Positions 1 to 64,000 are shown, numbered from the stretch's first letter. The stretch: DNA of 64,000 bases from an uncultured Pseudomonadota bacterium (GCA_963836045.1 CAWIIC010000005.1:821646-885645), one strand, 5' to 3'. Notes: generated by a model not told the origin, from the letters alone. Numbers and translations are program-made.

Positions 1-361
1 CTACGCGTAGCGAGATAAGACCTTGGCGCCGAAGTGAGCGGCCGAACAGAATGATTCTATCGGCCGCGGGCCGTGACCGCACGAGGTGTCTGATTGTCTG
101 CCTATCTCCCTGCGCCTCAGCCCGAGCGATCAACTGCACCGTATGATGTGCCGCGGAGCAAATCTGAGATCCGTCGGAGGGAATGTCCGTAGTCCAACCA
201 CAAGCCTGCGGCCCCGACGGTAGCGTGCACGCCGATGACGTAGCCAGCCCAAAAGCAACAACGGCGGCAAGAAGAGCCTGCGGGATTTTGCCAGCGATCT
301 TCAGACGTGGCTCATGCAGGTTTGCGACGAAGTTCGACGACGATTGTCTCGGATGACGCAA
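1..361 (-). CDS. partial CDS running off the left edge; putative secreted or lipoprotein-like hypothetical protein
   Basis: Minus-strand frame stays open from about nt 450 down to nt 1. It encodes a signal-like stretch KIPQALLAAVVAFGLATSSAC. The only nearby start candidate is TTG at 361. It is absent from the ORF track because the window edge truncates it. Confidence 0.3.
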   Translation of the reverse strand, partial: MRHPRQSSSNFVANLHEPRLKIAGKIPQALLAAVVAFGLATSSACTLPSGPQACGWTTDIPSDGSQICSAAHHTVQLIARAEAQGDRQTIRHLVRSRPAADRIILFGRSLRRQGLISLRV

Positions 362-2030
362 GGTCGTAACGCATTTCTCGCCAAAGAAGCCACAGAGAGC
401 CTCCCGCCACGAGTAGCCAGAAAACGGCCAGGCCGGCGTCGCGATGAGTCCCGATAAATGGGGTTCGGGCGGCCAACCACCACACGTTGAAGTTGTTGAT
501 TTCGTAGCTCTCAGCTGGATTGGAAAGGTTTAAATGCTCGTAGGTGGGGATCGGTGATACGCCGAGGTTGTACTGGTTTTGCCCGAAGATACGGAGCGCG
601 GAGAGCTCGTAAACGTTCTCGAACGCCTGGATGATTGGGTTGCGACCAGGGTCCCAGTAGTAGTAGTACCAGAAGTGCCCGTCCTTCTCGCCCCAGTTAA
701 ACCCCTGCCGGGCGGCAAGCTGGCTGTGTATCTCCCGATACCAGAACCGATACTGTGGCGTCACCACGCCCACAAATTGAATAGCGCAGCTCAAGACCAC
801 AACGGAGACGAAAAGACGCTTGCTCCACGCTCCAAGATCCTGCCATCGTTCGAGTAAAATGCCCAATGGCAGTACCAAGAAGGGGGTTGCCGAATAGATG
901 TATCGAGGTCCCCAGGCTGGATCCCCGTGCCAATAGATAACTGTGCTGTAGAGCACGACAGTCATGACCACGATGGCCGCAAAGAATAGCGCCTGCAGCG
1001 GGTTCTGCCGATAGAACCACACGGCGACAAAAGGCAACGCAAACAGAACGGGCATGTACCAGATAATTCCCTTGCCCGGACTGATCAGTAGTCCCGTTAA
1101 GCCCTGCAGAGGAGGCTCACCGAATGTCGAAGGTATACCGGTTGTCGTCGCCGAGCCGAACCGGGCATAGTTCCAAAGCCCGGCGGCGAAGAATGCAGGA
1201 ACTAGCGCTACCGTGTAAATCAGCCAGTCATGCAATATGGAGCGAATAACCGAGAAATTGCGAAGCGAGTCGAAGATGAGCTGCCAAACCGAGCTCCCAG
1301 TCGGCGCGAGTTGAGCTTGTTCTACCGGCTGCAGCAATGGCTTTCTCCGGGCGATCCGCGCAGCGGCCATATAGAGCGGGAAGAGTGGAAACAGAATGCC
1401 TGTGTCATAACGAGTTAGGAATGCGGCGCCGAGGGATAGGCCACAGGCCACTATCCACCACCTCTTTTTCATCCCTCCACTGACGAAGTCCATGACGCAG
1501 AGCACGGCTAGCATCAGGAAGAACGTAACCTGTGTGTGCTCGAGCATGCTTTCGGCATCGGGCCAGAGAACCGATCCGAAGGCGAAGATCAGGGTAAGCA
1601 ACGCCGACACTCGCCGCGAATATCCCAATCGGACGGCAATGTAGAAGAAGACGATCGCCGTCAGGGCAGCGAAGATATCGTCCAACAGGTGTGTCGTATA
1701 GAGGGGGGTGTAAACGTAATCGTGAGTGAAATGATGGGCGATGAATTTCCCCGCGACGTACAGCGGGATCATCGCCACTGATTGTGCTGGGTCGTAAATC
1801 GTCACCAGCTTGCCATTCACTCCTGGGAGAACTCGTTTGTCGGTCCAGGTTGGAGTGTGAGGCTCGCAGTAGTAAATGCGGCCACAATCGACGATCGACT
1901 GAGTCGTCTGATACCGAAGTAAAGTGTCGCCGTTGCCCTGCAAATCATTGGGCGCCGTGAACACATAGACCGATAGGACGAAAAGCCCCAGCAGGGCCGG
2001 AAGCAGTCGAGCACGGTGACGCTTGAACAT
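312..2030 (-). CDS. polytopic GT-C fold membrane glycosyltransferase (GT39/ArnT/PMT-like, polyprenyl-phosphate-sugar dependent)
   Basis: 572-aa ORF with many hydrophobic helices. Overall organisation resembles ArnT/PMT-family proteins, with a short N-terminal TM, a loop, then multiple TMs. Confidence 0.6.
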   Translation of the reverse strand: MFKRHRARLLPALLGLFVLSVYVFTAPNDLQGNGDTLLRYQTTQSIVDCGRIYYCEPHTPTWTDKRVLPGVNGKLVTIYDPAQSVAMIPLYVAGKFIAHHFTHDYVYTPLYTTHLLDDIFAALTAIVFFYIAVRLGYSRRVSALLTLIFAFGSVLWPDAESMLEHTQVTFFLMLAVLCVMDFVSGGMKKRWWIVACGLSLGAAFLTRYDTGILFPLFPLYMAAARIARRKPLLQPVEQAQLAPTGSSVWQLIFDSLRNFSVIRSILHDWLIYTVALVPAFFAAGLWNYARFGSATTTGIPSTFGEPPLQGLTGLLISPGKGIIWYMPVLFALPFVAVWFYRQNPLQALFFAAIVVMTVVLYSTVIYWHGDPAWGPRYIYSATPFLVLPLGILLERWQDLGAWSKRLFVSVVVLSCAIQFVGVVTPQYRFWYREIHSQLAARQGFNWGEKDGHFWYYYYWDPGRNPIIQAFENVYELSALRIFGQNQYNLGVSPIPTYEHLNLSNPAESYEINNFNVWWLAARTPFIGTHRDAGLAVFWLLVAGGSLWLLWREMRYDLASSETIVVELRRKPA

Positions 2031-2132
2031 GGCTTATACATCTTACGAAATCCAATTCGTGAGGTGCAGGCACCCTCCATGGAACTTCCTCTTACACTGA
2101 CATGGGGTTTCTATTGAGGAGGGCGGGGAGAG

Positions 2133-3866
2133 ATGTTCGGCAAGGTGCTGGTTGCCAACCGGGGGGAAATCGCGGTTCGCCTCATTCAAACCCTTCGCGA
2201 AATGTCGATACGATCGGTCGCAATTTACTCGGATGCCGATCGCTCGGCACGTCACGTGCAGGAGGCGGACGAGGCCTACAGGATTGGACCCGCGGCTCCA
2301 TCGAAGAGTTATCTGAACGCGTCCGAGATTATTCAGACCGCCGTTCGCGCCGGTGTAGACGCCGTGCACCCAGGATATGGTTTCCTAGCCGAGAACGCTG
2401 CATTTGCTCGATCGCTGGCGGCCGCTGGGTTAGCGTTCATAGGTCCCTCGCCGGTAAGCATGGAGTTGATGGGCGACAAGATCGCTGCCCGCAGAGTGGC
2501 GACAGAAGCGGGTGTGCCGGTCGTCCCGGGCACAGAGGGTCCCGTCAGCTCGATCCAGGATGCCCGTGCTTTCATCGCAGGACATGGCCTGCCGGTGCTG
2601 GTGAAGGCGGGCGGCGGCGGTGGGGGCCGCGGTATTCGTCTTGTCGATTCTCAGGTCCACTTGGAAGAGTTCTTGGAAAGTGCCGCGCGGGAAGCTGAAG
2701 CCGCGTTCAACAACCGCGAGGTGTACCTGGAGCGATATTTCTCGGGAGCTCGCCACATTGAAGTTCAGATCGTTGGTGACACGTTCGGGGAAATCGTCGC
2801 GTGGGGAGAAAGAGATTGCTCGACTCAGCGGCGTAGGCAGAAACTCATTGAGGAAACGCCCGCTCCCAGAATCTCCCGGTCAGACCGGGAGGCCCTGCTG
2901 CAGGCGGCTTCATCCTGTGCCCGTGCGGTTAACTACGTCGGCCTCGGCACCGTCGAGTTCCTCTACACCGGCAGCGGCGAGTTTTGGTTCCTGGAGATGA
3001 ACACTCGCATCCAGGTAGAGCATCCGGTAACTGAGCAGGTGACCGGGCGGGACCTGGTGCGCGAAGGGATCGAGGTTTGCTGTGGGGGCCGAGCGAGCCG
3101 CAAGATAGTGTCGCGGGGGCACGCCATTGAAGCGCGCATCAACGCCGAAGATCCTGCCCGCAACTTCAGTCCCGGCCCCGGACTGATCACTCAATACCAG
3201 GAGCCCGGAGGTCCGGGCGTGAGGGTTGACAGTGGTGTCTATCAGGGATTCATTGTTCCGCGTGACTATGACTCGTTGATGTCAAAGCTGATCGTTTGGG
3301 CTTCTACTCGAGAAGAAGCGCGGAGCAGGCTCTCGCGGGCGCTGCGCGAGTTTCGTATCGATGGCGTCCCTTCGACTGTTCCGCTGATTCAGGAGATCGT
3401 CGAATCCGATACGTTCAGGGCAGGCGGCGTCACCACGACCTGGTTGGATACTCATCTCACGGAGCTAACGGGCCCGCCTCAACCCGTGACCAACGAACCC
3501 GACGACCAAGACAACAATGCCCGCGCATTCGACGTGGAGGTGAACGGGAAGCGCTTCTCTGTCAAGGTCCGGGCACGCGATGAAGCAGACAAAAAATCCT
3601 CAAGGGCGAAACCTAGGCGCACGCCAAGCGGCGGCGAAGCTGGCGGGCGATACATCCTCAGTCCCATGCATGGAACGGTGATTGGAATAACTAAGTCGGT
3701 CGGGGACTTGGTTGAGGAAGATGAGACGATCTTTGTCGTCGAGGCTATGAAGATGGAGAACGAGGTTGGTTCGGCACGGCGCGGCAAGATTGTAGCCATT
3801 CACGTGTCCCTCGGCGAAACTATCGAAGTCAATCAACAGCTCGCAGAACTGGATCCTCCCGAATAG
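2133..3866 (+). CDS. biotin carboxylase fused to a biotin carboxyl carrier domain (acyl-CoA carboxylase alpha subunit)
   Basis: N-terminus MFGKVLVANRGEIAVR, ATP-grasp glycine loop GGGGGGRGIR, and C-terminal biotinylation motif EAMKMENE. Confidence 0.9.
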   Translation: MFGKVLVANRGEIAVRLIQTLREMSIRSVAIYSDADRSARHVQEADEAYRIGPAAPSKSYLNASEIIQTAVRAGVDAVHPGYGFLAENAAFARSLAAAGLAFIGPSPVSMELMGDKIAARRVATEAGVPVVPGTEGPVSSIQDARAFIAGHGLPVLVKAGGGGGGRGIRLVDSQVHLEEFLESAAREAEAAFNNREVYLERYFSGARHIEVQIVGDTFGEIVAWGERDCSTQRRRQKLIEETPAPRISRSDREALLQAASSCARAVNYVGLGTVEFLYTGSGEFWFLEMNTRIQVEHPVTEQVTGRDLVREGIEVCCGGRASRKIVSRGHAIEARINAEDPARNFSPGPGLITQYQEPGGPGVRVDSGVYQGFIVPRDYDSLMSKLIVWASTREEARSRLSRALREFRIDGVPSTVPLIQEIVESDTFRAGGVTTTWLDTHLTELTGPPQPVTNEPDDQDNNARAFDVEVNGKRFSVKVRARDEADKKSSRAKPRRTPSGGEAGGRYILSPMHGTVIGITKSVGDLVEEDETIFVVEAMKMENEVGSARRGKIVAIHVSLGETIEVNQQLAELDPPE

Positions 3867-4039
3867 CAACGCATATTTACGGGCCACCATCCGTACCGCA
3901 TCGTCCGTGGCATCAGCGGGCACTTGATCTGGTCTTCCCGCCGAGGTGTGTCGGCTGCCGTACTCCCGGGGCCTGGATATGTCCCCGGTGCTGGGCGACA
4001 GTCCACTGGCTATCGCGAAATGCCTGCCCAACCTGCGGT

Positions 4040-4648
4040 ATGGAGTCGCTTCCGGGAACGCCCTGTCCCGCCTGCCTCGAGCGGTTCCACTCGGTCGGTG
4101 TCCGTGCCGCGACAGACTTTCGAGCTGTCACGCGGTTTGAAGGCACCGCGAGGGCCGCCGTTCACGAGCTTAAGTACTCGGGACACTTCAACATTGCATC
4201 TGTCATGGGACCGTTGATGGCTTTCGACGGTCTGTTCGCGGGCCGACTGCTCGTTCCCGTGCCCCTCCACCCCGCTCGGCGACGGTCGCGAGGCTACAAC
4301 CAGGCCCGTGTTCTGGCGCTACAGATGGCTCGAGTCACCCGTGACGGAAAGGTCAGCGGGCGACTACGGCGGACCCGTAGAACTCTCGATCAAGTAACCC
4401 TCGACACAGCCGCGCGCAGGAGCAACGTCTCGGGCGCATTCGTTTGGCACGGGCCAGCCGTCGAGCGCAGCGTCGTTTTGGTCGATGATGTCCTAACGAC
4501 GGGCGCCACACTCAACGCCTGTGCGGAGGCTCTAAGAAAAGTCGGTATGAATGCCATCGAGGCAGTCGTGTTCGCCTCGGCCTATCATCCGGACCGGCAA
4601 GGTGCTCCGCATCACGATGGCTTGGAGAATGGACCTGACTACTTCTAA
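4040..4648 (+). CDS. comF: ComF-family phosphoribosyltransferase-domain protein; the N-terminus is probably truncated by a frameshift (possible true start ATG 3979)
   Basis: PRTase motif VVLVDDVLTTGATL and N-terminal CPAC. The frame one position behind encodes MSPVLGDSPLAIAKCLPN directly upstream (see finding). Confidence 0.75.
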   Translation: MESLPGTPCPACLERFHSVGVRAATDFRAVTRFEGTARAAVHELKYSGHFNIASVMGPLMAFDGLFAGRLLVPVPLHPARRRSRGYNQARVLALQMARVTRDGKVSGRLRRTRRTLDQVTLDTAARRSNVSGAFVWHGPAVERSVVLVDDVLTTGATLNACAEALRKVGMNAIEAVVFASAYHPDRQGAPHHDGLENGPDYF

Positions 4649-6000
4649 CCGGTAGGAGTGTGCTGCTGAATCCAACTCGCCTCGGGCGGATAGAGGCGTA
4701 CATCTTGTCGATCGCCGGCCCAGCATCCATCGCGATAAAGTGCGAACAGCTTTCGTGTCTCAACCAGGCTCGGTTGAATGTGGACGTCCGACGTGTACAG
4801 ACGGATGTTGGTGTCCGAGATACCTCTCCAAACACCGTCTCTTTGACTTTCCCAAACCACTCTCGCGTCTGAGCCGAGACTTCGCCTGAGCAGTGCCGTT
4901 CTCCCCGACTCGGCCACCTCTCGGAGCCGTGCGCTGCGCTCCTTTTTCACATGTTCCGGCACGTGTCCGGGCATGTGCGCGGCGGCGGTCCCCGACCGTC
5001 GAGAGTACTGGAACACGTGCATACCGTCAAACGCACAGTCTTTGACGAATTCAATCCCTTCTTCGAACTCAGCTTCCGTTTCGCCCGGGAACCCGGCCAT
5101 GATATCGGTGGTGATCGTGACGCCGGGTACGTGCGATCGACAGGTGACCAGCATCTCAAGGAACGCAGCCTTGTCATACTTCCGTCGCATCCGTCGGAGG
5201 ACGCTATCGCTGCCAGCCTGGAGCGGGACGTGGAGATGTCTGCAGAGGCGGGAGTCCTCCCACAGTTTCAGCCACTCAGGGTTAAAATCTCCGGGCTCCA
5301 CCGAGCTGACGCGGATGCGCTGTGCGCTGGTCGATTTGAGTACCATGTCCACTAGACCGCCCAGGTCGGGGTACTCGGGCTCGTCTTCCCCATAGCTGCC
5401 GAGGTCGACCCCCGTAATCACGATTTCCGCATGACCCTCCGCAACGAGGTTCTCCACTTCTCTCACGATGTTATCCGGTTCAACGCTCCGGGATCTGCCG
5501 CGTGCCCGAGGAATAATGCAGTACGAGCACATACTGTCACAGCCGTCTTGTGCCTTGACCATGGCTCGGACTCTCTGCACCGGACTTGGAGAGATCAGCC
5601 CCTGAATCACTGCCTTCTGAACGCCCGGGGATCCAGTGATCGCGGTCCCGTCCGACTCAAAGGCTTGCTCGACAATAGCAATGAGGTTGCTCTTCTCACG
5701 GTTGCGCACCACGAGGGCTCCCTCAGAAGCGGCATCGTTTGGACTGATACTGGCGTAGCATCCTGTAGCTATGACAAGTGCAGCGGGGTTCGAACGCTTT
5801 GCTTGACGTAAGATCCGTCTGGATTTGCTGTCTCCGACGTGCGTGACGGTGCAGGTGTTAATCACGTAGACGTCGGCGCGGCTCTCGAACGGTACCGTCT
5901 CGAATCCACTCTCCTGGAATCGTCGCGCGAAGGCTTGAGTCTCAGCCTGGTTGACCTTGCAGCCAAGAGTGTAGAACGCGATCCGTTTAGTACGAGTCAT
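4645..6000 (-). CDS. mtaB: radical-SAM methylthiotransferase, MtaB-like (tRNA t6A37 methylthiotransferase)
   Basis: N-terminal IAFYTLGCKVNQAETQ, radical-SAM CDSMCSYC (CxxxCxxC), and a typical length of 451 aa. Confidence 0.7.
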   Translation of the reverse strand: MTRTKRIAFYTLGCKVNQAETQAFARRFQESGFETVPFESRADVYVINTCTVTHVGDSKSRRILRQAKRSNPAALVIATGCYASISPNDAASEGALVVRNREKSNLIAIVEQAFESDGTAITGSPGVQKAVIQGLISPSPVQRVRAMVKAQDGCDSMCSYCIIPRARGRSRSVEPDNIVREVENLVAEGHAEIVITGVDLGSYGEDEPEYPDLGGLVDMVLKSTSAQRIRVSSVEPGDFNPEWLKLWEDSRLCRHLHVPLQAGSDSVLRRMRRKYDKAAFLEMLVTCRSHVPGVTITTDIMAGFPGETEAEFEEGIEFVKDCAFDGMHVFQYSRRSGTAAAHMPGHVPEHVKKERSARLREVAESGRTALLRRSLGSDARVVWESQRDGVWRGISDTNIRLYTSDVHIQPSLVETRKLFALYRDGCWAGDRQDVRLYPPEASWIQQHTPTG

Positions 6001-6147
6001 AACTGACTATATCTGGCTGAGAGGCTACGTGAAGAAAAATGGCGCTGGGGACGCAGGCTGTTGTAGCCTTTAACACAACTGCATTGTATAACTAGGTATC
6101 GGAGGAGACCCCTCCGATGCCGGCTGACACTCTAAGAAAGGCTCCCC

Positions 6148-6714
6148 ATGGCTTGGCGCAAGACATTCCTCGGAGAACTGGCCGAGGTTGCGGTTATCGC
6201 GATCATTCTGTTCATGGTGGCGCGCCTTGCCGTCCAAAACTTTCGAGTTAACGGGATGAGCATGGAGCCATCGTTGCAGAACAATGAGTTCATTCTGGTA
6301 GATAAGCTGTCCTATCATTTCACTACCCCTCACCGCGGCGACATAATCGTGTTCAAATATCCCTACGGTAATGTTGACTTCATCAAGAGGGTCATTGGGG
6401 TCCCAGGTGATCGAATCTCTATTCACAACAGCTACGTCTATGTGAACGGCAAGAGGATCTCGGAGGGATACATCAAGGCGAAGCCCGACTACACTATGAC
6501 CACGATTCCAAACACTACAAGTAACGTCGTGCCCAAAGGCGACTACTTTGTTCTCGGAGACAACCGTAACAACAGCGATGACTCACACCTGTGGGGGCTT
6601 TTGCCGCGTCGCAATATTATTGGCCGAGCTTTGATCTCGTATTGGCCGCCCCAGGACTTTGGCTTCCTTGGAGCATCATCCTCAAAGACAGTGGCAGCGG
6701 GAGTGCATCGATGA
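6148..6714 (+). CDS. lepB: signal peptidase I
   Basis: Catalytic Ser box GMSMEPSL, Lys box KRVIGVPGD, and GDNRNNSDDSHLWG. Confidence 0.9.
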   Translation: MAWRKTFLGELAEVAVIAIILFMVARLAVQNFRVNGMSMEPSLQNNEFILVDKLSYHFTTPHRGDIIVFKYPYGNVDFIKRVIGVPGDRISIHNSYVYVNGKRISEGYIKAKPDYTMTTIPNTTSNVVPKGDYFVLGDNRNNSDDSHLWGLLPRRNIIGRALISYWPPQDFGFLGASSSKTVAAGVHR

Positions 6715-7049
6715 GCGGCTACTCGCGGGAGCTGCTCAAGGGAACTGCCGATACCCTGGTGCTGTCCACCCTCTCCGAGGGTGAGAAGTATGGATACCAG
6801 ATCGTTAAAGAGATTGACAGCCGAAGCAACGGTTTCTTCAGATTTAAGGAGGGAACTGTCTATCCCATCCTCCATAGGCTCGAGAAACAGGGCCTCCTTC
6901 TGGCTCGTTGGGAGACAATGCCGAATGGAACCGAGCGCCGCTACTACGGCCTGACCGCGGCCGGACATGCAGCCCTCCACGATAGAATTAATGAATGGAC
7001 CGGCTTTGCTCAAGCCGTAACTCGAGTGACGGCCGCTGTAGGAGCTTGA
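6711..7049 (+). CDS. PadR-family transcriptional regulator
   Basis: LLKGTADTLVLSTLSEGEKYGYQIVKEI...GTVYPILHRLEKQGLL. ATG 6711 overlaps the lepB stop (ATGA). The longer ORF-track start at 6591 lies inside lepB. Confidence 0.85.
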   Translation: MSGYSRELLKGTADTLVLSTLSEGEKYGYQIVKEIDSRSNGFFRFKEGTVYPILHRLEKQGLLLARWETMPNGTERRYYGLTAAGHAALHDRINEWTGFAQAVTRVTAAVGA

Positions 7050-7058
7050 CTACGATTC

Positions 7059-7487
7059 ATGTCGGATAACTTGCTGGAGGGCATCGAGCAGCGATTGCGG
7101 CTTACCGGCCGCGATCGTCGGCTCGTCGTGCGAGAGATCGAGTCGCACCTGGCTGAGAGCCGGATATATCTAGAGGCCTGCGGACGTACTCCAGAAGCCG
7201 CACGAGCCGAGGCATACGAGCGTTTTGGAGACCCGAACGAGGTCGCTGACATGCTCACGGCAGTTCATCGCCAGCGAACCCCGCGAATCCGTACGCTGGT
7301 CGCGGCCACCTTGCTTGTTGCTGCCATGTCCGCCGGTTTCGGCGCTGCCGGCGCGTTCGCTGCCTACGGTCTTGCGCCCAAACTCCCGCACCACAGCGCC
7401 TCCTATCAACATCGACACACCAGCCGGCATGGTTATGCCTCCTCGCACCACGCCCGGTCGCGCATTCAGCACGCGCCTACAAAATAG
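7059..7487 (+). CDS. PadR-associated membrane protein (DUF1700/HAAS-like N-terminal helical domain, one TM, His/Ser-rich tail)
   Basis: Lies immediately downstream of padR. N-terminal motif EIESHLAE...FGDPNEVA is typical of PadR-partner sensors, followed by TM segment LVAATLLVAAMSAGFGAAGAFAAYG. Confidence 0.55.
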   Translation: MSDNLLEGIEQRLRLTGRDRRLVVREIESHLAESRIYLEACGRTPEAARAEAYERFGDPNEVADMLTAVHRQRTPRIRTLVAATLLVAAMSAGFGAAGAFAAYGLAPKLPHHSASYQHRHTSRHGYASSHHARSRIQHAPTK

Positions 7488-7528
7488 TCTTTCGAGTGGT
7501 GGACACTGCGTGTTGAACGCTTGACTGG

Positions 7529-7930
7529 ATGGACACCATCTTCCTGGAGGGCATTGAGGTCTTTGCCTACGGCGGAGTCACCGAGCACGAGCGCAGTATT
7601 GGACAGCACTATCGAATGGATGTTGTTCTCGAAAGCGACTTGACGCTGGCCATCCAGACCGATTCACTGAACGACACGGTTAGCTATGCGGAAGTGTTTC
7701 AAGCGGCTACTCGCTTGCTTCGCGAGAGGCCATTCAACCTGGTCGAGTGTGCAGCCGGGAGGGTGGCCGCTGAGCTCCTTGACACGTTCGATGTCCACGC
7801 TGTCACCGTGAGACTCTGCAAAATGCTGCCACCCGTTGACGGTGTGCTGAATGGCGCCGGGGCCCAGATCACGGTGCGCCGGGAGTCGGCTCCCGCTGTT
7901 ACGTTCCCGGTGGAGGATAGATCCGCGTGA
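7529..7930 (+). CDS. folB: dihydroneopterin aldolase
   Basis: MDTIFLEGIEVFAYGGVTEHERSIGQHYRMDVVL... is typical of FolB. The 3' end overlaps the convergent GT-C gene by 32 nt. Confidence 0.8.
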   Translation: MDTIFLEGIEVFAYGGVTEHERSIGQHYRMDVVLESDLTLAIQTDSLNDTVSYAEVFQAATRLLRERPFNLVECAAGRVAAELLDTFDVHAVTVRLCKMLPPVDGVLNGAGAQITVRRESAPAVTFPVEDRSA

Positions 7931-10469
7931 GCTGCCCGTTGGTCAGCCTGTAGTACGCCCGGTTAGGGTACAAGGCCATGAGCCGAACGTCCCTGGGGCC
8001 CTCGTCTCGCGCCCAAACGATGTTACCGTCGAGCAGCGGAGCGTTCTCGGTAAGAACTCCTCCGTACGGCCACCACCGAGTCCTGTTTTGCACCTGGAAT
8101 ACAAGGGCATTGTGCAGGGCTGCACGGTCTACGGCGGTGATGGCGGTTAGGTGTCCGGCTCCATACGAGGAAATGAGTCGGCTGGTGGCCGGAAAGTAGA
8201 CGTTCAGCTCATATAGCAGCAACACCATTGCAAGAGCTACGGGTGGGATAGCGGCCGCGACGCGGCTCCTGGGCAGGCGAATCCCAATCCACAGAGGCCA
8301 GCGATATATTTCTTGTAGGCCTCTGGCAGTGAGCAGGCAGAGCCACGGCACCGAGACATACCAGTAACGCGGGAAGGTAAACCACACGCCGTCCGCAAAG
8401 TAGAAGACATAGGCGCCAATGAGACAAAGGACCGATGCCGCAAAGATCCAGTCCCAGCGCTTCGCGCGCCCAACAATAAACGGAACGGCCACCACAGCGA
8501 GGGCCACGAAGTAGGGCCAGCCGAACAAGCCGCTCTCGAGATGTGCCAGATCGTATGACACGTTCCAAAGTCCGCGAGCGAACGTAAAGTTCGCGCTGTA
8601 TGGCCTTGGGCCGCCGACGTGAGGCCCGAATCCAAGGCGATCAAAAGGCCGCTCGATGGTGTAGGCATTGGTCAGAAAAGCCCCGGTTACCAGGCGGTTG
8701 TACATCAGATAGAGCGACGCAGGCAAAATGGCACCGACGGCCGCCCAGAACAATGCAAGCGGCCGTCGCAGAAAAACTACGACGAATGGGAAAGCCAGCG
8801 CTAGCGCGTCGAGCTCGCGCGTGATGAATGTCATTCCGAACAGAAGCCCGGCTGGTATCAATAGCCGGGCATCGCGCAGGGTGAGGCGCCAAGTTGTTCC
8901 CCGGGTACGCGGTTGTCGCCGATCCCATCGAATGAGGAGATACACGAAGGCTACCAGCAGTAATCCACTCGCGGCATGTGGATAGTAGGATGCTCCCAAG
9001 AAAAGCCAAAACGGAGAGCTCAAGCCCAGCAGGGTGGCGAGGATGGCCACCTTCCACCCGTACAACTCTCGTCCAATGAGATAGACGAAGGCGAGGGATG
9101 CTGCACTCATCAGCGGTCCCACTAGCCAGGGAAGGTGCACCATGATGCCCACAGCTAGGAAGAGCGGCCAACCTGGAGGGTATTTGCCGAACCAGTGGTC
9201 ATGGTAGACGAGGATGAACTGCTGTGAAAAAAAGCTCGGGAGGGCTGGAGCGGGGTCGTACAGGCGGGCGGAAGCCAGAGTCTTGGCCTGGAAGAAGTAA
9301 GCAACTGCATCTTGCACGTTTGGAATTCCCCGATACACCACCGCAGAAATCCAGGCCATTATGACTGCTGACGCTGCAACTGCGGCGCCAGCGACGACGA
9401 CGGAAAGTCTGGCCCAGTTTGTGTCTTGACCCATGGGCACCTGATGAGTCCACGGACCTTCGCGTCGAACCCACTGAATCAGAAGGGCTGCTAGGCCGTA
9501 GACGGGTACGCTAGATACAAGAATCAACATGGCGAGAATGACTGATGGGAGGGCGAGCCGGAGTAGTCGTTTGATCATCTCGGCGTTTTCCAGATCGAAG
9601 ACCGTGGCTCCCTGTCCGGTCCATGGGCCAACTCCGGTTCTGGTCCAGGTATGCCACCAAGCTTGCCGGACGTCCATTCGTACACCGAACATGTAGCCTC
9701 GGTTCGCTTTGTTAACCCCGACCAGCAGTCCCTGAAGCCCTTCTGGGCGCATTAGATCGACCGACAGCACGAAGGTTCCCGTTGGCCTCTCTGGAAGAAA
9801 TCCCGGCACCCCTGGTGGACCAATCAGTTCGCCGCGAACATTGTGCGACCATTTGCCCCTCCCTTCAAGGTTCTTGGGGTAGAAGACGCGCGTACCGGTT
9901 CGTTGGTATTCCACGAGCTTGAGGTTGGCCCACGCCGGGCCCGGGGTCACATAGCGCAGAAGCGTACCCAGCCAGGTCAACGGGGTATCCGCTTGCCGTG
10001 GGAGTGTAGCCTGTCCGGCTGCCGTCATTTTGTTGTCCTGGTGTGTTGGAAGATAGAGGCCGATGCGGCCGGCCGGGTGTGACGGTAGGTCGAGCAGCCC
10101 GAGATTATTACCAAGATCGGCGGAGTAGCCCGTCTGCGTTGTCTGCACCACGAGGTGTATACTGTCGCCCAGTGACCACGAGTACGCGAGAATAAAGAGC
10201 AAGTCAACCGCTACCGCCGCCGCCAGTCGTCGCCGCACTTTCCACCAATTGCTCGACCAGATAAACACGGCAAGGCCTAGAATCGCGATGACGGCCAGGA
10301 CCGGTATCAATTGCTCCTGCCAGATCAGCGTCAGGACCGAGATGATGGCAACGGCGGCCGAACCGATCTGAATGGTGCGGATGACGCCTTTTCGACGCAG
10401 CGGGCGATCCGGCTGAGGGCTATTCGTAATAGTGCCTTCCGGTGAGTCGGCGTCAGCTACGAACGTCAC
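7899..10469 (-). CDS. large membrane glycosyltransferase: uncharacterised N-terminal region of about 330 aa fused to a GT-C (GT39/ArnT-like) polytopic domain
   Basis: 856-aa ORF. The C-terminal 500 aa are multi-TM and resemble ArnT/PMT proteins. The N-terminal part has 2-3 TMs plus a soluble segment with no family I recognise. Confidence 0.55.
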   Translation of the reverse strand: MTFVADADSPEGTITNSPQPDRPLRRKGVIRTIQIGSAAVAIISVLTLIWQEQLIPVLAVIAILGLAVFIWSSNWWKVRRRLAAAVAVDLLFILAYSWSLGDSIHLVVQTTQTGYSADLGNNLGLLDLPSHPAGRIGLYLPTHQDNKMTAAGQATLPRQADTPLTWLGTLLRYVTPGPAWANLKLVEYQRTGTRVFYPKNLEGRGKWSHNVRGELIGPPGVPGFLPERPTGTFVLSVDLMRPEGLQGLLVGVNKANRGYMFGVRMDVRQAWWHTWTRTGVGPWTGQGATVFDLENAEMIKRLLRLALPSVILAMLILVSSVPVYGLAALLIQWVRREGPWTHQVPMGQDTNWARLSVVVAGAAVAASAVIMAWISAVVYRGIPNVQDAVAYFFQAKTLASARLYDPAPALPSFFSQQFILVYHDHWFGKYPPGWPLFLAVGIMVHLPWLVGPLMSAASLAFVYLIGRELYGWKVAILATLLGLSSPFWLFLGASYYPHAASGLLLVAFVYLLIRWDRRQPRTRGTTWRLTLRDARLLIPAGLLFGMTFITRELDALALAFPFVVVFLRRPLALFWAAVGAILPASLYLMYNRLVTGAFLTNAYTIERPFDRLGFGPHVGGPRPYSANFTFARGLWNVSYDLAHLESGLFGWPYFVALAVVAVPFIVGRAKRWDWIFAASVLCLIGAYVFYFADGVWFTFPRYWYVSVPWLCLLTARGLQEIYRWPLWIGIRLPRSRVAAAIPPVALAMVLLLYELNVYFPATSRLISSYGAGHLTAITAVDRAALHNALVFQVQNRTRWWPYGGVLTENAPLLDGNIVWARDEGPRDVRLMALYPNRAYYRLTNGQLTRIYPPPGT

Positions 10470-10550
10470 TGTCCCGGATCCACGCGATCGCGTTCACAAG
10501 GCTTGGTCACAATAACGAACGGGTTCGAACCTGCTTCGTCGTCCGATGGC

Positions 10551-11249
10551 TCAACCAAAAAACCGTCCCCGCAGAAGTACCAGGACGGCGCGTACGCCAT
10601 CATGCCACGTGATCCCTTTTCCTTCTGCGTAGGTCCGTCCGTAGTAGGCGATTGGCATCTCGTAGACCCGGAGACTGGGGTTAGACAAAACTTGCGCTGT
10701 CATCTCAGGCTCTATCCGGAAATCGTTCTGTCGCAGCCGGAAGTTGTCAACCACAGAACGCCGAAACACTTTGTACCCCGTCTCCATATCGGTGAGTGTA
10801 GAGTTGTAGAGAATGTTGGTGAGCAGGGTGAGCAAACGATTGCCGACGAGGTGCCAGAAAAGGTACACGCGTTGCGGCCTCCCTCCCGATAGTCGAGAGC
10901 CGTAGACGACGTCAGCGTGGCCGCTTATGATTGGCTCCAGCAGCCTCGGATATTCGACAGGGTCGTATTCCAAGTCCGCATCCTGGATGATAACGATGTC
11001 TCCCGTCACCACGGCAAAGCCGGTTCTGAGCGCTGCACCTTTGCCACGATTCTCCCGATGCCGTTCGACACGCACTTCGGGATACCGCTCTAGGGCAAGG
11101 AGAATGTCGGCAGTGTTGTCTTGCGACCCATCGTCCACCACGACAATCTCTTTGACAAGCCCAGGTAGGTCCACGGCGAGTACGTTCTCGACGACGGTCG
11201 CCAGGGTCCGGCCCTCATTGTGGGTGGGTATTACGATCGATACTTTCAT
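10551..11249 (-). CDS. GT2 family glycosyltransferase, polyprenyl-phosphate sugar synthase (Dpm1/Ppm1/ArnC-like)
   Basis: MKVSIVIPTHNEG, DDGSQD, and the IIQDADLEYDP (DxD) motif. Length 232 aa. Confidence 0.8.
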   Translation of the reverse strand: MKVSIVIPTHNEGRTLATVVENVLAVDLPGLVKEIVVVDDGSQDNTADILLALERYPEVRVERHRENRGKGAALRTGFAVVTGDIVIIQDADLEYDPVEYPRLLEPIISGHADVVYGSRLSGGRPQRVYLFWHLVGNRLLTLLTNILYNSTLTDMETGYKVFRRSVVDNFRLRQNDFRIEPEMTAQVLSNPSLRVYEMPIAYYGRTYAEGKGITWHDGVRAVLVLLRGRFFG

Positions 11250-11491
11250 GCCGGCTCACCGTGGTCGCGGGCGGATTCGAGTAGATGGGCCACGTAAGGC
11301 AGCGCAGGCAGACACTGCACTTCACACCCTCCCTCAACCGCCGGATCCGTCTAGAGGGGCACCCCGGATACGGCGTCGCGACGGACTATTATATTCGACT
11401 GTCTTCAGGCACTCCCGTTGGCCCTGCTACCGCCGCGAACACGTCTCTGCCTTTTAGCACGACCGTGCCAAGGGTGAGAGTGGTTCGCTAG

Positions 11492-12043
11492 TCACGCGCC
11501 GAATGGAGCTGATTGCAACTCCTCGTGGTGGGCGCCCCCGTGCTCCAGCCGGCTTCGCATGACGCTCAACCCGCGGACCGTGAAGCTTGCAGTTGGGGCA
11601 GAGTTGGTGTTTCTAACAAGGAGGTTCGAGAGCCCTGCGGCATCGGCCGAACCGCCCCGCAGATTGACCCGAGCCAGAGTGATGTGCGGCCGGAAGGGGC
11701 CCTTGTCTTCCGAGCCAAGTCCAACCGCGGAGAGCCCATAATCCAGCATGTCGTGAAGTGCAACAAGGTCTTCTTTACCCTGCTTGATTCCAACCCACAG
11801 AACCCGCGGACGCTTGATTGAAGGAAATGCTCCCAGCCCGCCAACAGTCACTGCAAAGGGTACGGTAGCCTCCCCGACTCGATGCGCCGTTTGGATGACC
11901 TTCTCGACGGCCTCATTGTCAAGAGATGCCATGAATCTCAAGGTAATGTGCAGTTGGTCCGGTTGCACCCAACGGACGTGGCGGTCGCCGGCAGAGAGAT
12001 TCGCTTTGAACTGTAGAAGCCGGTTTCGGACTTGGTCCGGCAC
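11492..12043 (-). CDS. thpR: RNA 2',3'-cyclic phosphodiesterase (2H phosphoesterase, LigT/ThpR)
   Basis: Two HxT/S motifs: HITLRF and HITLAR. Confidence 0.8.
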   Translation of the reverse strand: MPDQVRNRLLQFKANLSAGDRHVRWVQPDQLHITLRFMASLDNEAVEKVIQTAHRVGEATVPFAVTVGGLGAFPSIKRPRVLWVGIKQGKEDLVALHDMLDYGLSAVGLGSEDKGPFRPHITLARVNLRGGSADAAGLSNLLVRNTNSAPTASFTVRGLSVMRSRLEHGGAHHEELQSAPFGA

Positions 12044-12114
12044 CCGGACGCATACGAATATTCGCTGCCTCGATCCGCCGGCAGTCTCGAACCTGACCGC
12101 GCCACCGGCTAGAG

Positions 12115-13218
12115 CTACAGTACGACCAAGGGTATGGTCTGACGAGTCCGTATGCTAACCTGAGCAGCCGTCTTTCGGGCAATCGATTCAAATGCGCTAG
12201 ATTCGCGCGAGTCGGGAGCGTAGGCGGTAACCGGTACCCCTGCATCTCCACTTTTACGTATGGCGAGATCCAACGGAACGCTACCCAGGAAGGGAACATT
12301 CATGCTCTCGGCCGCGGCCTTCGCGCCTCCGGCGCTAAAGATCTCAGTCTCGTGGCCACAGTTGGGACAACAAAAGGAGCTCATGTTTTCGACCATGCCA
12401 AGGATTGGTACATGGAGCTGCCGGAACATAAGCAGTGCCTTGGTTGCAATTCCGAGCGCGACGTCCTGTGGGGTCGATACGATGACCACCCCGGACATTG
12501 GAATCAGCTGAGCCAGGCTGATTTGAGCATCGCCCGTTCCCGGGGGCAGATCGATTATCAGATAGTCGAGATCGCCCCATTTGACGTCCTCGAGAAGTTG
12601 CTTGAGCGCATGACCGATCATAGGGCCACGCCACATGACGGGCTTCTCCCCGGCGATGAATCCCAGCGAAATCAGTTTGACCCCGTAGGCCTCGTTCGGG
12701 ATCATCTTGCTATCTTCGGCCCTAATACCCTCGTGCACTCCCATGAGCTGTGGAACACTGGGACCGTAAACATCCGCGTCCAGCAGGCCTACACGGGCTC
12801 CGGTGGCCGCTAGGGCTGCGGCAATGTTGGCGGAAACCGTCGATTTGCCGACTCCACCCTTGCCGCTACCCACGGCAATGATGTTCTTAACGCCGGGGAG
12901 TTCCAGTTGGTGTGAAGATCCGTTGCCGGCAGTCGATCTTACTTGGGCAGTCATGTTGACGCCGACCGATGAAACTCCGGGAAGCGCCTCGACAGCTTCT
13001 CGAGCTAGAGTCTCGAACTGGTTTCGTATCGGGCAGGCCGGGGTGGTGAGCTCAAACGTGAAAGATACGTCACGGCCCTTCACGCCCGGTCCAATCGTCA
13101 GATCCTTGATCATGCCCAGCGACACGATGTCGCGATGCAAGTCGGGATCCTGAATCTGACGAAGAGCGTCCAGGACCTGCTCTTCCGTTATCTCTGTTTC
13201 GGGTGATGCAGTTGCCAC
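12115..13218 (-). CDS. Mrp/NBP35-family iron-sulfur cluster carrier ATPase
   Basis: Walker A GKGGVGKST, CPNCG motif, and an N-terminal DUF59-like domain. GTG start at 13218. Confidence 0.9.
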   Translation of the reverse strand: MATASPETEITEEQVLDALRQIQDPDLHRDIVSLGMIKDLTIGPGVKGRDVSFTFELTTPACPIRNQFETLAREAVEALPGVSSVGVNMTAQVRSTAGNGSSHQLELPGVKNIIAVGSGKGGVGKSTVSANIAAALAATGARVGLLDADVYGPSVPQLMGVHEGIRAEDSKMIPNEAYGVKLISLGFIAGEKPVMWRGPMIGHALKQLLEDVKWGDLDYLIIDLPPGTGDAQISLAQLIPMSGVVIVSTPQDVALGIATKALLMFRQLHVPILGMVENMSSFCCPNCGHETEIFSAGGAKAAAESMNVPFLGSVPLDLAIRKSGDAGVPVTAYAPDSRESSAFESIARKTAAQVSIRTRQTIPLVVL

Positions 13219-13269
13219 GCTTTGGTGAAAGTCTCCTTGAGTTAAGCCAAGTCTCGATGCCCCATTCTA

Positions 13270-13310
13270 GACAGTTGTCGTGTCTGGCGTAGTGTCAGTC
13301 GTGGTCGACG
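13270..13310 (-). repeat. degenerate heptamer array (ACGACTGACA...ACAACTG on the minus strand) in the mrp leader
   Basis: The minus strand reads CGTCGACCACGACTGACACTACGCCAGACACGACAACTGTC. It shares ACGACTGACA and ACAACTG with the array at 31531. Confidence 0.4.
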
Positions 13311-13395
13311 CATGGATCGGTGCATAGGATCTCGACACCACTGACAGACGCTGTCGTGCTTCGACGCGGCCCGACGAGCCGGGAGCTACGGCTGA

Positions 13396-13433
13396 CAAGA
13401 AAAGCGAGGGGACGCAAGCTTGCGCCCCCTCGC
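13396..13433 (-). terminator. rho-independent terminator downstream of ftsZ
   Basis: On the minus strand, GCGAGGGGGCGCAAGCTTGCGTCCCCTCGC (long GC-rich hairpin with one mismatch) is followed by TTTTCTT, about 25 nt after the ftsZ stop. Confidence 0.8.
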
Positions 13434-13458
13434 TCGTCGGTGACTGGGTCGATAGAAC

Positions 13459-14721
13459 CTAACGACGGCGTATGAACGCTGGAATGTCGAGATCGTCGTC
13501 GTTCCCGGCCTCGGGTCCTTGATAAACGGGCTTTGTCCTGGGGGGTGGCGTTCTTTCCGTGTCTTGAGACGAGTCGGCGCCCGGCCGGGCTGAGGATAGG
13601 CGAGTCTCGGTTCGTGGAACCTCGCGCGCGGGCGACCGGGAGCGGTCGAAGGCGCTCCGGAACCCCCCTCCGCGCTGGCTGGACTGCGTCTGCTTAGGCT
13701 CGAACCCGGTGGCGATCACCGTCACCTGTAGCTCCTCCTTCAGATTCTCGTCAAGCACTGCCCCAAATATGATGTTGGCGTCCGGATCAGCAGCCTCTTG
13801 CACTATGCGCGCCGCTTCACCAACCTCATGAAGCGTGAAGTCGCGTCCCGCGATATTGAGAAGTACTCCCTTGGCGCCTGTTATTGATACGTCCAACAGC
13901 GGACTCGATATTGCGGCCTGGGCCGCATCTGTGGCTCGATTCTCTCCGGCTGCCCGTCCAATGGCCATGAGAGCAGAACCCGAGTGAGACATAACCGCCT
14001 TGACGTCCGCGAAGTCAACGTTGACGACGCCCGTCTCAGTGATGGTATCGGAGATTCCTTGGATGCCCTGATGAAGGACTTCGTCGGCCATTACGAATGC
14101 CTCCAACATGCTTAGCTTGGGATCCGCCAGTGCGAGAAGGCGGTCATTGGGAATCGTGATTAGCGTGTCCACCCGTTCCTTGAGGTTGGTGATCCCTTCC
14201 TCGGCTGAAACACGCCGCTTGCTGCCTTCGAAAGCAAACGGCTTGGTCACCACCCCGACCGTGAGCGCGCCGACCTCTTTAGCGATCTGCGCGATTACGG
14301 GCGTAGCTCCGGTACCCGTACCGCCTCCCATCCCCGCGGTGACAAAGATCATGTCGGCTCCGCGAAGAACCTCGTACAATTCCTCGCTGCTCTCCTCGGC
14401 AGCTTTTTGGCCCACCGCGGGATTCCCGCCGGCTCCGAGGCCCCGCGTGAGCTTCTCGCCTATGTGTATGCGGGTCGGCGCCTCTGAAAGGTTGAGGGCC
14501 TGGCTGTCGGTATTAACCGCAATGAGTTCTACATTGTTCACGCCCGCTCGCACCATGCGGTTCACGGCGTTGCTCCCGCCACCGCCAACACCCACAACTT
14601 TGATCACCGCTTGCTCGGGGATGTCCGATCCGGTGCCGTCTTCCCGTCTTCCCTGCCCAAAATGTCGCATGTTGTCCATGATTCCCTCCGCGACGCTATT
14701 CGCGCCGTCGCTCCAATTCAC
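13459..14721 (-). CDS. ftsZ: cell division GTPase FtsZ
   Basis: GGGTGTGA tubulin signature, NTDSQAL, and the C-terminal peptide [12 protein letters not shown]. Confidence 0.97.
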
Positions 14722-14775
14722 TACTGCTGTACTGACTGTTCAGACTTGCCGAAATATACCAAACTCGCGTCGCGT

Positions 14776-16018
14776 TTATGGCAGAAACTCCCGCAGCCAG
14801 CGTCCCAGCTTCCCTGAAGCGGGCCGCCACTGCGGGGCGTTTGAGACGGAAACCGATGTTATTGACTCTACCTCTTTATGGCCGGCCCACAACAACAAGC
14901 CGACGCTCGTCGCGTATGCTGGGCGGGTAACGGTGTCGGTGAGGCCAACCACGCCAGAGGGACGACCTACCCTGACCGGCATGCCCAGGACGTCCCGCCC
15001 TAGTCGACGCACCTCGCGTAGTTCGGCAGTGCCTCCTGTCAAGACTACCCCAGCCGGCAGCAGGCGGCCATAGCCCGCCCGTTCTATCTCCCGTCGGACC
15101 AGCGCAAAGATCTCCTGCATCCGAGACTCGATGATTTCTGCAATCAGCTTGCGCGAAACTTGCTCACCCTCCTCGTTGTCAAAGGTCTTCAGCTCGACAG
15201 CATCGTTTGGCTCAAAATCGTCGGCGACCGCGCACCCATACCTGATCTTTACGTCCTCCGCCAGGGAGAAGGGAGCCCTGAGGCCGAGTGCGAGATCGTT
15301 GGTTATATGGTAGCCGCCCACTGCCAGGGTGGCACTGTGACAGACGCCCTGTTCCTGAAAGATCGCGAGGTCTGTCGTGCCACCGCCGATATCGACTAGC
15401 GCTACCCCCAGATCTCGCTCCGCCGTGGTCAGCACGGCTTCACTCGAGCGCGAGGGGCTGCAGCACCAAGTCATCGATCTGGATGCCCGCGCGGCGCACG
15501 GCACGTACCAGGTTGTGGATCGAGGTGGTTGCCGCGGTGACGATGTGCATCTCCGCCTCAAGTCGGTGCCCTGACATCCCGACCGGATCTCTGACCCCCT
15601 CTTGCCCGTCAAGGGTATATCCTCGTGGCAGTACGTGAAGAACCTCGCGGTCCTGGCTGATTGCCTGCACGCGTGCCGCTTCCATGGCTCGATCGACATC
15701 GGTAGAGCTGATCTCGCTGGCGCTGGCCGATACGGCCACCACGCCCCGTGTGTTTAGACCCTGAATATGGGCGCCCGTCACTCCGACAAACGCCGATTCC
15801 ACTCGATAGCCGGAGAGCCTGCCACATTGTTCGACTGCCTCAGCTATGGCCCCGGCCACCTCGTCAATGTTGACGACGACGCCTTTGCGCATGCCCCGAC
15901 TTTCGGCTGTCCCTACCCCTACGATGTTCAGAGCGCGATCTGGCTCGATTTCACCCACCAAGGTGCATATCTTGGTGGTTCCGACATCCAGGGCTACGAC
16001 GGCGTGTTCTTTCGGCAC
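14776..16018 (-). pseudogene. ftsA: ftsA interrupted by a single +1 frameshift (two ORFs: 15440..16018 and 14776..~15450)
   Basis: The N-terminal ORF ends ...IQIDDLVLQPLALE*. The next frame continues SSEAVLTTAERDLGVALVDIGGGTTDLAIF, matching the canonical FtsA junction LEPLAS(S)EAVL. Confidence 0.85.
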
Positions 16019-16037
16019 CGTTATGTACTCATCTGTG

Positions 16038-16751
16038 TTACGGAGCGTACCTCGCGAACGGGGATCGGGAGAGGAGGTTAACAGAGATCAAGCGGCGACT
16101 GCTCTTCTTGTTGATGAACGATCTGAGAGTTGCTATTTTAACTACCAGCTGTCTCGGAGATGGAATCCCTAAGTCTGCAAACCATCCCTGTTTGGAATAC
16201 AGGTATATCCCGCGTCGCTTTCCGAGTACGAAACGTATTCCGACGTTTCGCACTGTCTTGATGGAATACACCACACCTAGCGTGACTGCAGGGCTGATGT
16301 AATCCCCCAGTCCGTAAGCCCTTCCTGAGTTGTTCTGCACGGTCGGGAGAGATGTGGACGCAACCCGCGATATTAGACGGCCATATTGGTCCACTTGGAA
16401 AAGGCTGCTCCCTTGCCTCCACGCAAACACCGGCTTGCGAGCCGTTGCTCGTATGATGACCGTGTCCGGAAGTGATATGTTGACCCCGTTGACGAACACG
16501 TTCGGCACCTGTTCGAGGCTGTGAACGATGCTTGCGCCTCTTATTGTAAAGATGTTGCGACCCTCAGCGCCCGAGGATCGGACAATCGCAGCCACTGGTA
16601 GGTTGCGGCCTTGGACGGATATGTGGCTTACTCGGAACTGAGGTGCTGCAAATCCGACTACGAGAACGAGCGCGGCTATAAGGAATAACCCGTAGCTGGT
16701 GAGAAGTTGCGGCTCGTGCTCGTCTGCCGGCTGTCGCTCATCGGTGCTCAT
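16038..16751 (-). CDS. ftsQ: cell division protein FtsQ/DivIB-like (one TM plus POTRA)
   Basis: Sits between murB and ftsA. It has an N-terminal TM (LFLIAALVLVVGFAA) followed by a POTRA-like segment VSHISVQGRN. Confidence 0.7.
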   Translation of the reverse strand: MSTDERQPADEHEPQLLTSYGLFLIAALVLVVGFAAPQFRVSHISVQGRNLPVAAIVRSSGAEGRNIFTIRGASIVHSLEQVPNVFVNGVNISLPDTVIIRATARKPVFAWRQGSSLFQVDQYGRLISRVASTSLPTVQNNSGRAYGLGDYISPAVTLGVVYSIKTVRNVGIRFVLGKRRGIYLYSKQGWFADLGIPSPRQLVVKIATLRSFINKKSSRRLISVNLLSRSPFARYAP

Positions 16752-17740
16752 GAGACTACAGCCGGCTTAGCGTCCAGCTCCTGAATCCAAATGTTGCCCT
16801 CCCACCGTCCCAGGAGCTGGATCTCGGGCTCGAGCCTGATGCGAAACCGCTCTTCCACGGCTCTCTGCGCCGCCACCATTAAGCGGACGACCTCATCGGC
16901 AGTCGCTTGACCAGTGTTGACTATAAAATTTGCATGCTTCGAGGAGAGCTGAGCGCCTCCCTCGCGCCGCCCCTTCAACCCGGCCAGCTCGATAAGAGAT
17001 CCCGCGCTGCTGCCATCGGGATTCTTAAAAGTTGAGCCGCCGGATGGCTCTGCTATGGGCTGAGTCTCCCGCCGTCGCCCCATCAACTCTCGTATCGTTG
17101 CGGTAGACTGTTCGACCCGGCATGATCGCACTCGGAACCAGCATCGACTGACCGCAAGGCGTGACGTGGTGACGACGAACCCAGCTCCGAGCTTGAGCCT
17201 GCTCTCACGATAGGCGTAGGCCAGGTCGGAGGGGCGAAAGGTTACGATGTTGCCATCCTGATCGATCGCCTCCGCCTTCACTAGGGTTTCGGCGACCGTC
17301 GACCCATGTGCCCCCGCGTTGTTGACGACTCCTGCGCCCAGGGTTCCGGGAATCGCAACTCCCCATTCGAGACCGGTGAACCCACGCTGAGCCGTGAACT
17401 GGGCGGCACGAGCAAAAAACAGGCCGCCGCCGCCCTCAAAGATGCCGTCCTGGCCGCCGGATTCTATGTTCGAGGTTTTTATCCGATTGAGGATTACCAG
17501 TCCCTTCACGCCTGCGTCCGAAACCAGAACGTTACTCCCGCCCCCAAGTACGACCCAGGGCAAGCCAAAGGTGTGCGAGACTGTAACCGCGTTCTGAAGC
17601 GCTTGGAAGCTCTCGGCTACGCCAAAGTAATCGGCGGGCCCCCCGATCCGCCAGCTGGTGTACTTGCTCATCGGCTCGTTCCATGCGGTTCGGGCAAGCC
17701 CGGCTGCGGTCAGGGCTCTGCAGACTGTATCACGGGACAC
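16748..17740 (-). CDS. murB: UDP-N-acetylenolpyruvoylglucosamine reductase
   Basis: YTSWRIGGPADYF and LGGGSNVLVSD, plus the dcw context. Confidence 0.9.
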   Translation of the reverse strand: MSRDTVCRALTAAGLARTAWNEPMSKYTSWRIGGPADYFGVAESFQALQNAVTVSHTFGLPWVVLGGGSNVLVSDAGVKGLVILNRIKTSNIESGGQDGIFEGGGGLFFARAAQFTAQRGFTGLEWGVAIPGTLGAGVVNNAGAHGSTVAETLVKAEAIDQDGNIVTFRPSDLAYAYRESRLKLGAGFVVTTSRLAVSRCWFRVRSCRVEQSTATIRELMGRRRETQPIAEPSGGSTFKNPDGSSAGSLIELAGLKGRREGGAQLSSKHANFIVNTGQATADEVVRLMVAAQRAVEERFRIRLEPEIQLLGRWEGNIWIQELDAKPAVVS

Positions 17741-19151
17741 AGGACGGTACTCCGTTCAAGCCTGCCAAGATCGCCACGCCGAGTGCCGTAACGCTCCCAG
17801 CCCCCATGGTGACTACGACATCTCCAGGCCTGCTGGTTCGAACGAGGTATTCGACTGCCTGACCATGGTCCTCGAAGAGTTCAGCGGACGCACCTCTGCT
17901 GCGCAGCTTCAGGAGTAGGGCAGAGCTGTCCACGCCGGAGATCGGTTTCTCTCTTGCCGCGTAGACCTCAAGCAGGATCGTCTCGGTGGCTGCCGACAGG
18001 GCCGAGGCGAAATCGTCGAAGAAGGCCTGCGTACGCGTATAGGTATGGGGCTGGAAGATCACCCTCACGGGACGATTGAGGACACTGAGAGCGGCAAGGG
18101 TGGCGCGCACCTCGCTCGGGTGGTGGGCATAGTCGTCGATTACGGTTACCCCCTCCAGCGTGCCTTTGACCTCTAGGCGTCGCTCCGTGCCCACGAACGA
18201 GGCCAGGGGTTGGCGCAGCTGTTCCGGCGTCGCGCCGGTGAAGGCGCATGTGGCGGCTATCGCCGCTAGAGCGTTTTGGACATTATGGACGCCCAGTAGC
18301 CGCGTGCGAAACAGTCCGCCCCAATGTCCTTCACGTGCGAGTTCGAACTCGGTTCCGGCCGCATGGTACACAAGGCTCTTGGCTGACCACGTCTCGTGCC
18401 CTCCAACTCCAAACGTTTGGACTGGAATAGTGAGAGCGTCTCCCAAATGTTGTGTCTGAGGAGAGTCGCTGCCGGCTATGACGCACCGCTTGGTCTGTTG
18501 GAGAAAGGCCGAATAGGTCTCGATCATGGCCTCCAGACTCTCATAGCAATCGGGGTGATCGTACTCGAGGTTTGTCACCACGGTGACGTCGGGGTGAAGG
18601 TAGAGAAAGCTTCGGTCGTATTCGTCCGCCTCCACTACGAATGAGTTGTGGGATCCGATCAACGCTGGACCAAGGCTTTCACCGGATTCCCGCCGAGTCA
18701 ACCCGCCGGCGAACACCGTGGCGTCGATTCCGAGGGCCCTGACCAGGTGACCCGTCAGCGCGGTAGTAGTGGTCTTGCCGTGCGTGCCCGCGATCGCGAC
18801 AGTGGGTCCGCGTTCGCAAATTTCCCCGAGCAGTTCGGCGCGTTTGATCGTCGGAATTCCCCGACGGCGAGCCTCTACCAGCTCGGCATTGTCCTCTCGG
18901 GCCGCGGCGGTGAAGACGACGAGCTCGGCGTCCTCGATATTTTCTGGATGGTGTCCGATGTGCACGCAGATCCCGGTCTCGATCAGCTGCCTCAGAGTGT
19001 GGTTGTCGGCGGCATCCGAGCCGGACACGAAGAATTCTCGAGCATGAAGGTACTGGGCAAGGGCCAGCATACCGATGCCTCCGATGCCTACAAGGTGCAC
19101 TCGACGGGCGTTCGCCAGATGGCTAGTCATGTAGGCATTCTTGATGTCCAA
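17730..19151 (-). CDS. murC: UDP-N-acetylmuramate--L-alanine ligase
   Basis: VHLVGIGGIGM and GTHGKTTTTAL. Confidence 0.92.
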   Translation of the reverse strand: MDIKNAYMTSHLANARRVHLVGIGGIGMLALAQYLHAREFFVSGSDAADNHTLRQLIETGICVHIGHHPENIEDAELVVFTAAAREDNAELVEARRRGIPTIKRAELLGEICERGPTVAIAGTHGKTTTTALTGHLVRALGIDATVFAGGLTRRESGESLGPALIGSHNSFVVEADEYDRSFLYLHPDVTVVTNLEYDHPDCYESLEAMIETYSAFLQQTKRCVIAGSDSPQTQHLGDALTIPVQTFGVGGHETWSAKSLVYHAAGTEFELAREGHWGGLFRTRLLGVHNVQNALAAIAATCAFTGATPEQLRQPLASFVGTERRLEVKGTLEGVTVIDDYAHHPSEVRATLAALSVLNRPVRVIFQPHTYTRTQAFFDDFASALSAATETILLEVYAAREKPISGVDSSALLLKLRSRGASAELFEDHGQAVEYLVRTSRPGDVVVTMGAGSVTALGVAILAGLNGVPSCVP

Positions 19152-19230
19152 GAACTGGAGGAAGGATGACGTGCCCGACTGGCATCAGATGCTCCACGTC
19201 GAGCCGGTTGTATAACCACGCTGTCACCAC

Positions 19231-20379
19231 TCAGCTCGTAGTGCCACGTGCCGAGCTGATGATGATTCGAGCTATGTCTTCGGCAGCGCCTGGACGAGAG
19301 AGTTGCTCAAGTGCGACCCGCATTGTCCGGCGCCGCTCGCTGTCCTCCAGCAGGCTGTGCACAAGAGGCGCCAGACCACCAGCAGGTAGCTCCTCGTTGG
19401 CGAGAATAACGCACCCTCCGCGTGATGACAATGCTGTGGCATTGGCGTCCTGGTGGACGCGCCCGGCTGGAAGAGGCACCACGATCGCTGGGAGTCGGGC
19501 CACCGGCAGCTCCCCAAGGATCGAGGCTCCGGCACGGGTGACGGCGAGGTCGGCGGCGAACATGGCCGCAGCCATGTCCATCTCATCGAGAAACGGCTTG
19601 AGGCGATAGCGGCCTTTGATGTCGCTGGGAAGTCCGTCAAAAACATGGGCAATCTCGTCGTAATTCGCTATACCGCACACATGGATGATCGTCGCGGCAT
19701 GGAGTAGTTCCGGAAGCGCAACCACTACGGCCTGGTTGATCGCCCGAGCGCCCAAGCTGCCTCCCATCACCAGCAGAACGCGCTCATCCGGCGTCAAGCC
19801 CAAGCGCTCCCGCGCTTGCGCTCGATCCATATCGATGAAGCCTCTGCGAACGGGATAGCCGGTGACGGTCACCTTAGTTGAGCCAGGAAAGGAAGTGCTC
19901 TCTTGAGTGGTGACTGCCACGCGACGAGCGAAGCGGGCGGAAAGGGCCACACTCCTTCCCATTTGAACATCAGGCAGGTAAACCACGATGGGAATGCGAG
20001 CCAGCCACGCCGCGATCGTGGCCGGAAGGCTGACGAAGCCACCGGTGGAGAAGAGAACGTGCGGTCTGAATCGGGCGAGTGCCAGCAGGCTGCGGAGCGT
20101 GCCTATACCGATCTGTACCGCAGCGATTGCCGTCCGCCGTAAACCCTCGGGAGTCGTGAGCGGCAGAGCGATAAGTGGGATGCCGTGCGCCGGTACAATC
20201 CGTTCCTCGATGCCTCCCTTCATACCGACGTAAAGGAGCTCACCCATACTGGCGTTGGTACTCGCCATCTTGGGCTGACTCGGCGAGAGTTGGGACGAGA
20301 GCTGGAGAAGGCTTTCGATAACGGCTATGGCCGGGGCTACGTGTCCTCCCGTCTTCCCGCCGGTGATGGTGACGCGCAT
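19231..20379 (-). CDS. murG: undecaprenyldiphospho-muramoylpentapeptide beta-N-acetylglucosaminyltransferase
   Basis: MRVTITGGKTGGHVAPAIAV. An AGAGGAAGAG Shine-Dalgarno-like run lies upstream of ATG 20379. The ORF-track start at 20424 is probably too early. Confidence 0.88.
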   Translation of the reverse strand: MRVTITGGKTGGHVAPAIAVIESLLQLSSQLSPSQPKMASTNASMGELLYVGMKGGIEERIVPAHGIPLIALPLTTPEGLRRTAIAAVQIGIGTLRSLLALARFRPHVLFSTGGFVSLPATIAAWLARIPIVVYLPDVQMGRSVALSARFARRVAVTTQESTSFPGSTKVTVTGYPVRRGFIDMDRAQARERLGLTPDERVLLVMGGSLGARAINQAVVVALPELLHAATIIHVCGIANYDEIAHVFDGLPSDIKGRYRLKPFLDEMDMAAAMFAADLAVTRAGASILGELPVARLPAIVVPLPAGRVHQDANATALSSRGGCVILANEELPAGGLAPLVHSLLEDSERRRTMRVALEQLSRPGAAEDIARIIISSARGTTS

Positions 20380-21556
20380 CGCGCTTCTCTTCCTCTCTTT
20401 GATTCTGGCTATCCCCTTTCTCACGGTCTCCCGAGTGTCTAGAGATATTCAGCAGGATTCCGACTGCGAGCATCGATATCACCAAGGAGCTACCGCCGAA
20501 GCTGATAAAGGGAAGCGGCACGCCGGTGAAAGGCAGTGATGCGGTGATGACCGCGATATTGAGAAAGGCTTGTATGATGATTGATGCGGTGAGGCCGACC
20601 GCTAACAGCCTGCCGAAGTCATCCTTGGTGTGCGCCGCAATGCGGAATCCTCGGTAGGCGAACGTAACAAACAAGCCAATGACCAGCAACGCGCCGAGCA
20701 GGCCAAGCTCTTCCGCAGTGATTGCGAAGATGCTGTCGGTGTACGGCGCGGGCAGCACGTACTTCTGTTGACTGTTGCCGAGTCCGACACCCGTGAGACC
20801 TCCCAGTCCCAGGGCAAGCAGAGCTTGAATGGTGTGGTACCCCGTGCCGCTGGGATCCTTCCATGGATTCAGCCATGCCGTCATCCGCGCGCCACGATAG
20901 GCTTGCACCTTAAGCGCGAGATAGGCGAGAGCTAGCCCCGCGGCGACACCAGCCGCGAAATGCTCCAGGCGAGCACCGGCCACGAAGTAAACCGCCAGCA
21001 TCGACAAGGCAATAACGATGGCGGTACCCATATCGGGCTGCTTGAGAATCAACAAGCACACCAAGCCAAGAATGATTCCGAACGGGGCGGAGCACTTCCT
21101 AAAACTCGTGACACGTGGTCCCTTAACGCTGAGCCAGTGGGCCAAGTACACGGCCAGGGCGAGCTTGGCGAATTCGCTGGGCTGAAATGAGAGCATGCCG
21201 CTCAGCTGAAACCATCGTTGCGCGCCGTTTGTGCTGGTACCTACGTGCGGAATCAAAACGGCCACGAGGAGCAAAATGGCGGCGACAAACATCAGCGTGG
21301 AGTAGCGCCGCCAGAATGAGTAGTGAATACGGGTGCCCGCCAGCAGAGCCAAAGAACCGAAGCCTATCCAGATGAGCTCTCGCTTCAGGAAGTAGGTCGG
21401 GCTGCCGTACTGTAAAGATATGACAATGCTCGAGCTGTAGACCATAATCAGCCCGATTCCCAGGAGCGCAACGACCGACGCTAGTAGCCATCGATCGTAC
21501 GATGCAATCCGCTCCATAGCTTTGACGGTTGGCTTGGCCTCAGCGATGGTGGCCAT
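20240..21556 (-). CDS. ftsW: SEDS-family peptidoglycan glycosyltransferase FtsW with a charged C-terminal tail
   Basis: Ten-TM-like SEDS pattern, with PDMGTA and SFGGSS motifs. GGAGG lies 6-7 nt before ATG 21556. The tail overlaps murG by 140 nt. Confidence 0.88.
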   Translation of the reverse strand: MATIAEAKPTVKAMERIASYDRWLLASVVALLGIGLIMVYSSSIVISLQYGSPTYFLKRELIWIGFGSLALLAGTRIHYSFWRRYSTLMFVAAILLLVAVLIPHVGTSTNGAQRWFQLSGMLSFQPSEFAKLALAVYLAHWLSVKGPRVTSFRKCSAPFGIILGLVCLLILKQPDMGTAIVIALSMLAVYFVAGARLEHFAAGVAAGLALAYLALKVQAYRGARMTAWLNPWKDPSGTGYHTIQALLALGLGGLTGVGLGNSQQKYVLPAPYTDSIFAITAEELGLLGALLVIGLFVTFAYRGFRIAAHTKDDFGRLLAVGLTASIIIQAFLNIAVITASLPFTGVPLPFISFGGSSLVISMLAVGILLNISRHSGDREKGDSQNQREEEKRDARHHHRREDGRTRSPGHSRYRKPSPALVPTLAESAQDGEYQRQYG

Positions 21557-22932
21557 CTGATTCCTCCACAGCCATGCTAAACGCGTCCCCCCGTTCTTCA
21601 AAGTTGGCAAACATGTCGTAGCTGGTGCATCCAGGAGCCAGTAAAACGGTATCCCCCGTTCGCGCGAGCTCTCTGGCCTTCACGACCGCATCGGTCATCG
21701 TCTTGGCGCGCACGATCTCTGGCGTGGGCCCTTCACTTTGTGTCAGAGCGGCGGCGATCTCGTCCGCGGCTTCGCCGATCAAGATACAGCTGCGGACTTT
21801 GCCCGCCACGGCTTCTATCACCGACGACCAGGGCAACCCCTTGGAGCGTCCGCCCGCCAGCCAGATAATGGGAGATTCAGTGGCGTGTAGCGCCACCGCC
21901 GCCCGGCCCGGCGAAGTCGCTATCGAATCGTCAACGAAGGCCACGCCGTCGATGACACAGACGAGCGAGAGGCGGTGCGGAAGGCCCCGAAAGCCCGTTA
22001 CGCCGTCCCTCATGGCCGTAACATCCACTCCCAGGACTGCGGTCGCCGCGATAGCGGCAAGAACGTTCTCGATATTGTGAGCTCCCGGTAGTGCGATCTC
22101 CGTTGCGGGCAGCACCCCTGTTTCGACTCCGTCGCGAGCTTGAATAAGAGTATCGCCGAGCAGGAACGCGCCATCGGACACGGTGGCTCGTCGGCTGAAC
22201 CAGCACACGTTGCCGGCGGCCTTCTCGCCGATCTCCCTGAGAACGGGGTCGTCAAGGTTCAGCACTGCAGTATCGGTGCTGGACTGGTGGGTGACGATAT
22301 TCGATTTAGCGGCGATATAGCGACCCATGGAGCCGTGACGATCGAGGTGGTTTGGACTGATGTTGGTGATTACGGCGAGCTGCGGACTTGACCTTAAGAT
22401 CTCGAGCTGAAAGCTGCTCAGCTCCAGAACGGCTGTGCTGTGTCCGTCGAGCCCAGCGAGCAGGTCGAGCATCGGAACTCCTATGTTTCCTCCCAGCAGT
22501 ACATGGCGTCCGGCGGCCTTTAGAATAGCGGCTATCAACGCGCTCGTCGTCGATTTGCCGCTGCTTCCCGTGATACCGGTTATCGGACAGGGACAGCGAT
22601 CGAAAAAGATCTGAGTCGGATTGGTGATCTCGATGCTGCGCGTTCGGGCTGCGGCCAGCAACGGGTTAGTATCGGGAACTCCCGGACTGGTCACCACGGT
22701 GTCGACGCCGTCAAGTAAGCCGGTCGACTCTGAGCCGAACACCGTGCGGTACCCACATTGGGAGTTCCTGCGGCTTGCTGTCCGTGGCCGTGACCTCGGC
22801 GCCGTCTTGGCTGAGGTAACGGGCCGCTGACGCCCCTTCGCGGGCGTGTCCGATCACGAGGACGCGCTTTCCGCGAAAGCTCGGCGCGGCAAAGCGTGCC
22901 CGTGGCGGCTCTACGAGGTTAGATGAACGCAA
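21540..22932 (-). pseudogene. murD: murD interrupted by a +1 frameshift near 22729-22746 (ORFs 22711..~22932 and 21540..22742)
   Basis: The upstream ORF carries FRGKRVLVIGHAREGASAARYLSQDGAEVTATDSKPQELP...PHGVR. The downstream ORF carries FGSESTGLLDGVDTVVTSPGV...GITGSSGKSTT. Together they give a full-length MurD. Candidate TTG start at 22932. Confidence 0.85.
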
Positions 22933-23875
22933 GGGCCAACCCTGCCACCGCGGCCAGCATGCTAACGATCCAGAACCGCTGTGTGACCTCGTTCTCGTGC
23001 CAGCCAAGCAGTTCGAGGTGGCCGTGCAGCGGGGCCATACGGAAGATGCGCTTGCCGTGGCTCATCTTGAAATAGCCAACCTGAACGACCACGGACAGCG
23101 TCTCCATGACGAAGACGAATCCAATCACTGGCAAGACGAGAGCTTGGTTCAGCATGAGGGCGACGGTTGCGAGAGTCGCGCCCAGTGCCAGAGAACCGGT
23201 GTCCCCCATGATTATGCGGGCGGGAAAGACGTTGAACCAGAGGAACGCGAGAAGAGCTCCGACCAGGGTGAAGCAAAACTCTCCGAGATACCCCTTCTGA
23301 CTGAGCAGAGCAATGGCGCCGAAAGTGGCGAACGCGATCGCTCCCGTCCCCGCCGCCAGCCCGTCGAGCCCGTCGGTCAAATTGACTGCGTTGGCAGAAC
23401 CTACTATCGCGAGAACCGCGAGCGGCCAGTATAGCAGGCCGATAGAGATTGGCCCGTGCGTCGGGATATACACCTGGTTTTGCGCCGAAGGGGCGAGGAT
23501 GCGCGGTATGTGGAGGATGGCGACGATCGCGATGGCGATCAGTACGAGCCAGGTGAACTTGAATCTCGCGCGAAGACCTTCCCCGCCGATGCGAATAGTC
23601 GTAAGCCGATCGTCAACCCAACCCAAAAGACTGCACAAGCCCAGCCCCACGACCGGGAGCAGCATCGACCATTTACCGACGAGATTGTAGACCATGGTGA
23701 GCGCGACGACCGGAACTGTGAACAGCAGGCCGCCCATCGAGGGGGTACCGGATTTGCTGATGTGGTGAGCCAGCTCCTCTCGGATGCGTTTACCGCCCTT
23801 CAGTGCATGAATCATCCGGATGAAATATGGGGCAGTAAGCATCGTGATCGTGAAGCATGCAATCCCCGATACCAT
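22919..23875 (-). CDS. mraY: phospho-N-acetylmuramoyl-pentapeptide transferase; conserved N-terminal residues lie upstream of the first ATG
   Basis: KSGTPSMGGL and the downstream MraY TM pattern. The in-frame upstream sequence LGHSLAAPAASYLFELTFHQIV carries the conserved Y-x-TF(R/H) N-terminal motif but has no start codon (see finding). Confidence 0.88.
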   Translation of the reverse strand: MVSGIACFTITMLTAPYFIRMIHALKGGKRIREELAHHISKSGTPSMGGLLFTVPVVALTMVYNLVGKWSMLLPVVGLGLCSLLGWVDDRLTTIRIGGEGLRARFKFTWLVLIAIAIVAILHIPRILAPSAQNQVYIPTHGPISIGLLYWPLAVLAIVGSANAVNLTDGLDGLAAGTGAIAFATFGAIALLSQKGYLGEFCFTLVGALLAFLWFNVFPARIIMGDTGSLALGATLATVALMLNQALVLPVIGFVFVMETLSVVVQVGYFKMSHGKRIFRMAPLHGHLELLGWHENEVTQRFWIVSMLAAVAGLALAFI

Positions 23876-23977
23876 GGCGGGGAGCAGCGCCGCCGCGACG
23901 ATTTGGTGGAAAGTGAGCTCGAACAGATATGATGCGGCCGGGGCCGCCAGGCTGTGCCCAAGAGCACGTCAAAGCGC

Positions 23978-25420
23978 TCATGTTTCAATATCCTCCACGT
24001 GGTCTGAAACTTGGACGTCGTCGCCCGTCAATGCTTCGACTACCAGCTCCAGCTGCATACCGCGTGATCCCTTGATCAACATGACGTCGCCTGGACCGAG
24101 GAGTTGCCGAGCCGCTTCGATCGCCTGCTCATTATCGCCAACTTGGATCACTCGATCCTTGGGTAGACCCCGACGGGTCGCCTCGTCGGCGATCCACCGC
24201 GTTCGTGTTCCGTAAAGCACGAGCCCATCAAGCTCGGCGGCGCTCTTACCGACCATCCGGTGCTGAGCCTCTTCCTCCTTGCCCAGCTCATACATATCTC
24301 CCAACAGAGCGAAGTGGCGGCCTGCCGTTTCCATGAGGAGCTCGATTGCCGCTACGACGGATGCTCCGCTTGCGTTGTAGCGATCGTCCAACAGTACGCT
24401 CCGATTCGGACCAGGAACGAAGCTCATGCGATCGTCTACCCGAAATGAGGCGACACGCGATCGGATAGAAGCCCAATCGACCCCGATATGATGGGCAGCG
24501 GCAATAGCAGGAAGTACATTCATGGCATTGTGCATGCCTGGTGTTGGACACAAAACCCGCATTCCGTGCGAACCATGTTTGTATTGGGCTTCGAAGCCCT
24601 TGCTCCCGCGACCGTGGATATCGCACGCCTGGAAGTCGTACTGGGCTTTGTGCCGTCCATACAACGTGGCTTGGGCCGCCGTGGCGTGGGCCATGGCGCG
24701 CACCAGATCGTCTTCACCGTTGAGAATGGCCAGCCCCGAAGCAGGTAGGGAGTGAACCAGCTCCGCCTTTCCCTGCGCGGTAGCTTCTATTGAGCCCGTA
24801 CGCTCCAGATGCACCGGCAACACATTCGTCACGATGCCCACGTCTGGGCGGGCGATCTTTGATAGAGTCGCGATGTCTCCCTTTTGATACATTCCCATCT
24901 CGAGAACAGCAATTCGGTCCTGAGATCGTAAACGAAGTAGCTCGAGCGGGAGTCCGATCTCGGTGTTGAAGTTCGCGGAGCTCTTGAGAACGCCTTCTCC
25001 ACCCAGCGTCCACGCCACCGCCTCCTTTACGGTGGTCTTTCCGACGCTACCGGTCACCCCGATGACGAGCACCTCGTGCTTCCGCCGCCAGTATCCGGCC
25101 AGCCTTTGTAGCGCAGCCAGCGTGTCGTCCACGACGAAGATCCGTTTTCCGGGCGGAAAGTCCGCGATGCCGTCGAGCCGGTCGACGACGGCGCCAGAAG
25201 CGCCCACCCGTAGAGCCGTTTTGACATAAGAGTGCCCGTCGACACGCTCGCCTTTCAGAGCTACAAAGAGATTGCCGTCTGATATCGTACGAGAGTCGAC
25301 GACGACCGCGGAGACTGCCGCGTTGAGGTCTGTCGGGTACGAAATGCCCTTCTCGACCCCATCGACGGTAGTAGAGTACACCTCGGCGCGCGTTCCACAA
25401 ATGACGTCGGCTACATCCAC
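23978..25420 (-). CDS. murF: UDP-N-acetylmuramoyl-tripeptide--D-alanyl-D-alanine ligase
   Basis: VVDSRTISDGNLFVALKGERVDGHSY and GVTGSVGKTTVKE. Confidence 0.9.
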   Translation of the reverse strand: MDVADVICGTRAEVYSTTVDGVEKGISYPTDLNAAVSAVVVDSRTISDGNLFVALKGERVDGHSYVKTALRVGASGAVVDRLDGIADFPPGKRIFVVDDTLAALQRLAGYWRRKHEVLVIGVTGSVGKTTVKEAVAWTLGGEGVLKSSANFNTEIGLPLELLRLRSQDRIAVLEMGMYQKGDIATLSKIARPDVGIVTNVLPVHLERTGSIEATAQGKAELVHSLPASGLAILNGEDDLVRAMAHATAAQATLYGRHKAQYDFQACDIHGRGSKGFEAQYKHGSHGMRVLCPTPGMHNAMNVLPAIAAAHHIGVDWASIRSRVASFRVDDRMSFVPGPNRSVLLDDRYNASGASVVAAIELLMETAGRHFALLGDMYELGKEEEAQHRMVGKSAAELDGLVLYGTRTRWIADEATRRGLPKDRVIQVGDNEQAIEAARQLLGPGDVMLIKGSRGMQLELVVEALTGDDVQVSDHVEDIET

Positions 25421-25429
25421 CCTCGCTCG

Positions 25430-27292
25430 CTACTCTCCAATTGGCGGTATGCGGTAGTACAAAAAGAGGGACCTGAGAAGCTGACTGACCACGGGCGCGG
25501 CCACTTCCGAGCCCCACGGTACCGAATACGGTTTGCGCACGACCACCAGGACCGAAACGCGAGGATGATTCGCCGGCGCGTAGGCTATTGTGCTGGCAAT
25601 AGTCGACCCCGGTCCGGTCTCATAGCCGCCGTTACTGGGGATTTGTGCCGTTCCCGTCTTCGCCGCGATGTTATACCCGTGCACCAGTGCCATCGATGCT
25701 TCTCCGTCTATCGCCGACTGCACCAGCATATGAGTGACGGTGTGTGCCGACTGCGGGCTAATCACTCTCCGGATGCACTGCGGTCGGCGATAAAGCCTGG
25801 TACCTGCATAGTCGATCTGAGTCACTATCTGCGGCTGCATCAGACACCCACCGTTGGCCACCGCGTCGACCGCATTGATAAGTTGAAGTGGAGTGATAGT
25901 CTCTGCCTGTCCAAAGGAGTTAGTGTAGAGGTTTATCTGGTTCCAGGTCTTGGTTCCAGGAAGGGGAAGGGTGCCCCCCGACTCGCCTGCCAGGTCGACG
26001 CCCGTCTGAGAGCCGATGCCGAAGCGGCGGATGTACCTATAGAATCGCTGGTCGCCGAGGCGGTTTGCCACGAACGATGCTCCGACGTTGGCTGAGTGCT
26101 GGAGCACCTGAACCATTGTCTCCTCCCCGTTGGCGACCGGGTAGTTCCAGTTATGGATGGCCGTCCCGTAGTAGTAAGCGACCCCGTTGTCATAGAAGGA
26201 GGTAGTGGGCGTAATGACATGGGTATCGATCCCCGCGGCCATGGTGAGTATCTTAAAGGTGGAGCCGGGCTCATAGGCAGTCGAAATCGCCGGATCCGTG
26301 AAGTTGGCGACCGGAGCCGCCGCGTAGCTGTTTGCGTTGAAGTCCGGCCGGTTGGCAATGGCGATAATGCGGCCCGTGTTCGGGTTCATAATGATGACCG
26401 ACCCGCCGGTCGCCCGGAAGCGTCTGATAGCCTTCTGCAGCGCATCCTCGGCGAGGTTCTGCAGGTAGCTGTCGATTGATAAATGAAGGGTAGCCCCGGT
26501 CTGTATCCCCTGGCCGTTGCCCGGATCACGGCTGGTGATGATCCGGTCGCCCGTTTGCCGCCAGACGCCGACACGACGTAGCTCGGCCGGCGAGGCTTTC
26601 CCACTGAGGAGTGGATCGTAGCTCTGCTCTACGCCGTACTGACCGCCTTGTGTGCTGACAAAGCCGAGAGCTTGCGACGCAAGTTGGCCCTGCGGGTATA
26701 CGCGATTGGGGACAGATTGGAGGTTGATTCCGGCAAGGTTCAGGTTCTGAAGTGTCGTGTACTTGTTCTGATCTACGTCTTCGTGCTCGAGTGAACAAGG
26801 AAGCACGCAAGCAGGAAGCTGAACGTAGCCTCCTTTCGAGCCCGTCAGGTATGGATAGATGTTTCCGTACGGCAGGTGGAGAATCGGGGCCAGGGTTTGC
26901 GCCTCCTGCGACGGGTAGTAGATCTGTTTAGGATCTGCCCATATTTGATAGAGCTGATCATCCAGCGCCATCGGATTCCCCGAGCTGTCGACGATTATGC
27001 CCCGGGCGGGCGGGGCCGCCGGGCCACCCGCCTCCTGCCGAGTCGCGTACGCGACCAGCGGCCCCCGATCGATCAGCTGCCAGAATACCAGTCGAAGGCT
27101 TAACCCTGAAGCCACAAGTATCATGACGACAATGAGCGCACCCTGCCGCCAGGTCCGCTCGTGTAGTGGAGTTGTCTGACGGGTTCCAGGCTCTGCACGC
27201 TGGCGACGGCGTCTTTGACGCGCTACGCCCCGCGACGGTGATGTGGCAGTCGGCCGAACGGCTCCGCGTCGGTGCCTGGAGGTGGATCTCAT
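25430..27292 (-). CDS. ftsI: class B penicillin-binding protein (FtsI/PBP2-type transpeptidase)
   Basis: STFK (YEPGSTFK), SxN (HSANVG) and KTG (AAKTGTAQ). ATG 27292 overlaps the ftsL stop (ATGA). The ORF-track start at 27406 lies inside ftsL. Confidence 0.9.
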   Translation of the reverse strand: MRSTSRHRRGAVRPTATSPSRGVARQRRRRQRAEPGTRQTTPLHERTWRQGALIVVMILVASGLSLRLVFWQLIDRGPLVAYATRQEAGGPAAPPARGIIVDSSGNPMALDDQLYQIWADPKQIYYPSQEAQTLAPILHLPYGNIYPYLTGSKGGYVQLPACVLPCSLEHEDVDQNKYTTLQNLNLAGINLQSVPNRVYPQGQLASQALGFVSTQGGQYGVEQSYDPLLSGKASPAELRRVGVWRQTGDRIITSRDPGNGQGIQTGATLHLSIDSYLQNLAEDALQKAIRRFRATGGSVIIMNPNTGRIIAIANRPDFNANSYAAAPVANFTDPAISTAYEPGSTFKILTMAAGIDTHVITPTTSFYDNGVAYYYGTAIHNWNYPVANGEETMVQVLQHSANVGASFVANRLGDQRFYRYIRRFGIGSQTGVDLAGESGGTLPLPGTKTWNQINLYTNSFGQAETITPLQLINAVDAVANGGCLMQPQIVTQIDYAGTRLYRRPQCIRRVISPQSAHTVTHMLVQSAIDGEASMALVHGYNIAAKTGTAQIPSNGGYETGPGSTIASTIAYAPANHPRVSVLVVVRKPYSVPWGSEVAAPVVSQLLRSLFLYYRIPPIGE

Positions 27293-27795
27293 AGACTGTC
27301 CTTCACCGCCTGGACAGCGTGTTCCATCCACACGAGTGGACCCGTGCGCACAGGTGTTACTGACCCCAGCCGGGGAACTGTCGGCGGCACGTACACGGTC
27401 AGCCACAGTGCCGTTTTCAGCTTCGGACGGAACATGTGGTGCCGGGCTGCGATGGCACTGATAACGGGCTCCGCGGTCAGGCGGTCGGCCTTCACTATCA
27501 GGCTGGCGTTTTGAGCCATCAGATTTGCCTGCTTGGCTTGCATGTTTCCGAGATTCATCTCAAGCATGGTGACTTGATTCGCCTGCAGCAGATACAGCAC
27601 AACCGCCACGATAATTAACCCCGTGGCGACTGCGACTCGGCCCCGCAATATCCAATCGAGAGGATGTACGTGGACGTGGATCCCGATGCGACCCGCAAGC
27701 ATCGACCCCCGCGCCCCAGCACGTCCTGTCGTCGGACGGCCCACAGCGATCCGGCCCGGCCACGTTGTTTGGCGTCCCATTCCTTCTCCCTCCAC
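27289..27795 (-). CDS. ftsL: FtsL-like cell division protein (single TM plus coiled coil)
   Basis: Sits between rsmH and ftsI. TM segment VAVATGLIIVAVVLYLL is followed by the heptad-like LEMNLGNMQAKQANLMAQNASL. Confidence 0.65.
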   Translation of the reverse strand: MEGEGMGRQTTWPGRIAVGRPTTGRAGARGSMLAGRIGIHVHVHPLDWILRGRVAVATGLIIVAVVLYLLQANQVTMLEMNLGNMQAKQANLMAQNASLIVKADRLTAEPVISAIAARHHMFRPKLKTALWLTVYVPPTVPRLGSVTPVRTGPLVWMEHAVQAVKDSL

Positions 27796-27825
27796 GAAGT
27801 TTTGCTGTTCGGCGGATGCCGATTC

Positions 27826-28770
27826 TTACGTAATCGCTTCTGCGGCCCTCAACTTTGCGCTGCGGCTGCGCGGGTTGTTCCGTATCTCTTCGGCGTCCGC
27901 TCGGATGGGACGCTTGGTGATGATTCGTACTGTGGGTGAGCGGCCACATACGCATTCCGGTAGGTCGGGAGGGCAGATACATCCCCGTGCCTCTGCCTGC
28001 ATGAACTGCTTGACGATTCTGTCCTCAAGCGAGTGAAACGTGATGACCACCAGTCGCCCACTGGGGCGAAGCAGGGATAGCGCTTGCGGCAGAGCCGCTC
28101 TGAGCCGGTCAAGCTCGTCATTCACCGCGATGCGCAGTGCCTGAAATACTCGTGTGGCGGGATCGATCCGACTTCGCGTCTTTGGAACGGCTCTCCGCAC
28201 GGTGTCGGCCAGCTGATCTGTCGTGCGGAAAGGAGTTAGCAGACGCTCTCGCACGATACTCCGAGCAATCCGCCGCGAGTGTCGCTCCTCGCCCAGATAG
28301 TAGAAAATGTCCGCCAGCTCGCTCTCTTGCGCGGCGTTCACAATGTCTGCCGCCGTTCTCCGTGCACCGGGACCCATCCGCATGTCTAGCGGTCCGGTTG
28401 ATCGGAAGGAGAAGCCTCGAGCCGGCGTGTCCAGCTGTCGCGAGCTGACGCCGAGGTCGAATAGTACTCCATCAAAGTGATGTTTTCCACCGAGCCCCAC
28501 CCTGGAGGCCAGATCGTCATAGTATGCTTCTGTCAGAGAAACCCGGCTCCCATATCGTCCGAGACGCTCCCGAGCAACGCTCAGTGCCTCGGGATCGGCG
28601 TCTATGCCCACGAGCGTTCCATCCGGGCTACTACCTTGGAGGATGCGGTCGGCATGGCCGGCTCCTCCGACTGTAGCGTCGATGTAGGCTCCGCCGGGGT
28701 GTGGTTGGAGGAGAGCAATTGCCTCTGCTGCCAGAACAGGAACATGCTCATACCGGTCAACTGAGTCCAT
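27826..28770 (-). CDS. rsmH: 16S rRNA (cytosine1402-N4)-methyltransferase
   Basis: HVPVL, DATVGGAGH, FDLGVSSRQLD, FHSLEDR. Confidence 0.93.
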   Translation of the reverse strand: MDSVDRYEHVPVLAAEAIALLQPHPGGAYIDATVGGAGHADRILQGSSPDGTLVGIDADPEALSVARERLGRYGSRVSLTEAYYDDLASRVGLGGKHHFDGVLFDLGVSSRQLDTPARGFSFRSTGPLDMRMGPGARRTAADIVNAAQESELADIFYYLGEERHSRRIARSIVRERLLTPFRTTDQLADTVRRAVPKTRSRIDPATRVFQALRIAVNDELDRLRAALPQALSLLRPSGRLVVITFHSLEDRIVKQFMQAEARGCICPPDLPECVCGRSPTVRIITKRPIRADAEEIRNNPRSRSAKLRAAEAIT

Positions 28771-29212
28771 AGCCGTTGGCCGTGCTTTCCATCCCGTGAT
28801 GCCAATCCCAGGCCTCTGGGTCCCAGAGCTGAACGTGGTCTGAGGCTGTGGTGACCATGACCCGGACTCTAATGCGGGCGAATCTACGGCAGTCGTCGGG
28901 CAGGGAGATACAACCCTCCCGGTCGACGATGCATGTGTGGGTGCTCAAATTCATGGTCTGGGCCACGAGTCGCGCCTCGTAGCGTACGTCGCTCCCGTCG
29001 GTGATGACCGAGATAAGCCGCAACCACCGCTCGGGAGGATAAAGCCGTAGCGAGCCGTCAAACCACTTGACGACGACGATGTCCGGCCCCAGCTTCCTCC
29101 TGATGCTCCTTGGCAGGGCGACCCGGTTGCCGGGATGCAGCCGTTGCTCCGGCTGCAGCAGCACGAGTTGGTCGCGGGAGCCCGCAGCCGCTCCCGCCGG
29201 ATAGCTAATCAT
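28757..29212 (-). CDS. mraZ: divergent MraZ-like transcriptional regulator; start uncertain (ATG 29212 or GTG 29164)
   Basis: First gene of the dcw cluster. GNRVALPRSIRRKLG...DGSLRLYPPERW resembles the MraZ/AbrB-like repeat (KGRxxxPxxxR ... CLxxYP..W). ATG 29212 lies inside the third operator box. Confidence 0.65.
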   Translation of the reverse strand: MISYPAGAAAGSRDQLVLLQPEQRLHPGNRVALPRSIRRKLGPDIVVVKWFDGSLRLYPPERWLRLISVITDGSDVRYEARLVAQTMNLSTHTCIVDREGCISLPDDCRRFARIRVRVMVTTASDHVQLWDPEAWDWHHGMESTANGYGLS

Positions 29213-29240
29213 CACCACTGGCCCCCACTTAGCCCCACTT
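29211..29240 (-). promoter_or_regulatory. three direct 10-bp-phased MraZ-box-like repeats (putative MraZ operator)
   Basis: The minus strand reads AAGTGGGGCT AAGTGGGGGC CAGTGGTGAT, immediately downstream of the predicted -10. A fourth copy, TAAGTGGGGCCT, is at 29361-29372. Confidence 0.6.
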
Positions 29241-29247
29241 GAAGTAA

Positions 29248-29275
29248 TTATTACAGGCGAGGTGATGATTTGCAA
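29248..29275 (-). promoter_or_regulatory. sigma-70-type promoter of the dcw cluster (Pmra-like)
   Basis: On the minus strand, TTGCAA (29275-29270), a 16-nt spacer, then TAATAA (29253-29248). This is an AT-rich island in otherwise GC-rich DNA. Confidence 0.55.
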
Positions 29276-29738
29276 GTAACAAATAGCCAATGTCTACAGG
29301 GTCTAACGGTCAAGGATACAATAGGGTACTGTGAATGACTCAAGGCACCGAGACGGGAATAGGCCCCACTTACCGGGAGTCCAATACGGCGATCAGAGAG
29401 AAGCTCTGGCCGCCATCGTGTTCCAATGCGTGGACTGGGCCCACGATCACCTCCGGGACATCGTCTTGGCGGCCGCATTTGTCCTGATCTGGGCCGTCGT
29501 TTTTACATTCGTGGCCAGGTAGCATTCGTGCCACAGCTCCCGGGCGACCAAGTCGGCGGACGCGCTCTCGTCTGAGATCACACTGATTGGTCCGGTCACA
29601 GGGCATGGTCCAGTTCGTTGGGTTCCACCTTCGATTCGATTGATAATCATGGGAGTGTGAGTCCCGGCTCTCCTTGAATCAAGTGGTTCCCGCCAAAAAG
29701 GATTAGATGCGTATGATCCGGAAGCCCGCGGGCGGCGT

Positions 29739-30341
29739 ATGACTGAACGAGATGTGAATGACGTTGAAACCGATGAAACGGGCACTCGAGAGGATGCGCA
29801 GCTTATCCTCGCTCTCAGTCGTCGAGAGGATGACGCGCTGGAACAGCTGTACGACCGCTATGCCGGCCTCTGCATGGCATTGGCGTACAGGATGCTCGGT
29901 GAGCGTCAGGCCGCGGAGGATGTCGTCCAGGAAGCCTTCTTAAATGTGTGGCGCGGCGCGGCCACGTACGATCCCAGGCGCAGTGGAGCGCGATCCTGGC
30001 TGGTCAGCATCGTTCGCAATCGCTGCATCGACAGGCTTCGCGGGAAGGCAGTGCGCCCGCAGCTTGCCGGCGAAGAAGCGATTGCTGACAAGCCGGGTGG
30101 GCATGACGTGTGGAAGGAAGTCGCTCAATCTCTTTCTCGAGAGGAGATACGCGGGGCGCTGGACCAACTGCCGAAGGAACAGCGAGACACCATCGAGCTG
30201 GCGTACTTTGGTGGTCTCACCCAGGTCGAGATCGCTGAACGAATGGGCGTCCCCCTGGGTACGGTCAAGGGCCGCGTACGCATATCGCTGCAGCGGCTTC
30301 GAGGACTCCTCGGTGGTCTGGAACCGGACGAGGTGTCATGA
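29739..30341 (+). CDS. ECF-type RNA polymerase sigma factor (sigma-70 family, regions 2 and 4)
   Basis: Region 2 VVQEAFLNVWRGAATYDP...SWLVSIVRNRCIDRLR and region 4 LPKEQRDTIELAYFGGLTQVEIAERMGVPLGTVKGR. Confidence 0.9.
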   Translation: MTERDVNDVETDETGTREDAQLILALSRREDDALEQLYDRYAGLCMALAYRMLGERQAAEDVVQEAFLNVWRGAATYDPRRSGARSWLVSIVRNRCIDRLRGKAVRPQLAGEEAIADKPGGHDVWKEVAQSLSREEIRGALDQLPKEQRDTIELAYFGGLTQVEIAERMGVPLGTVKGRVRISLQRLRGLLGGLEPDEVS

Positions 30342-31093
30342 ACGCGCATGTTGACGACTCGATAGCCGCATATGCCCTCGGTGCACTTGAACCCGAGGAG
30401 CAGGCAGAGGTGGAGAGTCATCTGGCGGTTTGTGACCACTGCCGCTCCGAGCTCGAGACCCTCGAAGAGACGCTTGGCCTCATTCCCGTGTCGCTCGACC
30501 CGATGCCTCCGTCGCCCCAGCTCAAGGGCCGACTCTTAGCCGCCGCTCTGTCGAAAGATGATGTGGACGCGCAGCAGTCACCTCTGGATCACGCGGGGCG
30601 TCTCATGCCGCCGATACCCATCAGGACCCGCCGGGCACGCGTTTCTAAATTTGCCCTTCCGGCATTGGCCGCGGCGGCTCTGGTACTGATCGTTGCCGGC
30701 GTGCTGATAAACCGTTCTCGACAGCAGTCGCCTCAGCAGCAGTACGCTACATACGTCAGCCAGGCGCGATCGCGTGGCGACACCGTAATCGTCCTCAAGC
30801 CCGTGCATCGTGCCCGGCCCGAGGCGACTCTCGCTGTAGCCAAGTCTGGTCAGGCGTCCCTGATCGTAGGCCCTGCATCCCCCCCACCAGCCGGAAAGGT
30901 GTACCAGCTCTGGTACATGAATCTGCCCACAGCGAGGGGTGTGACGGTCTTCAAGACGAGCCGGCATCACGCTCAGGTCCTGAAATTGCATCTGAGTCCG
31001 CATGGATACAAGCTCACTGGGGTAACCGCCGAGCCTGGTCCTGACGGAAGCCCCAAGCCAACTAGTAGCCCCATCCTGGTCGGCTCCATCTAA
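30338..31093 (+). CDS. anti-sigma factor, zf-HC2 N-terminus plus RskA-like extracytoplasmic domain
   Basis: HLAVCDHCRSELE (HxxxCxxC), a central TM, and C-terminal GKVYQLWYM typical of the anti-sigma-K RskA domain. ATGA-coupled to the sigma gene. Confidence 0.8.
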   Translation: MNAHVDDSIAAYALGALEPEEQAEVESHLAVCDHCRSELETLEETLGLIPVSLDPMPPSPQLKGRLLAAALSKDDVDAQQSPLDHAGRLMPPIPIRTRRARVSKFALPALAAAALVLIVAGVLINRSRQQSPQQQYATYVSQARSRGDTVIVLKPVHRARPEATLAVAKSGQASLIVGPASPPPAGKVYQLWYMNLPTARGVTVFKTSRHHAQVLKLHLSPHGYKLTGVTAEPGPDGSPKPTSSPILVGSI

Positions 31094-31170
31094 CGTTAAG
31101 GATCTTCACACCCCAATGCCGTACACTGAGTACACCGGACAGCTGCAAAGCACTCACGGAGGATCAAAAC

Positions 31171-31512
31171 ATGATCGCAGGACATTTGCCCGAGATTCTC
31201 ATCATTGCGGTAATCGCAGTGATTTTTCTGGGGCCAAAAAGGCTGCCCGAGGCCGGACGGGGCCTGGGCAAAGCTCTGAAAGGCTTTAAGGATGAGACTA
31301 AGGGCCTGCGCGAAGACCTATCGTCTATCAAGGAAGAGACTGACGGGCTCAAAGAGCAGGTAACCAACATCCAGACCGATGTTCACAAGACCGTGGCTCA
31401 GTCAGTAGATTCTCGGCCCGAAGCAACTGCCCGCCCTGCCGAACCGGTGGCTGTGGGCACCGCCCTAGATAATCAAAACCGGCCACACGAGCCCGAAAAA
31501 GGCGAAGTGTAG
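31171..31512 (+). CDS. tatA: twin-arginine translocase TatA/E family protein
   Basis: LIIAVIAVIFLGPKRLPEAGRGLGKALKGFK. GGAGG lies 8 nt upstream. Confidence 0.9.
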   Translation: MIAGHLPEILIIAVIAVIFLGPKRLPEAGRGLGKALKGFKDETKGLREDLSSIKEETDGLKEQVTNIQTDVHKTVAQSVDSRPEATARPAEPVAVGTALDNQNRPHEPEKGEV

Positions 31513-31530
31513 TTAGCCTCTCGGACTCCA

Positions 31531-31558
31531 CTACAACTGACGACTGACAACGACCACC
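31531..31558 (+). repeat. heptamer tandem array CTACAAC TGACGAC TGACAAC GACCACC
   Basis: Direct reading of the sequence. Lies between the tatA stop and the conserved N-terminus of the TrmH-family gene. Confidence 0.7.
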
Positions 31559-31633
31559 ATTCGGAGCATCGCGAACTCAAAGGTTAAGGAAGTTCGCCGC
31601 CTGCGATCCCGCAAGGAACGCCAAGAATCGGGG

Positions 31634-32356
31634 ATGTACTTCGCCGAGGGCATCCGTCTCGTGGTGGAGGCTGCTAGCAGCGGGACGCCGCTCGAGCTCT
31701 TGGTTGTTGCCCCTGAACTGCTCCACGGAAGGGCGGGAAGTCAAGTGGTCGCCGAGCTTGCAGAACGAAACGTGCCCGCGCTCGAGGTCTCGCCCGAAGT
31801 CTTCGTGAGCATCTCACAAAGGGAGAACCCGCAGGGCATCGGCATAGTCGCTCGCTCGCAGTATCAATCTCTAGAAGACCTCTCACCCGCGAGCGGACTC
31901 TGCTGGGTCGCGCTGGTACGACCGCAGGACCCCGGTAATCTCGGCTCAATTCTCCGCACCTGTGAGTCCGTTGGAGCCGGAGGCGTCGTGCTTCTTGATA
32001 CTTCGGTGGATGCATATGATCCCAAGTCGGTGCGGGCGAGCATGGGGGCAATTTTTACCCAAAGAGTAGTCCAGACCGATTTGGCCGGGCTGTCTCGATG
32101 GCGTGAGGAGCACCGGGTGACGATGATCGGCGTTACCGGCGATGGTCACCGAAACTATCGTGAGCTGGAGTACCGTCGCCCGTTGATACTGCTGATGGGC
32201 AGTGAGCGCGAGGGCCTCTCACGCGAAGAGGTCGCCGCCAGCGACGATACGGTCTTCCTCCCCATGGCGGGCGCCTCCGACTCGCTAAACCTATCCGTCG
32301 CCACCGGCATAGTTCTCTACGAGGTCCTGCATCGGCAGCAAACGGGATCTCTCTAA
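31634..32356 (+). CDS. TrmH/SpoU-family RNA 2'-O-methyltransferase; conserved N-terminal residues extend upstream to about 31544 with no canonical start
   Basis: SPOUT motifs NLGSILRT, LLMGSEREGLS and LNLSVATGIVLYE. The upstream in-frame sequence is IRSIANSKVKEVRRLRSRKERQESG. Confidence 0.8.
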   Translation: MYFAEGIRLVVEAASSGTPLELLVVAPELLHGRAGSQVVAELAERNVPALEVSPEVFVSISQRENPQGIGIVARSQYQSLEDLSPASGLCWVALVRPQDPGNLGSILRTCESVGAGGVVLLDTSVDAYDPKSVRASMGAIFTQRVVQTDLAGLSRWREEHRVTMIGVTGDGHRNYRELEYRRPLILLMGSEREGLSREEVAASDDTVFLPMAGASDSLNLSVATGIVLYEVLHRQQTGSL

Positions 32357-32524
32357 GCTCCGAGTCGCATCTACCTGATTGGGCGATTAGGCTCTCGGCC
32401 TGCCGCTGCTCAAACAGAAGACCTTTACCCCGGGCAATCATAACGAAATCACCATCGCGCAGACCCCAAACACTGGACAGTATTGACAGTTCGGTTATCC
32501 GGCCCAGTTGGTAGACTCGAAGCG

Positions 32525-33712
32525 ATGACACGCACATTTTTCAACCCACAGCTTCGCGTCCCAGGACCTACCCCAATACCCGAGCGCGTCGTTCGTGCGG
32601 CCGCCAGGCCCATGATCAACCATCGCGGACCGGAATTCGCCGAACTTCTGTCTGAGATCGTCACCAATCTACAGACTTCGCTTAACACCAAGAACGAGAT
32701 ACTGCTGTTTGCCGGAAGTGGTACGACCGGGCTCGAGGCCGCGGTAGTGAACACGCTGAGCCCGGGCGAAAAAGCCTTGTTCTGCACCATCGGCAGTTTC
32801 GGCGACCGATGGGCCGACATAGGAAACGCCTACGGAGTGGACGTCCTACGACTCAAGGTCCCTTCGGGCACGGCTTTGAAGGCAGACGAGGTTGGGCGTG
32901 TGCTGGAGGAGAATCCAGACATCGATAAGGTCTACGTGACCCATAACGAGACCTCGACCGGTGTTACCAACGATATCGCCGCCATCGCATCGGTAGTGAA
33001 GCGGAAGCCGCGCCTGCTATGCGTCGACAGCGTCAGCGGCGCCGGCTGCCTGCCCTTGAACGTCGACGACCTCGATCTCGATGTTGTGGTCACTGGGTCT
33101 CAGAAGGGCTGGATGACGCCTCCCGGTCTCACCATGCTCAGCGTGAGCCCGGCTGCGTACCGCGCTGCGGAATCCGCTACCATCCCTCGATGGACCCTGG
33201 ACTTCGCACGGCAGAAGAAGTTCCAAGACAAATCTCAGACCTATGCCACTCCGCCTGTCTCGGTTCTCTACGCTCTACAGGAGGGGCTGCGCATCATCCT
33301 CGAGGAAGGCGTCGAGGACGTGTGGGCACGCCACTCGCGAGTAGGAGCGATGACTCGCGCCGGTCTCGAGGCTATCGGTCTCCAGCTCTTTGCTGAGCCA
33401 GGATATCGCAGCGATACGGTGACAGCCATTGCCAACCCTCTCGGATCCCCCGACGAGCTCAAGGCACTGACAACCCGCTGGCGGACTGAGTATGGTCTGG
33501 TCGTCGCCGGTGGCCAGGGCGATCTTCAGGGCAAGATCTTTCGCATCGGACACCTCGGAATGGTCGACGAGCGAGACGTGTTCGTCATCCTGGCCGTCGT
33601 CGAGCAGGGCCTGGTGGACGTGGGCTTCCTCGAGAGCACTGGAGTCGCAGTGCCGGCCGCCCAAGCCGTCCTTCATCCGCGGCGCGCTCCTGAGCCGGTC
33701 GCCGTATCTTGA
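32525..33712 (+). CDS. class-V pyridoxal-phosphate aminotransferase (serine-glyoxylate/AGXT family; likely phosphoserine aminotransferase role next to serA)
   Basis: VPGPTPIPERV...INHRGPEF...HNETSTGV...VTGSQKGWM (PLP lysine context). The stop overlaps the serA start. Confidence 0.75.
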   Translation: MTRTFFNPQLRVPGPTPIPERVVRAAARPMINHRGPEFAELLSEIVTNLQTSLNTKNEILLFAGSGTTGLEAAVVNTLSPGEKALFCTIGSFGDRWADIGNAYGVDVLRLKVPSGTALKADEVGRVLEENPDIDKVYVTHNETSTGVTNDIAAIASVVKRKPRLLCVDSVSGAGCLPLNVDDLDLDVVVTGSQKGWMTPPGLTMLSVSPAAYRAAESATIPRWTLDFARQKKFQDKSQTYATPPVSVLYALQEGLRIILEEGVEDVWARHSRVGAMTRAGLEAIGLQLFAEPGYRSDTVTAIANPLGSPDELKALTTRWRTEYGLVVAGGQGDLQGKIFRIGHLGMVDERDVFVILAVVEQGLVDVGFLESTGVAVPAAQAVLHPRRAPEPVAVS

Positions 33713-35331
33713 CGCTCGCCGTCGAGACGGATAAGCAAGCTAAACAGGATCTCTCCCCTCGCATTCTCGTCGCCGATCCTCTCGCTCCCGATGGACTTGA
33801 GCGGCTCGAGCGTATAGGGCATGTAGATGTTGCGACAGGCCTGTCGTCCGAGGAGCTCCTGGCCCGCATAGGGGACTACGACGCACTGGTGGTCCGCAGC
33901 GAGACCCAGGTCACGGCCGATGTGCTGCAGGCTGGAGCCAAGCTGCGGGTCGTCGGTCGAGCCGGCGTTGGTGTGGACAACATCGACCTCGACGCCGCGA
34001 CGAGCGCGGGCGTTCTGGTGGTCAATGCGCCTACGGGAAATACCGTGGCGGCGGCGGAACACGTCATCGGCGTGATTTTTGCCCTGATGCGGAATATTCC
34101 CAAAGCCGATGCCGCCATGCACTCTGGCGGATGGGACCGCAAGCGGTTCACCGGTCAGGAGCTGAGAGGAAAAACTCTCGGATTACTGGGACTCGGGAAG
34201 ATCGGCTACGAGGTGGCGCGAATGGCGTCACAGGGCTTGCAGATGTCGGTGATCGCCTACGATCCTCTCGTAACCGCCGATCGCGCCGAGCAAGCGGGAG
34301 CAAGCCTCGTTGACTTCGATACGCTGCTCGAGACGTCGGACATCCTGTCGGTGCATGTTCCATTAACTCCCAAGACCCGCGGCATTATCTCCAACAAAGA
34401 GCTACATCGAATGCGCAAGGGATCGCGCGTCGTGAATGTTGCCCGTGGCGGCATCATTGACGAGAACGACCTGGAAGTGGCCATAAAGGATGGCCATATC
34501 GCCGGCGCCGCTGTTGACGTATTTACGACGGAGCCACTTCCACCCAACCACCCCTTGAGACTGCTGAATGAAGTGGTGCTGACGCCACACCTCGGAGCCA
34601 GTACGGAAGAAGCCCAGGTGAACGTTGCCACCGACGTAGCGGACCAAATCGGACAGTACCTCTCTGGCGAAACGCCGCCCCATGCTGTGAACGCCCCCGC
34701 AATCCTGTCGGAGGATGCTCTTCGCCTAAGGCCGTACCTCAGTCTTAGCTTCAAACTGGGATCGCTTGCGGGCCAGCTGACCGGCACCGGCATCAGACAG
34801 TTGACCTGCTCCTACTCAAAGGAGCTGGCTGGAACGGCGGTGCACTACCTGACTGCCGAGGCGCTACGAGGTTTGTTCGCTCACTTTACCGAGGCGCGCA
34901 TCAATCCCGTCAACGCGAGAGTAGTGGCCTCGAGTCATGGAATAGCGGTCGAGGAACGAACGACGACGGAGTCGCTCGACGGAGCGGCCGCGGTGCAGAT
35001 CGAGGCAGTTGGAGACGGCACCCTGGTGGTTGCCGGAGCGCTCGTTCACGGAGAGCCACGGATCACGCGGATCGGCGGATTCCGCCTCGACATGGGGGCC
35101 GAAGGTATCTTTTTGGTTGGAAGTCATACCGATAGGCCCGGCGTCGTGGCGGTCATTGCCAGGCTTCTGGCCGCGGGAGATATCAACATCGCCGGGATCG
35201 AGCTGGGCCGGGACACGCCGCGTGGACAGGCGGTGATGGTGATGCAGGTCGACGATCCCGTTAGTCCGGCCCTGGCGGCACAAATCCAGCGCGAGGCAGG
35301 CCTGGACCAGCTAACCGTAGTCGAGCTCTGA
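33709..35331 (+). CDS. serA: D-3-phosphoglycerate dehydrogenase (long form with ASB and ACT domains)
   Basis: GLLGLGKIGYEVA NAD-binding motif, NVARGGIIDE, HLGASTEEAQ, and a C-terminal ACT-like segment. Length 540 aa. Confidence 0.9.
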   Translation: MTLAVETDKQAKQDLSPRILVADPLAPDGLERLERIGHVDVATGLSSEELLARIGDYDALVVRSETQVTADVLQAGAKLRVVGRAGVGVDNIDLDAATSAGVLVVNAPTGNTVAAAEHVIGVIFALMRNIPKADAAMHSGGWDRKRFTGQELRGKTLGLLGLGKIGYEVARMASQGLQMSVIAYDPLVTADRAEQAGASLVDFDTLLETSDILSVHVPLTPKTRGIISNKELHRMRKGSRVVNVARGGIIDENDLEVAIKDGHIAGAAVDVFTTEPLPPNHPLRLLNEVVLTPHLGASTEEAQVNVATDVADQIGQYLSGETPPHAVNAPAILSEDALRLRPYLSLSFKLGSLAGQLTGTGIRQLTCSYSKELAGTAVHYLTAEALRGLFAHFTEARINPVNARVVASSHGIAVEERTTTESLDGAAAVQIEAVGDGTLVVAGALVHGEPRITRIGGFRLDMGAEGIFLVGSHTDRPGVVAVIARLLAAGDINIAGIELGRDTPRGQAVMVMQVDDPVSPALAAQIQREAGLDQLTVVEL

Positions 35332-35365
35332 CCGAGCCGCCCAGCGACCAGGAGATGCTCTAACA

Positions 35366-36634
35366 GTGGCCACGGTGCGCCCGTTTCAGGGGCTGCTTTA
35401 CGATCCCGCTCGAGTCAACCTGGACCTCGTGCTGGCTCCTCCATACGACGTTATCGATAGGGAAGAGCTGGCAATGCTGCGTGCCCGCGACGAGCACAAC
35501 ATAGTTTGGGTCGATTGCCCGGTCGCCGGCTCGGACGTTGCCGGCGCGAACGATGCAGTGTACGAAGAGGCGGCCTCACGCCTTCGATCCTGGGAGCAGC
35601 AGGGGATTGTCAAGACCGATGTATCACCGTCCTTCTATGCTTGTGAGCACCAATTTAGCCGGCCACATGGCGGCGGATCCGTGGTCAGGCGGGGGATATT
35701 CGTCCACGTTGGCGTGGAAGCGATGGAAAAGGGCGAGATGCTTCGACACGAGCGAACCCTTGCCGGTCCTAAGCGCGACAGACTGCGGCTACTTCGCGCA
35801 ACCCAGACGCAAACCTCTCCGATCTTTGCACTCTGGGACGGGGCATCGGGCATCGAGTCTCTGCTCGAGTCAGTTGCCGGGAGGAAGCCTTTGTTGAGCG
35901 GCGAAATGGCCGCCGACCGGCATGCCATCTGGCGCCTGTGTGACCCCACGGCCGTCGAGACTTTGACGTCGTTATTCTCGTCGTCGGATCTGTACATCGC
36001 CGACGGCCATCACCGTTGGGAAACCGTTACCGGCTATCTGAGCGGCCTGGCCTCTGGTGTCGGTACCGGAGTTCTGGTGTTCCTCAGCTCCGCCAGCGAC
36101 CCCGGATTGATAATGCTGCCGACTCACCGGATGGTGGTCGAGCAGAGGCCGGGGCTAAAAGACTCGGCGGCGCTGTCCCGTGCACTGCCGGCTGGCTGGA
36201 CCCTTGACGAAGTCGAGTCGTTAGCTGTAGGTCAGCAAAAGTCGGCCGAGCTGCGCGAAACCTTCCACGCCGTTGTGGCAGTCCTGCCAGGTTCGGTCAG
36301 CGTTCTGTCCCGGCCGAAGCGGGTGGGCGCGAGCCCACGTGAGGCACTGGACGTGGTCGTGCTCGAGGAAGAGGTGCTTGCGGCTGCGGGCATCGACAAG
36401 TCAGCTATCGAGGAAGGAGCTCTACGGTACGATCGGGACGCCGGTTCGGTAGCTGATGCAGTTGTGTCCGGACAGGTGGCGGGCGGCTTCGTTCTCAACG
36501 CCTCCAGCCCCCGGGACATGATGGCCGTGGCGGCCGCCGGCGACGTGATGCCTCAGAAGTCCACTTACTTCTATCCCAAGGTCCCGACCGGCCTGGTCAT
36601 GTCGGCGCTCAGCAACCGGCCCTCGAAGGCTTAG
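35366..36634 (+). CDS. DUF1015 domain-containing protein
   Basis: N-terminus VRPFQGLLYDP...VLAPPYDVI and ADGHHRWET are typical of DUF1015. Confidence 0.8.
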   Translation: MATVRPFQGLLYDPARVNLDLVLAPPYDVIDREELAMLRARDEHNIVWVDCPVAGSDVAGANDAVYEEAASRLRSWEQQGIVKTDVSPSFYACEHQFSRPHGGGSVVRRGIFVHVGVEAMEKGEMLRHERTLAGPKRDRLRLLRATQTQTSPIFALWDGASGIESLLESVAGRKPLLSGEMAADRHAIWRLCDPTAVETLTSLFSSSDLYIADGHHRWETVTGYLSGLASGVGTGVLVFLSSASDPGLIMLPTHRMVVEQRPGLKDSAALSRALPAGWTLDEVESLAVGQQKSAELRETFHAVVAVLPGSVSVLSRPKRVGASPREALDVVVLEEEVLAAAGIDKSAIEEGALRYDRDAGSVADAVVSGQVAGGFVLNASSPRDMMAVAAAGDVMPQKSTYFYPKVPTGLVMSALSNRPSKA

Positions 36635-36682
36635 CTAGGGTGCTAGAAATTTGCTGATGCATCGCCCCCGAACTAAGCTCTG

Positions 36683-36880
36683 ATGGAGCGCATTGCAGAA
36701 GATCCACAGCTCCGTCGCTGGCCGAGGTTCCATGTTGCCCGCGCCGATCTCCTGCTGCGTCTGGGCAGAATCACTGACGCCGTTCAGGCTTACGACGCGG
36801 CCCTTGCGCTGCATCCGCCCCGCTCCGAGCAAGCCTTTATTCAGCGCCGTCTGAACGAGGTAGGCACAGGGCAAGATTGA
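36683..36880 (+). pseudogene. orphan C-terminal fragment resembling the DUF6596/TPR-like tail of SigJ-type ECF sigma factors
   Basis: FHVARADLLLRLGRITDAVQAYDAALALHP...QAFIQRRLNEV matches the usual tail (...RADLLRRLGR..EA..AY..AL.L...ERRFLERRL). A TAA stop lies 6 nt upstream of the ATG, so no sigma regions 2 or 4 are present. Confidence 0.45.
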
Positions 36881-36890
36881 GGCAACTCCG

Positions 36891-38639
36891 TCAGCTGGGC
36901 CGATATCCATTCGTGATTGGTAGCCGTCGGTCCTTGCCGAATGCTCGGGTCGTGATGCGGATGCCGGGCGGTGCCTGACGACGTTTGTACTCGTTAACGT
37001 CGACGAGTCGCACGATTCGCTGCACCAGCGCTCGGTCATAACCCATGGCCGCGATCTCGTCGATAGATCGGTCATCCTCGATATAGGCTTCGAGGACCGC
37101 GTCCAGGATCTCGTATGGGGGAAGACTATCGCTGTCGAGCTGCTCCTCACGAAGCTCGGCGGAGGGCGCCTTGTCGAACACGTTCTGCGGGATCAGCGCA
37201 CCGCCGGCCTTCTCGTTGCGCCAGCCGGCCAGACGGTAGACCAGCGATTTGTACACATCTTTGAGAACGGCGTAGCCGCCTGCCGTGTCTCCGTATAGGG
37301 TGCTGTACCCTACCGCGGTTTCGCTCTTATTGCCGGTCGTGAGCACCATGCCGCCAAACTTGTTGGTGAGCGCCATCAGGAGAATGCCGCGGATCCGCGC
37401 TTGTACGTTCTCCTCTGTGATGTCGAATGGCCGTTCTTCGAAGACCGGTGCGAGCGCCTCGAGGGTCGCCTCGAACTGCCCCTCTATCGGAATGGTAAGG
37501 AAGCAGATCCCGAGATTGTGCGCCAGGGTCGCCGCGTCGCTCCTGCTGTGGTCGGAAGAGAAACGGGACGGCATGGACACGCCCGTGACCCGTGCCGCGC
37601 CAAGCGCATCAACCGCGATCACGGCGGTAAGGGCCGAGTCAATTCCTCCCGAGAGCCCGATATAGACCCGCTCGAACCGGTTTTTCGTAACGTAGTCACG
37701 CGTGCCCAACACCAGAGCGTTGTACGCCTCCTCCTCCGGTGAGCACTCAGGCGGGGAGCTTCGGGTCGCGGTAGGCGTCGAGTGGGGCGTCGCCCGCGGA
37801 AGGCTGAGAGGGGTCGTGATCACATCCACTCCTCCGTTGCCAAGGACCGAAGGTATCTGCATCTGACGGCGTCGCGTGTCGTGAAGACGTGCGCCAAACA
37901 CTCCACCGATGTCCAGGTCGGCGACGATCATGTCCTCGTCAAACGCTCGTCCCCACGCAACGATGTCCCCATTCCAGTCAAAGACGCGGCTGTTGCCCTC
38001 GAAAACGAGCTCGTCCTGCCCGCCGACCAAGTTGAGGTACGCCACGTAGGCGATCTCATCTTGAGCGCGAGTTGCGATCATTCGGTTCCGCTGATGCTGC
38101 CGGCCAAAGCTGTAGGGTGACGCGTTGATGTTCATGATCAGCTCGGCTCCCGAGGCCGTCTCGACAGTCGCCGGGCCCACCGGGTACCAGATATCCTCGC
38201 ATATGGTGACGCCGACCTTAACATCGCGAACACTAACCACTTCCGCTCGATTGCCCGCTCGAAAGTGCCGCTGCTCGTCAAACACGGCATAGTTGGGCAG
38301 GAAGCACTTATGATAAATGCCGGCAATCGTTCCCTGTTGCAGAATGGCCGCGGCGTTATACACGTCGCCATCGGTATCGACGAACCCGACAATCGCCGTC
38401 ATGTCCCCAATCGAAGCAGCAACTCGATCGAGCTCTCTTCGGTTAGCCGCAATGAAGTCGGGCTTGAGGACCAAGTCTTCGGGTGGGTATCCCGTGATCG
38501 TCAGCTCTGGGAAGGCAACGATATCGGCCTCTACGTCGGCTGCCCGCCCGGCCCACTCGATGACCTTGTCGGCATTGCCACTCAGATCGCCTACAACCAG
38601 GTTGACTTGGGCTAGCGCAATTCGAAGCGTACGGATCAC
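36891..38639 (-). CDS. nadE: glutamine-dependent NAD+ synthetase (nitrilase domain plus NAD synthetase domain)
   Basis: IALAQVNLVVGD, FPELTITGYP, CEDIW, and SGGIDS (PP-loop). GTG 38639 is preceded by GGAGGAAGG. Confidence 0.9.
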   Translation of the reverse strand: MIRTLRIALAQVNLVVGDLSGNADKVIEWAGRAADVEADIVAFPELTITGYPPEDLVLKPDFIAANRRELDRVAASIGDMTAIVGFVDTDGDVYNAAAILQQGTIAGIYHKCFLPNYAVFDEQRHFRAGNRAEVVSVRDVKVGVTICEDIWYPVGPATVETASGAELIMNINASPYSFGRQHQRNRMIATRAQDEIAYVAYLNLVGGQDELVFEGNSRVFDWNGDIVAWGRAFDEDMIVADLDIGGVFGARLHDTRRRQMQIPSVLGNGGVDVITTPLSLPRATPHSTPTATRSSPPECSPEEEAYNALVLGTRDYVTKNRFERVYIGLSGGIDSALTAVIAVDALGAARVTGVSMPSRFSSDHSRSDAATLAHNLGICFLTIPIEGQFEATLEALAPVFEERPFDITEENVQARIRGILLMALTNKFGGMVLTTGNKSETAVGYSTLYGDTAGGYAVLKDVYKSLVYRLAGWRNEKAGGALIPQNVFDKAPSAELREEQLDSDSLPPYEILDAVLEAYIEDDRSIDEIAAMGYDRALVQRIVRLVDVNEYKRRQAPPGIRITTRAFGKDRRLPITNGYRPS

Positions 38640-38902
38640 GGCCGACCTTCCTCCAAAGCACGGTGTTTGGACGACCAGTGAAGTCAAGCATGACTCGCTC
38701 TTCAACCCGCCCGTCCATTCTGGCACCGGCACGCGCCGCAGGGTCTCGAGATCGCTGTGTTGTTCGTCGTAGTTTTGCTTGTCGCGCAGCTACCTTTGCC
38801 CGGCCTACTGACGGACAGGCTGGGCTAATTCGATCAAGCGTCACTCACACAGCGGCGGCCTCCGCCGGCGTCGCGTTCCGTCTAAGCACGGCGTGGTCGG
38901 GG

Positions 38903-39148
38903 TTAGAGGTGCCCGGCGAATAACTCCAGCAGACTAATGGCTGCGCTGCCGGCCAGAACAAGAACGGCAAGCAGCGTGATTGAGATCAGGGCCAGGAGCA
39001 CTCCGTCCTCAATCAAACTCTGGCGGCTCCTGAATGGCCTGCGAAAACCCTTCGTTTGGTCGCGCACGCCTGGCGCATCCCGGCCCGCCGTGGCTGGGCC
39101 GGCGCCAGAGGGACGTCCCCGGCTGCTTTCTCGCGAAGCGATCGTCAC
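38903..39148 (-). CDS. possible Flp/Fap-type pilin-like small protein; start uncertain
   Basis: C-terminal half FRSRQSLIEDGVLLALISITLLAVLVLAGSAAISL resembles the Flp prepilin core (..G.TAIEYGLIAALIA..). No tad genes are nearby. Confidence 0.3.
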   Translation of the reverse strand: MTIASRESSRGRPSGAGPATAGRDAPGVRDQTKGFRRPFRSRQSLIEDGVLLALISITLLAVLVLAGSAAISLLELFAGHL

Positions 39149-39321
39149 TTGCCTTTCGAAAGTATCGATACGTGATATGGACCCTGGTAATCAACACAGC
39201 CTCATCGATCCATAGGACATTCGGCTCTTGAGTCGGGCGAGTCCTACAAGACGTCTAGCGGAGATAGACTCAGGGTGAGACCCTGGAACCGGCTAGCACC
39301 TCCTTCATGAAGGGAATAGGT

Positions 39322-40281
39322 ATGGAACTGCGCGGAATCCACCACGTCACGGCGGTTTCTGGAAGCGCGGGAGCGAACCTCGATTTCTACACTCGAGTAC
39401 TCGGCCTGCGCCTCGTGAAGAAGACGGTGAATCAAGACGTCATCGACACGTATCATCTTTTCTACGGCGACGAGGTCGGTCACCCTGGAACCGAGATAAC
39501 ATTCTTCGAGTGGCCGGACGCCGGTCCGCACCAATTGGGCTCAGGCGATGTGGTTGGTACCGCGTTCGCCGTCAACGATCATTCGGCTCTGGAGTGGTGG
39601 GCGACCCGTTTCGACCGGATGGATGTAGCCCACGATGAGATCGCCGCCAGAGCCGGACGTCCCTCCATGACGTTCCGGGATCCAGAGGGACAAAGACTTG
39701 AGCTGACTATTGGGGAGCGTCCGGATGTCACACCATGGGCCGACGGTCCGGTTCCCCCAAACGTGGCTATCCGTGGGTTCGCGGCCGTCGAGCTCAGTGT
39801 TTCTCGGATAGGTCCAACTCGAGTCCTGCTTGAAAAGGTGCTTGGCTTTCGACAGGCCGGGGAATACTTGGATCCTGGCGGACAGAAGGTACTGCTGTTC
39901 GAGACTGGAGCCGGAGGTACCGGAACCCAGGTCAGGGTTCGCGAAGCAGACGCCACCGGACATGCACAGGTTGGCATCGGCGGCGTCCACCATGTTGCGT
40001 TTCGCACTCCGACCTTTCAAGAGCACGAAGGGTGGCAGCGGCTGCTGGCCAGGGCCGGAGTCGGCGTGACTCCGGTAATCGATCGCTTCTACTTCCACTC
40101 GATCTACTTTCGCGAGCCAGGTGGTGTTCTCTTTGAAATCGCGACGGACGGGCCGGGCTTCACCGCCGACGAGGACCAGGCACACCTCGGTGAGGGCCTT
40201 TCTCTGCCGCCTTTTCTCGAGTCTCAGCGCGCTCAGATCGAGGCAGCCCTACCCCCAATCGAACCCGTCTCGGTGCCGTAG
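39322..40281 (+). CDS. two-domain VOC-superfamily ring-cleaving dioxygenase (MhqO/YfiE-like)
   Basis: GIHHVTAVSG...LDFYTRVLGLRLVKKTVNQD...YHLFYGD...PGTEITFFEW, and a second domain with GGVHHVAFR...SIYFREPGGVLFEIATD. Confidence 0.8.
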   Translation: MELRGIHHVTAVSGSAGANLDFYTRVLGLRLVKKTVNQDVIDTYHLFYGDEVGHPGTEITFFEWPDAGPHQLGSGDVVGTAFAVNDHSALEWWATRFDRMDVAHDEIAARAGRPSMTFRDPEGQRLELTIGERPDVTPWADGPVPPNVAIRGFAAVELSVSRIGPTRVLLEKVLGFRQAGEYLDPGGQKVLLFETGAGGTGTQVRVREADATGHAQVGIGGVHHVAFRTPTFQEHEGWQRLLARAGVGVTPVIDRFYFHSIYFREPGGVLFEIATDGPGFTADEDQAHLGEGLSLPPFLESQRAQIEAALPPIEPVSVP

Positions 40282-40926
40282 CGCAGCACGAGCGGGCCGG
40301 GCTGCATGAGATTCGTGAACATATGTAATCCGGCCGGTCCGTCCCGCGGACAGTGCGCAATAGTCCGCGGGCACAACGAGGCCCACCTTCGGTCCTACCC
40401 GGAGAGGATTGAATTCAACACCACCTCCGCGTATCCGGTGAAGACGATAAGTCGACCGTGCGGCATCAAACGAGCGTGTATAAGTTCGGGGACAAAGATG
40501 TGGAGTCTCTGTTTAGAACTGTGGAATAAGGTTGCCGGCCCGCCCGACAGCGGTGGCCCGTCGCCGGGCAATCCGCGTCCCGGGCGGCGGGAGAGGCTCG
40601 ATGACATAACCTGCATCGACTTCCCCCTGCTGCAATCTGCCACTTGTGCCGGTTTCTCTTAATCGGTATAGTGTCAATGATCGCGCACTGATTGGGGGAC
40701 ATCGTGCCGGAAGTCGTAACCAGTTTTTGGCCGAGCATGTTCATCTTGCTCGGGTTTGCCTACCTACTTCTGCCTACGGCCAGAATCAAGCACTAGAGGG
40801 CGTCGCCGCTTCATCTGCTGACCCAGCTCCTTTAGGTTCAGCCAACCTGACGACGGGTCGCCGGTTCGGCTCGCCCTTTCCGGGAACGGGCGAGCAAGTC
40901 CCGGTAGCCACCCAGTAGACTTCAAA

Positions 40927-41937
40927 ATGAAGTTCGGGACAGTGTTGGAAGCCATATCGTTTCATCGGGACGTAGCGGATGCGGGAGAGCTGCTCACGGT
41001 CTCGGCCGTATTCAGAGGCTCCTTGCATCTCGAGCTGCCCCGTGGACGTGTGGGTACCCTGACGACCGCCGTCCGAAATGGGCCGTTGACCGTGCGCGTC
41101 CGTTCTGCTCTATGGGATGATTCGTGGATCGGGCGGCGGGTTGCGCTGTCCTATCTCCGCGACACCGGATTCGTTGCACCCTTCCAGAAGAATCTCGCCG
41201 TTCTTGACTCGGGTGACTATGTCGTGGATATGAGCCGGGCGCTGCCCTGGGAGCCCGACCGCACATCGGTAGATTGCCACCCTACGGTGTTGAAGGTGCA
41301 GTCGAAGCAGCTTCGTGAGCTTGCCGGTCGGTCCGCAATCCTGGCAGACGATCGGCTGGGCCACGCCCTCCGCGAGTCACGTGCCCTGGCACTCAAGGCC
41401 ATGCGGTCTCACGATCTCGACGGCCTGACCGTTAACGCTGGTCGGCTTCTCGGTCTAGGACCCGGACTCACTCCGGCGGGCGATGACTGGCTGTGCGGCA
41501 TGACCATCGGCTTGTATCACCTCACTCTCGGTGATCACAACGTTCGCCGGTTAGCAAGTGACCTTCTGGCCTCCTTCTCTCAAGCGGTCCGCGTGGCGAA
41601 TACCACTCCGCTATCGCAAACGCTGCTCGCCTATGCGGTGGAGGGCGTGGGCGATGCCGGGCTCACAACCCTGGCCCGGGGCCTCGGAATGCCCTGCCCT
41701 GAGCTGAAACGGAGGGCGTGCGAGCTGGACGGCGTCGGCCATACCTCTGGATGTGACATGATGCTTGGAGTGGCCGACGCCGCCAGTTTCGTGGCACAGC
41801 ACTGTGCCGGCCACGAATCGGTGATACGTGGGAGCTGCCGTCTCCCGGGCCGGCACTACCGACATCCATGTAGGGAGGGGAGTTGGAGCGGCGCATTGAG
41901 GTTCGGCGGAACTTGTACTATGACTCCGTGCGCCTGA
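40927..41937 (+). CDS. DUF2877 protein (YlbF/AllH-like subunit of the oxamate carbamoyltransferase family)
   Basis: GLGPGLTPAGDDWLCG and GHTSG motifs typical of DUF2877. The 3' end overlaps the fdrA-like start by 55 nt. Confidence 0.75.
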   Translation: MKFGTVLEAISFHRDVADAGELLTVSAVFRGSLHLELPRGRVGTLTTAVRNGPLTVRVRSALWDDSWIGRRVALSYLRDTGFVAPFQKNLAVLDSGDYVVDMSRALPWEPDRTSVDCHPTVLKVQSKQLRELAGRSAILADDRLGHALRESRALALKAMRSHDLDGLTVNAGRLLGLGPGLTPAGDDWLCGMTIGLYHLTLGDHNVRRLASDLLASFSQAVRVANTTPLSQTLLAYAVEGVGDAGLTTLARGLGMPCPELKRRACELDGVGHTSGCDMMLGVADAASFVAQHCAGHESVIRGSCRLPGRHYRHPCREGSWSGALRFGGTCTMTPCA

Positions 41938-43355
41938 TGCGCGTGTCGGAAGCGTTGCAGCGAATGCCCGGCGTCGTGTCGGCATCTACGGTGATGGGCA
42001 CCGAGATGAATATCGGCCTTCTGGCTCGCGACGGTTTCTCCATCCAGGACGTTACCCGCGCCGGGCCATCTGATCTCGTCATTGCAGTCGCCGCCGAGGA
42101 TTTGGCGTCGCTCGAGCGGGCAATGGAGGGAATCGAGGCCGCGTTGGCTGCTCGCGCCACCCCGCACGTCGTGGACCGTGATCCGCCGGCGTGGAGCCAG
42201 GCGGTATTCCGAGAAGCGCCGGACAGCAACGTTGCCGTCATAGCCGTCCCGGGCGAGCACGCCGCGCTCGAGGCCTGGACGGCTCTCCGTGCTGGTCGTC
42301 ACGCCTTCATTTTCAGCGACAACATGCCCGTCTCCCAGGAGGTAGCGCTCAAGCGATTTGCTGCCCAACAGAACCTGCTCGTGATGGGGCCGGACTGCGG
42401 GACGGCAATCCTGGGCGGAGTCGGACTTGGATTCGCGAATCGGGTGCGCCGAGGCACGATTGGTCTGGTCGGCGCGTCGGGAACGGGCCTTCAGCACGTG
42501 TCGTGCCTGCTGGATGCATGGGGCGGAGGAATCGCGGCCGCGATCGGCACGGGCAGCCGCGACCTGTCGGCCGACGTTGGTGGCATCATGACGATGGCGG
42601 CGATCGATCTCTTGGCGCGAGATGACCGCGTTGACCGCATTGGCCTGATTTCCAAGCCTGGGGACGCGCCCACAACCAGGCGGGTTCTAGATCACCTCGC
42701 CCAGTCGGGGAAACCGGCAGTGGCTTGCTTGCTTGGGGCTGAAGTCGGTGCGACGCAACTTGAGATTGCCCCCACCCTGGCTCGAGCGGCTGCCGCGCTG
42801 CTGGGTCTGCCCCCGGATAGCGATATGACCCCATGCTCCAACTCAAGTCCCGACGGGGGCCAGCCGGGGCCAAATGCCTTCTCCAAGGCGGTCTCGCTAA
42901 CCGGTGTGTTTTGCGGTGGAACGCTCTGCCAGGAAGCTCTGAGAATTTGCTCAGAGGTGGCGCCCCAAGCAGTGTTGCGCTTCGTCGACGCTGGGGCGGA
43001 TGAGTACACGCGCGGCCGCGCCCATCCCATGATCGATCCACGCATTCGCTCCCGGTTGATCGTCGAGGCTGCCGCCTCCACCGATGTGCTGCTCGTGGAC
43101 GTCGTGCTCGGAGATCTGGCTCATCGCGACCCGGCCGGGGTTCTCGTTCCGGCTGTTGACGAGGCTGGCCGGCTAGCTGAGGCACGAGGTACGACGCTTC
43201 ACGCGGTCTCCGTTCTCGTCGGAACTCACTCCGACCCCCAGAGTCTCGATGCACAGCGAGGGACACTTCAGTCCGCCGGGATCGCGGTATTCGAATCGAA
43301 CGAACAAGCGGCCACGCATGCCGCTTTGTTGGCCCTGGGCGTTGCTGCTCCATGA
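41883..43355 (+). CDS. fdrA: FdrA/AllF-like acyl-CoA-synthetase-fold protein (succinyl-CoA synthetase alpha-like)
   Basis: N-terminus IEVRRNLYYDSVRLMRVS (compare E. coli FdrA ...KKGCFQDSVSLM) and MGPDCGTA. TTG start is preceded by GGGAGGGGAG. Confidence 0.8.
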   Translation: MERRIEVRRNLYYDSVRLMRVSEALQRMPGVVSASTVMGTEMNIGLLARDGFSIQDVTRAGPSDLVIAVAAEDLASLERAMEGIEAALAARATPHVVDRDPPAWSQAVFREAPDSNVAVIAVPGEHAALEAWTALRAGRHAFIFSDNMPVSQEVALKRFAAQQNLLVMGPDCGTAILGGVGLGFANRVRRGTIGLVGASGTGLQHVSCLLDAWGGGIAAAIGTGSRDLSADVGGIMTMAAIDLLARDDRVDRIGLISKPGDAPTTRRVLDHLAQSGKPAVACLLGAEVGATQLEIAPTLARAAAALLGLPPDSDMTPCSNSSPDGGQPGPNAFSKAVSLTGVFCGGTLCQEALRICSEVAPQAVLRFVDAGADEYTRGRAHPMIDPRIRSRLIVEAAASTDVLLVDVVLGDLAHRDPAGVLVPAVDEAGRLAEARGTTLHAVSVLVGTHSDPQSLDAQRGTLQSAGIAVFESNEQAATHAALLALGVAAP

Positions 43356-44758
43356 ATCTCATGGAGGAAGTGAACCCCGTTATCGTCGGGCCTGATATCT
43401 TTGCTCAGGCGATCTCGGACCAGGCCGCAAAGCACTACGATGTCGAATGGCGCCCGCCCCTGGCATCGGAGGCGCTCCTGGCTGTCTACTCAAATGACGC
43501 GGCGTTCTCCCGAATGACAGCCGGCAACCGGGAGGCCCTCTCCCGGCTCCTGAGTGCTCGGTGCCGGGTCGTCGACGTGGCGCTCGCTGCCGACGTGATT
43601 CCGGGCATGCAGAAGGGGGTCCTCCTGCATGCTGGGCCGCCACTCGACTGGGCCCATGCCGGCGGGCCTATGCGGGGAGCCCTGATCGGGGCTGTTGTAT
43701 ACGAGGGCTGGGCCGGAAGTCACGAGTCGGCCGAGCACGAGCTGGCCAGGGGGAACATCGAGCTGTCTCCATGTCACGCTCACGATGCGGTCGGTCCAAT
43801 GGCCGGCGTGATCTCGCCGTCGATGCCTGTCTTCGTGGTTGCAAACCAGGCATTTGACGCCGTCGCCTACGCCACCTTGAATGAGGGCTTGGGCAGAGTC
43901 CTGCGCTACGGAGCGAACGACGAGAGCGTCCTCGAACGCCTTCAATGGCTTGCCGCGGTGGCCGGTCCGTTGCTTGGTGCCGCGATCCGCCGGGCCGGCG
44001 GTATAGATCTGACGTCTCTGATTGCCCAGGCCCTGCAGATGGGAGATGAGCTGCACAACCGAAACAAGGCCGCGACGTCGCTCTTTGTCCGCGAGATAGC
44101 TCCGCACCTGTATGCCGCCGCTGCCGGCGGAGAGATTGCCCACGACCCCGTCCCCCTCTTTCAATATCTCGCCGGCACCGATGTGTTCTTTCTCAACCTC
44201 GCCATGGCCGCCTGCAAGGCCGCCCTGATGCCCACCATGGACGTTCCGGGGTCCACGATGGTGACTGCCATGGCCCGCAACGGCACGGACTTCGGAATCT
44301 GGATGTCAGGCACCGGGCGGCGATGGTTTACCTCACCCGCGGCCGAGGTTGACGCCTTGTTCTTCCCGGGTTACGGCTCCGAGGACGCCAGTCCCGATCT
44401 CGGCGACAGTGCGATCACCGAGACGGCTGGCTTGGGCGGCTTCGCCTTGGCCGCCGCCCCCGCGATCGTCCAGTTCATCGGCGGCTCGGTGGATCTCGGC
44501 AGGGCTGTCACGGAAGAGATGTATCAGATCAGTCTCGGCGAGCACTCGATGTATCAGATGCCCGCGATGGATTTTCGCGGCACTCCCGTGGGCATAGACG
44601 CGGTTGCCGTAAGTCGGTCCGGCGTCGCGCCGGTTCTGGATACCGGCGTGGCCCACCGGGAGGCCGGCATAGGCCAGATTGGCGCCGGGATCGTGCGCGT
44701 TCCGCTGGAGCCTTTTGCCGACGCGGTCGTGGCCTTGGTAACCACAATCCAACACTGA
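43352..44758 (+). CDS. DUF1116 protein (YlbE/AllG-like)
   Basis: Sits directly after fdrA with ATGA coupling. Size and position match YlbE-type partners. The family call rests on context and general resemblance. Confidence 0.65.
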   Translation: MNLMEEVNPVIVGPDIFAQAISDQAAKHYDVEWRPPLASEALLAVYSNDAAFSRMTAGNREALSRLLSARCRVVDVALAADVIPGMQKGVLLHAGPPLDWAHAGGPMRGALIGAVVYEGWAGSHESAEHELARGNIELSPCHAHDAVGPMAGVISPSMPVFVVANQAFDAVAYATLNEGLGRVLRYGANDESVLERLQWLAAVAGPLLGAAIRRAGGIDLTSLIAQALQMGDELHNRNKAATSLFVREIAPHLYAAAAGGEIAHDPVPLFQYLAGTDVFFLNLAMAACKAALMPTMDVPGSTMVTAMARNGTDFGIWMSGTGRRWFTSPAAEVDALFFPGYGSEDASPDLGDSAITETAGLGGFALAAAPAIVQFIGGSVDLGRAVTEEMYQISLGEHSMYQMPAMDFRGTPVGIDAVAVSRSGVAPVLDTGVAHREAGIGQIGAGIVRVPLEPFADAVVALVTTIQH

Positions 44759-44790
44759 CAGCGACCAACACGCATACCAAACCCGGCTAT
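44749..44790 (+). repeat. degenerate heptamer array overlapping the DUF1116 stop (AACACTG ACAGCGA CCAACAC GCATACC AAACCCG)
   Basis: ACTGACAGCGACCAACA matches ACTGACAACGACCACCA at 31543 in 15 of 17 positions. Confidence 0.45.
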
Positions 44791-44907
44791 TGCGAGGCTT
44801 CAAGCTCACGGTCCGTAGGCCAGGATCAAGGGCCTAGAGGAGATAGAACGGTTGCCAGGATCTGCGATACTTCACAAGTTGGCTGAGGCGCTTGAGGTTA
44901 CCTCCCA

Positions 44908-45126
44908 ATGAAATCGAGGGCTTTGAGGCAGATCGCCATTGCAGTGATTGCTTTGTCAGTTACGGTAGCCGGTCTCGGAGCGCAACAACTAGTGTCGGGC
45001 TGGTGCGGCACAGACGGCATTGGCTCGCATGGAGTCTGCCAACGACAAGACAATCAGTTCAAGGCATATTACCAAAAGCATGCCACTATCTATGTGTCCA
45101 CCTTCCCACCCAAGGCCAATCGTTAG
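44908..45126 (+). CDS. small secreted two-cysteine protein, hypothetical
   Basis: Signal peptide MKSRALRQIAIAVIALSVTVAGLGAQQ. GAGG lies about 12 nt upstream. The region looks locally lower in GC. No family recognised. Confidence 0.4.
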   Translation: MKSRALRQIAIAVIALSVTVAGLGAQQLVSGWCGTDGIGSHGVCQRQDNQFKAYYQKHATIYVSTFPPKANR

Positions 45127-45321
45127 GAGCAGTTAACTAGCGTCCATGTCGACTGTGCATCGAATGTCGGACTCAATCCCGCTTACTACCACCTTAGATC
45201 GTGCTTCCTCCGACATTTTTGGGCGCTCCAAGTTTCACCCATGCTCAAAACGATGTACGATGTCTCTAGCAGGCGGGTAAACAACCATCGCCCGGCTCCA
45301 ATTCTTGGTGCAGGACGCTGA

Positions 45322-46122
45322 ATGGTAGAGGCGGCTGTTCGGTCGCAGGCTGGAACTGTACCGGCTATCCGGGTCGATGGCGTCACCATGCGCTATGGGA
45401 CCAGAGGGCAGCAGGTTCTCGCTCTGTCGGATGTATCGCTTGACATCGCCTCCGGGGAGTTCCTATCCCTTCTCGGGCCGTCCGGCTGCGGGAAGAGCAC
45501 CCTGCTGCGGTTGATCGCCGATCTCCTGCAGCCGACCGCGGGACGGGTGCAGGTTAAGGGCAAGTCTGCCTCACGGTCCCGGCGCGATCGAGACTACGGG
45601 ATGGTGTTTCAGTCGCCCGTTCTGTACGATTGGAGAACAGTCGGCAAGAACGTCCAGCTCCCCCTTGAGATCACCAAGCTGCCTAGACGTGAGCGCGAGG
45701 AGCGCACCAAGCGCCTGCTGAAGCTCGTCGGACTTCAGGACTTCGAGCACAAGTATCCCTGGCAGCTATCCGGGGGCATGCAGCAGCGTGTCTCGATAGC
45801 TCGTGCGCTCTCCTTCCAGCCCGGCATCCTGCTGATGGATGAGCCGTTCGGCGCCCTCGACGAGATGACCCGCGATCGCCTCAACCTCGAGCTGCTTAAT
45901 GTCTGGAGCGAGACGGGAACGACGATAGTGTTTGTGACGCACAGCATCCCCGAGGCGGTCTTCCTGTCGGACCGAATCGTCGTCATGACGCCCCGCCCGG
46001 GCCGGATTCACACAATCGTCGACGTCGACCTCGAACGTCCGCGATCCTCCCAAACCCGCGAGGATTCCAAGTTCTTCAACTTGATCAGCTCTGTGCGCGG
46101 CCAGCTGGCGGAACACCTATGA
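45322..46122 (+). CDS. ABC transporter ATP-binding protein, NitT/TauT (SsuB/TauB-like) family
   Basis: Walker A GPSGCGKST, signature LSGGMQQRV, Walker B LLMDEPFGALD. Confidence 0.9.
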   Translation: MVEAAVRSQAGTVPAIRVDGVTMRYGTRGQQVLALSDVSLDIASGEFLSLLGPSGCGKSTLLRLIADLLQPTAGRVQVKGKSASRSRRDRDYGMVFQSPVLYDWRTVGKNVQLPLEITKLPRREREERTKRLLKLVGLQDFEHKYPWQLSGGMQQRVSIARALSFQPGILLMDEPFGALDEMTRDRLNLELLNVWSETGTTIVFVTHSIPEAVFLSDRIVVMTPRPGRIHTIVDVDLERPRSSQTREDSKFFNLISSVRGQLAEHL

Positions 46123-47063
46123 CCCAGGCGGTCGTCCAGTCGGGCCCATCCGCCATACTTGACGAGCCGGCGAATAGTGCCGCCTCCCGACGATCGCGAC
46201 TCCGCGACGCCGGCGCCATCGCTGGGGTATTCGCGGTGATAATCGGCCTCTGGTACCTCGGAGCGATCTACTACAACTGGGGCTCCCTGGCGCTCCACTA
46301 CTCGGACCTCGGCCAGACCTCCGTGTGGCAGCACATGAGCTTTATCGATAAGATTAAGGCCACCCTCAACGAACCGCTGCCCACCATGCCGGCACCCCAT
46401 CAGGTCCTAGCCGACCTCTGGTCCCGCTTAGCTGAGCCGCCAAGCGCTAACGGCAACCTCTGGGTCGATTTTGCGACGACCGGTACCGAGGCGGTTCTCG
46501 GATTCCTGCTGGGTGCGGCCGTGGCGATCGCCCTCGCGTTCGCCTTCGTTCGCAGCCGTATCCTCGAGCTTTCGCTGTTCCCATATGTAGTCATGTCGCA
46601 AACCGTTCCGATCGTCGCCCTCGTTCCGGCGTTGGTGGTAGCGCTTGGCTTGGGCCTGCGAGCGAAAGTCTTGGTCGCCGCCTACCTCGCCTTTTACCCG
46701 ATAACGGTTAGCGCGGTGAAGGGCTTGCGGTCGGTCGACCCCCTGGCCGAGGAGCTGATGCGCTCCTATGCCGCGAGCTCGCGTCAGGTCTTCCTCAAGC
46801 TCCGCCTGCCGTCGGCGCTCCCCTACATATTCACCGGCCTGAAGATCGGCATCACCGCCAGCGTGATCGGGGCGATCATCTCCGAGCTGCCCGTTGGATC
46901 GGAGTTCGGGTTTGGGCGGGCCATCATTGACGCCAGCCAGTACGGCCTGAACATCCTGTTGTGGTCGACGATCGTCGCCTCAGGCCTTCTCGGCCTGGTG
47001 CTGTATGGCTGTGTCGTGCTGTTCGAGCGCGTGGTCGTGCGCGCCCGGCTCGAGGACGCGTAG
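46119..47063 (+). CDS. ABC transporter permease (NitT/TauT family, BPD_transp_1)
   Basis: Multi-TM protein with an EAA-like loop (SVDPLAEELMRSYAAS...KLRLPSALPYIFTGLK). ATGA-coupled to the ATPase gene. Confidence 0.85.
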   Translation: MTQAVVQSGPSAILDEPANSAASRRSRLRDAGAIAGVFAVIIGLWYLGAIYYNWGSLALHYSDLGQTSVWQHMSFIDKIKATLNEPLPTMPAPHQVLADLWSRLAEPPSANGNLWVDFATTGTEAVLGFLLGAAVAIALAFAFVRSRILELSLFPYVVMSQTVPIVALVPALVVALGLGLRAKVLVAAYLAFYPITVSAVKGLRSVDPLAEELMRSYAASSRQVFLKLRLPSALPYIFTGLKIGITASVIGAIISELPVGSEFGFGRAIIDASQYGLNILLWSTIVASGLLGLVLYGCVVLFERVVVRARLEDA

Positions 47064-47066
47064 CTG

Positions 47067-47966
47067 GTGGCCATGGAAAGCTCGCTCACTCCTCACTCGG
47101 ATGAGGAAGTGGTCGGCGCCGAGCTGGCCGGCGGCGAGGGACAGCTGGTCACCGAGCACCTCGTGCTCGACGCTGTCGAGCCGGGCAAGTGGAATCCGCG
47201 CATAGCCGTACAGCGGCTCCTCCCTCCGGCCATCGTTTTCATTCTGATGCTCGTCGGCTGGGAGTATTTGTCTCCTCGTGTAGTCCCTACCTCTCAGCTC
47301 CCGGTCCCGTCTCAGATCTGGCAGACGTTCCAATCCGTGCACAGTATTCTTCTCAGTTACGCGTGGTTTACGTTCTGGAATGAGGCTTTGAGGGGATTCC
47401 TGATCGGATCGGCGGCCGGCTTTCTCCTCGCCGTGTTGGCCTGGCGTTTTGCGATCGTCGGTCGTGGCCTCGTGCCCTACGCCGTAATCAGCAACTCAGT
47501 GCCGATCGTGGCGATGGCCCCCATCGCCGTGGTCCTGTTTGGGTTTGACTGGCAGTCAAAGGCGGTGATCTGCGCCGTGATGTGCGTTTTCCCGATGCTG
47601 GTCAACACCTATCGCGGATTGGTTTCGGTGGACCCGCTCTCGCGGGACCTGTTGTCCTCTTACGGAGCCGGTGAGTGGACCGCCTTCTGGAAGCTGCGCC
47701 TTCCCGCCTCCCTGCCGTTTGTGTTTAATGGCCTGAAGATCAACACCACGCTGGCCATGATCGGAGCTATCATCGGCGAGTTCTTCGGCAGTCCACCCGA
47801 GGGCCTTGGCCTCTATATCTACAACCAGTCCGGAATCAACAACTACGCCGAGGTGTGGGCCGGCGTATTCGTCGCCTGTGCCGTCGGCATCGTGTTCTAC
47901 GGAGTCGTCCTGGGCATCGAACGCAGGTTTACGTCCTGGCACATTTCATATCGAGCCGGCCGCTAG
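47067..47966 (+). CDS. second ABC transporter permease (paralogue of the preceding gene)
   Basis: SVDPLSRDLLSSYGAG...KLRLPASLPFVFNGLK parallels the upstream permease. Confidence 0.85.
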   Translation: MAMESSLTPHSDEEVVGAELAGGEGQLVTEHLVLDAVEPGKWNPRIAVQRLLPPAIVFILMLVGWEYLSPRVVPTSQLPVPSQIWQTFQSVHSILLSYAWFTFWNEALRGFLIGSAAGFLLAVLAWRFAIVGRGLVPYAVISNSVPIVAMAPIAVVLFGFDWQSKAVICAVMCVFPMLVNTYRGLVSVDPLSRDLLSSYGAGEWTAFWKLRLPASLPFVFNGLKINTTLAMIGAIIGEFFGSPPEGLGLYIYNQSGINNYAEVWAGVFVACAVGIVFYGVVLGIERRFTSWHISYRAGR

Positions 47967-48087
47967 CCGGGTGGGAACACAACAGGAACGGGAGAGCACG
48001 AAAGGAGGATTGAAGAGCGGGATTCGAATGGAAGCGAGGTCGCCCCTTTTGAGATTCAAATCTAAGTCAGTAGGAAAGAGGACACAT

Positions 48088-49137
48088 ATGTCACGAATTA
48101 TGCGTGCCTTGAGCGTGGTCGCAATTATGAGCATCGCACTCATCGGTGGGACGGCGCTGGCCAATCCAGCGCACAAATCCATGATCAACATCAAGCTTCA
48201 GCTGAAGTGGGTGGCGCAGTCCCAGTTTGCCGGCTATTTCGTCGCGTACAACAAGGGCTATTACAAAAAGGCCGGTCTCAACGTCACCATCCTCAACGGC
48301 GGACCACAAGTCACACCCGAGACGGTAGTCGAATCCGGAGCCGCTCAGTTTGGCATCGACTGGCTCCCGTCTCTGTTGCACGAGAGGGACAGCGGACGGC
48401 CCATAGTCAATGTTGCTCAGATATACCAAGCAACCGGCATGCGGATGATCACGTTCAAGAGCTCCGGCATCAACAGCATAAAGAAGTTCAAGGGACACAC
48501 GGTCGGCGTGTGGCCGGCAGGAAACCAGTACCAGTTCTTTGCCCTGATGCACAAGCTCGGATACAAATGCTCCGTAAACACTTTCAGCTGCGCCTCGTCG
48601 ACGGGCATCAAAGTCGTTCAGGAGGGTTTCACCATGGACCCATTCCTGAACCATACGCTCCAGGTATCTCAAGCCATGACGTACAACGAGATGGGTGTCG
48701 TGACCGAGCCGCCTCCATCAGGACATGGCGTCCCGCAAAAGAATCTGAACATTTTCGACTACAACAAACTCGGCGTCAGCATGTTGGAAGATGGCATCTT
48801 TGCCCAGCCTAGCTGGCTAAAGTCGCATAAGGCTGCCGCGATCGCCTTCCTGAAGGCATCGATCAAGGGCTGGGACTTCGTGGTCAAGAACCCGACTGAG
48901 GCCGGCAAGATCACCTACAAGTACATCCCAGCGGGAACTGCTACTCAGGGCCACATGATCTTTCAGGCCAAGCAGGTCGCCAAGCTGATCAAGGCTAATC
49001 TGAAGGGCCACAAGATAGGCTGGATGAACCCAGCGTCATATGCGCGCACCTGGAAGGAGGCCAAGCTCGACGGCGTGATCTCGAAAAAGCCAAGCGGCGC
49101 CTACAACCAGAGCTACTGGAAAGCAGCCACCAAGTAA
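48088..49137 (+). CDS. periplasmic/extracytoplasmic substrate-binding protein, NMT1/THI5-like (NitT/TauT family)
   Basis: Signal peptide MSRIMRALSVVAIMSIALIGGTALA, then KLQLKWVAQSQFAGYFVAYNKGYYKKAGLNVT. GGAAAGAGGA lies upstream of ATG 48088. The ORF-track start at 47806 lies inside the permease gene. Confidence 0.8.
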   Translation: MSRIMRALSVVAIMSIALIGGTALANPAHKSMINIKLQLKWVAQSQFAGYFVAYNKGYYKKAGLNVTILNGGPQVTPETVVESGAAQFGIDWLPSLLHERDSGRPIVNVAQIYQATGMRMITFKSSGINSIKKFKGHTVGVWPAGNQYQFFALMHKLGYKCSVNTFSCASSTGIKVVQEGFTMDPFLNHTLQVSQAMTYNEMGVVTEPPPSGHGVPQKNLNIFDYNKLGVSMLEDGIFAQPSWLKSHKAAAIAFLKASIKGWDFVVKNPTEAGKITYKYIPAGTATQGHMIFQAKQVAKLIKANLKGHKIGWMNPASYARTWKEAKLDGVISKKPSGAYNQSYWKAATK

Positions 49138-49211
49138 AATCAAGGTCGCACGAAAGTCACCCCGGGGAGAAATCCTCGGGGTGGTCCACTCCGGCCCGGC
49201 ATGAGCTGGCG

Positions 49212-49257
49212 AACAAACTGAAAGCCGACGACTGACAACGAAAAACTGACAACTGAG
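49212..49257 (+). repeat. heptamer tandem array AACAAAC TGAAAGC CGACGAC TGACAAC GAAAAAC TGACAAC TGAG(ATG)
   Basis: Direct reading of the sequence. TGA triplets fall in all three frames, and the array abuts the ATG of the FAD-subunit gene. Confidence 0.7.
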
Positions 49258-50145
49258 ATGAAACCCGCACCATTCGAGTACGCCGATCCCCGGTCTCTCC
49301 CTGAGGCTCTTGCCCTCCTGGCCGCACGGGGCGACGAGGCAAAGATCCTGGCTGGTGGCCAGAGCCTGGTTCCGCTCCTGAATATGCGGCTGGCCATGCC
49401 TGACCTGCTGGTTGACGTCAACGGTATCTCTGGGCTGGACACCATGTCGACGGGCCCGAGCCTCACCCTTGGTCCGCTGGTCCGTCAGCATTCGGTCGAG
49501 CGCTCGTCGATCCTATGTGATGAGCAGCCGCTGTTGCACGACGCGATTAGGTGGGTGGGTCACCCCCAGATCCGCAATCGAGGAACGGTCGTCGGTAGTC
49601 TCGTTCACGCCGATCCCGCCGCCGAGCTCCCCGTGGTGTGGCAGGCGCAGGAAGGCAGCCTTGAGCTGGTTTCCGCCGCCGGCCGTCGTTCCGTCCCGGC
49701 TCAGGACTTTTTCCTCCACATCATGACAACCGCCTGCGAGGCTGACGAAATGGTTGTCGGCGTCTCCTTACCTCCCCTCCCACCGTCGACGGGAACGGCG
49801 TTCTTGGAAGTGGCGCGCCGCCACGGCGACTTCGCCGTTGTATCGGTCGCCGTTCTGCTCACGGTAGATGCCGGTATGGTGTCCAGGGCGCGCATCGCTC
49901 TCGGCGGTGTCGCCCCGACACCCTTGCGCGCCCGCGGTGCCGAGGAAAGGCTGACGGGGACTCCCGTTGACGTGACCGCGTTCGCCGAGGCCGCCCGGAT
50001 CGCGGCGACGGAAACCGAGCCGGTATCCGATGTTCACGGGACGGCCGAGTATCGCCGTGAGGTGGCAGCGACGCTCGTCCGCCGATCCCTGGTGCTGGCC
50101 GCGGAAAGAGTACCGGCTCGAGAAGCTACTGAGGTGCCCGCATGA
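49258..50145 (+). CDS. FAD-binding (medium, CoxM-like) subunit of a xanthine dehydrogenase/CODH-family molybdenum hydroxylase
   Basis: MKPAPFEY..., ILAGGQSLVPLLNMR, GTVVGS. Confidence 0.88.
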   Translation: MKPAPFEYADPRSLPEALALLAARGDEAKILAGGQSLVPLLNMRLAMPDLLVDVNGISGLDTMSTGPSLTLGPLVRQHSVERSSILCDEQPLLHDAIRWVGHPQIRNRGTVVGSLVHADPAAELPVVWQAQEGSLELVSAAGRRSVPAQDFFLHIMTTACEADEMVVGVSLPPLPPSTGTAFLEVARRHGDFAVVSVAVLLTVDAGMVSRARIALGGVAPTPLRARGAEERLTGTPVDVTAFAEAARIAATETEPVSDVHGTAEYRREVAATLVRRSLVLAAERVPAREATEVPA

Positions 50146-50618
50146 CGCCGCTCCGAACGATCTCGGTTACCGTCAATGGGAATATGTACACCGCGGAAGT
50201 TCCGGTGAGACTGCTGCTGTCCGATTTCCTCCGCGGCAACCTAGGCCTAACCGGGACGCACGTCGGCTGCGAGCACGGTGTTTGCGGGTGCTGCACCGTT
50301 CTGCTTGAAAATCGGCCCGTTCGCTCCTGCCTGATGTTTGCTGTTCAGGCGTCAGGGCATGACATCGCCACGGTTGAGGGCCTGAGGGCTGAAGGCGAGG
50401 CCTTGCACCCCTTGCAGGAGGCCTTCCACCAGGAGCACGCCCTCCAGTGCGGCTTCTGCACCTCGGGGATATTGATGACCCTCGTCCCCTTTCTCCAGGA
50501 CAACCCGCGCCCGAGCCCGGAGCAGATCCGTGAAGCGCTCTCTGGTAACCTTTGTCGCTGCACCGGCTACGTCAATATCGTGAAAGCCGTGCAGCGCGCC
50601 ACTGGACAGGTCCCATGA
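50142..50618 (+). CDS. [2Fe-2S]-binding small (CoxS-like) subunit
   Basis: CEHGVCGCCTV and QCGFCTSG...CRCTGY cysteine clusters. Confidence 0.92.
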   Translation: MTPLRTISVTVNGNMYTAEVPVRLLLSDFLRGNLGLTGTHVGCEHGVCGCCTVLLENRPVRSCLMFAVQASGHDIATVEGLRAEGEALHPLQEAFHQEHALQCGFCTSGILMTLVPFLQDNPRPSPEQIREALSGNLCRCTGYVNIVKAVQRATGQVP

Positions 50619-53011
50619 CCACCCGATGGTTTGGCCAACCTGTGACCCGCAACGAGGACCATCGCTTGCTGACCGGGCACGGTCGCTACGTCGACGACAT
50701 TCCGATGCCCGAGGCCTTGCACGCTGCGATCCTGCGATCTCCGATTGCTCACGGCCGGATCACCCGGATCGACGTGACGGCGGCCCGTGAGTTGGCAGGC
50801 GTCCACGCCGTCTGGACCGCGGAAGACCTCGGCGATGTGTTGCGGCCGTCGCCCATGGTCGTGCCCCACGACGTTCTTACCCAGCCTCGAACCCAGTACC
50901 CTCTGGCCCGTGAGTTCGTGAATTATGTCGGCGAGCCCGTCGCGTTCGTCATCGCTGACGATCGTTACATCGCGGAAGACGCCTGCGACCTGATCGAAGT
51001 CGAGTACGACCAGCTACCGGCTGTCGTCGATCTCGAGAGCGCCACGGCCGAGGGAGGTCCGCTGGTGCATCATGACGTGCCTGGCAACGTAGCCGCACAC
51101 CTTCTTCAGACGGTCGGAGACGTCAATGTCGCGTTCAGCCGGGCCGCACATGTTTTCGAGGAACGGTTGTTTGTCGAGCGCGGAGCCGGCCAGCCCATGG
51201 AATGCCGCGCCGTCTGCGCCTCCTACGACCTGACCGAGGGCGTCCTGACCGTGTACGACACGACCCAGGCCCCGCTCTCGATTCGCAATGGCCTGGCGGT
51301 CCTTTTCCATCTGCCGGAGAGCCAGGTCCGCGTGGTAGCACCCGACGTCGGCGGCGCCTTCGGCACCAAAATCATGATGTTCTACTCGGAGGAGGTTCTT
51401 GTCCCTCTGGCTGCGCTCCGGCTGAAACGGCCCGTCCGCTGGGCCGAGGATCGCCGCGAGCACCTGATCGCCTCCAACCACGAGCGCGGTCAGCTCCACT
51501 GGTCCGCCATAGCGGTCGACGACGACGGCGTGATCCTCGGCGTCAAGGACAGATTCCTGCACGACACCGGTGCGTACACCCCCTATGGGATCATCGTTCC
51601 CATCATCACTTCGACGCAGCTCCCGGGCCCCTACAAGGTGCCCAACTACTTCAGCGACGCGAGTGTGATCTACACCAACAAAGTGCCCGTCACCCCTTAT
51701 CGGGGCGCTGGTCGTCCCCAGGGCTGCTTCGTAATGGAGCGGCTGATCGACCGCGTAGCGGCGGAGCTGAGCCTCGACCGCGCCGTCGTCCGCCGGCGGA
51801 ACTTCATCCAGCCCGATGAGTTCCCGTACGACGTTGGCCTGACGTTTCAGGATGGCCGTCCGACCAAGTACGATAGCGGGAACTATCCCGAGGCGCTGGA
51901 AAGGGTGCTTGAGGCTATAGGGTGGGATGCGTTCCAGGACCGGCAGGCATCCGCTCGCCACGAGGGCAAGTACCTCGGTATCGGAGTAGGATGCTACGTC
52001 GAAGGAACCGGAATCGGCCCGTACGAGGGAGCTCATGTTCGCGTCGACGGCACGGCCCGGCGGGTGATCGTTGCTACCTGCGTGGGCACCCAGGGACAGA
52101 GCCACCAGACGTCTTTCGCCCAGATCGTCGCCGATGAGCTGGGGTGCCTTCCCAGTGAAGTCGACATAACAACAGGCGATAGCCGGTCGATGAACTGGGG
52201 ATCCGGCACGTACGCCAGCCGCTCGGCCGTGGTGACCGGCAACGCGATCCACGCCTCGTCCCTGGCCGTCGCAAACAAAGCCAGAGCACTGGCTTCCGAA
52301 ATGTTCGAGGCGGACCCGGAGGATATCGAGCTGGCCGGTGGCCGCGTCGGCGTGAAGGGCTCTCCCCAAAGCAGCGTCTCTCTCTGGGACATCGCGATAG
52401 CCGCGAACCCGATCCGCTACGCCTATGGCGATCAGGCCAAAGAGGCGATGAGCATGCTGAGACCCCGTGATGGCGCGGCCCTAGAGGAGGGAGCCGATCC
52501 CGGCCTGGAAGCCCGGAAGTACTTCGCTCCTGAACGCGCCACCTGGGCGAGCGGCATCCACGCCGCCATCATCGAGATCGACGCCGAAACCGGCGTCCCG
52601 ACTATTGAGAAGTACGTCGCCGTTCACGATTGCGGGCGCGTGATCAATCCGACAGTCGTCGAGGGGCAGGTGCATGGCGGCGTGGCTCAGGGCATTGGCG
52701 GATCGTTCTACGAGCGTATGGTGTACGATCCGGACGGCCAGCCCCTCTCCAGCACGTTCATGGATTATCTGATCCCAACGGCCATGGAAGTGCCGGATAT
52801 CGAGACTATTCACGTCGAGACGCCGTCGACGCTCAATCCCCTGGGGATCAAGGGGGCTGGTGAGGCCGGTGTGATCCCGGTTCCGGCGCTGATGGCGTCG
52901 GCCGTGGAAAATGCTCTGCAGCCCTTCGGTGTTCATGTCACCCGTATGCCCCTGAGTCCCAGCGATATTCGCGAGACGATCCGCGCCGGCAGAAACCTGG
53001 ACGCGGCCTGA
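50615..53011 (+). CDS. molybdopterin-binding large subunit, form-II CoxL-like (not a bona fide CO dehydrogenase signature)
   Basis: N-terminus GQPVTRNEDHRLLTGHGRYVDDI. The active-site loop is VTPYRGAGRPQG (AYRGAGR type) rather than the AYxCSFR of true CODH. ATG 50615 overlaps the small-subunit stop. Confidence 0.88.
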   Translation: MTTRWFGQPVTRNEDHRLLTGHGRYVDDIPMPEALHAAILRSPIAHGRITRIDVTAARELAGVHAVWTAEDLGDVLRPSPMVVPHDVLTQPRTQYPLAREFVNYVGEPVAFVIADDRYIAEDACDLIEVEYDQLPAVVDLESATAEGGPLVHHDVPGNVAAHLLQTVGDVNVAFSRAAHVFEERLFVERGAGQPMECRAVCASYDLTEGVLTVYDTTQAPLSIRNGLAVLFHLPESQVRVVAPDVGGAFGTKIMMFYSEEVLVPLAALRLKRPVRWAEDRREHLIASNHERGQLHWSAIAVDDDGVILGVKDRFLHDTGAYTPYGIIVPIITSTQLPGPYKVPNYFSDASVIYTNKVPVTPYRGAGRPQGCFVMERLIDRVAAELSLDRAVVRRRNFIQPDEFPYDVGLTFQDGRPTKYDSGNYPEALERVLEAIGWDAFQDRQASARHEGKYLGIGVGCYVEGTGIGPYEGAHVRVDGTARRVIVATCVGTQGQSHQTSFAQIVADELGCLPSEVDITTGDSRSMNWGSGTYASRSAVVTGNAIHASSLAVANKARALASEMFEADPEDIELAGGRVGVKGSPQSSVSLWDIAIAANPIRYAYGDQAKEAMSMLRPRDGAALEEGADPGLEARKYFAPERATWASGIHAAIIEIDAETGVPTIEKYVAVHDCGRVINPTVVEGQVHGGVAQGIGGSFYERMVYDPDGQPLSSTFMDYLIPTAMEVPDIETIHVETPSTLNPLGIKGAGEAGVIPVPALMASAVENALQPFGVHVTRMPLSPSDIRETIRAGRNLDAA

Positions 53012-55230
53012 TGCCGCGCTACCGGGTCGGCATCGACACCGGCGGTACGTTTACGGACGTAGTGGCCGTCGACCATGACAGTGGCCTGCTGTCCGCCACC
53101 AAGACTCCCAGTAGCCCGGACGACCCCTCACGGTCACTTGCAGCCGGCCTCGACAAGATACTCCATCAAGTCGACGCCAGCCGGCCCGACCTGGAATCGC
53201 TGATTCATGGCACCACGGTTGCTACCAATGCTCTGCTGGAGGAGCGCTTCTCTTCGCTGGCCCTGATCACGACCACCGGGTTCCGTAACATCCTCGAGAT
53301 TGCCCGTCAGAGTGTTCCGAGCGGCTACGGCAACTCCTATTTCTGGGTCAAGCCCCAGCGCATCGTGCCCCTCGAGCTGGTCTTCGAGGTCTCGGAGCGT
53401 TTGAATTTTCGTGGCGAGGTAATGAGGCCGCTCGACGAGGACAGCATTCGGGTTATCGCCGCCGAGCTGCGGGCCCGCGGCGTAACTTCCGCCGCGGTCT
53501 GCCTGATCCACGCCTACGCCAATCCTGAACACGAGCAACGGGTGGCTCGCATTTTGGCGGCTGCGTATCCCGAGCTGGTGGTCTCGCTGTCATCCGATGT
53601 GCTGCCCGAATACCGTGAGTACGAGCGCACTATGACGACGTGCGTGGACGCCTACGTGAAGCCCGTAATGAAGCGGTACATCGATCGCGCTGTCGAAGGG
53701 CTGGGAATAGAGAGCAGGGCAAGCGCCGGGAACGGAAGCCCCAACGGCCACACGCCCTTCCTAATCATGCAATCCAACGGAGGCATGCTTTCGGCCGGCG
53801 AGGTGGCTAGTCAGCCGATTACGACGCTTCTATCGGGGCCCGCCGCCGGCGCCTTGGGAGCAGGCTACCTCGCCGGACTGGCGGGATACGATCGCGTGCT
53901 GACCGTCGACGCGGGAGGCACCTCGACCGACATTTGTCTGGTCGATGGGGGCGTTCCGCACGTGACGACCGAGGGACGAGTCGGGAGGTTCCCCGTGAAG
54001 GTGCCCATGGTCGACATCACTACCATAGGTACGGGAGGCGGCTCGATCGTTTGGATAGATCCGGGCGGTGGGCTACGGGTTGGCCCCAAGAGCGCCGGCG
54101 CCGATCCCGGACCGATCTGCTACTGTCGCGGTGGAGTCGAGCCCACCCTGACCGATGCTAACGTGGCCCTCGGTAGACTGCCCCCCTTCCTGCTCGGAGG
54201 CGAGATGCAGCTCGATGCCGAAGCGGCCTCGGATGGGTTGGGCCGCCTCGCCCGGCGTCTCGGGCTGACCGCTGAGAAGCTGGCCGCCGGCGCTGTCGAG
54301 ATCGCCGATTGGAACCAGGTCCATGCGATAAGGCAGGTCACCGTGAAAAAGGGCCTCGACCCTCGAAGCTATACCATGGTTGCGTTCGGTGGTTCGGGTC
54401 CCTTGCAAGCTCCGAACGTTGCGGGTCTATTAGGGATAGATACCGTGCTGATTCCGCCGAATCCTGGAAATGTGTCTGCCTTTGGACTCCTTGCCGTGGA
54501 TTTCAAGGCCGACTTCGTGGTGACCTCGGTTCACCGAGAAGATCGCGTGGGCCTAGAGGCGCTGAATCAAGGCTTTTCGCGGTTGGAGCAGGAGGCGGTG
54601 GCCGAGCTCGAAGCCGAGGGAGTGCCTTCCGATCGTCGTCGCATGATACGTTCGGCCGACCTCCGTTACTTAGGAGAAGCGTATGAAGTTCGTGTAGATG
54701 CGCCGGAAGGCGAGGTCACCCAGGCGGTGGTCAAGGCCCTGACCGGCAAGTTCCACTCAGAGCATGAACGCCTCTATGGGTACTCATATAGGGGCGAGCA
54801 GTTGTGCGAGATCGTTAACCTGCGAGTCTCAGCCATCGGCGTGGTCGATAGACCAAAGCTTCAATCCACCGCCCCGCCGGCAAACCCGCTATCACATAAA
54901 CCCGCTCCGGCGTCGCCAGACCGTATTCCGGGATCCCACGGACGTGTGCCCGGATCCCACCCTGGGGACCCTTCACACGGCGACACCGAGCACGGACCAG
55001 GACCGACTGCGGTCGCCAAAGGAGCCTCCCCGCAGTCGCACCGCCAGGTGCACCTTGGGCAGTCGGGTTTTGGCAACATTCCGGTGTACGCCCGCAACGA
55101 GCTGGCTTCAGGGCAAGTCCTGCGGGGCCCGGCCGTGGTCGAGGAGTACGGCTCGACATCAATCGTTCCTCCCGGCTGGTCACTCGACGTGGATGGCTGG
55201 CGCAACCTCATCCTCCGAAACTCGCCTTGA
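53011..55230 (+). CDS. hydantoinase/oxoprolinase A-family ATPase (HyuA-like) with a Pro/Ser/His/Gly-rich insertion
   Basis: MPRYRVGIDTGGTFTDVV, VDAGGTSTD, and the C-terminal GPAVVEEYGSTSIVPPGW. Confidence 0.88.
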   Translation: MPRYRVGIDTGGTFTDVVAVDHDSGLLSATKTPSSPDDPSRSLAAGLDKILHQVDASRPDLESLIHGTTVATNALLEERFSSLALITTTGFRNILEIARQSVPSGYGNSYFWVKPQRIVPLELVFEVSERLNFRGEVMRPLDEDSIRVIAAELRARGVTSAAVCLIHAYANPEHEQRVARILAAAYPELVVSLSSDVLPEYREYERTMTTCVDAYVKPVMKRYIDRAVEGLGIESRASAGNGSPNGHTPFLIMQSNGGMLSAGEVASQPITTLLSGPAAGALGAGYLAGLAGYDRVLTVDAGGTSTDICLVDGGVPHVTTEGRVGRFPVKVPMVDITTIGTGGGSIVWIDPGGGLRVGPKSAGADPGPICYCRGGVEPTLTDANVALGRLPPFLLGGEMQLDAEAASDGLGRLARRLGLTAEKLAAGAVEIADWNQVHAIRQVTVKKGLDPRSYTMVAFGGSGPLQAPNVAGLLGIDTVLIPPNPGNVSAFGLLAVDFKADFVVTSVHREDRVGLEALNQGFSRLEQEAVAELEAEGVPSDRRRMIRSADLRYLGEAYEVRVDAPEGEVTQAVVKALTGKFHSEHERLYGYSYRGEQLCEIVNLRVSAIGVVDRPKLQSTAPPANPLSHKPAPASPDRIPGSHGRVPGSHPGDPSHGDTEHGPGPTAVAKGASPQSHRQVHLGQSGFGNIPVYARNELASGQVLRGPAVVEEYGSTSIVPPGWSLDVDGWRNLILRNSP

Positions 55231-55346
55231 GTTAGCGATCATGATCAAATCTCTGGTGGCTCTGCGGCGATCGCGGACGCCTCCCATGGTCCGGCCTTCC
55301 CGATGGCCTGGCGAGCTGACGAGTCCACAAAATCGGTGACCAAGAC

Positions 55347-57203
55347 ATGACAACAATAGAAACCGCGCGGACGACAACCACTGCAACGGGGCCTGTCGAT
55401 CCGATCGTCCTACAGATAGTCGAGGGCACATTGGCGTCGATCGAGGCCGAGGTCGAGGCAGCTATCGAACGCACCGCGAGGTCGCCGATGATCCGCGACC
55501 AGCACGATTACCGGGCCGGCATCCATGATCGCTTCGCCCGGAAGCTCACCGGGCGTTCCTACAGCGCCATGGTCAATCCCATCATCCGGGACTTCCCCCT
55601 GGAGTCCATGCAGCCGGGCGATGTCTATTTCCACAACGACGTTTACCTGTCCGAGGGCGGTATCGGTCACCTCCCCGACCTCTGCTCAACCGTTCCGGTG
55701 TTTTTCGACGGAGAGGTGGTCGGCTTCGTCCAGGCCTTCGGTCATCACGACGACATAGGAGGCATGGTTCCCGGCAGCATGCCGGCCAAGGCGACGAGCA
55801 TCTTCCAGGAAGGGCTGATGATCCCACCGATCAAGCTCTACAGCGCCGGCGCTCGCAACGAGGCGGCCTACGCGATCATCTTTCGTAACACCAGGCTGCC
55901 CCACAGTCTCCAGGGTGACATCGATGGCGAGATTGCCGCCTGCCACATGGGTGCCGAGCGCCTTACCGAGCTCTTCTCTCGCTATGGACGGGAGGTGGTG
56001 GAGGCGTGCTTCGAAGCAATCCTAGAGCGCTGCGCCGATAACTTCCGCAACGAGATACTCCCGCGCATTCCAAACGGCGAGTATGCCTGGGAAGACTACA
56101 TCGAACACGACGGCGTCGATCCTCCGCGTCTCCACCCACTCAAGATGACCATGACCAAGACCGAGGATAAGGTCACCCTCGACCTACGGGGCAGTGCTCC
56201 GCAAACGAGGGGCCCGATCAATTGGCCGGGCAACTATTGCGAGGGGAGGTTCCTGAAGAAGTGGGTAGCAGTTGCCCTGCGTAACCTCGCCGCCACACCC
56301 GAGCGGATGGCCGAGCTGGACATCAACGAAGGTGTGTGTGACGTCATCGACGTGATCTTCCCCGACGAAGATACCATTGTTTCGCCTCGCTTTCCCGCTG
56401 CCACCAATGCACGGTCGTTCACCATATTGCGGTTGATTGGTGTGTTTATGGGAGTCCTCGCCCAGGCCGTCGGCGGCAAGGTGCCCGCCGATCAGGAAAC
56501 CATCCGCTACTGGGGTCTTCACGGTTTTGACGAGTCCGACGGCACGTTCTTCTTGCTCCGTGAGGTGCTGGGAGGCGGCTCCGGTGGCCGCTACTACGCC
56601 GACGGCAGCGACTGCATCCACATAGTCCCCGACTCCAAAAACCTGCCCGCCGAGTTCGCCGAAACCCGCTTCCCCATTGTCGTCGAGGCTCTGGCCCTAG
56701 CGCAGGATTCGGGAGGCCCCGGCTTCAGGCGAGGAGGCCTCGGCTATCAAAAGGACGTACGCGCCTTGCAGGACGTGGAGTTCATATCGACCGCCGATCG
56801 GTCGATCCTTAGCTGCTACGGGGTGAACGGAGGATCGGCGGGACTGCCCTATCAAGCAATCGTGAACCCCGGAACGCCCGCAGAAGTGCATCTTGGGGGT
56901 ATGGTCGACAACTACAAGCTCAAGGCCGGGGACGTCATCCGCTTGCGAACGACCGGCGGTGGCGGCTGGGGGGATCCCCTCGGCCGAGAAACCAATCGGG
57001 TTCTTCTCGACGTGGTCCAGGGTAAGGTCTCGCCGGAGTCCGCTCGCCGCGATTACGGCGTGGTCCTTTCCGAGACGGACGGCCGGAGCCCGGCAGTCGA
57101 TGAAGAGGCCAGCGTAGCCCTGAGAAATGAGATTAGATCTCGTCGAAAAGCTCTCGAGCTGATCGACCGGGGTCCCGGCTACGACTCTCTCCGTAGCAGC
57201 TGA
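55347..57203 (+). CDS. hydantoinase B/oxoprolinase family protein (HyuB-like)
   Basis: DPIVLQIVEGTLASIEAEVE...RSPMIRDQHDYRAGI and GGGGWGDPL near the C-terminus. Confidence 0.88.
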   Translation: MTTIETARTTTTATGPVDPIVLQIVEGTLASIEAEVEAAIERTARSPMIRDQHDYRAGIHDRFARKLTGRSYSAMVNPIIRDFPLESMQPGDVYFHNDVYLSEGGIGHLPDLCSTVPVFFDGEVVGFVQAFGHHDDIGGMVPGSMPAKATSIFQEGLMIPPIKLYSAGARNEAAYAIIFRNTRLPHSLQGDIDGEIAACHMGAERLTELFSRYGREVVEACFEAILERCADNFRNEILPRIPNGEYAWEDYIEHDGVDPPRLHPLKMTMTKTEDKVTLDLRGSAPQTRGPINWPGNYCEGRFLKKWVAVALRNLAATPERMAELDINEGVCDVIDVIFPDEDTIVSPRFPAATNARSFTILRLIGVFMGVLAQAVGGKVPADQETIRYWGLHGFDESDGTFFLLREVLGGGSGGRYYADGSDCIHIVPDSKNLPAEFAETRFPIVVEALALAQDSGGPGFRRGGLGYQKDVRALQDVEFISTADRSILSCYGVNGGSAGLPYQAIVNPGTPAEVHLGGMVDNYKLKAGDVIRLRTTGGGGWGDPLGRETNRVLLDVVQGKVSPESARRDYGVVLSETDGRSPAVDEEASVALRNEIRSRRKALELIDRGPGYDSLRSS

Positions 57204-57290
57204 CGCGTGAGCTGATCGTGCATGACCCAGCCGCCGGGATAGCCCGCCCAACGAATCCGACACTGTCGTCGAGCGCCTTTTGGAGGTGCC

Positions 57291-57659
57291 ATGGCCCCGC
57301 ACATTGGAAACGTCGTCATCGATTGCGCCAACCCCCAGAATTTAGCTCAATTCTGGCAAGAAGTTCTGAGTTACAACCGGCGAATCTCGGAGGCTGACTT
57401 CGTAGTCCTCGAGGATCCGTCAGGTAAAGGCATTACCCTCTTTCTCAATCAGGTGCCTGAACCGAAGATTGGCAAGAACCGCGTTCACGTGGACCTGACG
57501 GTCGAAGATCACGCGCAAGAGGTTCAGCGCTTGAAGGAACTAGGCGCATCACAGATTCAGACGTTTGAGTACGACAACGTGATCTGGAGCGTCATGGCCG
57601 ACCCCGAGGGCAATGAATTCTGCTGCGCCGAGCACAGAAAGCCGTCCACGGTAAGTTAG
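57291..57659 (+). CDS. VOC/glyoxalase-like domain protein (single domain)
   Basis: GNVVIDCANPQNLAQFWQEVL...RVHVDL...DPEGNEFC is typical of the Glyoxalase_6/VOC family. Confidence 0.7.
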   Translation: MAPHIGNVVIDCANPQNLAQFWQEVLSYNRRISEADFVVLEDPSGKGITLFLNQVPEPKIGKNRVHVDLTVEDHAQEVQRLKELGASQIQTFEYDNVIWSVMADPEGNEFCCAEHRKPSTVS

Positions 57660-57730
57660 CGCTCAGAAACCGCTTATGGCTTCCGACGATAGAAGGGACT
57701 AAAACCCCAGAGATCGGCTCCCGACGCCGG

Positions 57731-57793
57731 TACTGTCTACCGTTTACCGTCTACTGTTGACCGTCAACTGACAACTGTCTACCGACTACCTCT
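57731..57793 (+). repeat. nine-unit heptamer tandem array TACTGTC TACCGTT TACCGTC TACTGTT GACCGTC AACTGAC AACTGTC TACCGAC TACCTCT
   Basis: Direct reading of the sequence. Lies in the convergent gap between the VOC gene and the ABC-2 permease gene. Confidence 0.75.
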
Positions 57794-58605
57794 CAGGCGG
57801 TCACATCTCGCCTCTGCACCACAATCACCGTCAGCGCCACGAGAATCCCGATATAGATAGCCAGCCCGATGATGGACTCGGGCACGCTTGGCGTTCCCGC
57901 ATTTTGTCCGCCAAATGCCTTGATTGACTCCGTGGCGATCCGCTGCGGCAGCGAACCAGCATACGAGGACGGAAAGTGGTCGGCGATGACCTTCCACGGC
58001 CCCCGAAGCGCGGTGAAGATGCCGAACACGACTTCCTGCGCGATGGAAAAACCAATGCCAATCCCGATTCCGGCAGCCGGCGATTGAAAAATCGTTCCGG
58101 CCGCAAATGCCAGAACCAGGTAGAAGCAAGCGACATAGATCGTGGCCACGAAGGTCTTGAGCAGGACCAGGGTAAAGCTCGATCCCAACCCCGCCGTGAA
58201 CACTGCCGAGTGTCCGGTCAGACCAGCGACTACGGCGCCCTCGATCAACGAAAGTGCCATCGTAACCACCATAGTGATGATGACGAACACTACGAGGATG
58301 CCCAGGCTCGCGGCCAGGTATTGGATCCGGTTCGGACGCCGGCTTAACACCATGCGCAGCGTTCCCCAGCTATACTCATTCCCGGCCCACGCTCCCGAGA
58401 GAATCGGCCACAGAAAGGACGCCACGAAGCCGGCGGCTAGAAGTGCGGCAAGCATTCCACGCGGAAATATGAGATCGGTTCGGTTTGCGCCTGTCCCGAT
58501 CGCCCAGAAGAGTAGGGCTACGATGGCGAACAGGATGAGCGCAATGATCCGGGGCATCCACCGATGCTTCAGCTTGACCCACTCCGCGCCAATCAGGGCA
58601 CCCAC
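57793..58605 (-). CDS. ABC-2 type transporter permease
   Basis: Six-TM hydrophobic protein downstream of the ATPase gene. GTG 58605 overlaps the ATPase TAG stop (TAGTG). The ORF-track start at 58779 lies inside the ATPase gene. Confidence 0.75.
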   Translation of the reverse strand: MGALIGAEWVKLKHRWMPRIIALILFAIVALLFWAIGTGANRTDLIFPRGMLAALLAAGFVASFLWPILSGAWAGNEYSWGTLRMVLSRRPNRIQYLAASLGILVVFVIITMVVTMALSLIEGAVVAGLTGHSAVFTAGLGSSFTLVLLKTFVATIYVACFYLVLAFAAGTIFQSPAAGIGIGIGFSIAQEVVFGIFTALRGPWKVIADHFPSSYAGSLPQRIATESIKAFGGQNAGTPSVPESIIGLAIYIGILVALTVIVVQRRDVTA

Positions 58606-59579
58606 TATCTGCCCTCGCTCGTGACGCCGAGGAAGTACTGTTCGAGACTTTCCTCGCCCGGCCGTATTTCCGCCGCGAACAAGCCTTTCTCGGCCAGCGC
58701 TCGGTTGATTTCGGCGGACCGCTCGACTGGCGCGACGACCACCAGACGTCCGTCCTGTACCGTGACGTCCCCTACCCACTCCAGCGACTTCAGAATTCTT
58801 ACCGCCTCATCGGCCGGCTCCACTTGGACCTCGATCCGATGACCCGCGCCCAGCAGTCCGGCGACGCTCCCTTGAACCACTACCTTCCCATGATTGAGGA
58901 TTGCGATGCGATCGCACATCTGCTCGATCTCGTGAAGGACGTGACTTGAGATGAAGACGCTATGCCCGCTCTCCTTCAGATTGCGCATCAGGTTGCGCAT
59001 CTCCACGATCCCGGCTGGATCTAAGCCGTTGGCCGGCTCGTCGAGAATGAGTAGGTCGGGGTTGTTGAGCAGGCTGGCGCCCACCGCCAGCCGCTGTTTC
59101 ATCCCCAGGGAGTACTTCTTGAATTTTCGTTTGGCGTCGCCCGTCAGATCGACCAGATCCAGGACTTCCGCGATCCGGGACTCCGGGCTCGAGGTGAGCC
59201 GCGCCACGACCTGAAGGTTGGCATAGCCCGAGAGATAAGGATAGAAGGTGGGATTCTCGATGATGGAGCCAGTCCTGGCCAGTATTTTCGCTAGCTGCCG
59301 GCTGACGTCCATGCTGAGTATGTGTGCTGTCCCGGCCGTCGGCCGGACCAGACCCAGCAACATGCGCATGGTCGTTGTTTTCCCGGCGCCGTTTGGCCCG
59401 AGAAAGCCAAATATCTCGCCTCGTTTCACCTCGAGCGTCAGATGGTCGACCGCCGTGAAGTCCCCGTATTTCTTGGTCAAGCCCTCGGTTGAGATGGCGT
59501 GGCCCGAATCTTGCTCAGGCCCGACAGCAAGTCTGGAAGTAAGAGTGGTTGTGCCGCCGCCGGCGTTTGTTTGACTCAC
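58605..59579 (-). CDS. ABC transporter ATP-binding protein (ABC-2/DrrA-like exporter subunit)
   Basis: GPNGAGKTT, YSLGMKQRL, LLILDEPANGLD. Confidence 0.9.
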   Translation of the reverse strand: MSQTNAGGGTTTLTSRLAVGPEQDSGHAISTEGLTKKYGDFTAVDHLTLEVKRGEIFGFLGPNGAGKTTTMRMLLGLVRPTAGTAHILSMDVSRQLAKILARTGSIIENPTFYPYLSGYANLQVVARLTSSPESRIAEVLDLVDLTGDAKRKFKKYSLGMKQRLAVGASLLNNPDLLILDEPANGLDPAGIVEMRNLMRNLKESGHSVFISSHVLHEIEQMCDRIAILNHGKVVVQGSVAGLLGAGHRIEVQVEPADEAVRILKSLEWVGDVTVQDGRLVVVAPVERSAEINRALAEKGLFAAEIRPGEESLEQYFLGVTSEGR

Positions 59580-59661
59580 TAACCCCCCATCTGAGAACGT
59601 CTAGCGCCGCGAGCGTGTTCGGTGCGACGTCAGCCGTAATGATGCGCAGTGTTCAGCGTCC

Positions 59662-59703
59662 ACCGTGCACTGCTCAACCGTGAACCACGTACCGTTTACC
59701 GCG
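59662..59703 (+). repeat. six-unit heptamer array ACCGTGC ACTGCTC AACCGTG AACCACG TACCGTT TACCGCG
   Basis: Shares the exact 12-mer TACCGTTTACCG with the array at 57731, in the same orientation, on the other side of the ABC-2 operon. Confidence 0.6.
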
Positions 59704-59962
59704 CCGCGCCCACCGCTCGGCATCCCGAGTTCCATTCATCGTAACTGCCGGGTTGGTTTATGGCAAGGCGTCCGAGCCTTATTGTCTTGATCTCGAATAC
59801 AGGGAAGGGAAGAATGTATCCCACATCAATCCATTTGCTCTGGAATCTCTGCTTGCGGCGCCTAACACCGTCGTATGTCTCGCCTCCCGCGCGTCCCCGA
59901 ATGTCCCGGCGGCTCGCCAACTTGGCGAATGGGTACATTGAAGCACGAGATAGTCGCTAGCC

Positions 59963-61378
59963 ATGGCCATGGATCTAGTACAACAAGAATCCCAAGATAT
60001 GCGACAGACGGTCTCACCACGTATGGTGCAGGCTAGCTCGCTCCTGGCGATGTCTTCGCTCGCGCTTCAGCAGGCAATCAATGCCGAGGCCCAGGACAAT
60101 CCGGCCCTAGAAGTCGATGAGGTTCCCGTCTGTCCCCGCTGCGGTGACAAGCTCGAGGGTTCCATCTGCATCACCTGCGGAGAGGGTACCGCCGAGCGCG
60201 ACCCTACCGAGCAGTTTTTGCAGGATGAGGCGACCCGCGACGTTCCCCAAAATGAGGAGGAAGAGTTCGATCCGCTCACCGTGGTTGCCACGGAGTTGTC
60301 ACTCGCCGAACGCCTGACTCAGGATTTGGGGTCCATGCTCGACTCCTCCGATATGCCCGTGGCCGAGTATCTCGTCGGCGCCCTCGACGACACCGGATAC
60401 TTACGGGCGTCTGTGGATGAGGTAACTTGGAATCTTCAGGCCACGTACGAAGACGTCGAGCGCATCCTGGGAGTCCTCCAGTCGCTTGACCCTCCCGGGG
60501 TGGGTGCTCGCGACATTCGAGAGTGCATGTTGATTCAGATTCGTCGTCTCGAAGAGTCGGGCCATGAGGTACATCCCCTGGCCGCCACGCTCATCCGGGA
60601 CTACCTGGAAGAGATCGGAAAACATCGGTTCGCCGCTGTGGCGAAACAGTTGAAGCAGCCCGTCGAGGAAGTTGAGGAGGCGTGGGAGTTTATCAAGACT
60701 CAGTTGAGCCCCTACCCCGCCTATATGTTCGAGGAGCATCTAACCGTCGGCAGATCCTCGCGCACCGAGGCCGGTCAGGCTGTGATTCCAGATATCATTG
60801 TGACCGTCGATGCCTCCGGAGAGCTGAAAGCCGAGGTGATAGAGTCCAAGCGCTACCAGCTCCGTGTCAGTCGCCCGTACGAGCGTGTACTTCGCCAAGT
60901 ACGGGAAGGGGGAGCACTTTCCGAAGCGGAGCGCGAGCACGTGCGAGCATACGTGCAGCGGGCCCGGCAGTTTATCAACAGCATCCAGCAGCGTCGCCGA
61001 ACCATGCAGCTGCTGTCCGACTTCTTGCTGGACCGGCAGCGTGAGTTCCTGAAGGATGGCGTCAGGCACCTGAAGCCCCTGACCCGTGCTGAGACTGCAG
61101 CCGCTGTCGGCGTGCACGAGTCGACCGTCAGCCGGGCCGCGGCCGAGAAGTTCGTGTTGCTGCCGTCGGGAAGGGTGGTGCCCCTGTCCGATTTCTTCAA
61201 GGCGGCGCTTCCCGTCCAGGACGTGATGAAGGAGATCATTGAGGAAGAAGGTGGCCTCCACCTCACCGATCGCGAGATATCAGATCGACTGGCCGCTCGA
61301 GGCTACAAGGTGGCCCGGCGTACCGTGGCAAAGTACCGGTCCCAGATGAGAATCCTGCCCTCCGAGTTGAGGAGCTGA
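59963..61378 (+). CDS. rpoN: RNA polymerase sigma-54 factor
   Basis: Region I MRQTVSPRMVQASSLLAMSSLALQQAI, HTH VHESTVSRA, and RpoN box ARRTVAKYR. Confidence 0.95.
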   Translation: MAMDLVQQESQDMRQTVSPRMVQASSLLAMSSLALQQAINAEAQDNPALEVDEVPVCPRCGDKLEGSICITCGEGTAERDPTEQFLQDEATRDVPQNEEEEFDPLTVVATELSLAERLTQDLGSMLDSSDMPVAEYLVGALDDTGYLRASVDEVTWNLQATYEDVERILGVLQSLDPPGVGARDIRECMLIQIRRLEESGHEVHPLAATLIRDYLEEIGKHRFAAVAKQLKQPVEEVEEAWEFIKTQLSPYPAYMFEEHLTVGRSSRTEAGQAVIPDIIVTVDASGELKAEVIESKRYQLRVSRPYERVLRQVREGGALSEAEREHVRAYVQRARQFINSIQQRRRTMQLLSDFLLDRQREFLKDGVRHLKPLTRAETAAAVGVHESTVSRAAAEKFVLLPSGRVVPLSDFFKAALPVQDVMKEIIEEEGGLHLTDREISDRLAARGYKVARRTVAKYRSQMRILPSELRS

Positions 61379-61449
61379 GGAGGCCTAGAGGCAAGACACC
61401 GAGGGGTGGTTCGGTATATCCTTAAGCAGCATTACCCCGAGGTTGTCCC

Positions 61450-61719
61450 ATGGGCTATGTCATAGCCGCTTTACTCATCCTGATAGTTCTGTTCTTCATC
61501 ACCGTTGCCGTCGTTATGGTGGCAGCAGCCGCCGGGCTGGTGTTGATGGGCGTCGGAACCGCTTGGGTCGTTTGGCGCTTGCTGCCGGTGAGCCGGCGAG
61601 TGCGCTCTCACCTGTCCAAGACGCCGGTTGACCACCTGACCGACCGCTACGTTCAAGGCCACATCGACATAAGCGAGTTCGAGCAGCGCGTAGCCCGAGT
61701 TCTAGCCCACCGGCCGTAG
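61450..61719 (+). CDS. small membrane protein with a C-terminal DUF1707/SHOCT-like helix
   Basis: Two hydrophobic helices, then DRYVQGHIDISEFEQRVARVL. GAGG lies about 9 nt upstream. Confidence 0.5.
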   Translation: MGYVIAALLILIVLFFITVAVVMVAAAAGLVLMGVGTAWVVWRLLPVSRRVRSHLSKTPVDHLTDRYVQGHIDISEFEQRVARVLAHRP

Positions 61720-61967
61720 CCGCTCTACCCCGCTTGGGGCTCAGCATTACAGAGTCAGACAGGCAGCCCTGTCATGGAAAAGGCGAAGAGCGGGCGCAGT
61801 CGGGTTCTATCCGGTACGACCTTAAGCCACGATTCTCGGTAGCAGCCCGATAGCCTGTGGAGCAGGAATGACTATGGACAATCAAAACACTGAAGAGGTA
61901 CACTCGTAGTACTTTGACGTCTCCCGACGTCTCAGACCCCGGTCTCCGCTACGGCAGGAGGGTATCA

Positions 61968-63302
61968 ATGTCGACCACTCCTCGACTGTACTTTTCTCTT
62001 ACCATGCTGGCAGCCTCGCTAGTTATCGTCGTTCCTGTTCTGGCTTCGTCGGTGTCGGCAGCGTCCACCCCGGCGTTTACTCTGACGAAGCTCGACCCCT
62101 TTGGCGCCGGGGCGGGAGACGTCATTCCAGTGGCCATCAACGACAAAAGCCAGATCACCGGCTACGTCATGATCAACAGTTCAGTGGCCAAGGGTTTCTT
62201 CTATCAACCGGCGGCGCACGGACAGGCTGCGCATCCCCACGCCCTTCCAGTCCCCAAAGGAGACATTTCGGCCGACTTCAATTCGCTCAACAATCAAGGA
62301 GAGGCGGCAGGATACGTCTGCATTGATGTGGGCTGCCACCGCTACCTTCCGTACGGCGGAGTCATCAATGGCTCGAAAGCTACACTGACTCCCCTACCTT
62401 CGCCTCTCGGTGCCAAGGTATCCCGTGGCTCCGGCTTCCAGATCAATGCCTCCGGCGCCATCACTGGATATGCGGTCCTTAGTAACGGACAGGATGTTGG
62501 TCTTGAGTGGAAGAGCAGTGGTCCCGCGGCTCATCCTCGCTGGTCGACTCCGATCCGGCTCTCGATCCCCTTCTCATTTAAGTTTGCGAACGGTATCGCC
62601 ATCGACGCCCAGGGCGACGTGGCGGGAAATGGCTCCCGTGGAAAATTCGACCTGGGCACGATAGCCGGCACGTCAGGACCTGCCTCCGTGTTGCCCGGCT
62701 TCAATGGGACCAAGGTGCCGAACGTCACTCAAAGCTATCCACTTGCCGTGTACTCGGCGGGCCCGGCGGGGAAATCCGCGAATAGGATGCTCACAGTGGT
62801 AGGGTATTCGTACGAATCGGGCACCGTGCAAGATCAGCGCGACAATCCGTGCGTGTGGACCGTTACGGTGAAAGCTGGTCGGGTCATCAAGGTGTCCAAC
62901 CCGGTTCAGCTTGGCCAGGACTACAACGACCCGGCGGGCGGAAATGGTGCGGCAAGCTCCCTCAACAGCCACGGCTGGGTCGTTGGGGACGCCGGAGTCT
63001 ACGACTCGTTTACCCCAATGCTGTGGGTGCGAAGCTCCGCACTAGCATCGTCACCCTATGACTCGTTTCAGTTGCAGAATCTGGTACCGTTCGACTCTCC
63101 ATCCTTCGCCTTGGATGAGGCTGTGTCTGTCAACAATGAAGGTCAGATAGTCGGATTTGGCTCTCCCTCTGGTACAAAGCTGATCAACTCACCGGATGTT
63201 CGCACTAGCGCCATCGACCCACGGAGACTCCCTCTTCGCCGAGTACCAGCGGCCACCTGCGGCAGCTCCTGTGATGAGGGATTCCTCTTGACCCCGAAAT
63301 AA
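61968..63302 (+). CDS. secreted repeat protein (HAF-like extracellular repeats)
   Basis: Signal peptide MSTTPRLYFSLTMLAASLVIVVPVLASSVSA. The motif recurs as IND/NxxGxxxGY (INDKSQITGYV, LNNQGEAAGYV, INASGAITGYA, IDAQGDVAGNG, LNSHGWVVGDA, VNNEGQIVGFG). GGAGGG lies upstream of ATG 61968. Confidence 0.55.
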   Translation: MSTTPRLYFSLTMLAASLVIVVPVLASSVSAASTPAFTLTKLDPFGAGAGDVIPVAINDKSQITGYVMINSSVAKGFFYQPAAHGQAAHPHALPVPKGDISADFNSLNNQGEAAGYVCIDVGCHRYLPYGGVINGSKATLTPLPSPLGAKVSRGSGFQINASGAITGYAVLSNGQDVGLEWKSSGPAAHPRWSTPIRLSIPFSFKFANGIAIDAQGDVAGNGSRGKFDLGTIAGTSGPASVLPGFNGTKVPNVTQSYPLAVYSAGPAGKSANRMLTVVGYSYESGTVQDQRDNPCVWTVTVKAGRVIKVSNPVQLGQDYNDPAGGNGAASSLNSHGWVVGDAGVYDSFTPMLWVRSSALASSPYDSFQLQNLVPFDSPSFALDEAVSVNNEGQIVGFGSPSGTKLINSPDVRTSAIDPRRLPLRRVPAATCGSSCDEGFLLTPK

Positions 63303-63663
63303 GCGCCGGTCTTCCATGGTCCACCCGACGCTCAACACACCGACGCCCGTGATCGAATCCACGACCCGACGCTGCGTTACCCGCGCCACACCATCCTTGC
63401 CCTTGTCGTGCACTACCTGACGCTGACTCCCTGCCGATGTCTGCGATCTCGAGCCGCTCAACTTGGACTGCCTCTGTCCATCAACGCTGACTTTACGTCT
63501 CAGTCGGAAGAATTTCGCCATACGCCAAGCTCAAGCCGACGACCACTCTACGGCCGACCGCATCGCTATCTCACTCCAGCAGCTCGAGCAGGGTGCAAAT
63601 GACCACAGCCTCGCCTCATCAATGAATCAGTGGTATAACTATTCCCACGGAGGAATTACTGCG

Positions 63664-64000
63664 ATGAAGCATGCTACCCAACCGGCCATCTCACTTCTGG
63701 CAGCCTCAGTATTGCTGTTCGTATTCGCTCCGATATACCCTAGCCTTGCTGCGACCTCTTCTCAGCGGACTGGCGGCGACGTGTGCGGGGTTAAGGCTGA
63801 GGGAGCTGCCTTTCTCGACAGCCATAACGCCCAGTCATCGTTCGTCAAGGGCCACGGGCTCAAGCTGCTGATGTCGATTCAGGGCTTCCACCCCCTTCGA
63901 TCTGGACATCGCAGCATCGACCAGTTTGAGCTTCTTGGTTTGACCGATCCCTGGACAGGTCTGGCCTACATATACCGCCACGGAAACACCTATCATGCGT
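63664..64000 (+). CDS. partial CDS running off the right edge: secreted hypothetical protein
   Basis: GGAGG lies about 12 nt upstream of ATG 63664. Signal peptide MKHATQPAISLLAASVLLFVFAPIYPSLAA. The frame is open to the window end. It is absent from the ORF track because it is truncated. Confidence 0.5.
   Translation, partial: MKHATQPAISLLAASVLLFVFAPIYPSLAATSSQRTGGDVCGVKAEGAAFLDSHNAQSSFVKGHGLKLLMSIQGFHPLRSGHRSIDQFELLGLTDPWTGLAYIYRHGNTYHA

Follow-up and report, generated by a model that had tools for sequence, protein, structure and literature searches.

A conserved, apparently undescribed bacterial gene cluster of AllHFG, NMT1-type importer and CoxMSL-HyuAB modules, with a possible role in pyrimidine catabolism

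The oxidative pyrimidine pathway of Rhodococcus and Nocardia comprises uracil/thymine dehydrogenase, barbiturase and ureidomalonase, and the reductive pathway comprises dihydropyrimidinase, beta-ureidopropionase, beta-alanine aminotransferase and malonate-semialdehyde dehydrogenase. Molybdenum hydroxylases turn N-heterocycles into lactams, and stable lactams are hydrolysed by the HyuAB family using ATP. The barbiturase family has been treated previously (PMC4051656, PMC3758960). In E. coli, the oxamic transcarbamylase AllFGH (fdrA-ylbE-ylbF), accompanied by the carbamate kinase AllK, phosphorolyses an acylurea, the assayed substrate being oxalurate (Kim & Kim 2024, PMC11326118). In a second E. 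coli cluster, yahE-yahF-yahG-yahI-yahJ, an uncharacterised paralogous trio is joined by a carbamate kinase-like gene and an amidohydrolase.

The three protein families of AllFGH also occur in a 64,000-nucleotide stretch of DNA (the window) from an uncultured bacterium, recorded under Pseudomonadota and described here as Chloroflexota-like, where their neighbours are a molybdenum hydroxylase, HyuAB and a pyrimidine-type importer. An earlier note on this DNA had proposed an undescribed island of thirteen co-directional genes. Pfam and NCBIfam models bear out its family assignments and positions for 12 of the 13, all on the + strand, but the small secreted peptide drops out: this 72-aa ORF (44908-45126) is not supported as a gene, its segment being missing in L001, the closest relative, and no family matching it. 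The island consists of three separable modules, namely AllH-AllF-AllG, the NMT1-type ABC importer, and a CoxMSL-like hydroxylase with HyuAB, and these are also found apart (L088, L172, L003), which replaces the reading as a single thirteen-gene operon. The short spacing described earlier holds at AllF/AllG, ABC/permease, CoxM/S/L and CoxL/HyuA, with overlaps of 4 nt or 1 nt, but not throughout, as gaps of 563 bp (AllG to ABC ATPase), 121 bp (permease to binding protein), 120 bp (binding protein to CoxM), 116 bp (HyuA to HyuB) and 87 bp (HyuB to the VOC gene) intervene. The arrangement exceeds chance; it recurs in the relatives L001, L002, L091 and L172 and the modules co-occur across phyla. 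A scan of every large ORF in the window, and of several between 80 and 150 aa, agrees with the earlier note in finding neither allantoinase nor allantoate amidohydrolase, ureidoglycolate dehydrogenase or carbamate kinase, and the scanned ORFs likewise include no malonamidase, regulator or uricase. The literature searched contains no paper describing this gene cluster, which is conserved and, as first proposed, apparently undescribed.

The first module begins with an AllH-like subunit (DUF2877; 40927..41937, + strand; PF11392 AllH, E=9e-20), which shares 32% identity with E. coli YlbF and 24% with YahE. It is followed by an AllF/FdrA-like subunit (41883..43355, + strand; PF00549), which shares 36% identity with YahF as well as with FdrA and scores 375 bits against the NCBIfam FdrA model NF004760, below the cut-off of 433. 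Because the alignment to the FdrA model starts at residue 7, TTG at 41883 is its likely start, and from there AllF overlaps AllH by 55 nt. The AllG-like subunit (DUF1116; 43352..44758, + strand; PF06545, E=2e-89) has its nearest relatives in L001 (80%), L002 (63%) and L003, L173 and L006 (61%), and shares 45% identity with YlbE and 41% with YahG. Translational coupling of AllF and AllG is common to the window and E. coli AllFGH, and the chemistry is presumably alike, with phosphorolysis of a ureide to carbamoyl phosphate. However, identities to AllFGH are only 32-45%, the order is H-F-G rather than F-G-H, and the window lacks both carbamate kinase and allantoin genes; the substrate of AllHFG is probably not allantoin-derived oxalurate. 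The H-F-G order is that of the yah cluster, in which, as in the relatives L003, L006 and L173, the trio is accompanied by a cyclic-amide-type hydrolase, although identities to the yah proteins are 24-41% and that cluster has neither the molybdenum hydroxylase nor HyuAB.

The importer comprises an ATPase (45322..46122, + strand; PF00005, E=1e-34; identity 99% in L001, 78% in L002 and 71% in L006), two BPD_transp_1 permeases (46119..47063 and 47067..47966, both + strand; PF00528) and an NMT1/THI5-family periplasmic binding protein with a signal peptide (48088..49137, + strand; PF09084, E=4.5e-38). Among solved structures, those nearest to the binding protein are 4nmy, the pyrimidine-precursor binder ThiY and THI5, and its homologues are located in the reductive pyrimidine clusters L173 and L174. 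L173 has the order AllF-AllG-dihydropyrimidinase-omega-aminotransferase-(methyl)malonate-semialdehyde dehydrogenase-ABC-NMT1, whereas L174 holds the classical set, the same genes with an M20 N-carbamoyl-amino-acid amidohydrolase in place of AllFG. In L173, AllFG stands where the N-carbamoyl-beta-alanine amidohydrolase would be expected from L174. The window shares with L173 both the transporter family and its own AllG clade, its AllG being closest to dihydropyrimidinase-linked AllGs. By context this clade is linked to N-carbamoyl-beta-alanine and not to an acylurea, an observation that counts against the explanation favoured below. Compared with the reductive pathway, the window lacks the dihydropyrimidinase, aminotransferase and semialdehyde dehydrogenase, and the upper steps are proposed to be replaced by the molybdenum hydroxylase and HyuAB.

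The hydroxylase is encoded, all on the + strand, by a CoxM-like FAD subunit (49258..50145; PF00941, PF03450), a CoxS-like subunit with two [2Fe-2S] clusters (50142..50618; PF01799, PF00111) and a CoxL-like molybdopterin subunit (50615..53011; PF01315, PF02738, PF20256). The three-subunit Mo/FAD/2Fe-2S architecture and the catalytic Glu, present here in GAGEAG, are common to hydroxylases of the xanthine dehydrogenase (XDH) family such as quinoline 2-oxidoreductase (Qor, 1t3q) and 6-hydroxypseudooxynicotine dehydrogenase (Kdh, 7dqx). These are the nearest structures, and the phmmer E value of ~1e-147 to them places CoxL in a distinct clade, whose motif is conserved. The label of a form II hydroxylase fits only in part: the loop PYRGAGR is of the form II type (YRGAGR), but the genes run M-S-L, like those of form I, and not S-L-M. 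Unlike the described hydroxylases and both CoxL forms, this clade is consistently linked to HyuAB. HyuA (ATP-dependent hydantoinase/oxoprolinase A; 53011..55230, + strand; PF05378, PF01968, PF19278) and HyuB (hydantoinase/oxoprolinase B; 55347..57203, + strand; PF02538, E=6e-140; nearest structures N-methylhydantoinase 7hk5 and caprolactamase 6yra) have the two-subunit architecture and domain content of N-methylhydantoinase, caprolactamase CapAB and 5-oxoprolinase. However, their scores of 511 bits (HyuA, caprolactamase alpha model) and 199 bits are far below the equivalog cut-offs of 1000, and they form a separate subfamily, with 53-90% identity in HyuB across phyla, whose usual neighbour is a CoxMSL-like enzyme. 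The co-directional VOC/Glyoxalase_6 gene that follows (57291..57659, + strand; PF18029) had been counted as part of the island but is not conserved: tblastn found a homologue in 0 of 170 related loci, and in L088 the gene after HyuB encodes an unrelated 111-aa protein.

The conservation check proposed in the earlier note gave a positive outcome, with AllFG, CoxL-like and HyuAB genes co-occurring across genomes. A survey centred on AllG, limited to a single genome for each species, covered 40 loci from many phyla that have 5 kb or more on either side. XDH-family CoxMSL-like genes lie beside AllH/F/G-type trios in 31 of these loci, and 25 carry a ring-opening hydrolase (PF04199 cyclase in 21, AtzD/barbiturase family in 3, dihydropyrimidinase in 2). 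The window's own CoxL clade appears in 10 of the 40, with near-full-length matches of 49-61% identity, in Thermomicrobium, Rokubacteria and Actinobacteria; the Dormibacteraeota locus L089 (54%) adds one more phylum. A second survey, centred on HyuB, covered 16 metagenome loci with flanks of 5 kb or more on either side, and in 13 of them this clade stands beside the window's HyuAB subfamily. AllFG accompanies the pair in at least eight loci, with varying order and orientation, and adjoins HyuAB in L089, L108, L112, L121, L126, L129, L130, L142 and L163; in L129, CoxM-S-L, HyuA, HyuB, AllF and AllG are on one strand with an NCS2 permease adjoining. CoxMSL-HyuAB often occurs with no AllFG within 10 kb (L088, L095, L097, L172), and AllHFG occurs without CoxMSL-HyuAB in L003 and L173, which weighs against the scheme favoured below. 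AtzD/barbiturase-family genes neighbour AllHFG-CoxMSL in L019, L022 and L060, and HyuAB in L149 and L155. HyuAB is not simply the ring opener, because several loci carry it together with a cyclase or AtzD-type hydrolase. Overall, the surveys support functional coupling of the modules, which may well act together.

Our preferred reading, at slightly less than even confidence, is that the three modules together serve to break down an imported nucleobase of the pyrimidine type, with uracil and/or thymine as the likeliest candidates. The base would be imported by the NMT1-type ABC system, and the CoxMSL-like Mo/FAD/FeS enzyme would then hydroxylate the carbon adjacent to a ring nitrogen (C6 in uracil, yielding barbiturate), creating a new cyclic amide bond. 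HyuAB would hydrolyse this amide with ATP, opening the ring to a linear ureide, ureidomalonate, which is the one-carbon homologue of oxalurate. With phosphate, the AllH-AllF-AllG complex would split the ureide into carbamoyl phosphate and an amide (malonamate), so that nitrogen and the carbamoyl group are salvaged or, where a carbamate kinase is present, ATP is formed. The predicted order is that of the oxidative pathway, from uracil hydroxylation through ring opening to ureide cleavage, but ring opening would be ATP-dependent and cleavage phosphorolytic rather than hydrolytic, and the window has neither barbiturase nor ureidomalonase. The sequence of import, hydroxylation, ring opening and carbamoyl phosphorolysis put forward in the earlier note fits the neighbourhood data, and its purine, pyrimidine or hydantoin-like substrate can be narrowed, by the ThiY/THI5 family of the binding protein and by gene context, towards a pyrimidine. 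Seven NCS2 permeases are linked to the clusters; for four of them the best-scoring model is uracil permease or RutG, and three lean towards the xanthine permease PbuX. In the Halanaerobiales loci L079 and L083, an embedded four-subunit Na+-pumping methylmalonyl-CoA-type decarboxylase and a family III CoA-transferase point to a malonyl skeleton. If the pathway is true, it would supply a function for an enzyme group that is widespread and at present wrongly annotated as carbon monoxide dehydrogenase.

It is rather unlikely that the same scheme serves a purine, another N-heterocycle or a cyclic ureide (for example xanthine, urate, a hydantoin, parabanate, or 5-azauracil, cyanuric acid or a similar triazine), with AllHFG cleaving oxalurate, biuret or an aryl-ureide. 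Purines are suggested by PucR-family regulators in at least 10 AllG loci and by the three PbuX-like permeases, HyuAB with a second hydrolase in the same locus would suit a two-ring substrate, and the AtzD-family neighbours exceed the NCBIfam cyanuric acid hydrolase cut-off. Moreover, triuret/biuret genes are reported to neighbour allFGHK in nitrifiers (PMC12625717), and the only assayed AllFGH uses oxalurate (PMC11326118). However, the window lacks uricase, allantoinase and ureidoglycolate dehydrogenase, the transporter family and nearest AllG relatives are found in pyrimidine, beta-alanine-type clusters, and the decarboxylase context suits malonate over oxalate or glycine. A classical allantoin/oxalurate (all) system with its missing genes elsewhere in the genome is very improbable. 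All three families are present and a rough neighbour-joining tree places the window clade loosely near YlbE, but the modest AllG identities, the yahEFG-like order, the absent all and carbamate kinase genes and the conserved hydroxylase, lactamase and pyrimidine neighbours argue against it.

It is unlikely that the modules are neighbours without a common pathway, with AllHFG and the importer serving a reductive pyrimidine or hydantoin route whose remaining genes lie elsewhere, and a self-contained CoxMSL-HyuAB oxidising and opening an unrelated lactam-forming heterocycle. In L088, CoxMSL-HyuAB forms an isolated unit with an MFS transporter and a CN-hydrolase of its own, and AllHFG-dihydropyrimidinase lies 1 Mb away on that genome; L172 reads LysR-ABC-CoxMSL-HyuAB without AllHFG. 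In the window, AllHFG is a divergent cassette, ~70% identical to L001 in nucleotides between flanks that are 92-95% identical, and the 563-bp gap 3' of AllG is filled in L002 by 3 kb of opposite-strand genes. Against this, AllFG lies beside the same HyuAB/CoxL clade independently in Dormibacteraeota and several unrelated metagenome lineages, and its association with XDH-family enzymes in the well-flanked loci is far above chance adjacency. That CoxMSL is an aerobic CO dehydrogenase beside unrelated genes is scarcely credible, even though CoxL scores 1082 bits (cut-off 950) against NF040766, "aerobic carbon-monoxide dehydrogenase large subunit", and the order is M-S-L: in place of the form I loop AYXCSFR, with its Cu-binding Cys, there is PYRGAGR, coxD/E/F/G are absent from the window, and the clade shows tight linkage to HyuAB. 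Form II-type enzymes are themselves regarded as having an unclear role, and in isolates with form II alone CO uptake is often not seen (PMC13203968).

Upstream of the AllHFG unit, a promoter-like element, TTGTGC-N17-TATAGT (40644..40672, + strand), was read directly from the sequence. It was not called in a consensus promoter scan because its -35 hexamer matches at only 3 of 6 positions, and both hexamers and their spacing are kept in L001, within a region otherwise ~70% identical; it may function as a promoter. It is followed, 130 nt 5' of AllH, by a 30-codon ORF for a small hydrophobic peptide (40704..40796, + strand; VPEVVTSFWPSMFILLGFAYLLLPTARIKH), which is present in the window and L001 only and is conserved between them together with a GGGGGA ribosome-binding site. 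Its codon changes are 14 synonymous and 3 non-synonymous, and third codon positions account for 16 of the 19 nucleotide differences.

Between positions 40927 and 57659, on the forward strand, the ORF listing and HMM scans confirmed 12 co-directional genes and their protein families. The earlier note had described thirteen such genes as a candidate N-heterocycle/ureide catabolic island; the one not counted here is an ORF at 44908-45126 presented as a small secreted peptide, which was rejected as a conserved gene because it sits in a 563-bp gap and its segment is missing from L001, the closest relative among the related loci compared with the window (L-numbers). The first three genes (40927-44758, +) are adjacent and overlapping and match PF11392 (AllH), PF00549/FdrA (AllF) and PF06545 (AllG). 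Translational overlaps of 1-4 nt join the AllF/AllG, ABC/permease, CoxM/S/L and CoxL/HyuA pairs. The FdrA model alignment begins at residue 7 of the ORF starting at 41883, which makes a 55-nt overlap of AllF with AllH probable. Two upstream ORFs (40306-40662 and 40646-40918) have no family matches and were treated as spurious. None of the related loci tested contains a counterpart of the island's VOC (Glyoxalase_6) gene. A two-domain Glyoxalase/VOC protein is also encoded upstream of the island (39307-40281, +); it is 95% conserved in L001, and a 64% homologue adjoins HyuB in the metagenome locus L096.

The best database matches are to an uncultured Chloroflexota genome. The surroundings of the island are housekeeping in character: upstream lie a dcw cell-division cluster, an ECF sigma/anti-sigma pair, serC/serA-like genes and NadE, downstream an ABC-2 exporter and rpoN. 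The dcw cluster (13459-29290, -) is complete, comprising mraZ, rsmH, PBP, Mur ligases, mraY, ftsW, murG, murC, murB, ftsA and ftsZ, which places the island in the core chromosome and not on an obvious mobile element. Two large ORFs, at 7899-10469 (-, 856 aa) and 61914-63302 (+, 462 aa), are without a Pfam match. No tRNA genes were found in the window, nor did Rfam return a riboswitch or RNA element, either across the whole window at gathering score or in 40250-45400 at E<=1. A scan for promoter and terminator consensus sites over 39000-58500 gave sites no more numerous than in shuffled sequence and thus cannot define transcription units.

Comparison with relatives shows that the island is made of three modules, not one operon. 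The order ABC-permease-permease-SBP-CoxMSL-HyuA(B), where SBP is the NMT1-type binding protein and CoxM, CoxS and CoxL are the FAD, 2Fe-2S and molybdopterin subunits, is kept in four close relatives (L001, L002, L091 and L172); AllHFG is separable from it. In L002, 3 kb of opposite-strand genes lie between AllG and the transporter; in L172 a LysR regulator, not AllHFG, is found upstream of transporter-CoxMSL-HyuAB; and in another Chloroflexota genome CoxMSL-HyuAB-MFS-CN_hydrolase (L088) is 1 Mb away from AllHFG-dihydropyrimidinase (L003). Nucleotide identity between the window and L001 is 92-95% in the flanks at 36677-40333 and 45248-55100, but only ~70% across 40475-44715, and about as low over 40340-45250 as a whole (AllHFG and its upstream region). 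The AllHFG block thus appears to be a swapped cassette, passed from one lineage to another by recombination. In L002 (19895-21401) and L091 (4883-10004), CoxS, CoxL and HyuA are called as several short fragments, which would be either frameshifts (decay) or assembly errors.

The molybdenum enzyme belongs to the xanthine dehydrogenase (XDH) family, with a MoCoBD_1/2 plus hammerhead large subunit, a FAD_binding_5 subunit and a double 2Fe-2S subunit, and the catalytic Glu is kept in CoxL within a conserved GAGEAG motif. Window CoxL (50615-53011) scores 1082 bits against NF040766, 'aerobic carbon-monoxide dehydrogenase large subunit', for which the cut-off is 950. Form I Mo-Cu CO dehydrogenases are defined by an AYXCSFR motif with a Cu-binding Cys and are usually given the order coxM-coxS-coxL (PMC13203968). 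The window shares this order, but its active-site loop, VTPYRGAGRPQG, is without the Cys, and accessory coxD/E/F/G genes were not found in the window. CO dehydrogenase identity was rejected on the loop, in agreement with the earlier view that the hydroxylase does not oxidise CO; the nearest solved structures are 6-hydroxypseudooxynicotine dehydrogenase and quinoline 2-oxidoreductase (N-heterocycle or ketone hydroxylases). The label 'form II' fits only in part: the PYRGAGR loop nearly matches the AYRGAGR loop of form II CoxL, whereas the M-S-L gene order differs from coxS-coxL-coxM. The surveyed loci hold two CoxL clades. Group A, the window's own (49-70% identity to window CoxL in genome-derived loci; loop PYRG[AC]GRP), is represented in Thermomicrobium, Rokubacteria, Dormibacteraeota, Actinobacteria and Chloroflexota. 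The other, group B, is classical XDH-like (27-33% identity, loop RGFG) and comes mainly from lineages taken to be anaerobic.

HyuA and HyuB have the architecture expected of a hydantoinase pair, one subunit with Hydant_A_N, Hydantoinase_A and Hydant_A_C and the other with Hydantoinase_B. They fall below two sets of NCBIfam equivalog cut-offs, scoring 511 and 199 bits against the caprolactamase equivalogs (cut-off 1000 bits) and 260 and 113 bits against those of acetophenone carboxylase (cut-off 1500 bits). The importer is of the NMT1/ThiY type, with a PF09084 SBP carrying a signal peptide, two BPD_transp_1 permeases and an ABC ATPase; its binding protein is of the NMT1/THI5 family, and ThiY/THI5 is a family of pyrimidine binders.

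The trio encodes together the three subunits of the AllFGH-type family (PF00549/FdrA, PF06545 and PF11392). For window AllG, identity is 45% to YlbE, of the assayed E. coli enzyme, and 41% to YahG; AllF is equally close to both E. coli counterparts (36%), and the neighbour-joining tree does not resolve the deep branches. E. coli K-12 (L086, L087) encodes such a trio twice, as fdrA-ylbE-ylbF-ybcF and as yahE-yahF-yahG-yahI-yahJ, which is uncharacterised. The latter shares the H-F-G order of the window and adds a carbamate kinase-like gene and an amidohydrolase. The only proven substrate of the family is oxalurate, for E. coli AllFGH (PMC11326118). After L001 and L002, the closest relatives of window AllG (61%) are the AllGs of L003, L006 and L173, in all three of which AllG is followed by dihydropyrimidinase; this context links the window AllG clade to N-carbamoyl-beta-alanine rather than to an acylurea. 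Directly after AllG in actinobacterial clusters (L004 11486-12712, also L021 and L071) is a gene for a DUF6986 protein (PF22484, E=2e-144), which may be a missing hydrolase or partner in those clusters.

Gene-neighbourhood association was surveyed in two ways: one genome per species was scanned with an AllG alignment, giving 80 loci from many phyla, and a metagenome scan with HyuB gave another 80. Counts come from clustering and tblastn, and loci with 5 kb or more on each side are called well flanked. Crude ORF calling in high-GC actinobacterial loci gave rise to antisense artefact clusters (u9, u15, u20; cluster 6), which were set aside, the tblastn counts being used instead. XDH-family genes occur in 45/80 AllG loci; among the 40 well-flanked ones, 31 have them and 25 have a ring-opening amidohydrolase of the PF04199 cyclase type, the AtzD/TrzD (cyanuric acid hydrolase/barbiturase) family or the dihydropyrimidinase type. 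Recurrent accessories are NCS2 nucleobase permeases, PucR regulators, carbamate kinase, a family III CoA-transferase, an amidase or CN-hydrolase and a thiolase/DUF35 pair. Group A CoxMSL adjoins HyuAB in 13 of 16 well-flanked HyuB metagenome loci. The modules of the island co-occur more often than expected by chance, so that the neighbourhood check proposed in the earlier note is positive. AllFG stands beside HyuAB in seven metagenome loci (L108, L112, L121, L126, L129, L130 and L142), most clearly in L129, where CoxM-S-L, HyuA, HyuB, AllF and AllG are on one strand with an NCS2 permease alongside, and also in L163, together with carbamate kinase and dihydropyrimidinase. In L089 (Dormibacteraeota), HyuAB is ~2 kb from AllF-AllG-PhzF-cyclase-CoxMSL on the opposite strand. 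HyuAB as a simple substitute for the cyclase-type hydrolase was rejected because several loci hold both; since some loci carry HyuAB with a second hydrolase, step assignments are not unique. AtzD/TrzD-family amidohydrolases directly adjoin AllHFG-CoxMSL or HyuAB in five loci (L019 598-1689, also L022, L060, L149 and L155).

A pyrimidine is favoured as the putative substrate by several independent clues, among them the ThiY/THI5 affiliation of the SBP and the dihydropyrimidinase genes that follow the closest AllG relatives. Homologues of the transporter occur in two clusters with reductive pyrimidine pathway genes. One, in a Gaiellaceae genome (L174; 6218-16301), encodes an M20 N-carbamoyl-amino-acid/beta-alanine amidohydrolase, dihydropyrimidinase, (methyl)malonate-semialdehyde dehydrogenase and omega-aminotransferase; the other (L173; 1-11035) has the same set but with AllF-AllG in place of the M20 carbamoylase, which suggests that AllFGH-type enzymes may replace beta-ureidopropionase. 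For four of seven cluster-linked NCS2 permeases, among them both actinobacterial ones tested (L004 and L085, loci with group A CoxMSL), the top-scoring model is uracil permease or RutG, and three lean to xanthine permease; none reaches a cut-off. In Halanaerobiales (L079, ~3668-7259; L083, ~6210-7033), a complete four-subunit Na+-pumping methylmalonyl-CoA-type decarboxylase lies between AllH and AllF (mmdA-like carboxyltransferase at 885 bits, OAD_gamma, biotin carrier and OAD_beta), with a CoA-transferase downstream. This context fits a malonyl or methylmalonyl skeleton, as uracil or thymine via barbiturate would yield. The same cluster also has a cyclase and CoxMSL, in L083 with carbamate kinase and a CoA-transferase. 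Opening of the barbiturate ring gives ureidomalonate, the one-carbon homologue of oxalurate. The known oxidative pyrimidine pathway consists of uracil dehydrogenase, a barbiturase of the AtzD/TrzD family and ureidomalonase; genes for the latter two are absent from the window, whereas the related clusters L019, L022, L060, L149 and L155 have AtzD-family genes.

The leading reading, tentatively held and falling a little short of probable, is that the island degrades a pyrimidine. Uracil or thymine would be imported by the ABC system and hydroxylated at C6 by the Mo enzyme, so that the N1-C6 bond becomes an amide; HyuAB would hydrolyse this amide with use of ATP, and AllHFG would phosphorolyse the resulting ureide to carbamoyl phosphate and malonamate. 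Carbamoyl phosphate could then enter arginine or pyrimidine synthesis, or it could yield ATP through carbamate kinase, for which many related loci carry a gene. That the same scheme acts on another heterocycle is rather unlikely; a purine is kept open by the PucR regulators and PbuX-like permeases, and the AtzD-family neighbours exceed the cyanuric acid hydrolase cut-off.

The frequent occurrence of CoxMSL-HyuAB with no AllFG nearby would suit modules that are adjacent but independent, which we consider unlikely. The E. coli all regulon carries linked allB/allC/allD/allE and the carbamate kinase gene allK; the earlier note saw neither classical allantoin genes nor a carbamate kinase in the window, and in agreement with this the window ORFs scanned include no gene of the allantoin pathway and none for a carbamate kinase, an amidase or a regulator. 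A classical all system was rejected on this gene content and is very improbable, and a CO dehydrogenase, given the missing form I Cys, is improbable in the extreme. A broader form of the pyrimidine reading, arguable if doubtful, is that the CoxMSL clade would be the gene-orphan uracil/thymine dehydrogenase, while HyuAB would open the barbiturate ring with ATP and AllHFG would phosphorolyse ureides in general. Together they would form a phosphorolytic oxidative pyrimidine pathway not described before and common among soil and marine bacteria. In anaerobes, carbamate kinase and a Na+-pumping malonyl-CoA decarboxylase would extend it to an energy-conserving pyrimidine fermentation.

All protein families of the island are already known. 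The literature searched contained no published description of its gene combination or of the broad AllFGH/XDH-family/ring-opener association, in keeping with the suggestion that the island is undescribed, and nothing relevant on an AllFGH/XDH/hydantoinase or phosphorolytic pyrimidine pathway. Nearest are the E. coli AllFGH paper (PMC11326118) and a metagenomic record of allFGHK beside triuret/biuret genes (PMC12625717); a reductive uric acid pathway (preprint) is unrelated and uses different genes. If true, the pyrimidine reading would extend the recently discovered AllFGH family beyond a single E. coli allantoin enzyme to a general harvesting of ureido groups as carbamoyl phosphate, pyrimidine catabolism included; it puts forward candidate genes for hydroxylation in the oxidative pyrimidine pathway, of which an ATP- and phosphate-dependent variant would be new. 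A large clade of form-II-like 'CoxL' proteins, whose role is acknowledged as unclear (PMC13203968), would also gain a proposed function that can be tested. Soil and ocean surveys routinely count or annotate such proteins as CO dehydrogenases, and the HyuAB-linked CoxL clade as a whole may be mistaken for CO oxidisers. Cultured carriers exist in Thermomicrobium (sp. CFH 73360), Actinomadura (A. rubrobrunea), Nonomuraea (N. endophytica DSM 45385) and Ornithinimicrobium (O. pekingense DSM 21552).

Just upstream of the island, a 30-codon ORF (40704-40796, +) encodes a hydrophobic peptide, VPEVVTSFWPSMFILLGFAYLLLPTARIKH, found in the window and L001 only. It is preceded by a conserved TTGTGC-N17-TATAGT element at 40644-40672, and its GGGGGA ribosome-binding site is conserved. 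With 14 synonymous and 3 non-synonymous codon changes relative to L001, the ORF is under clear purifying selection.
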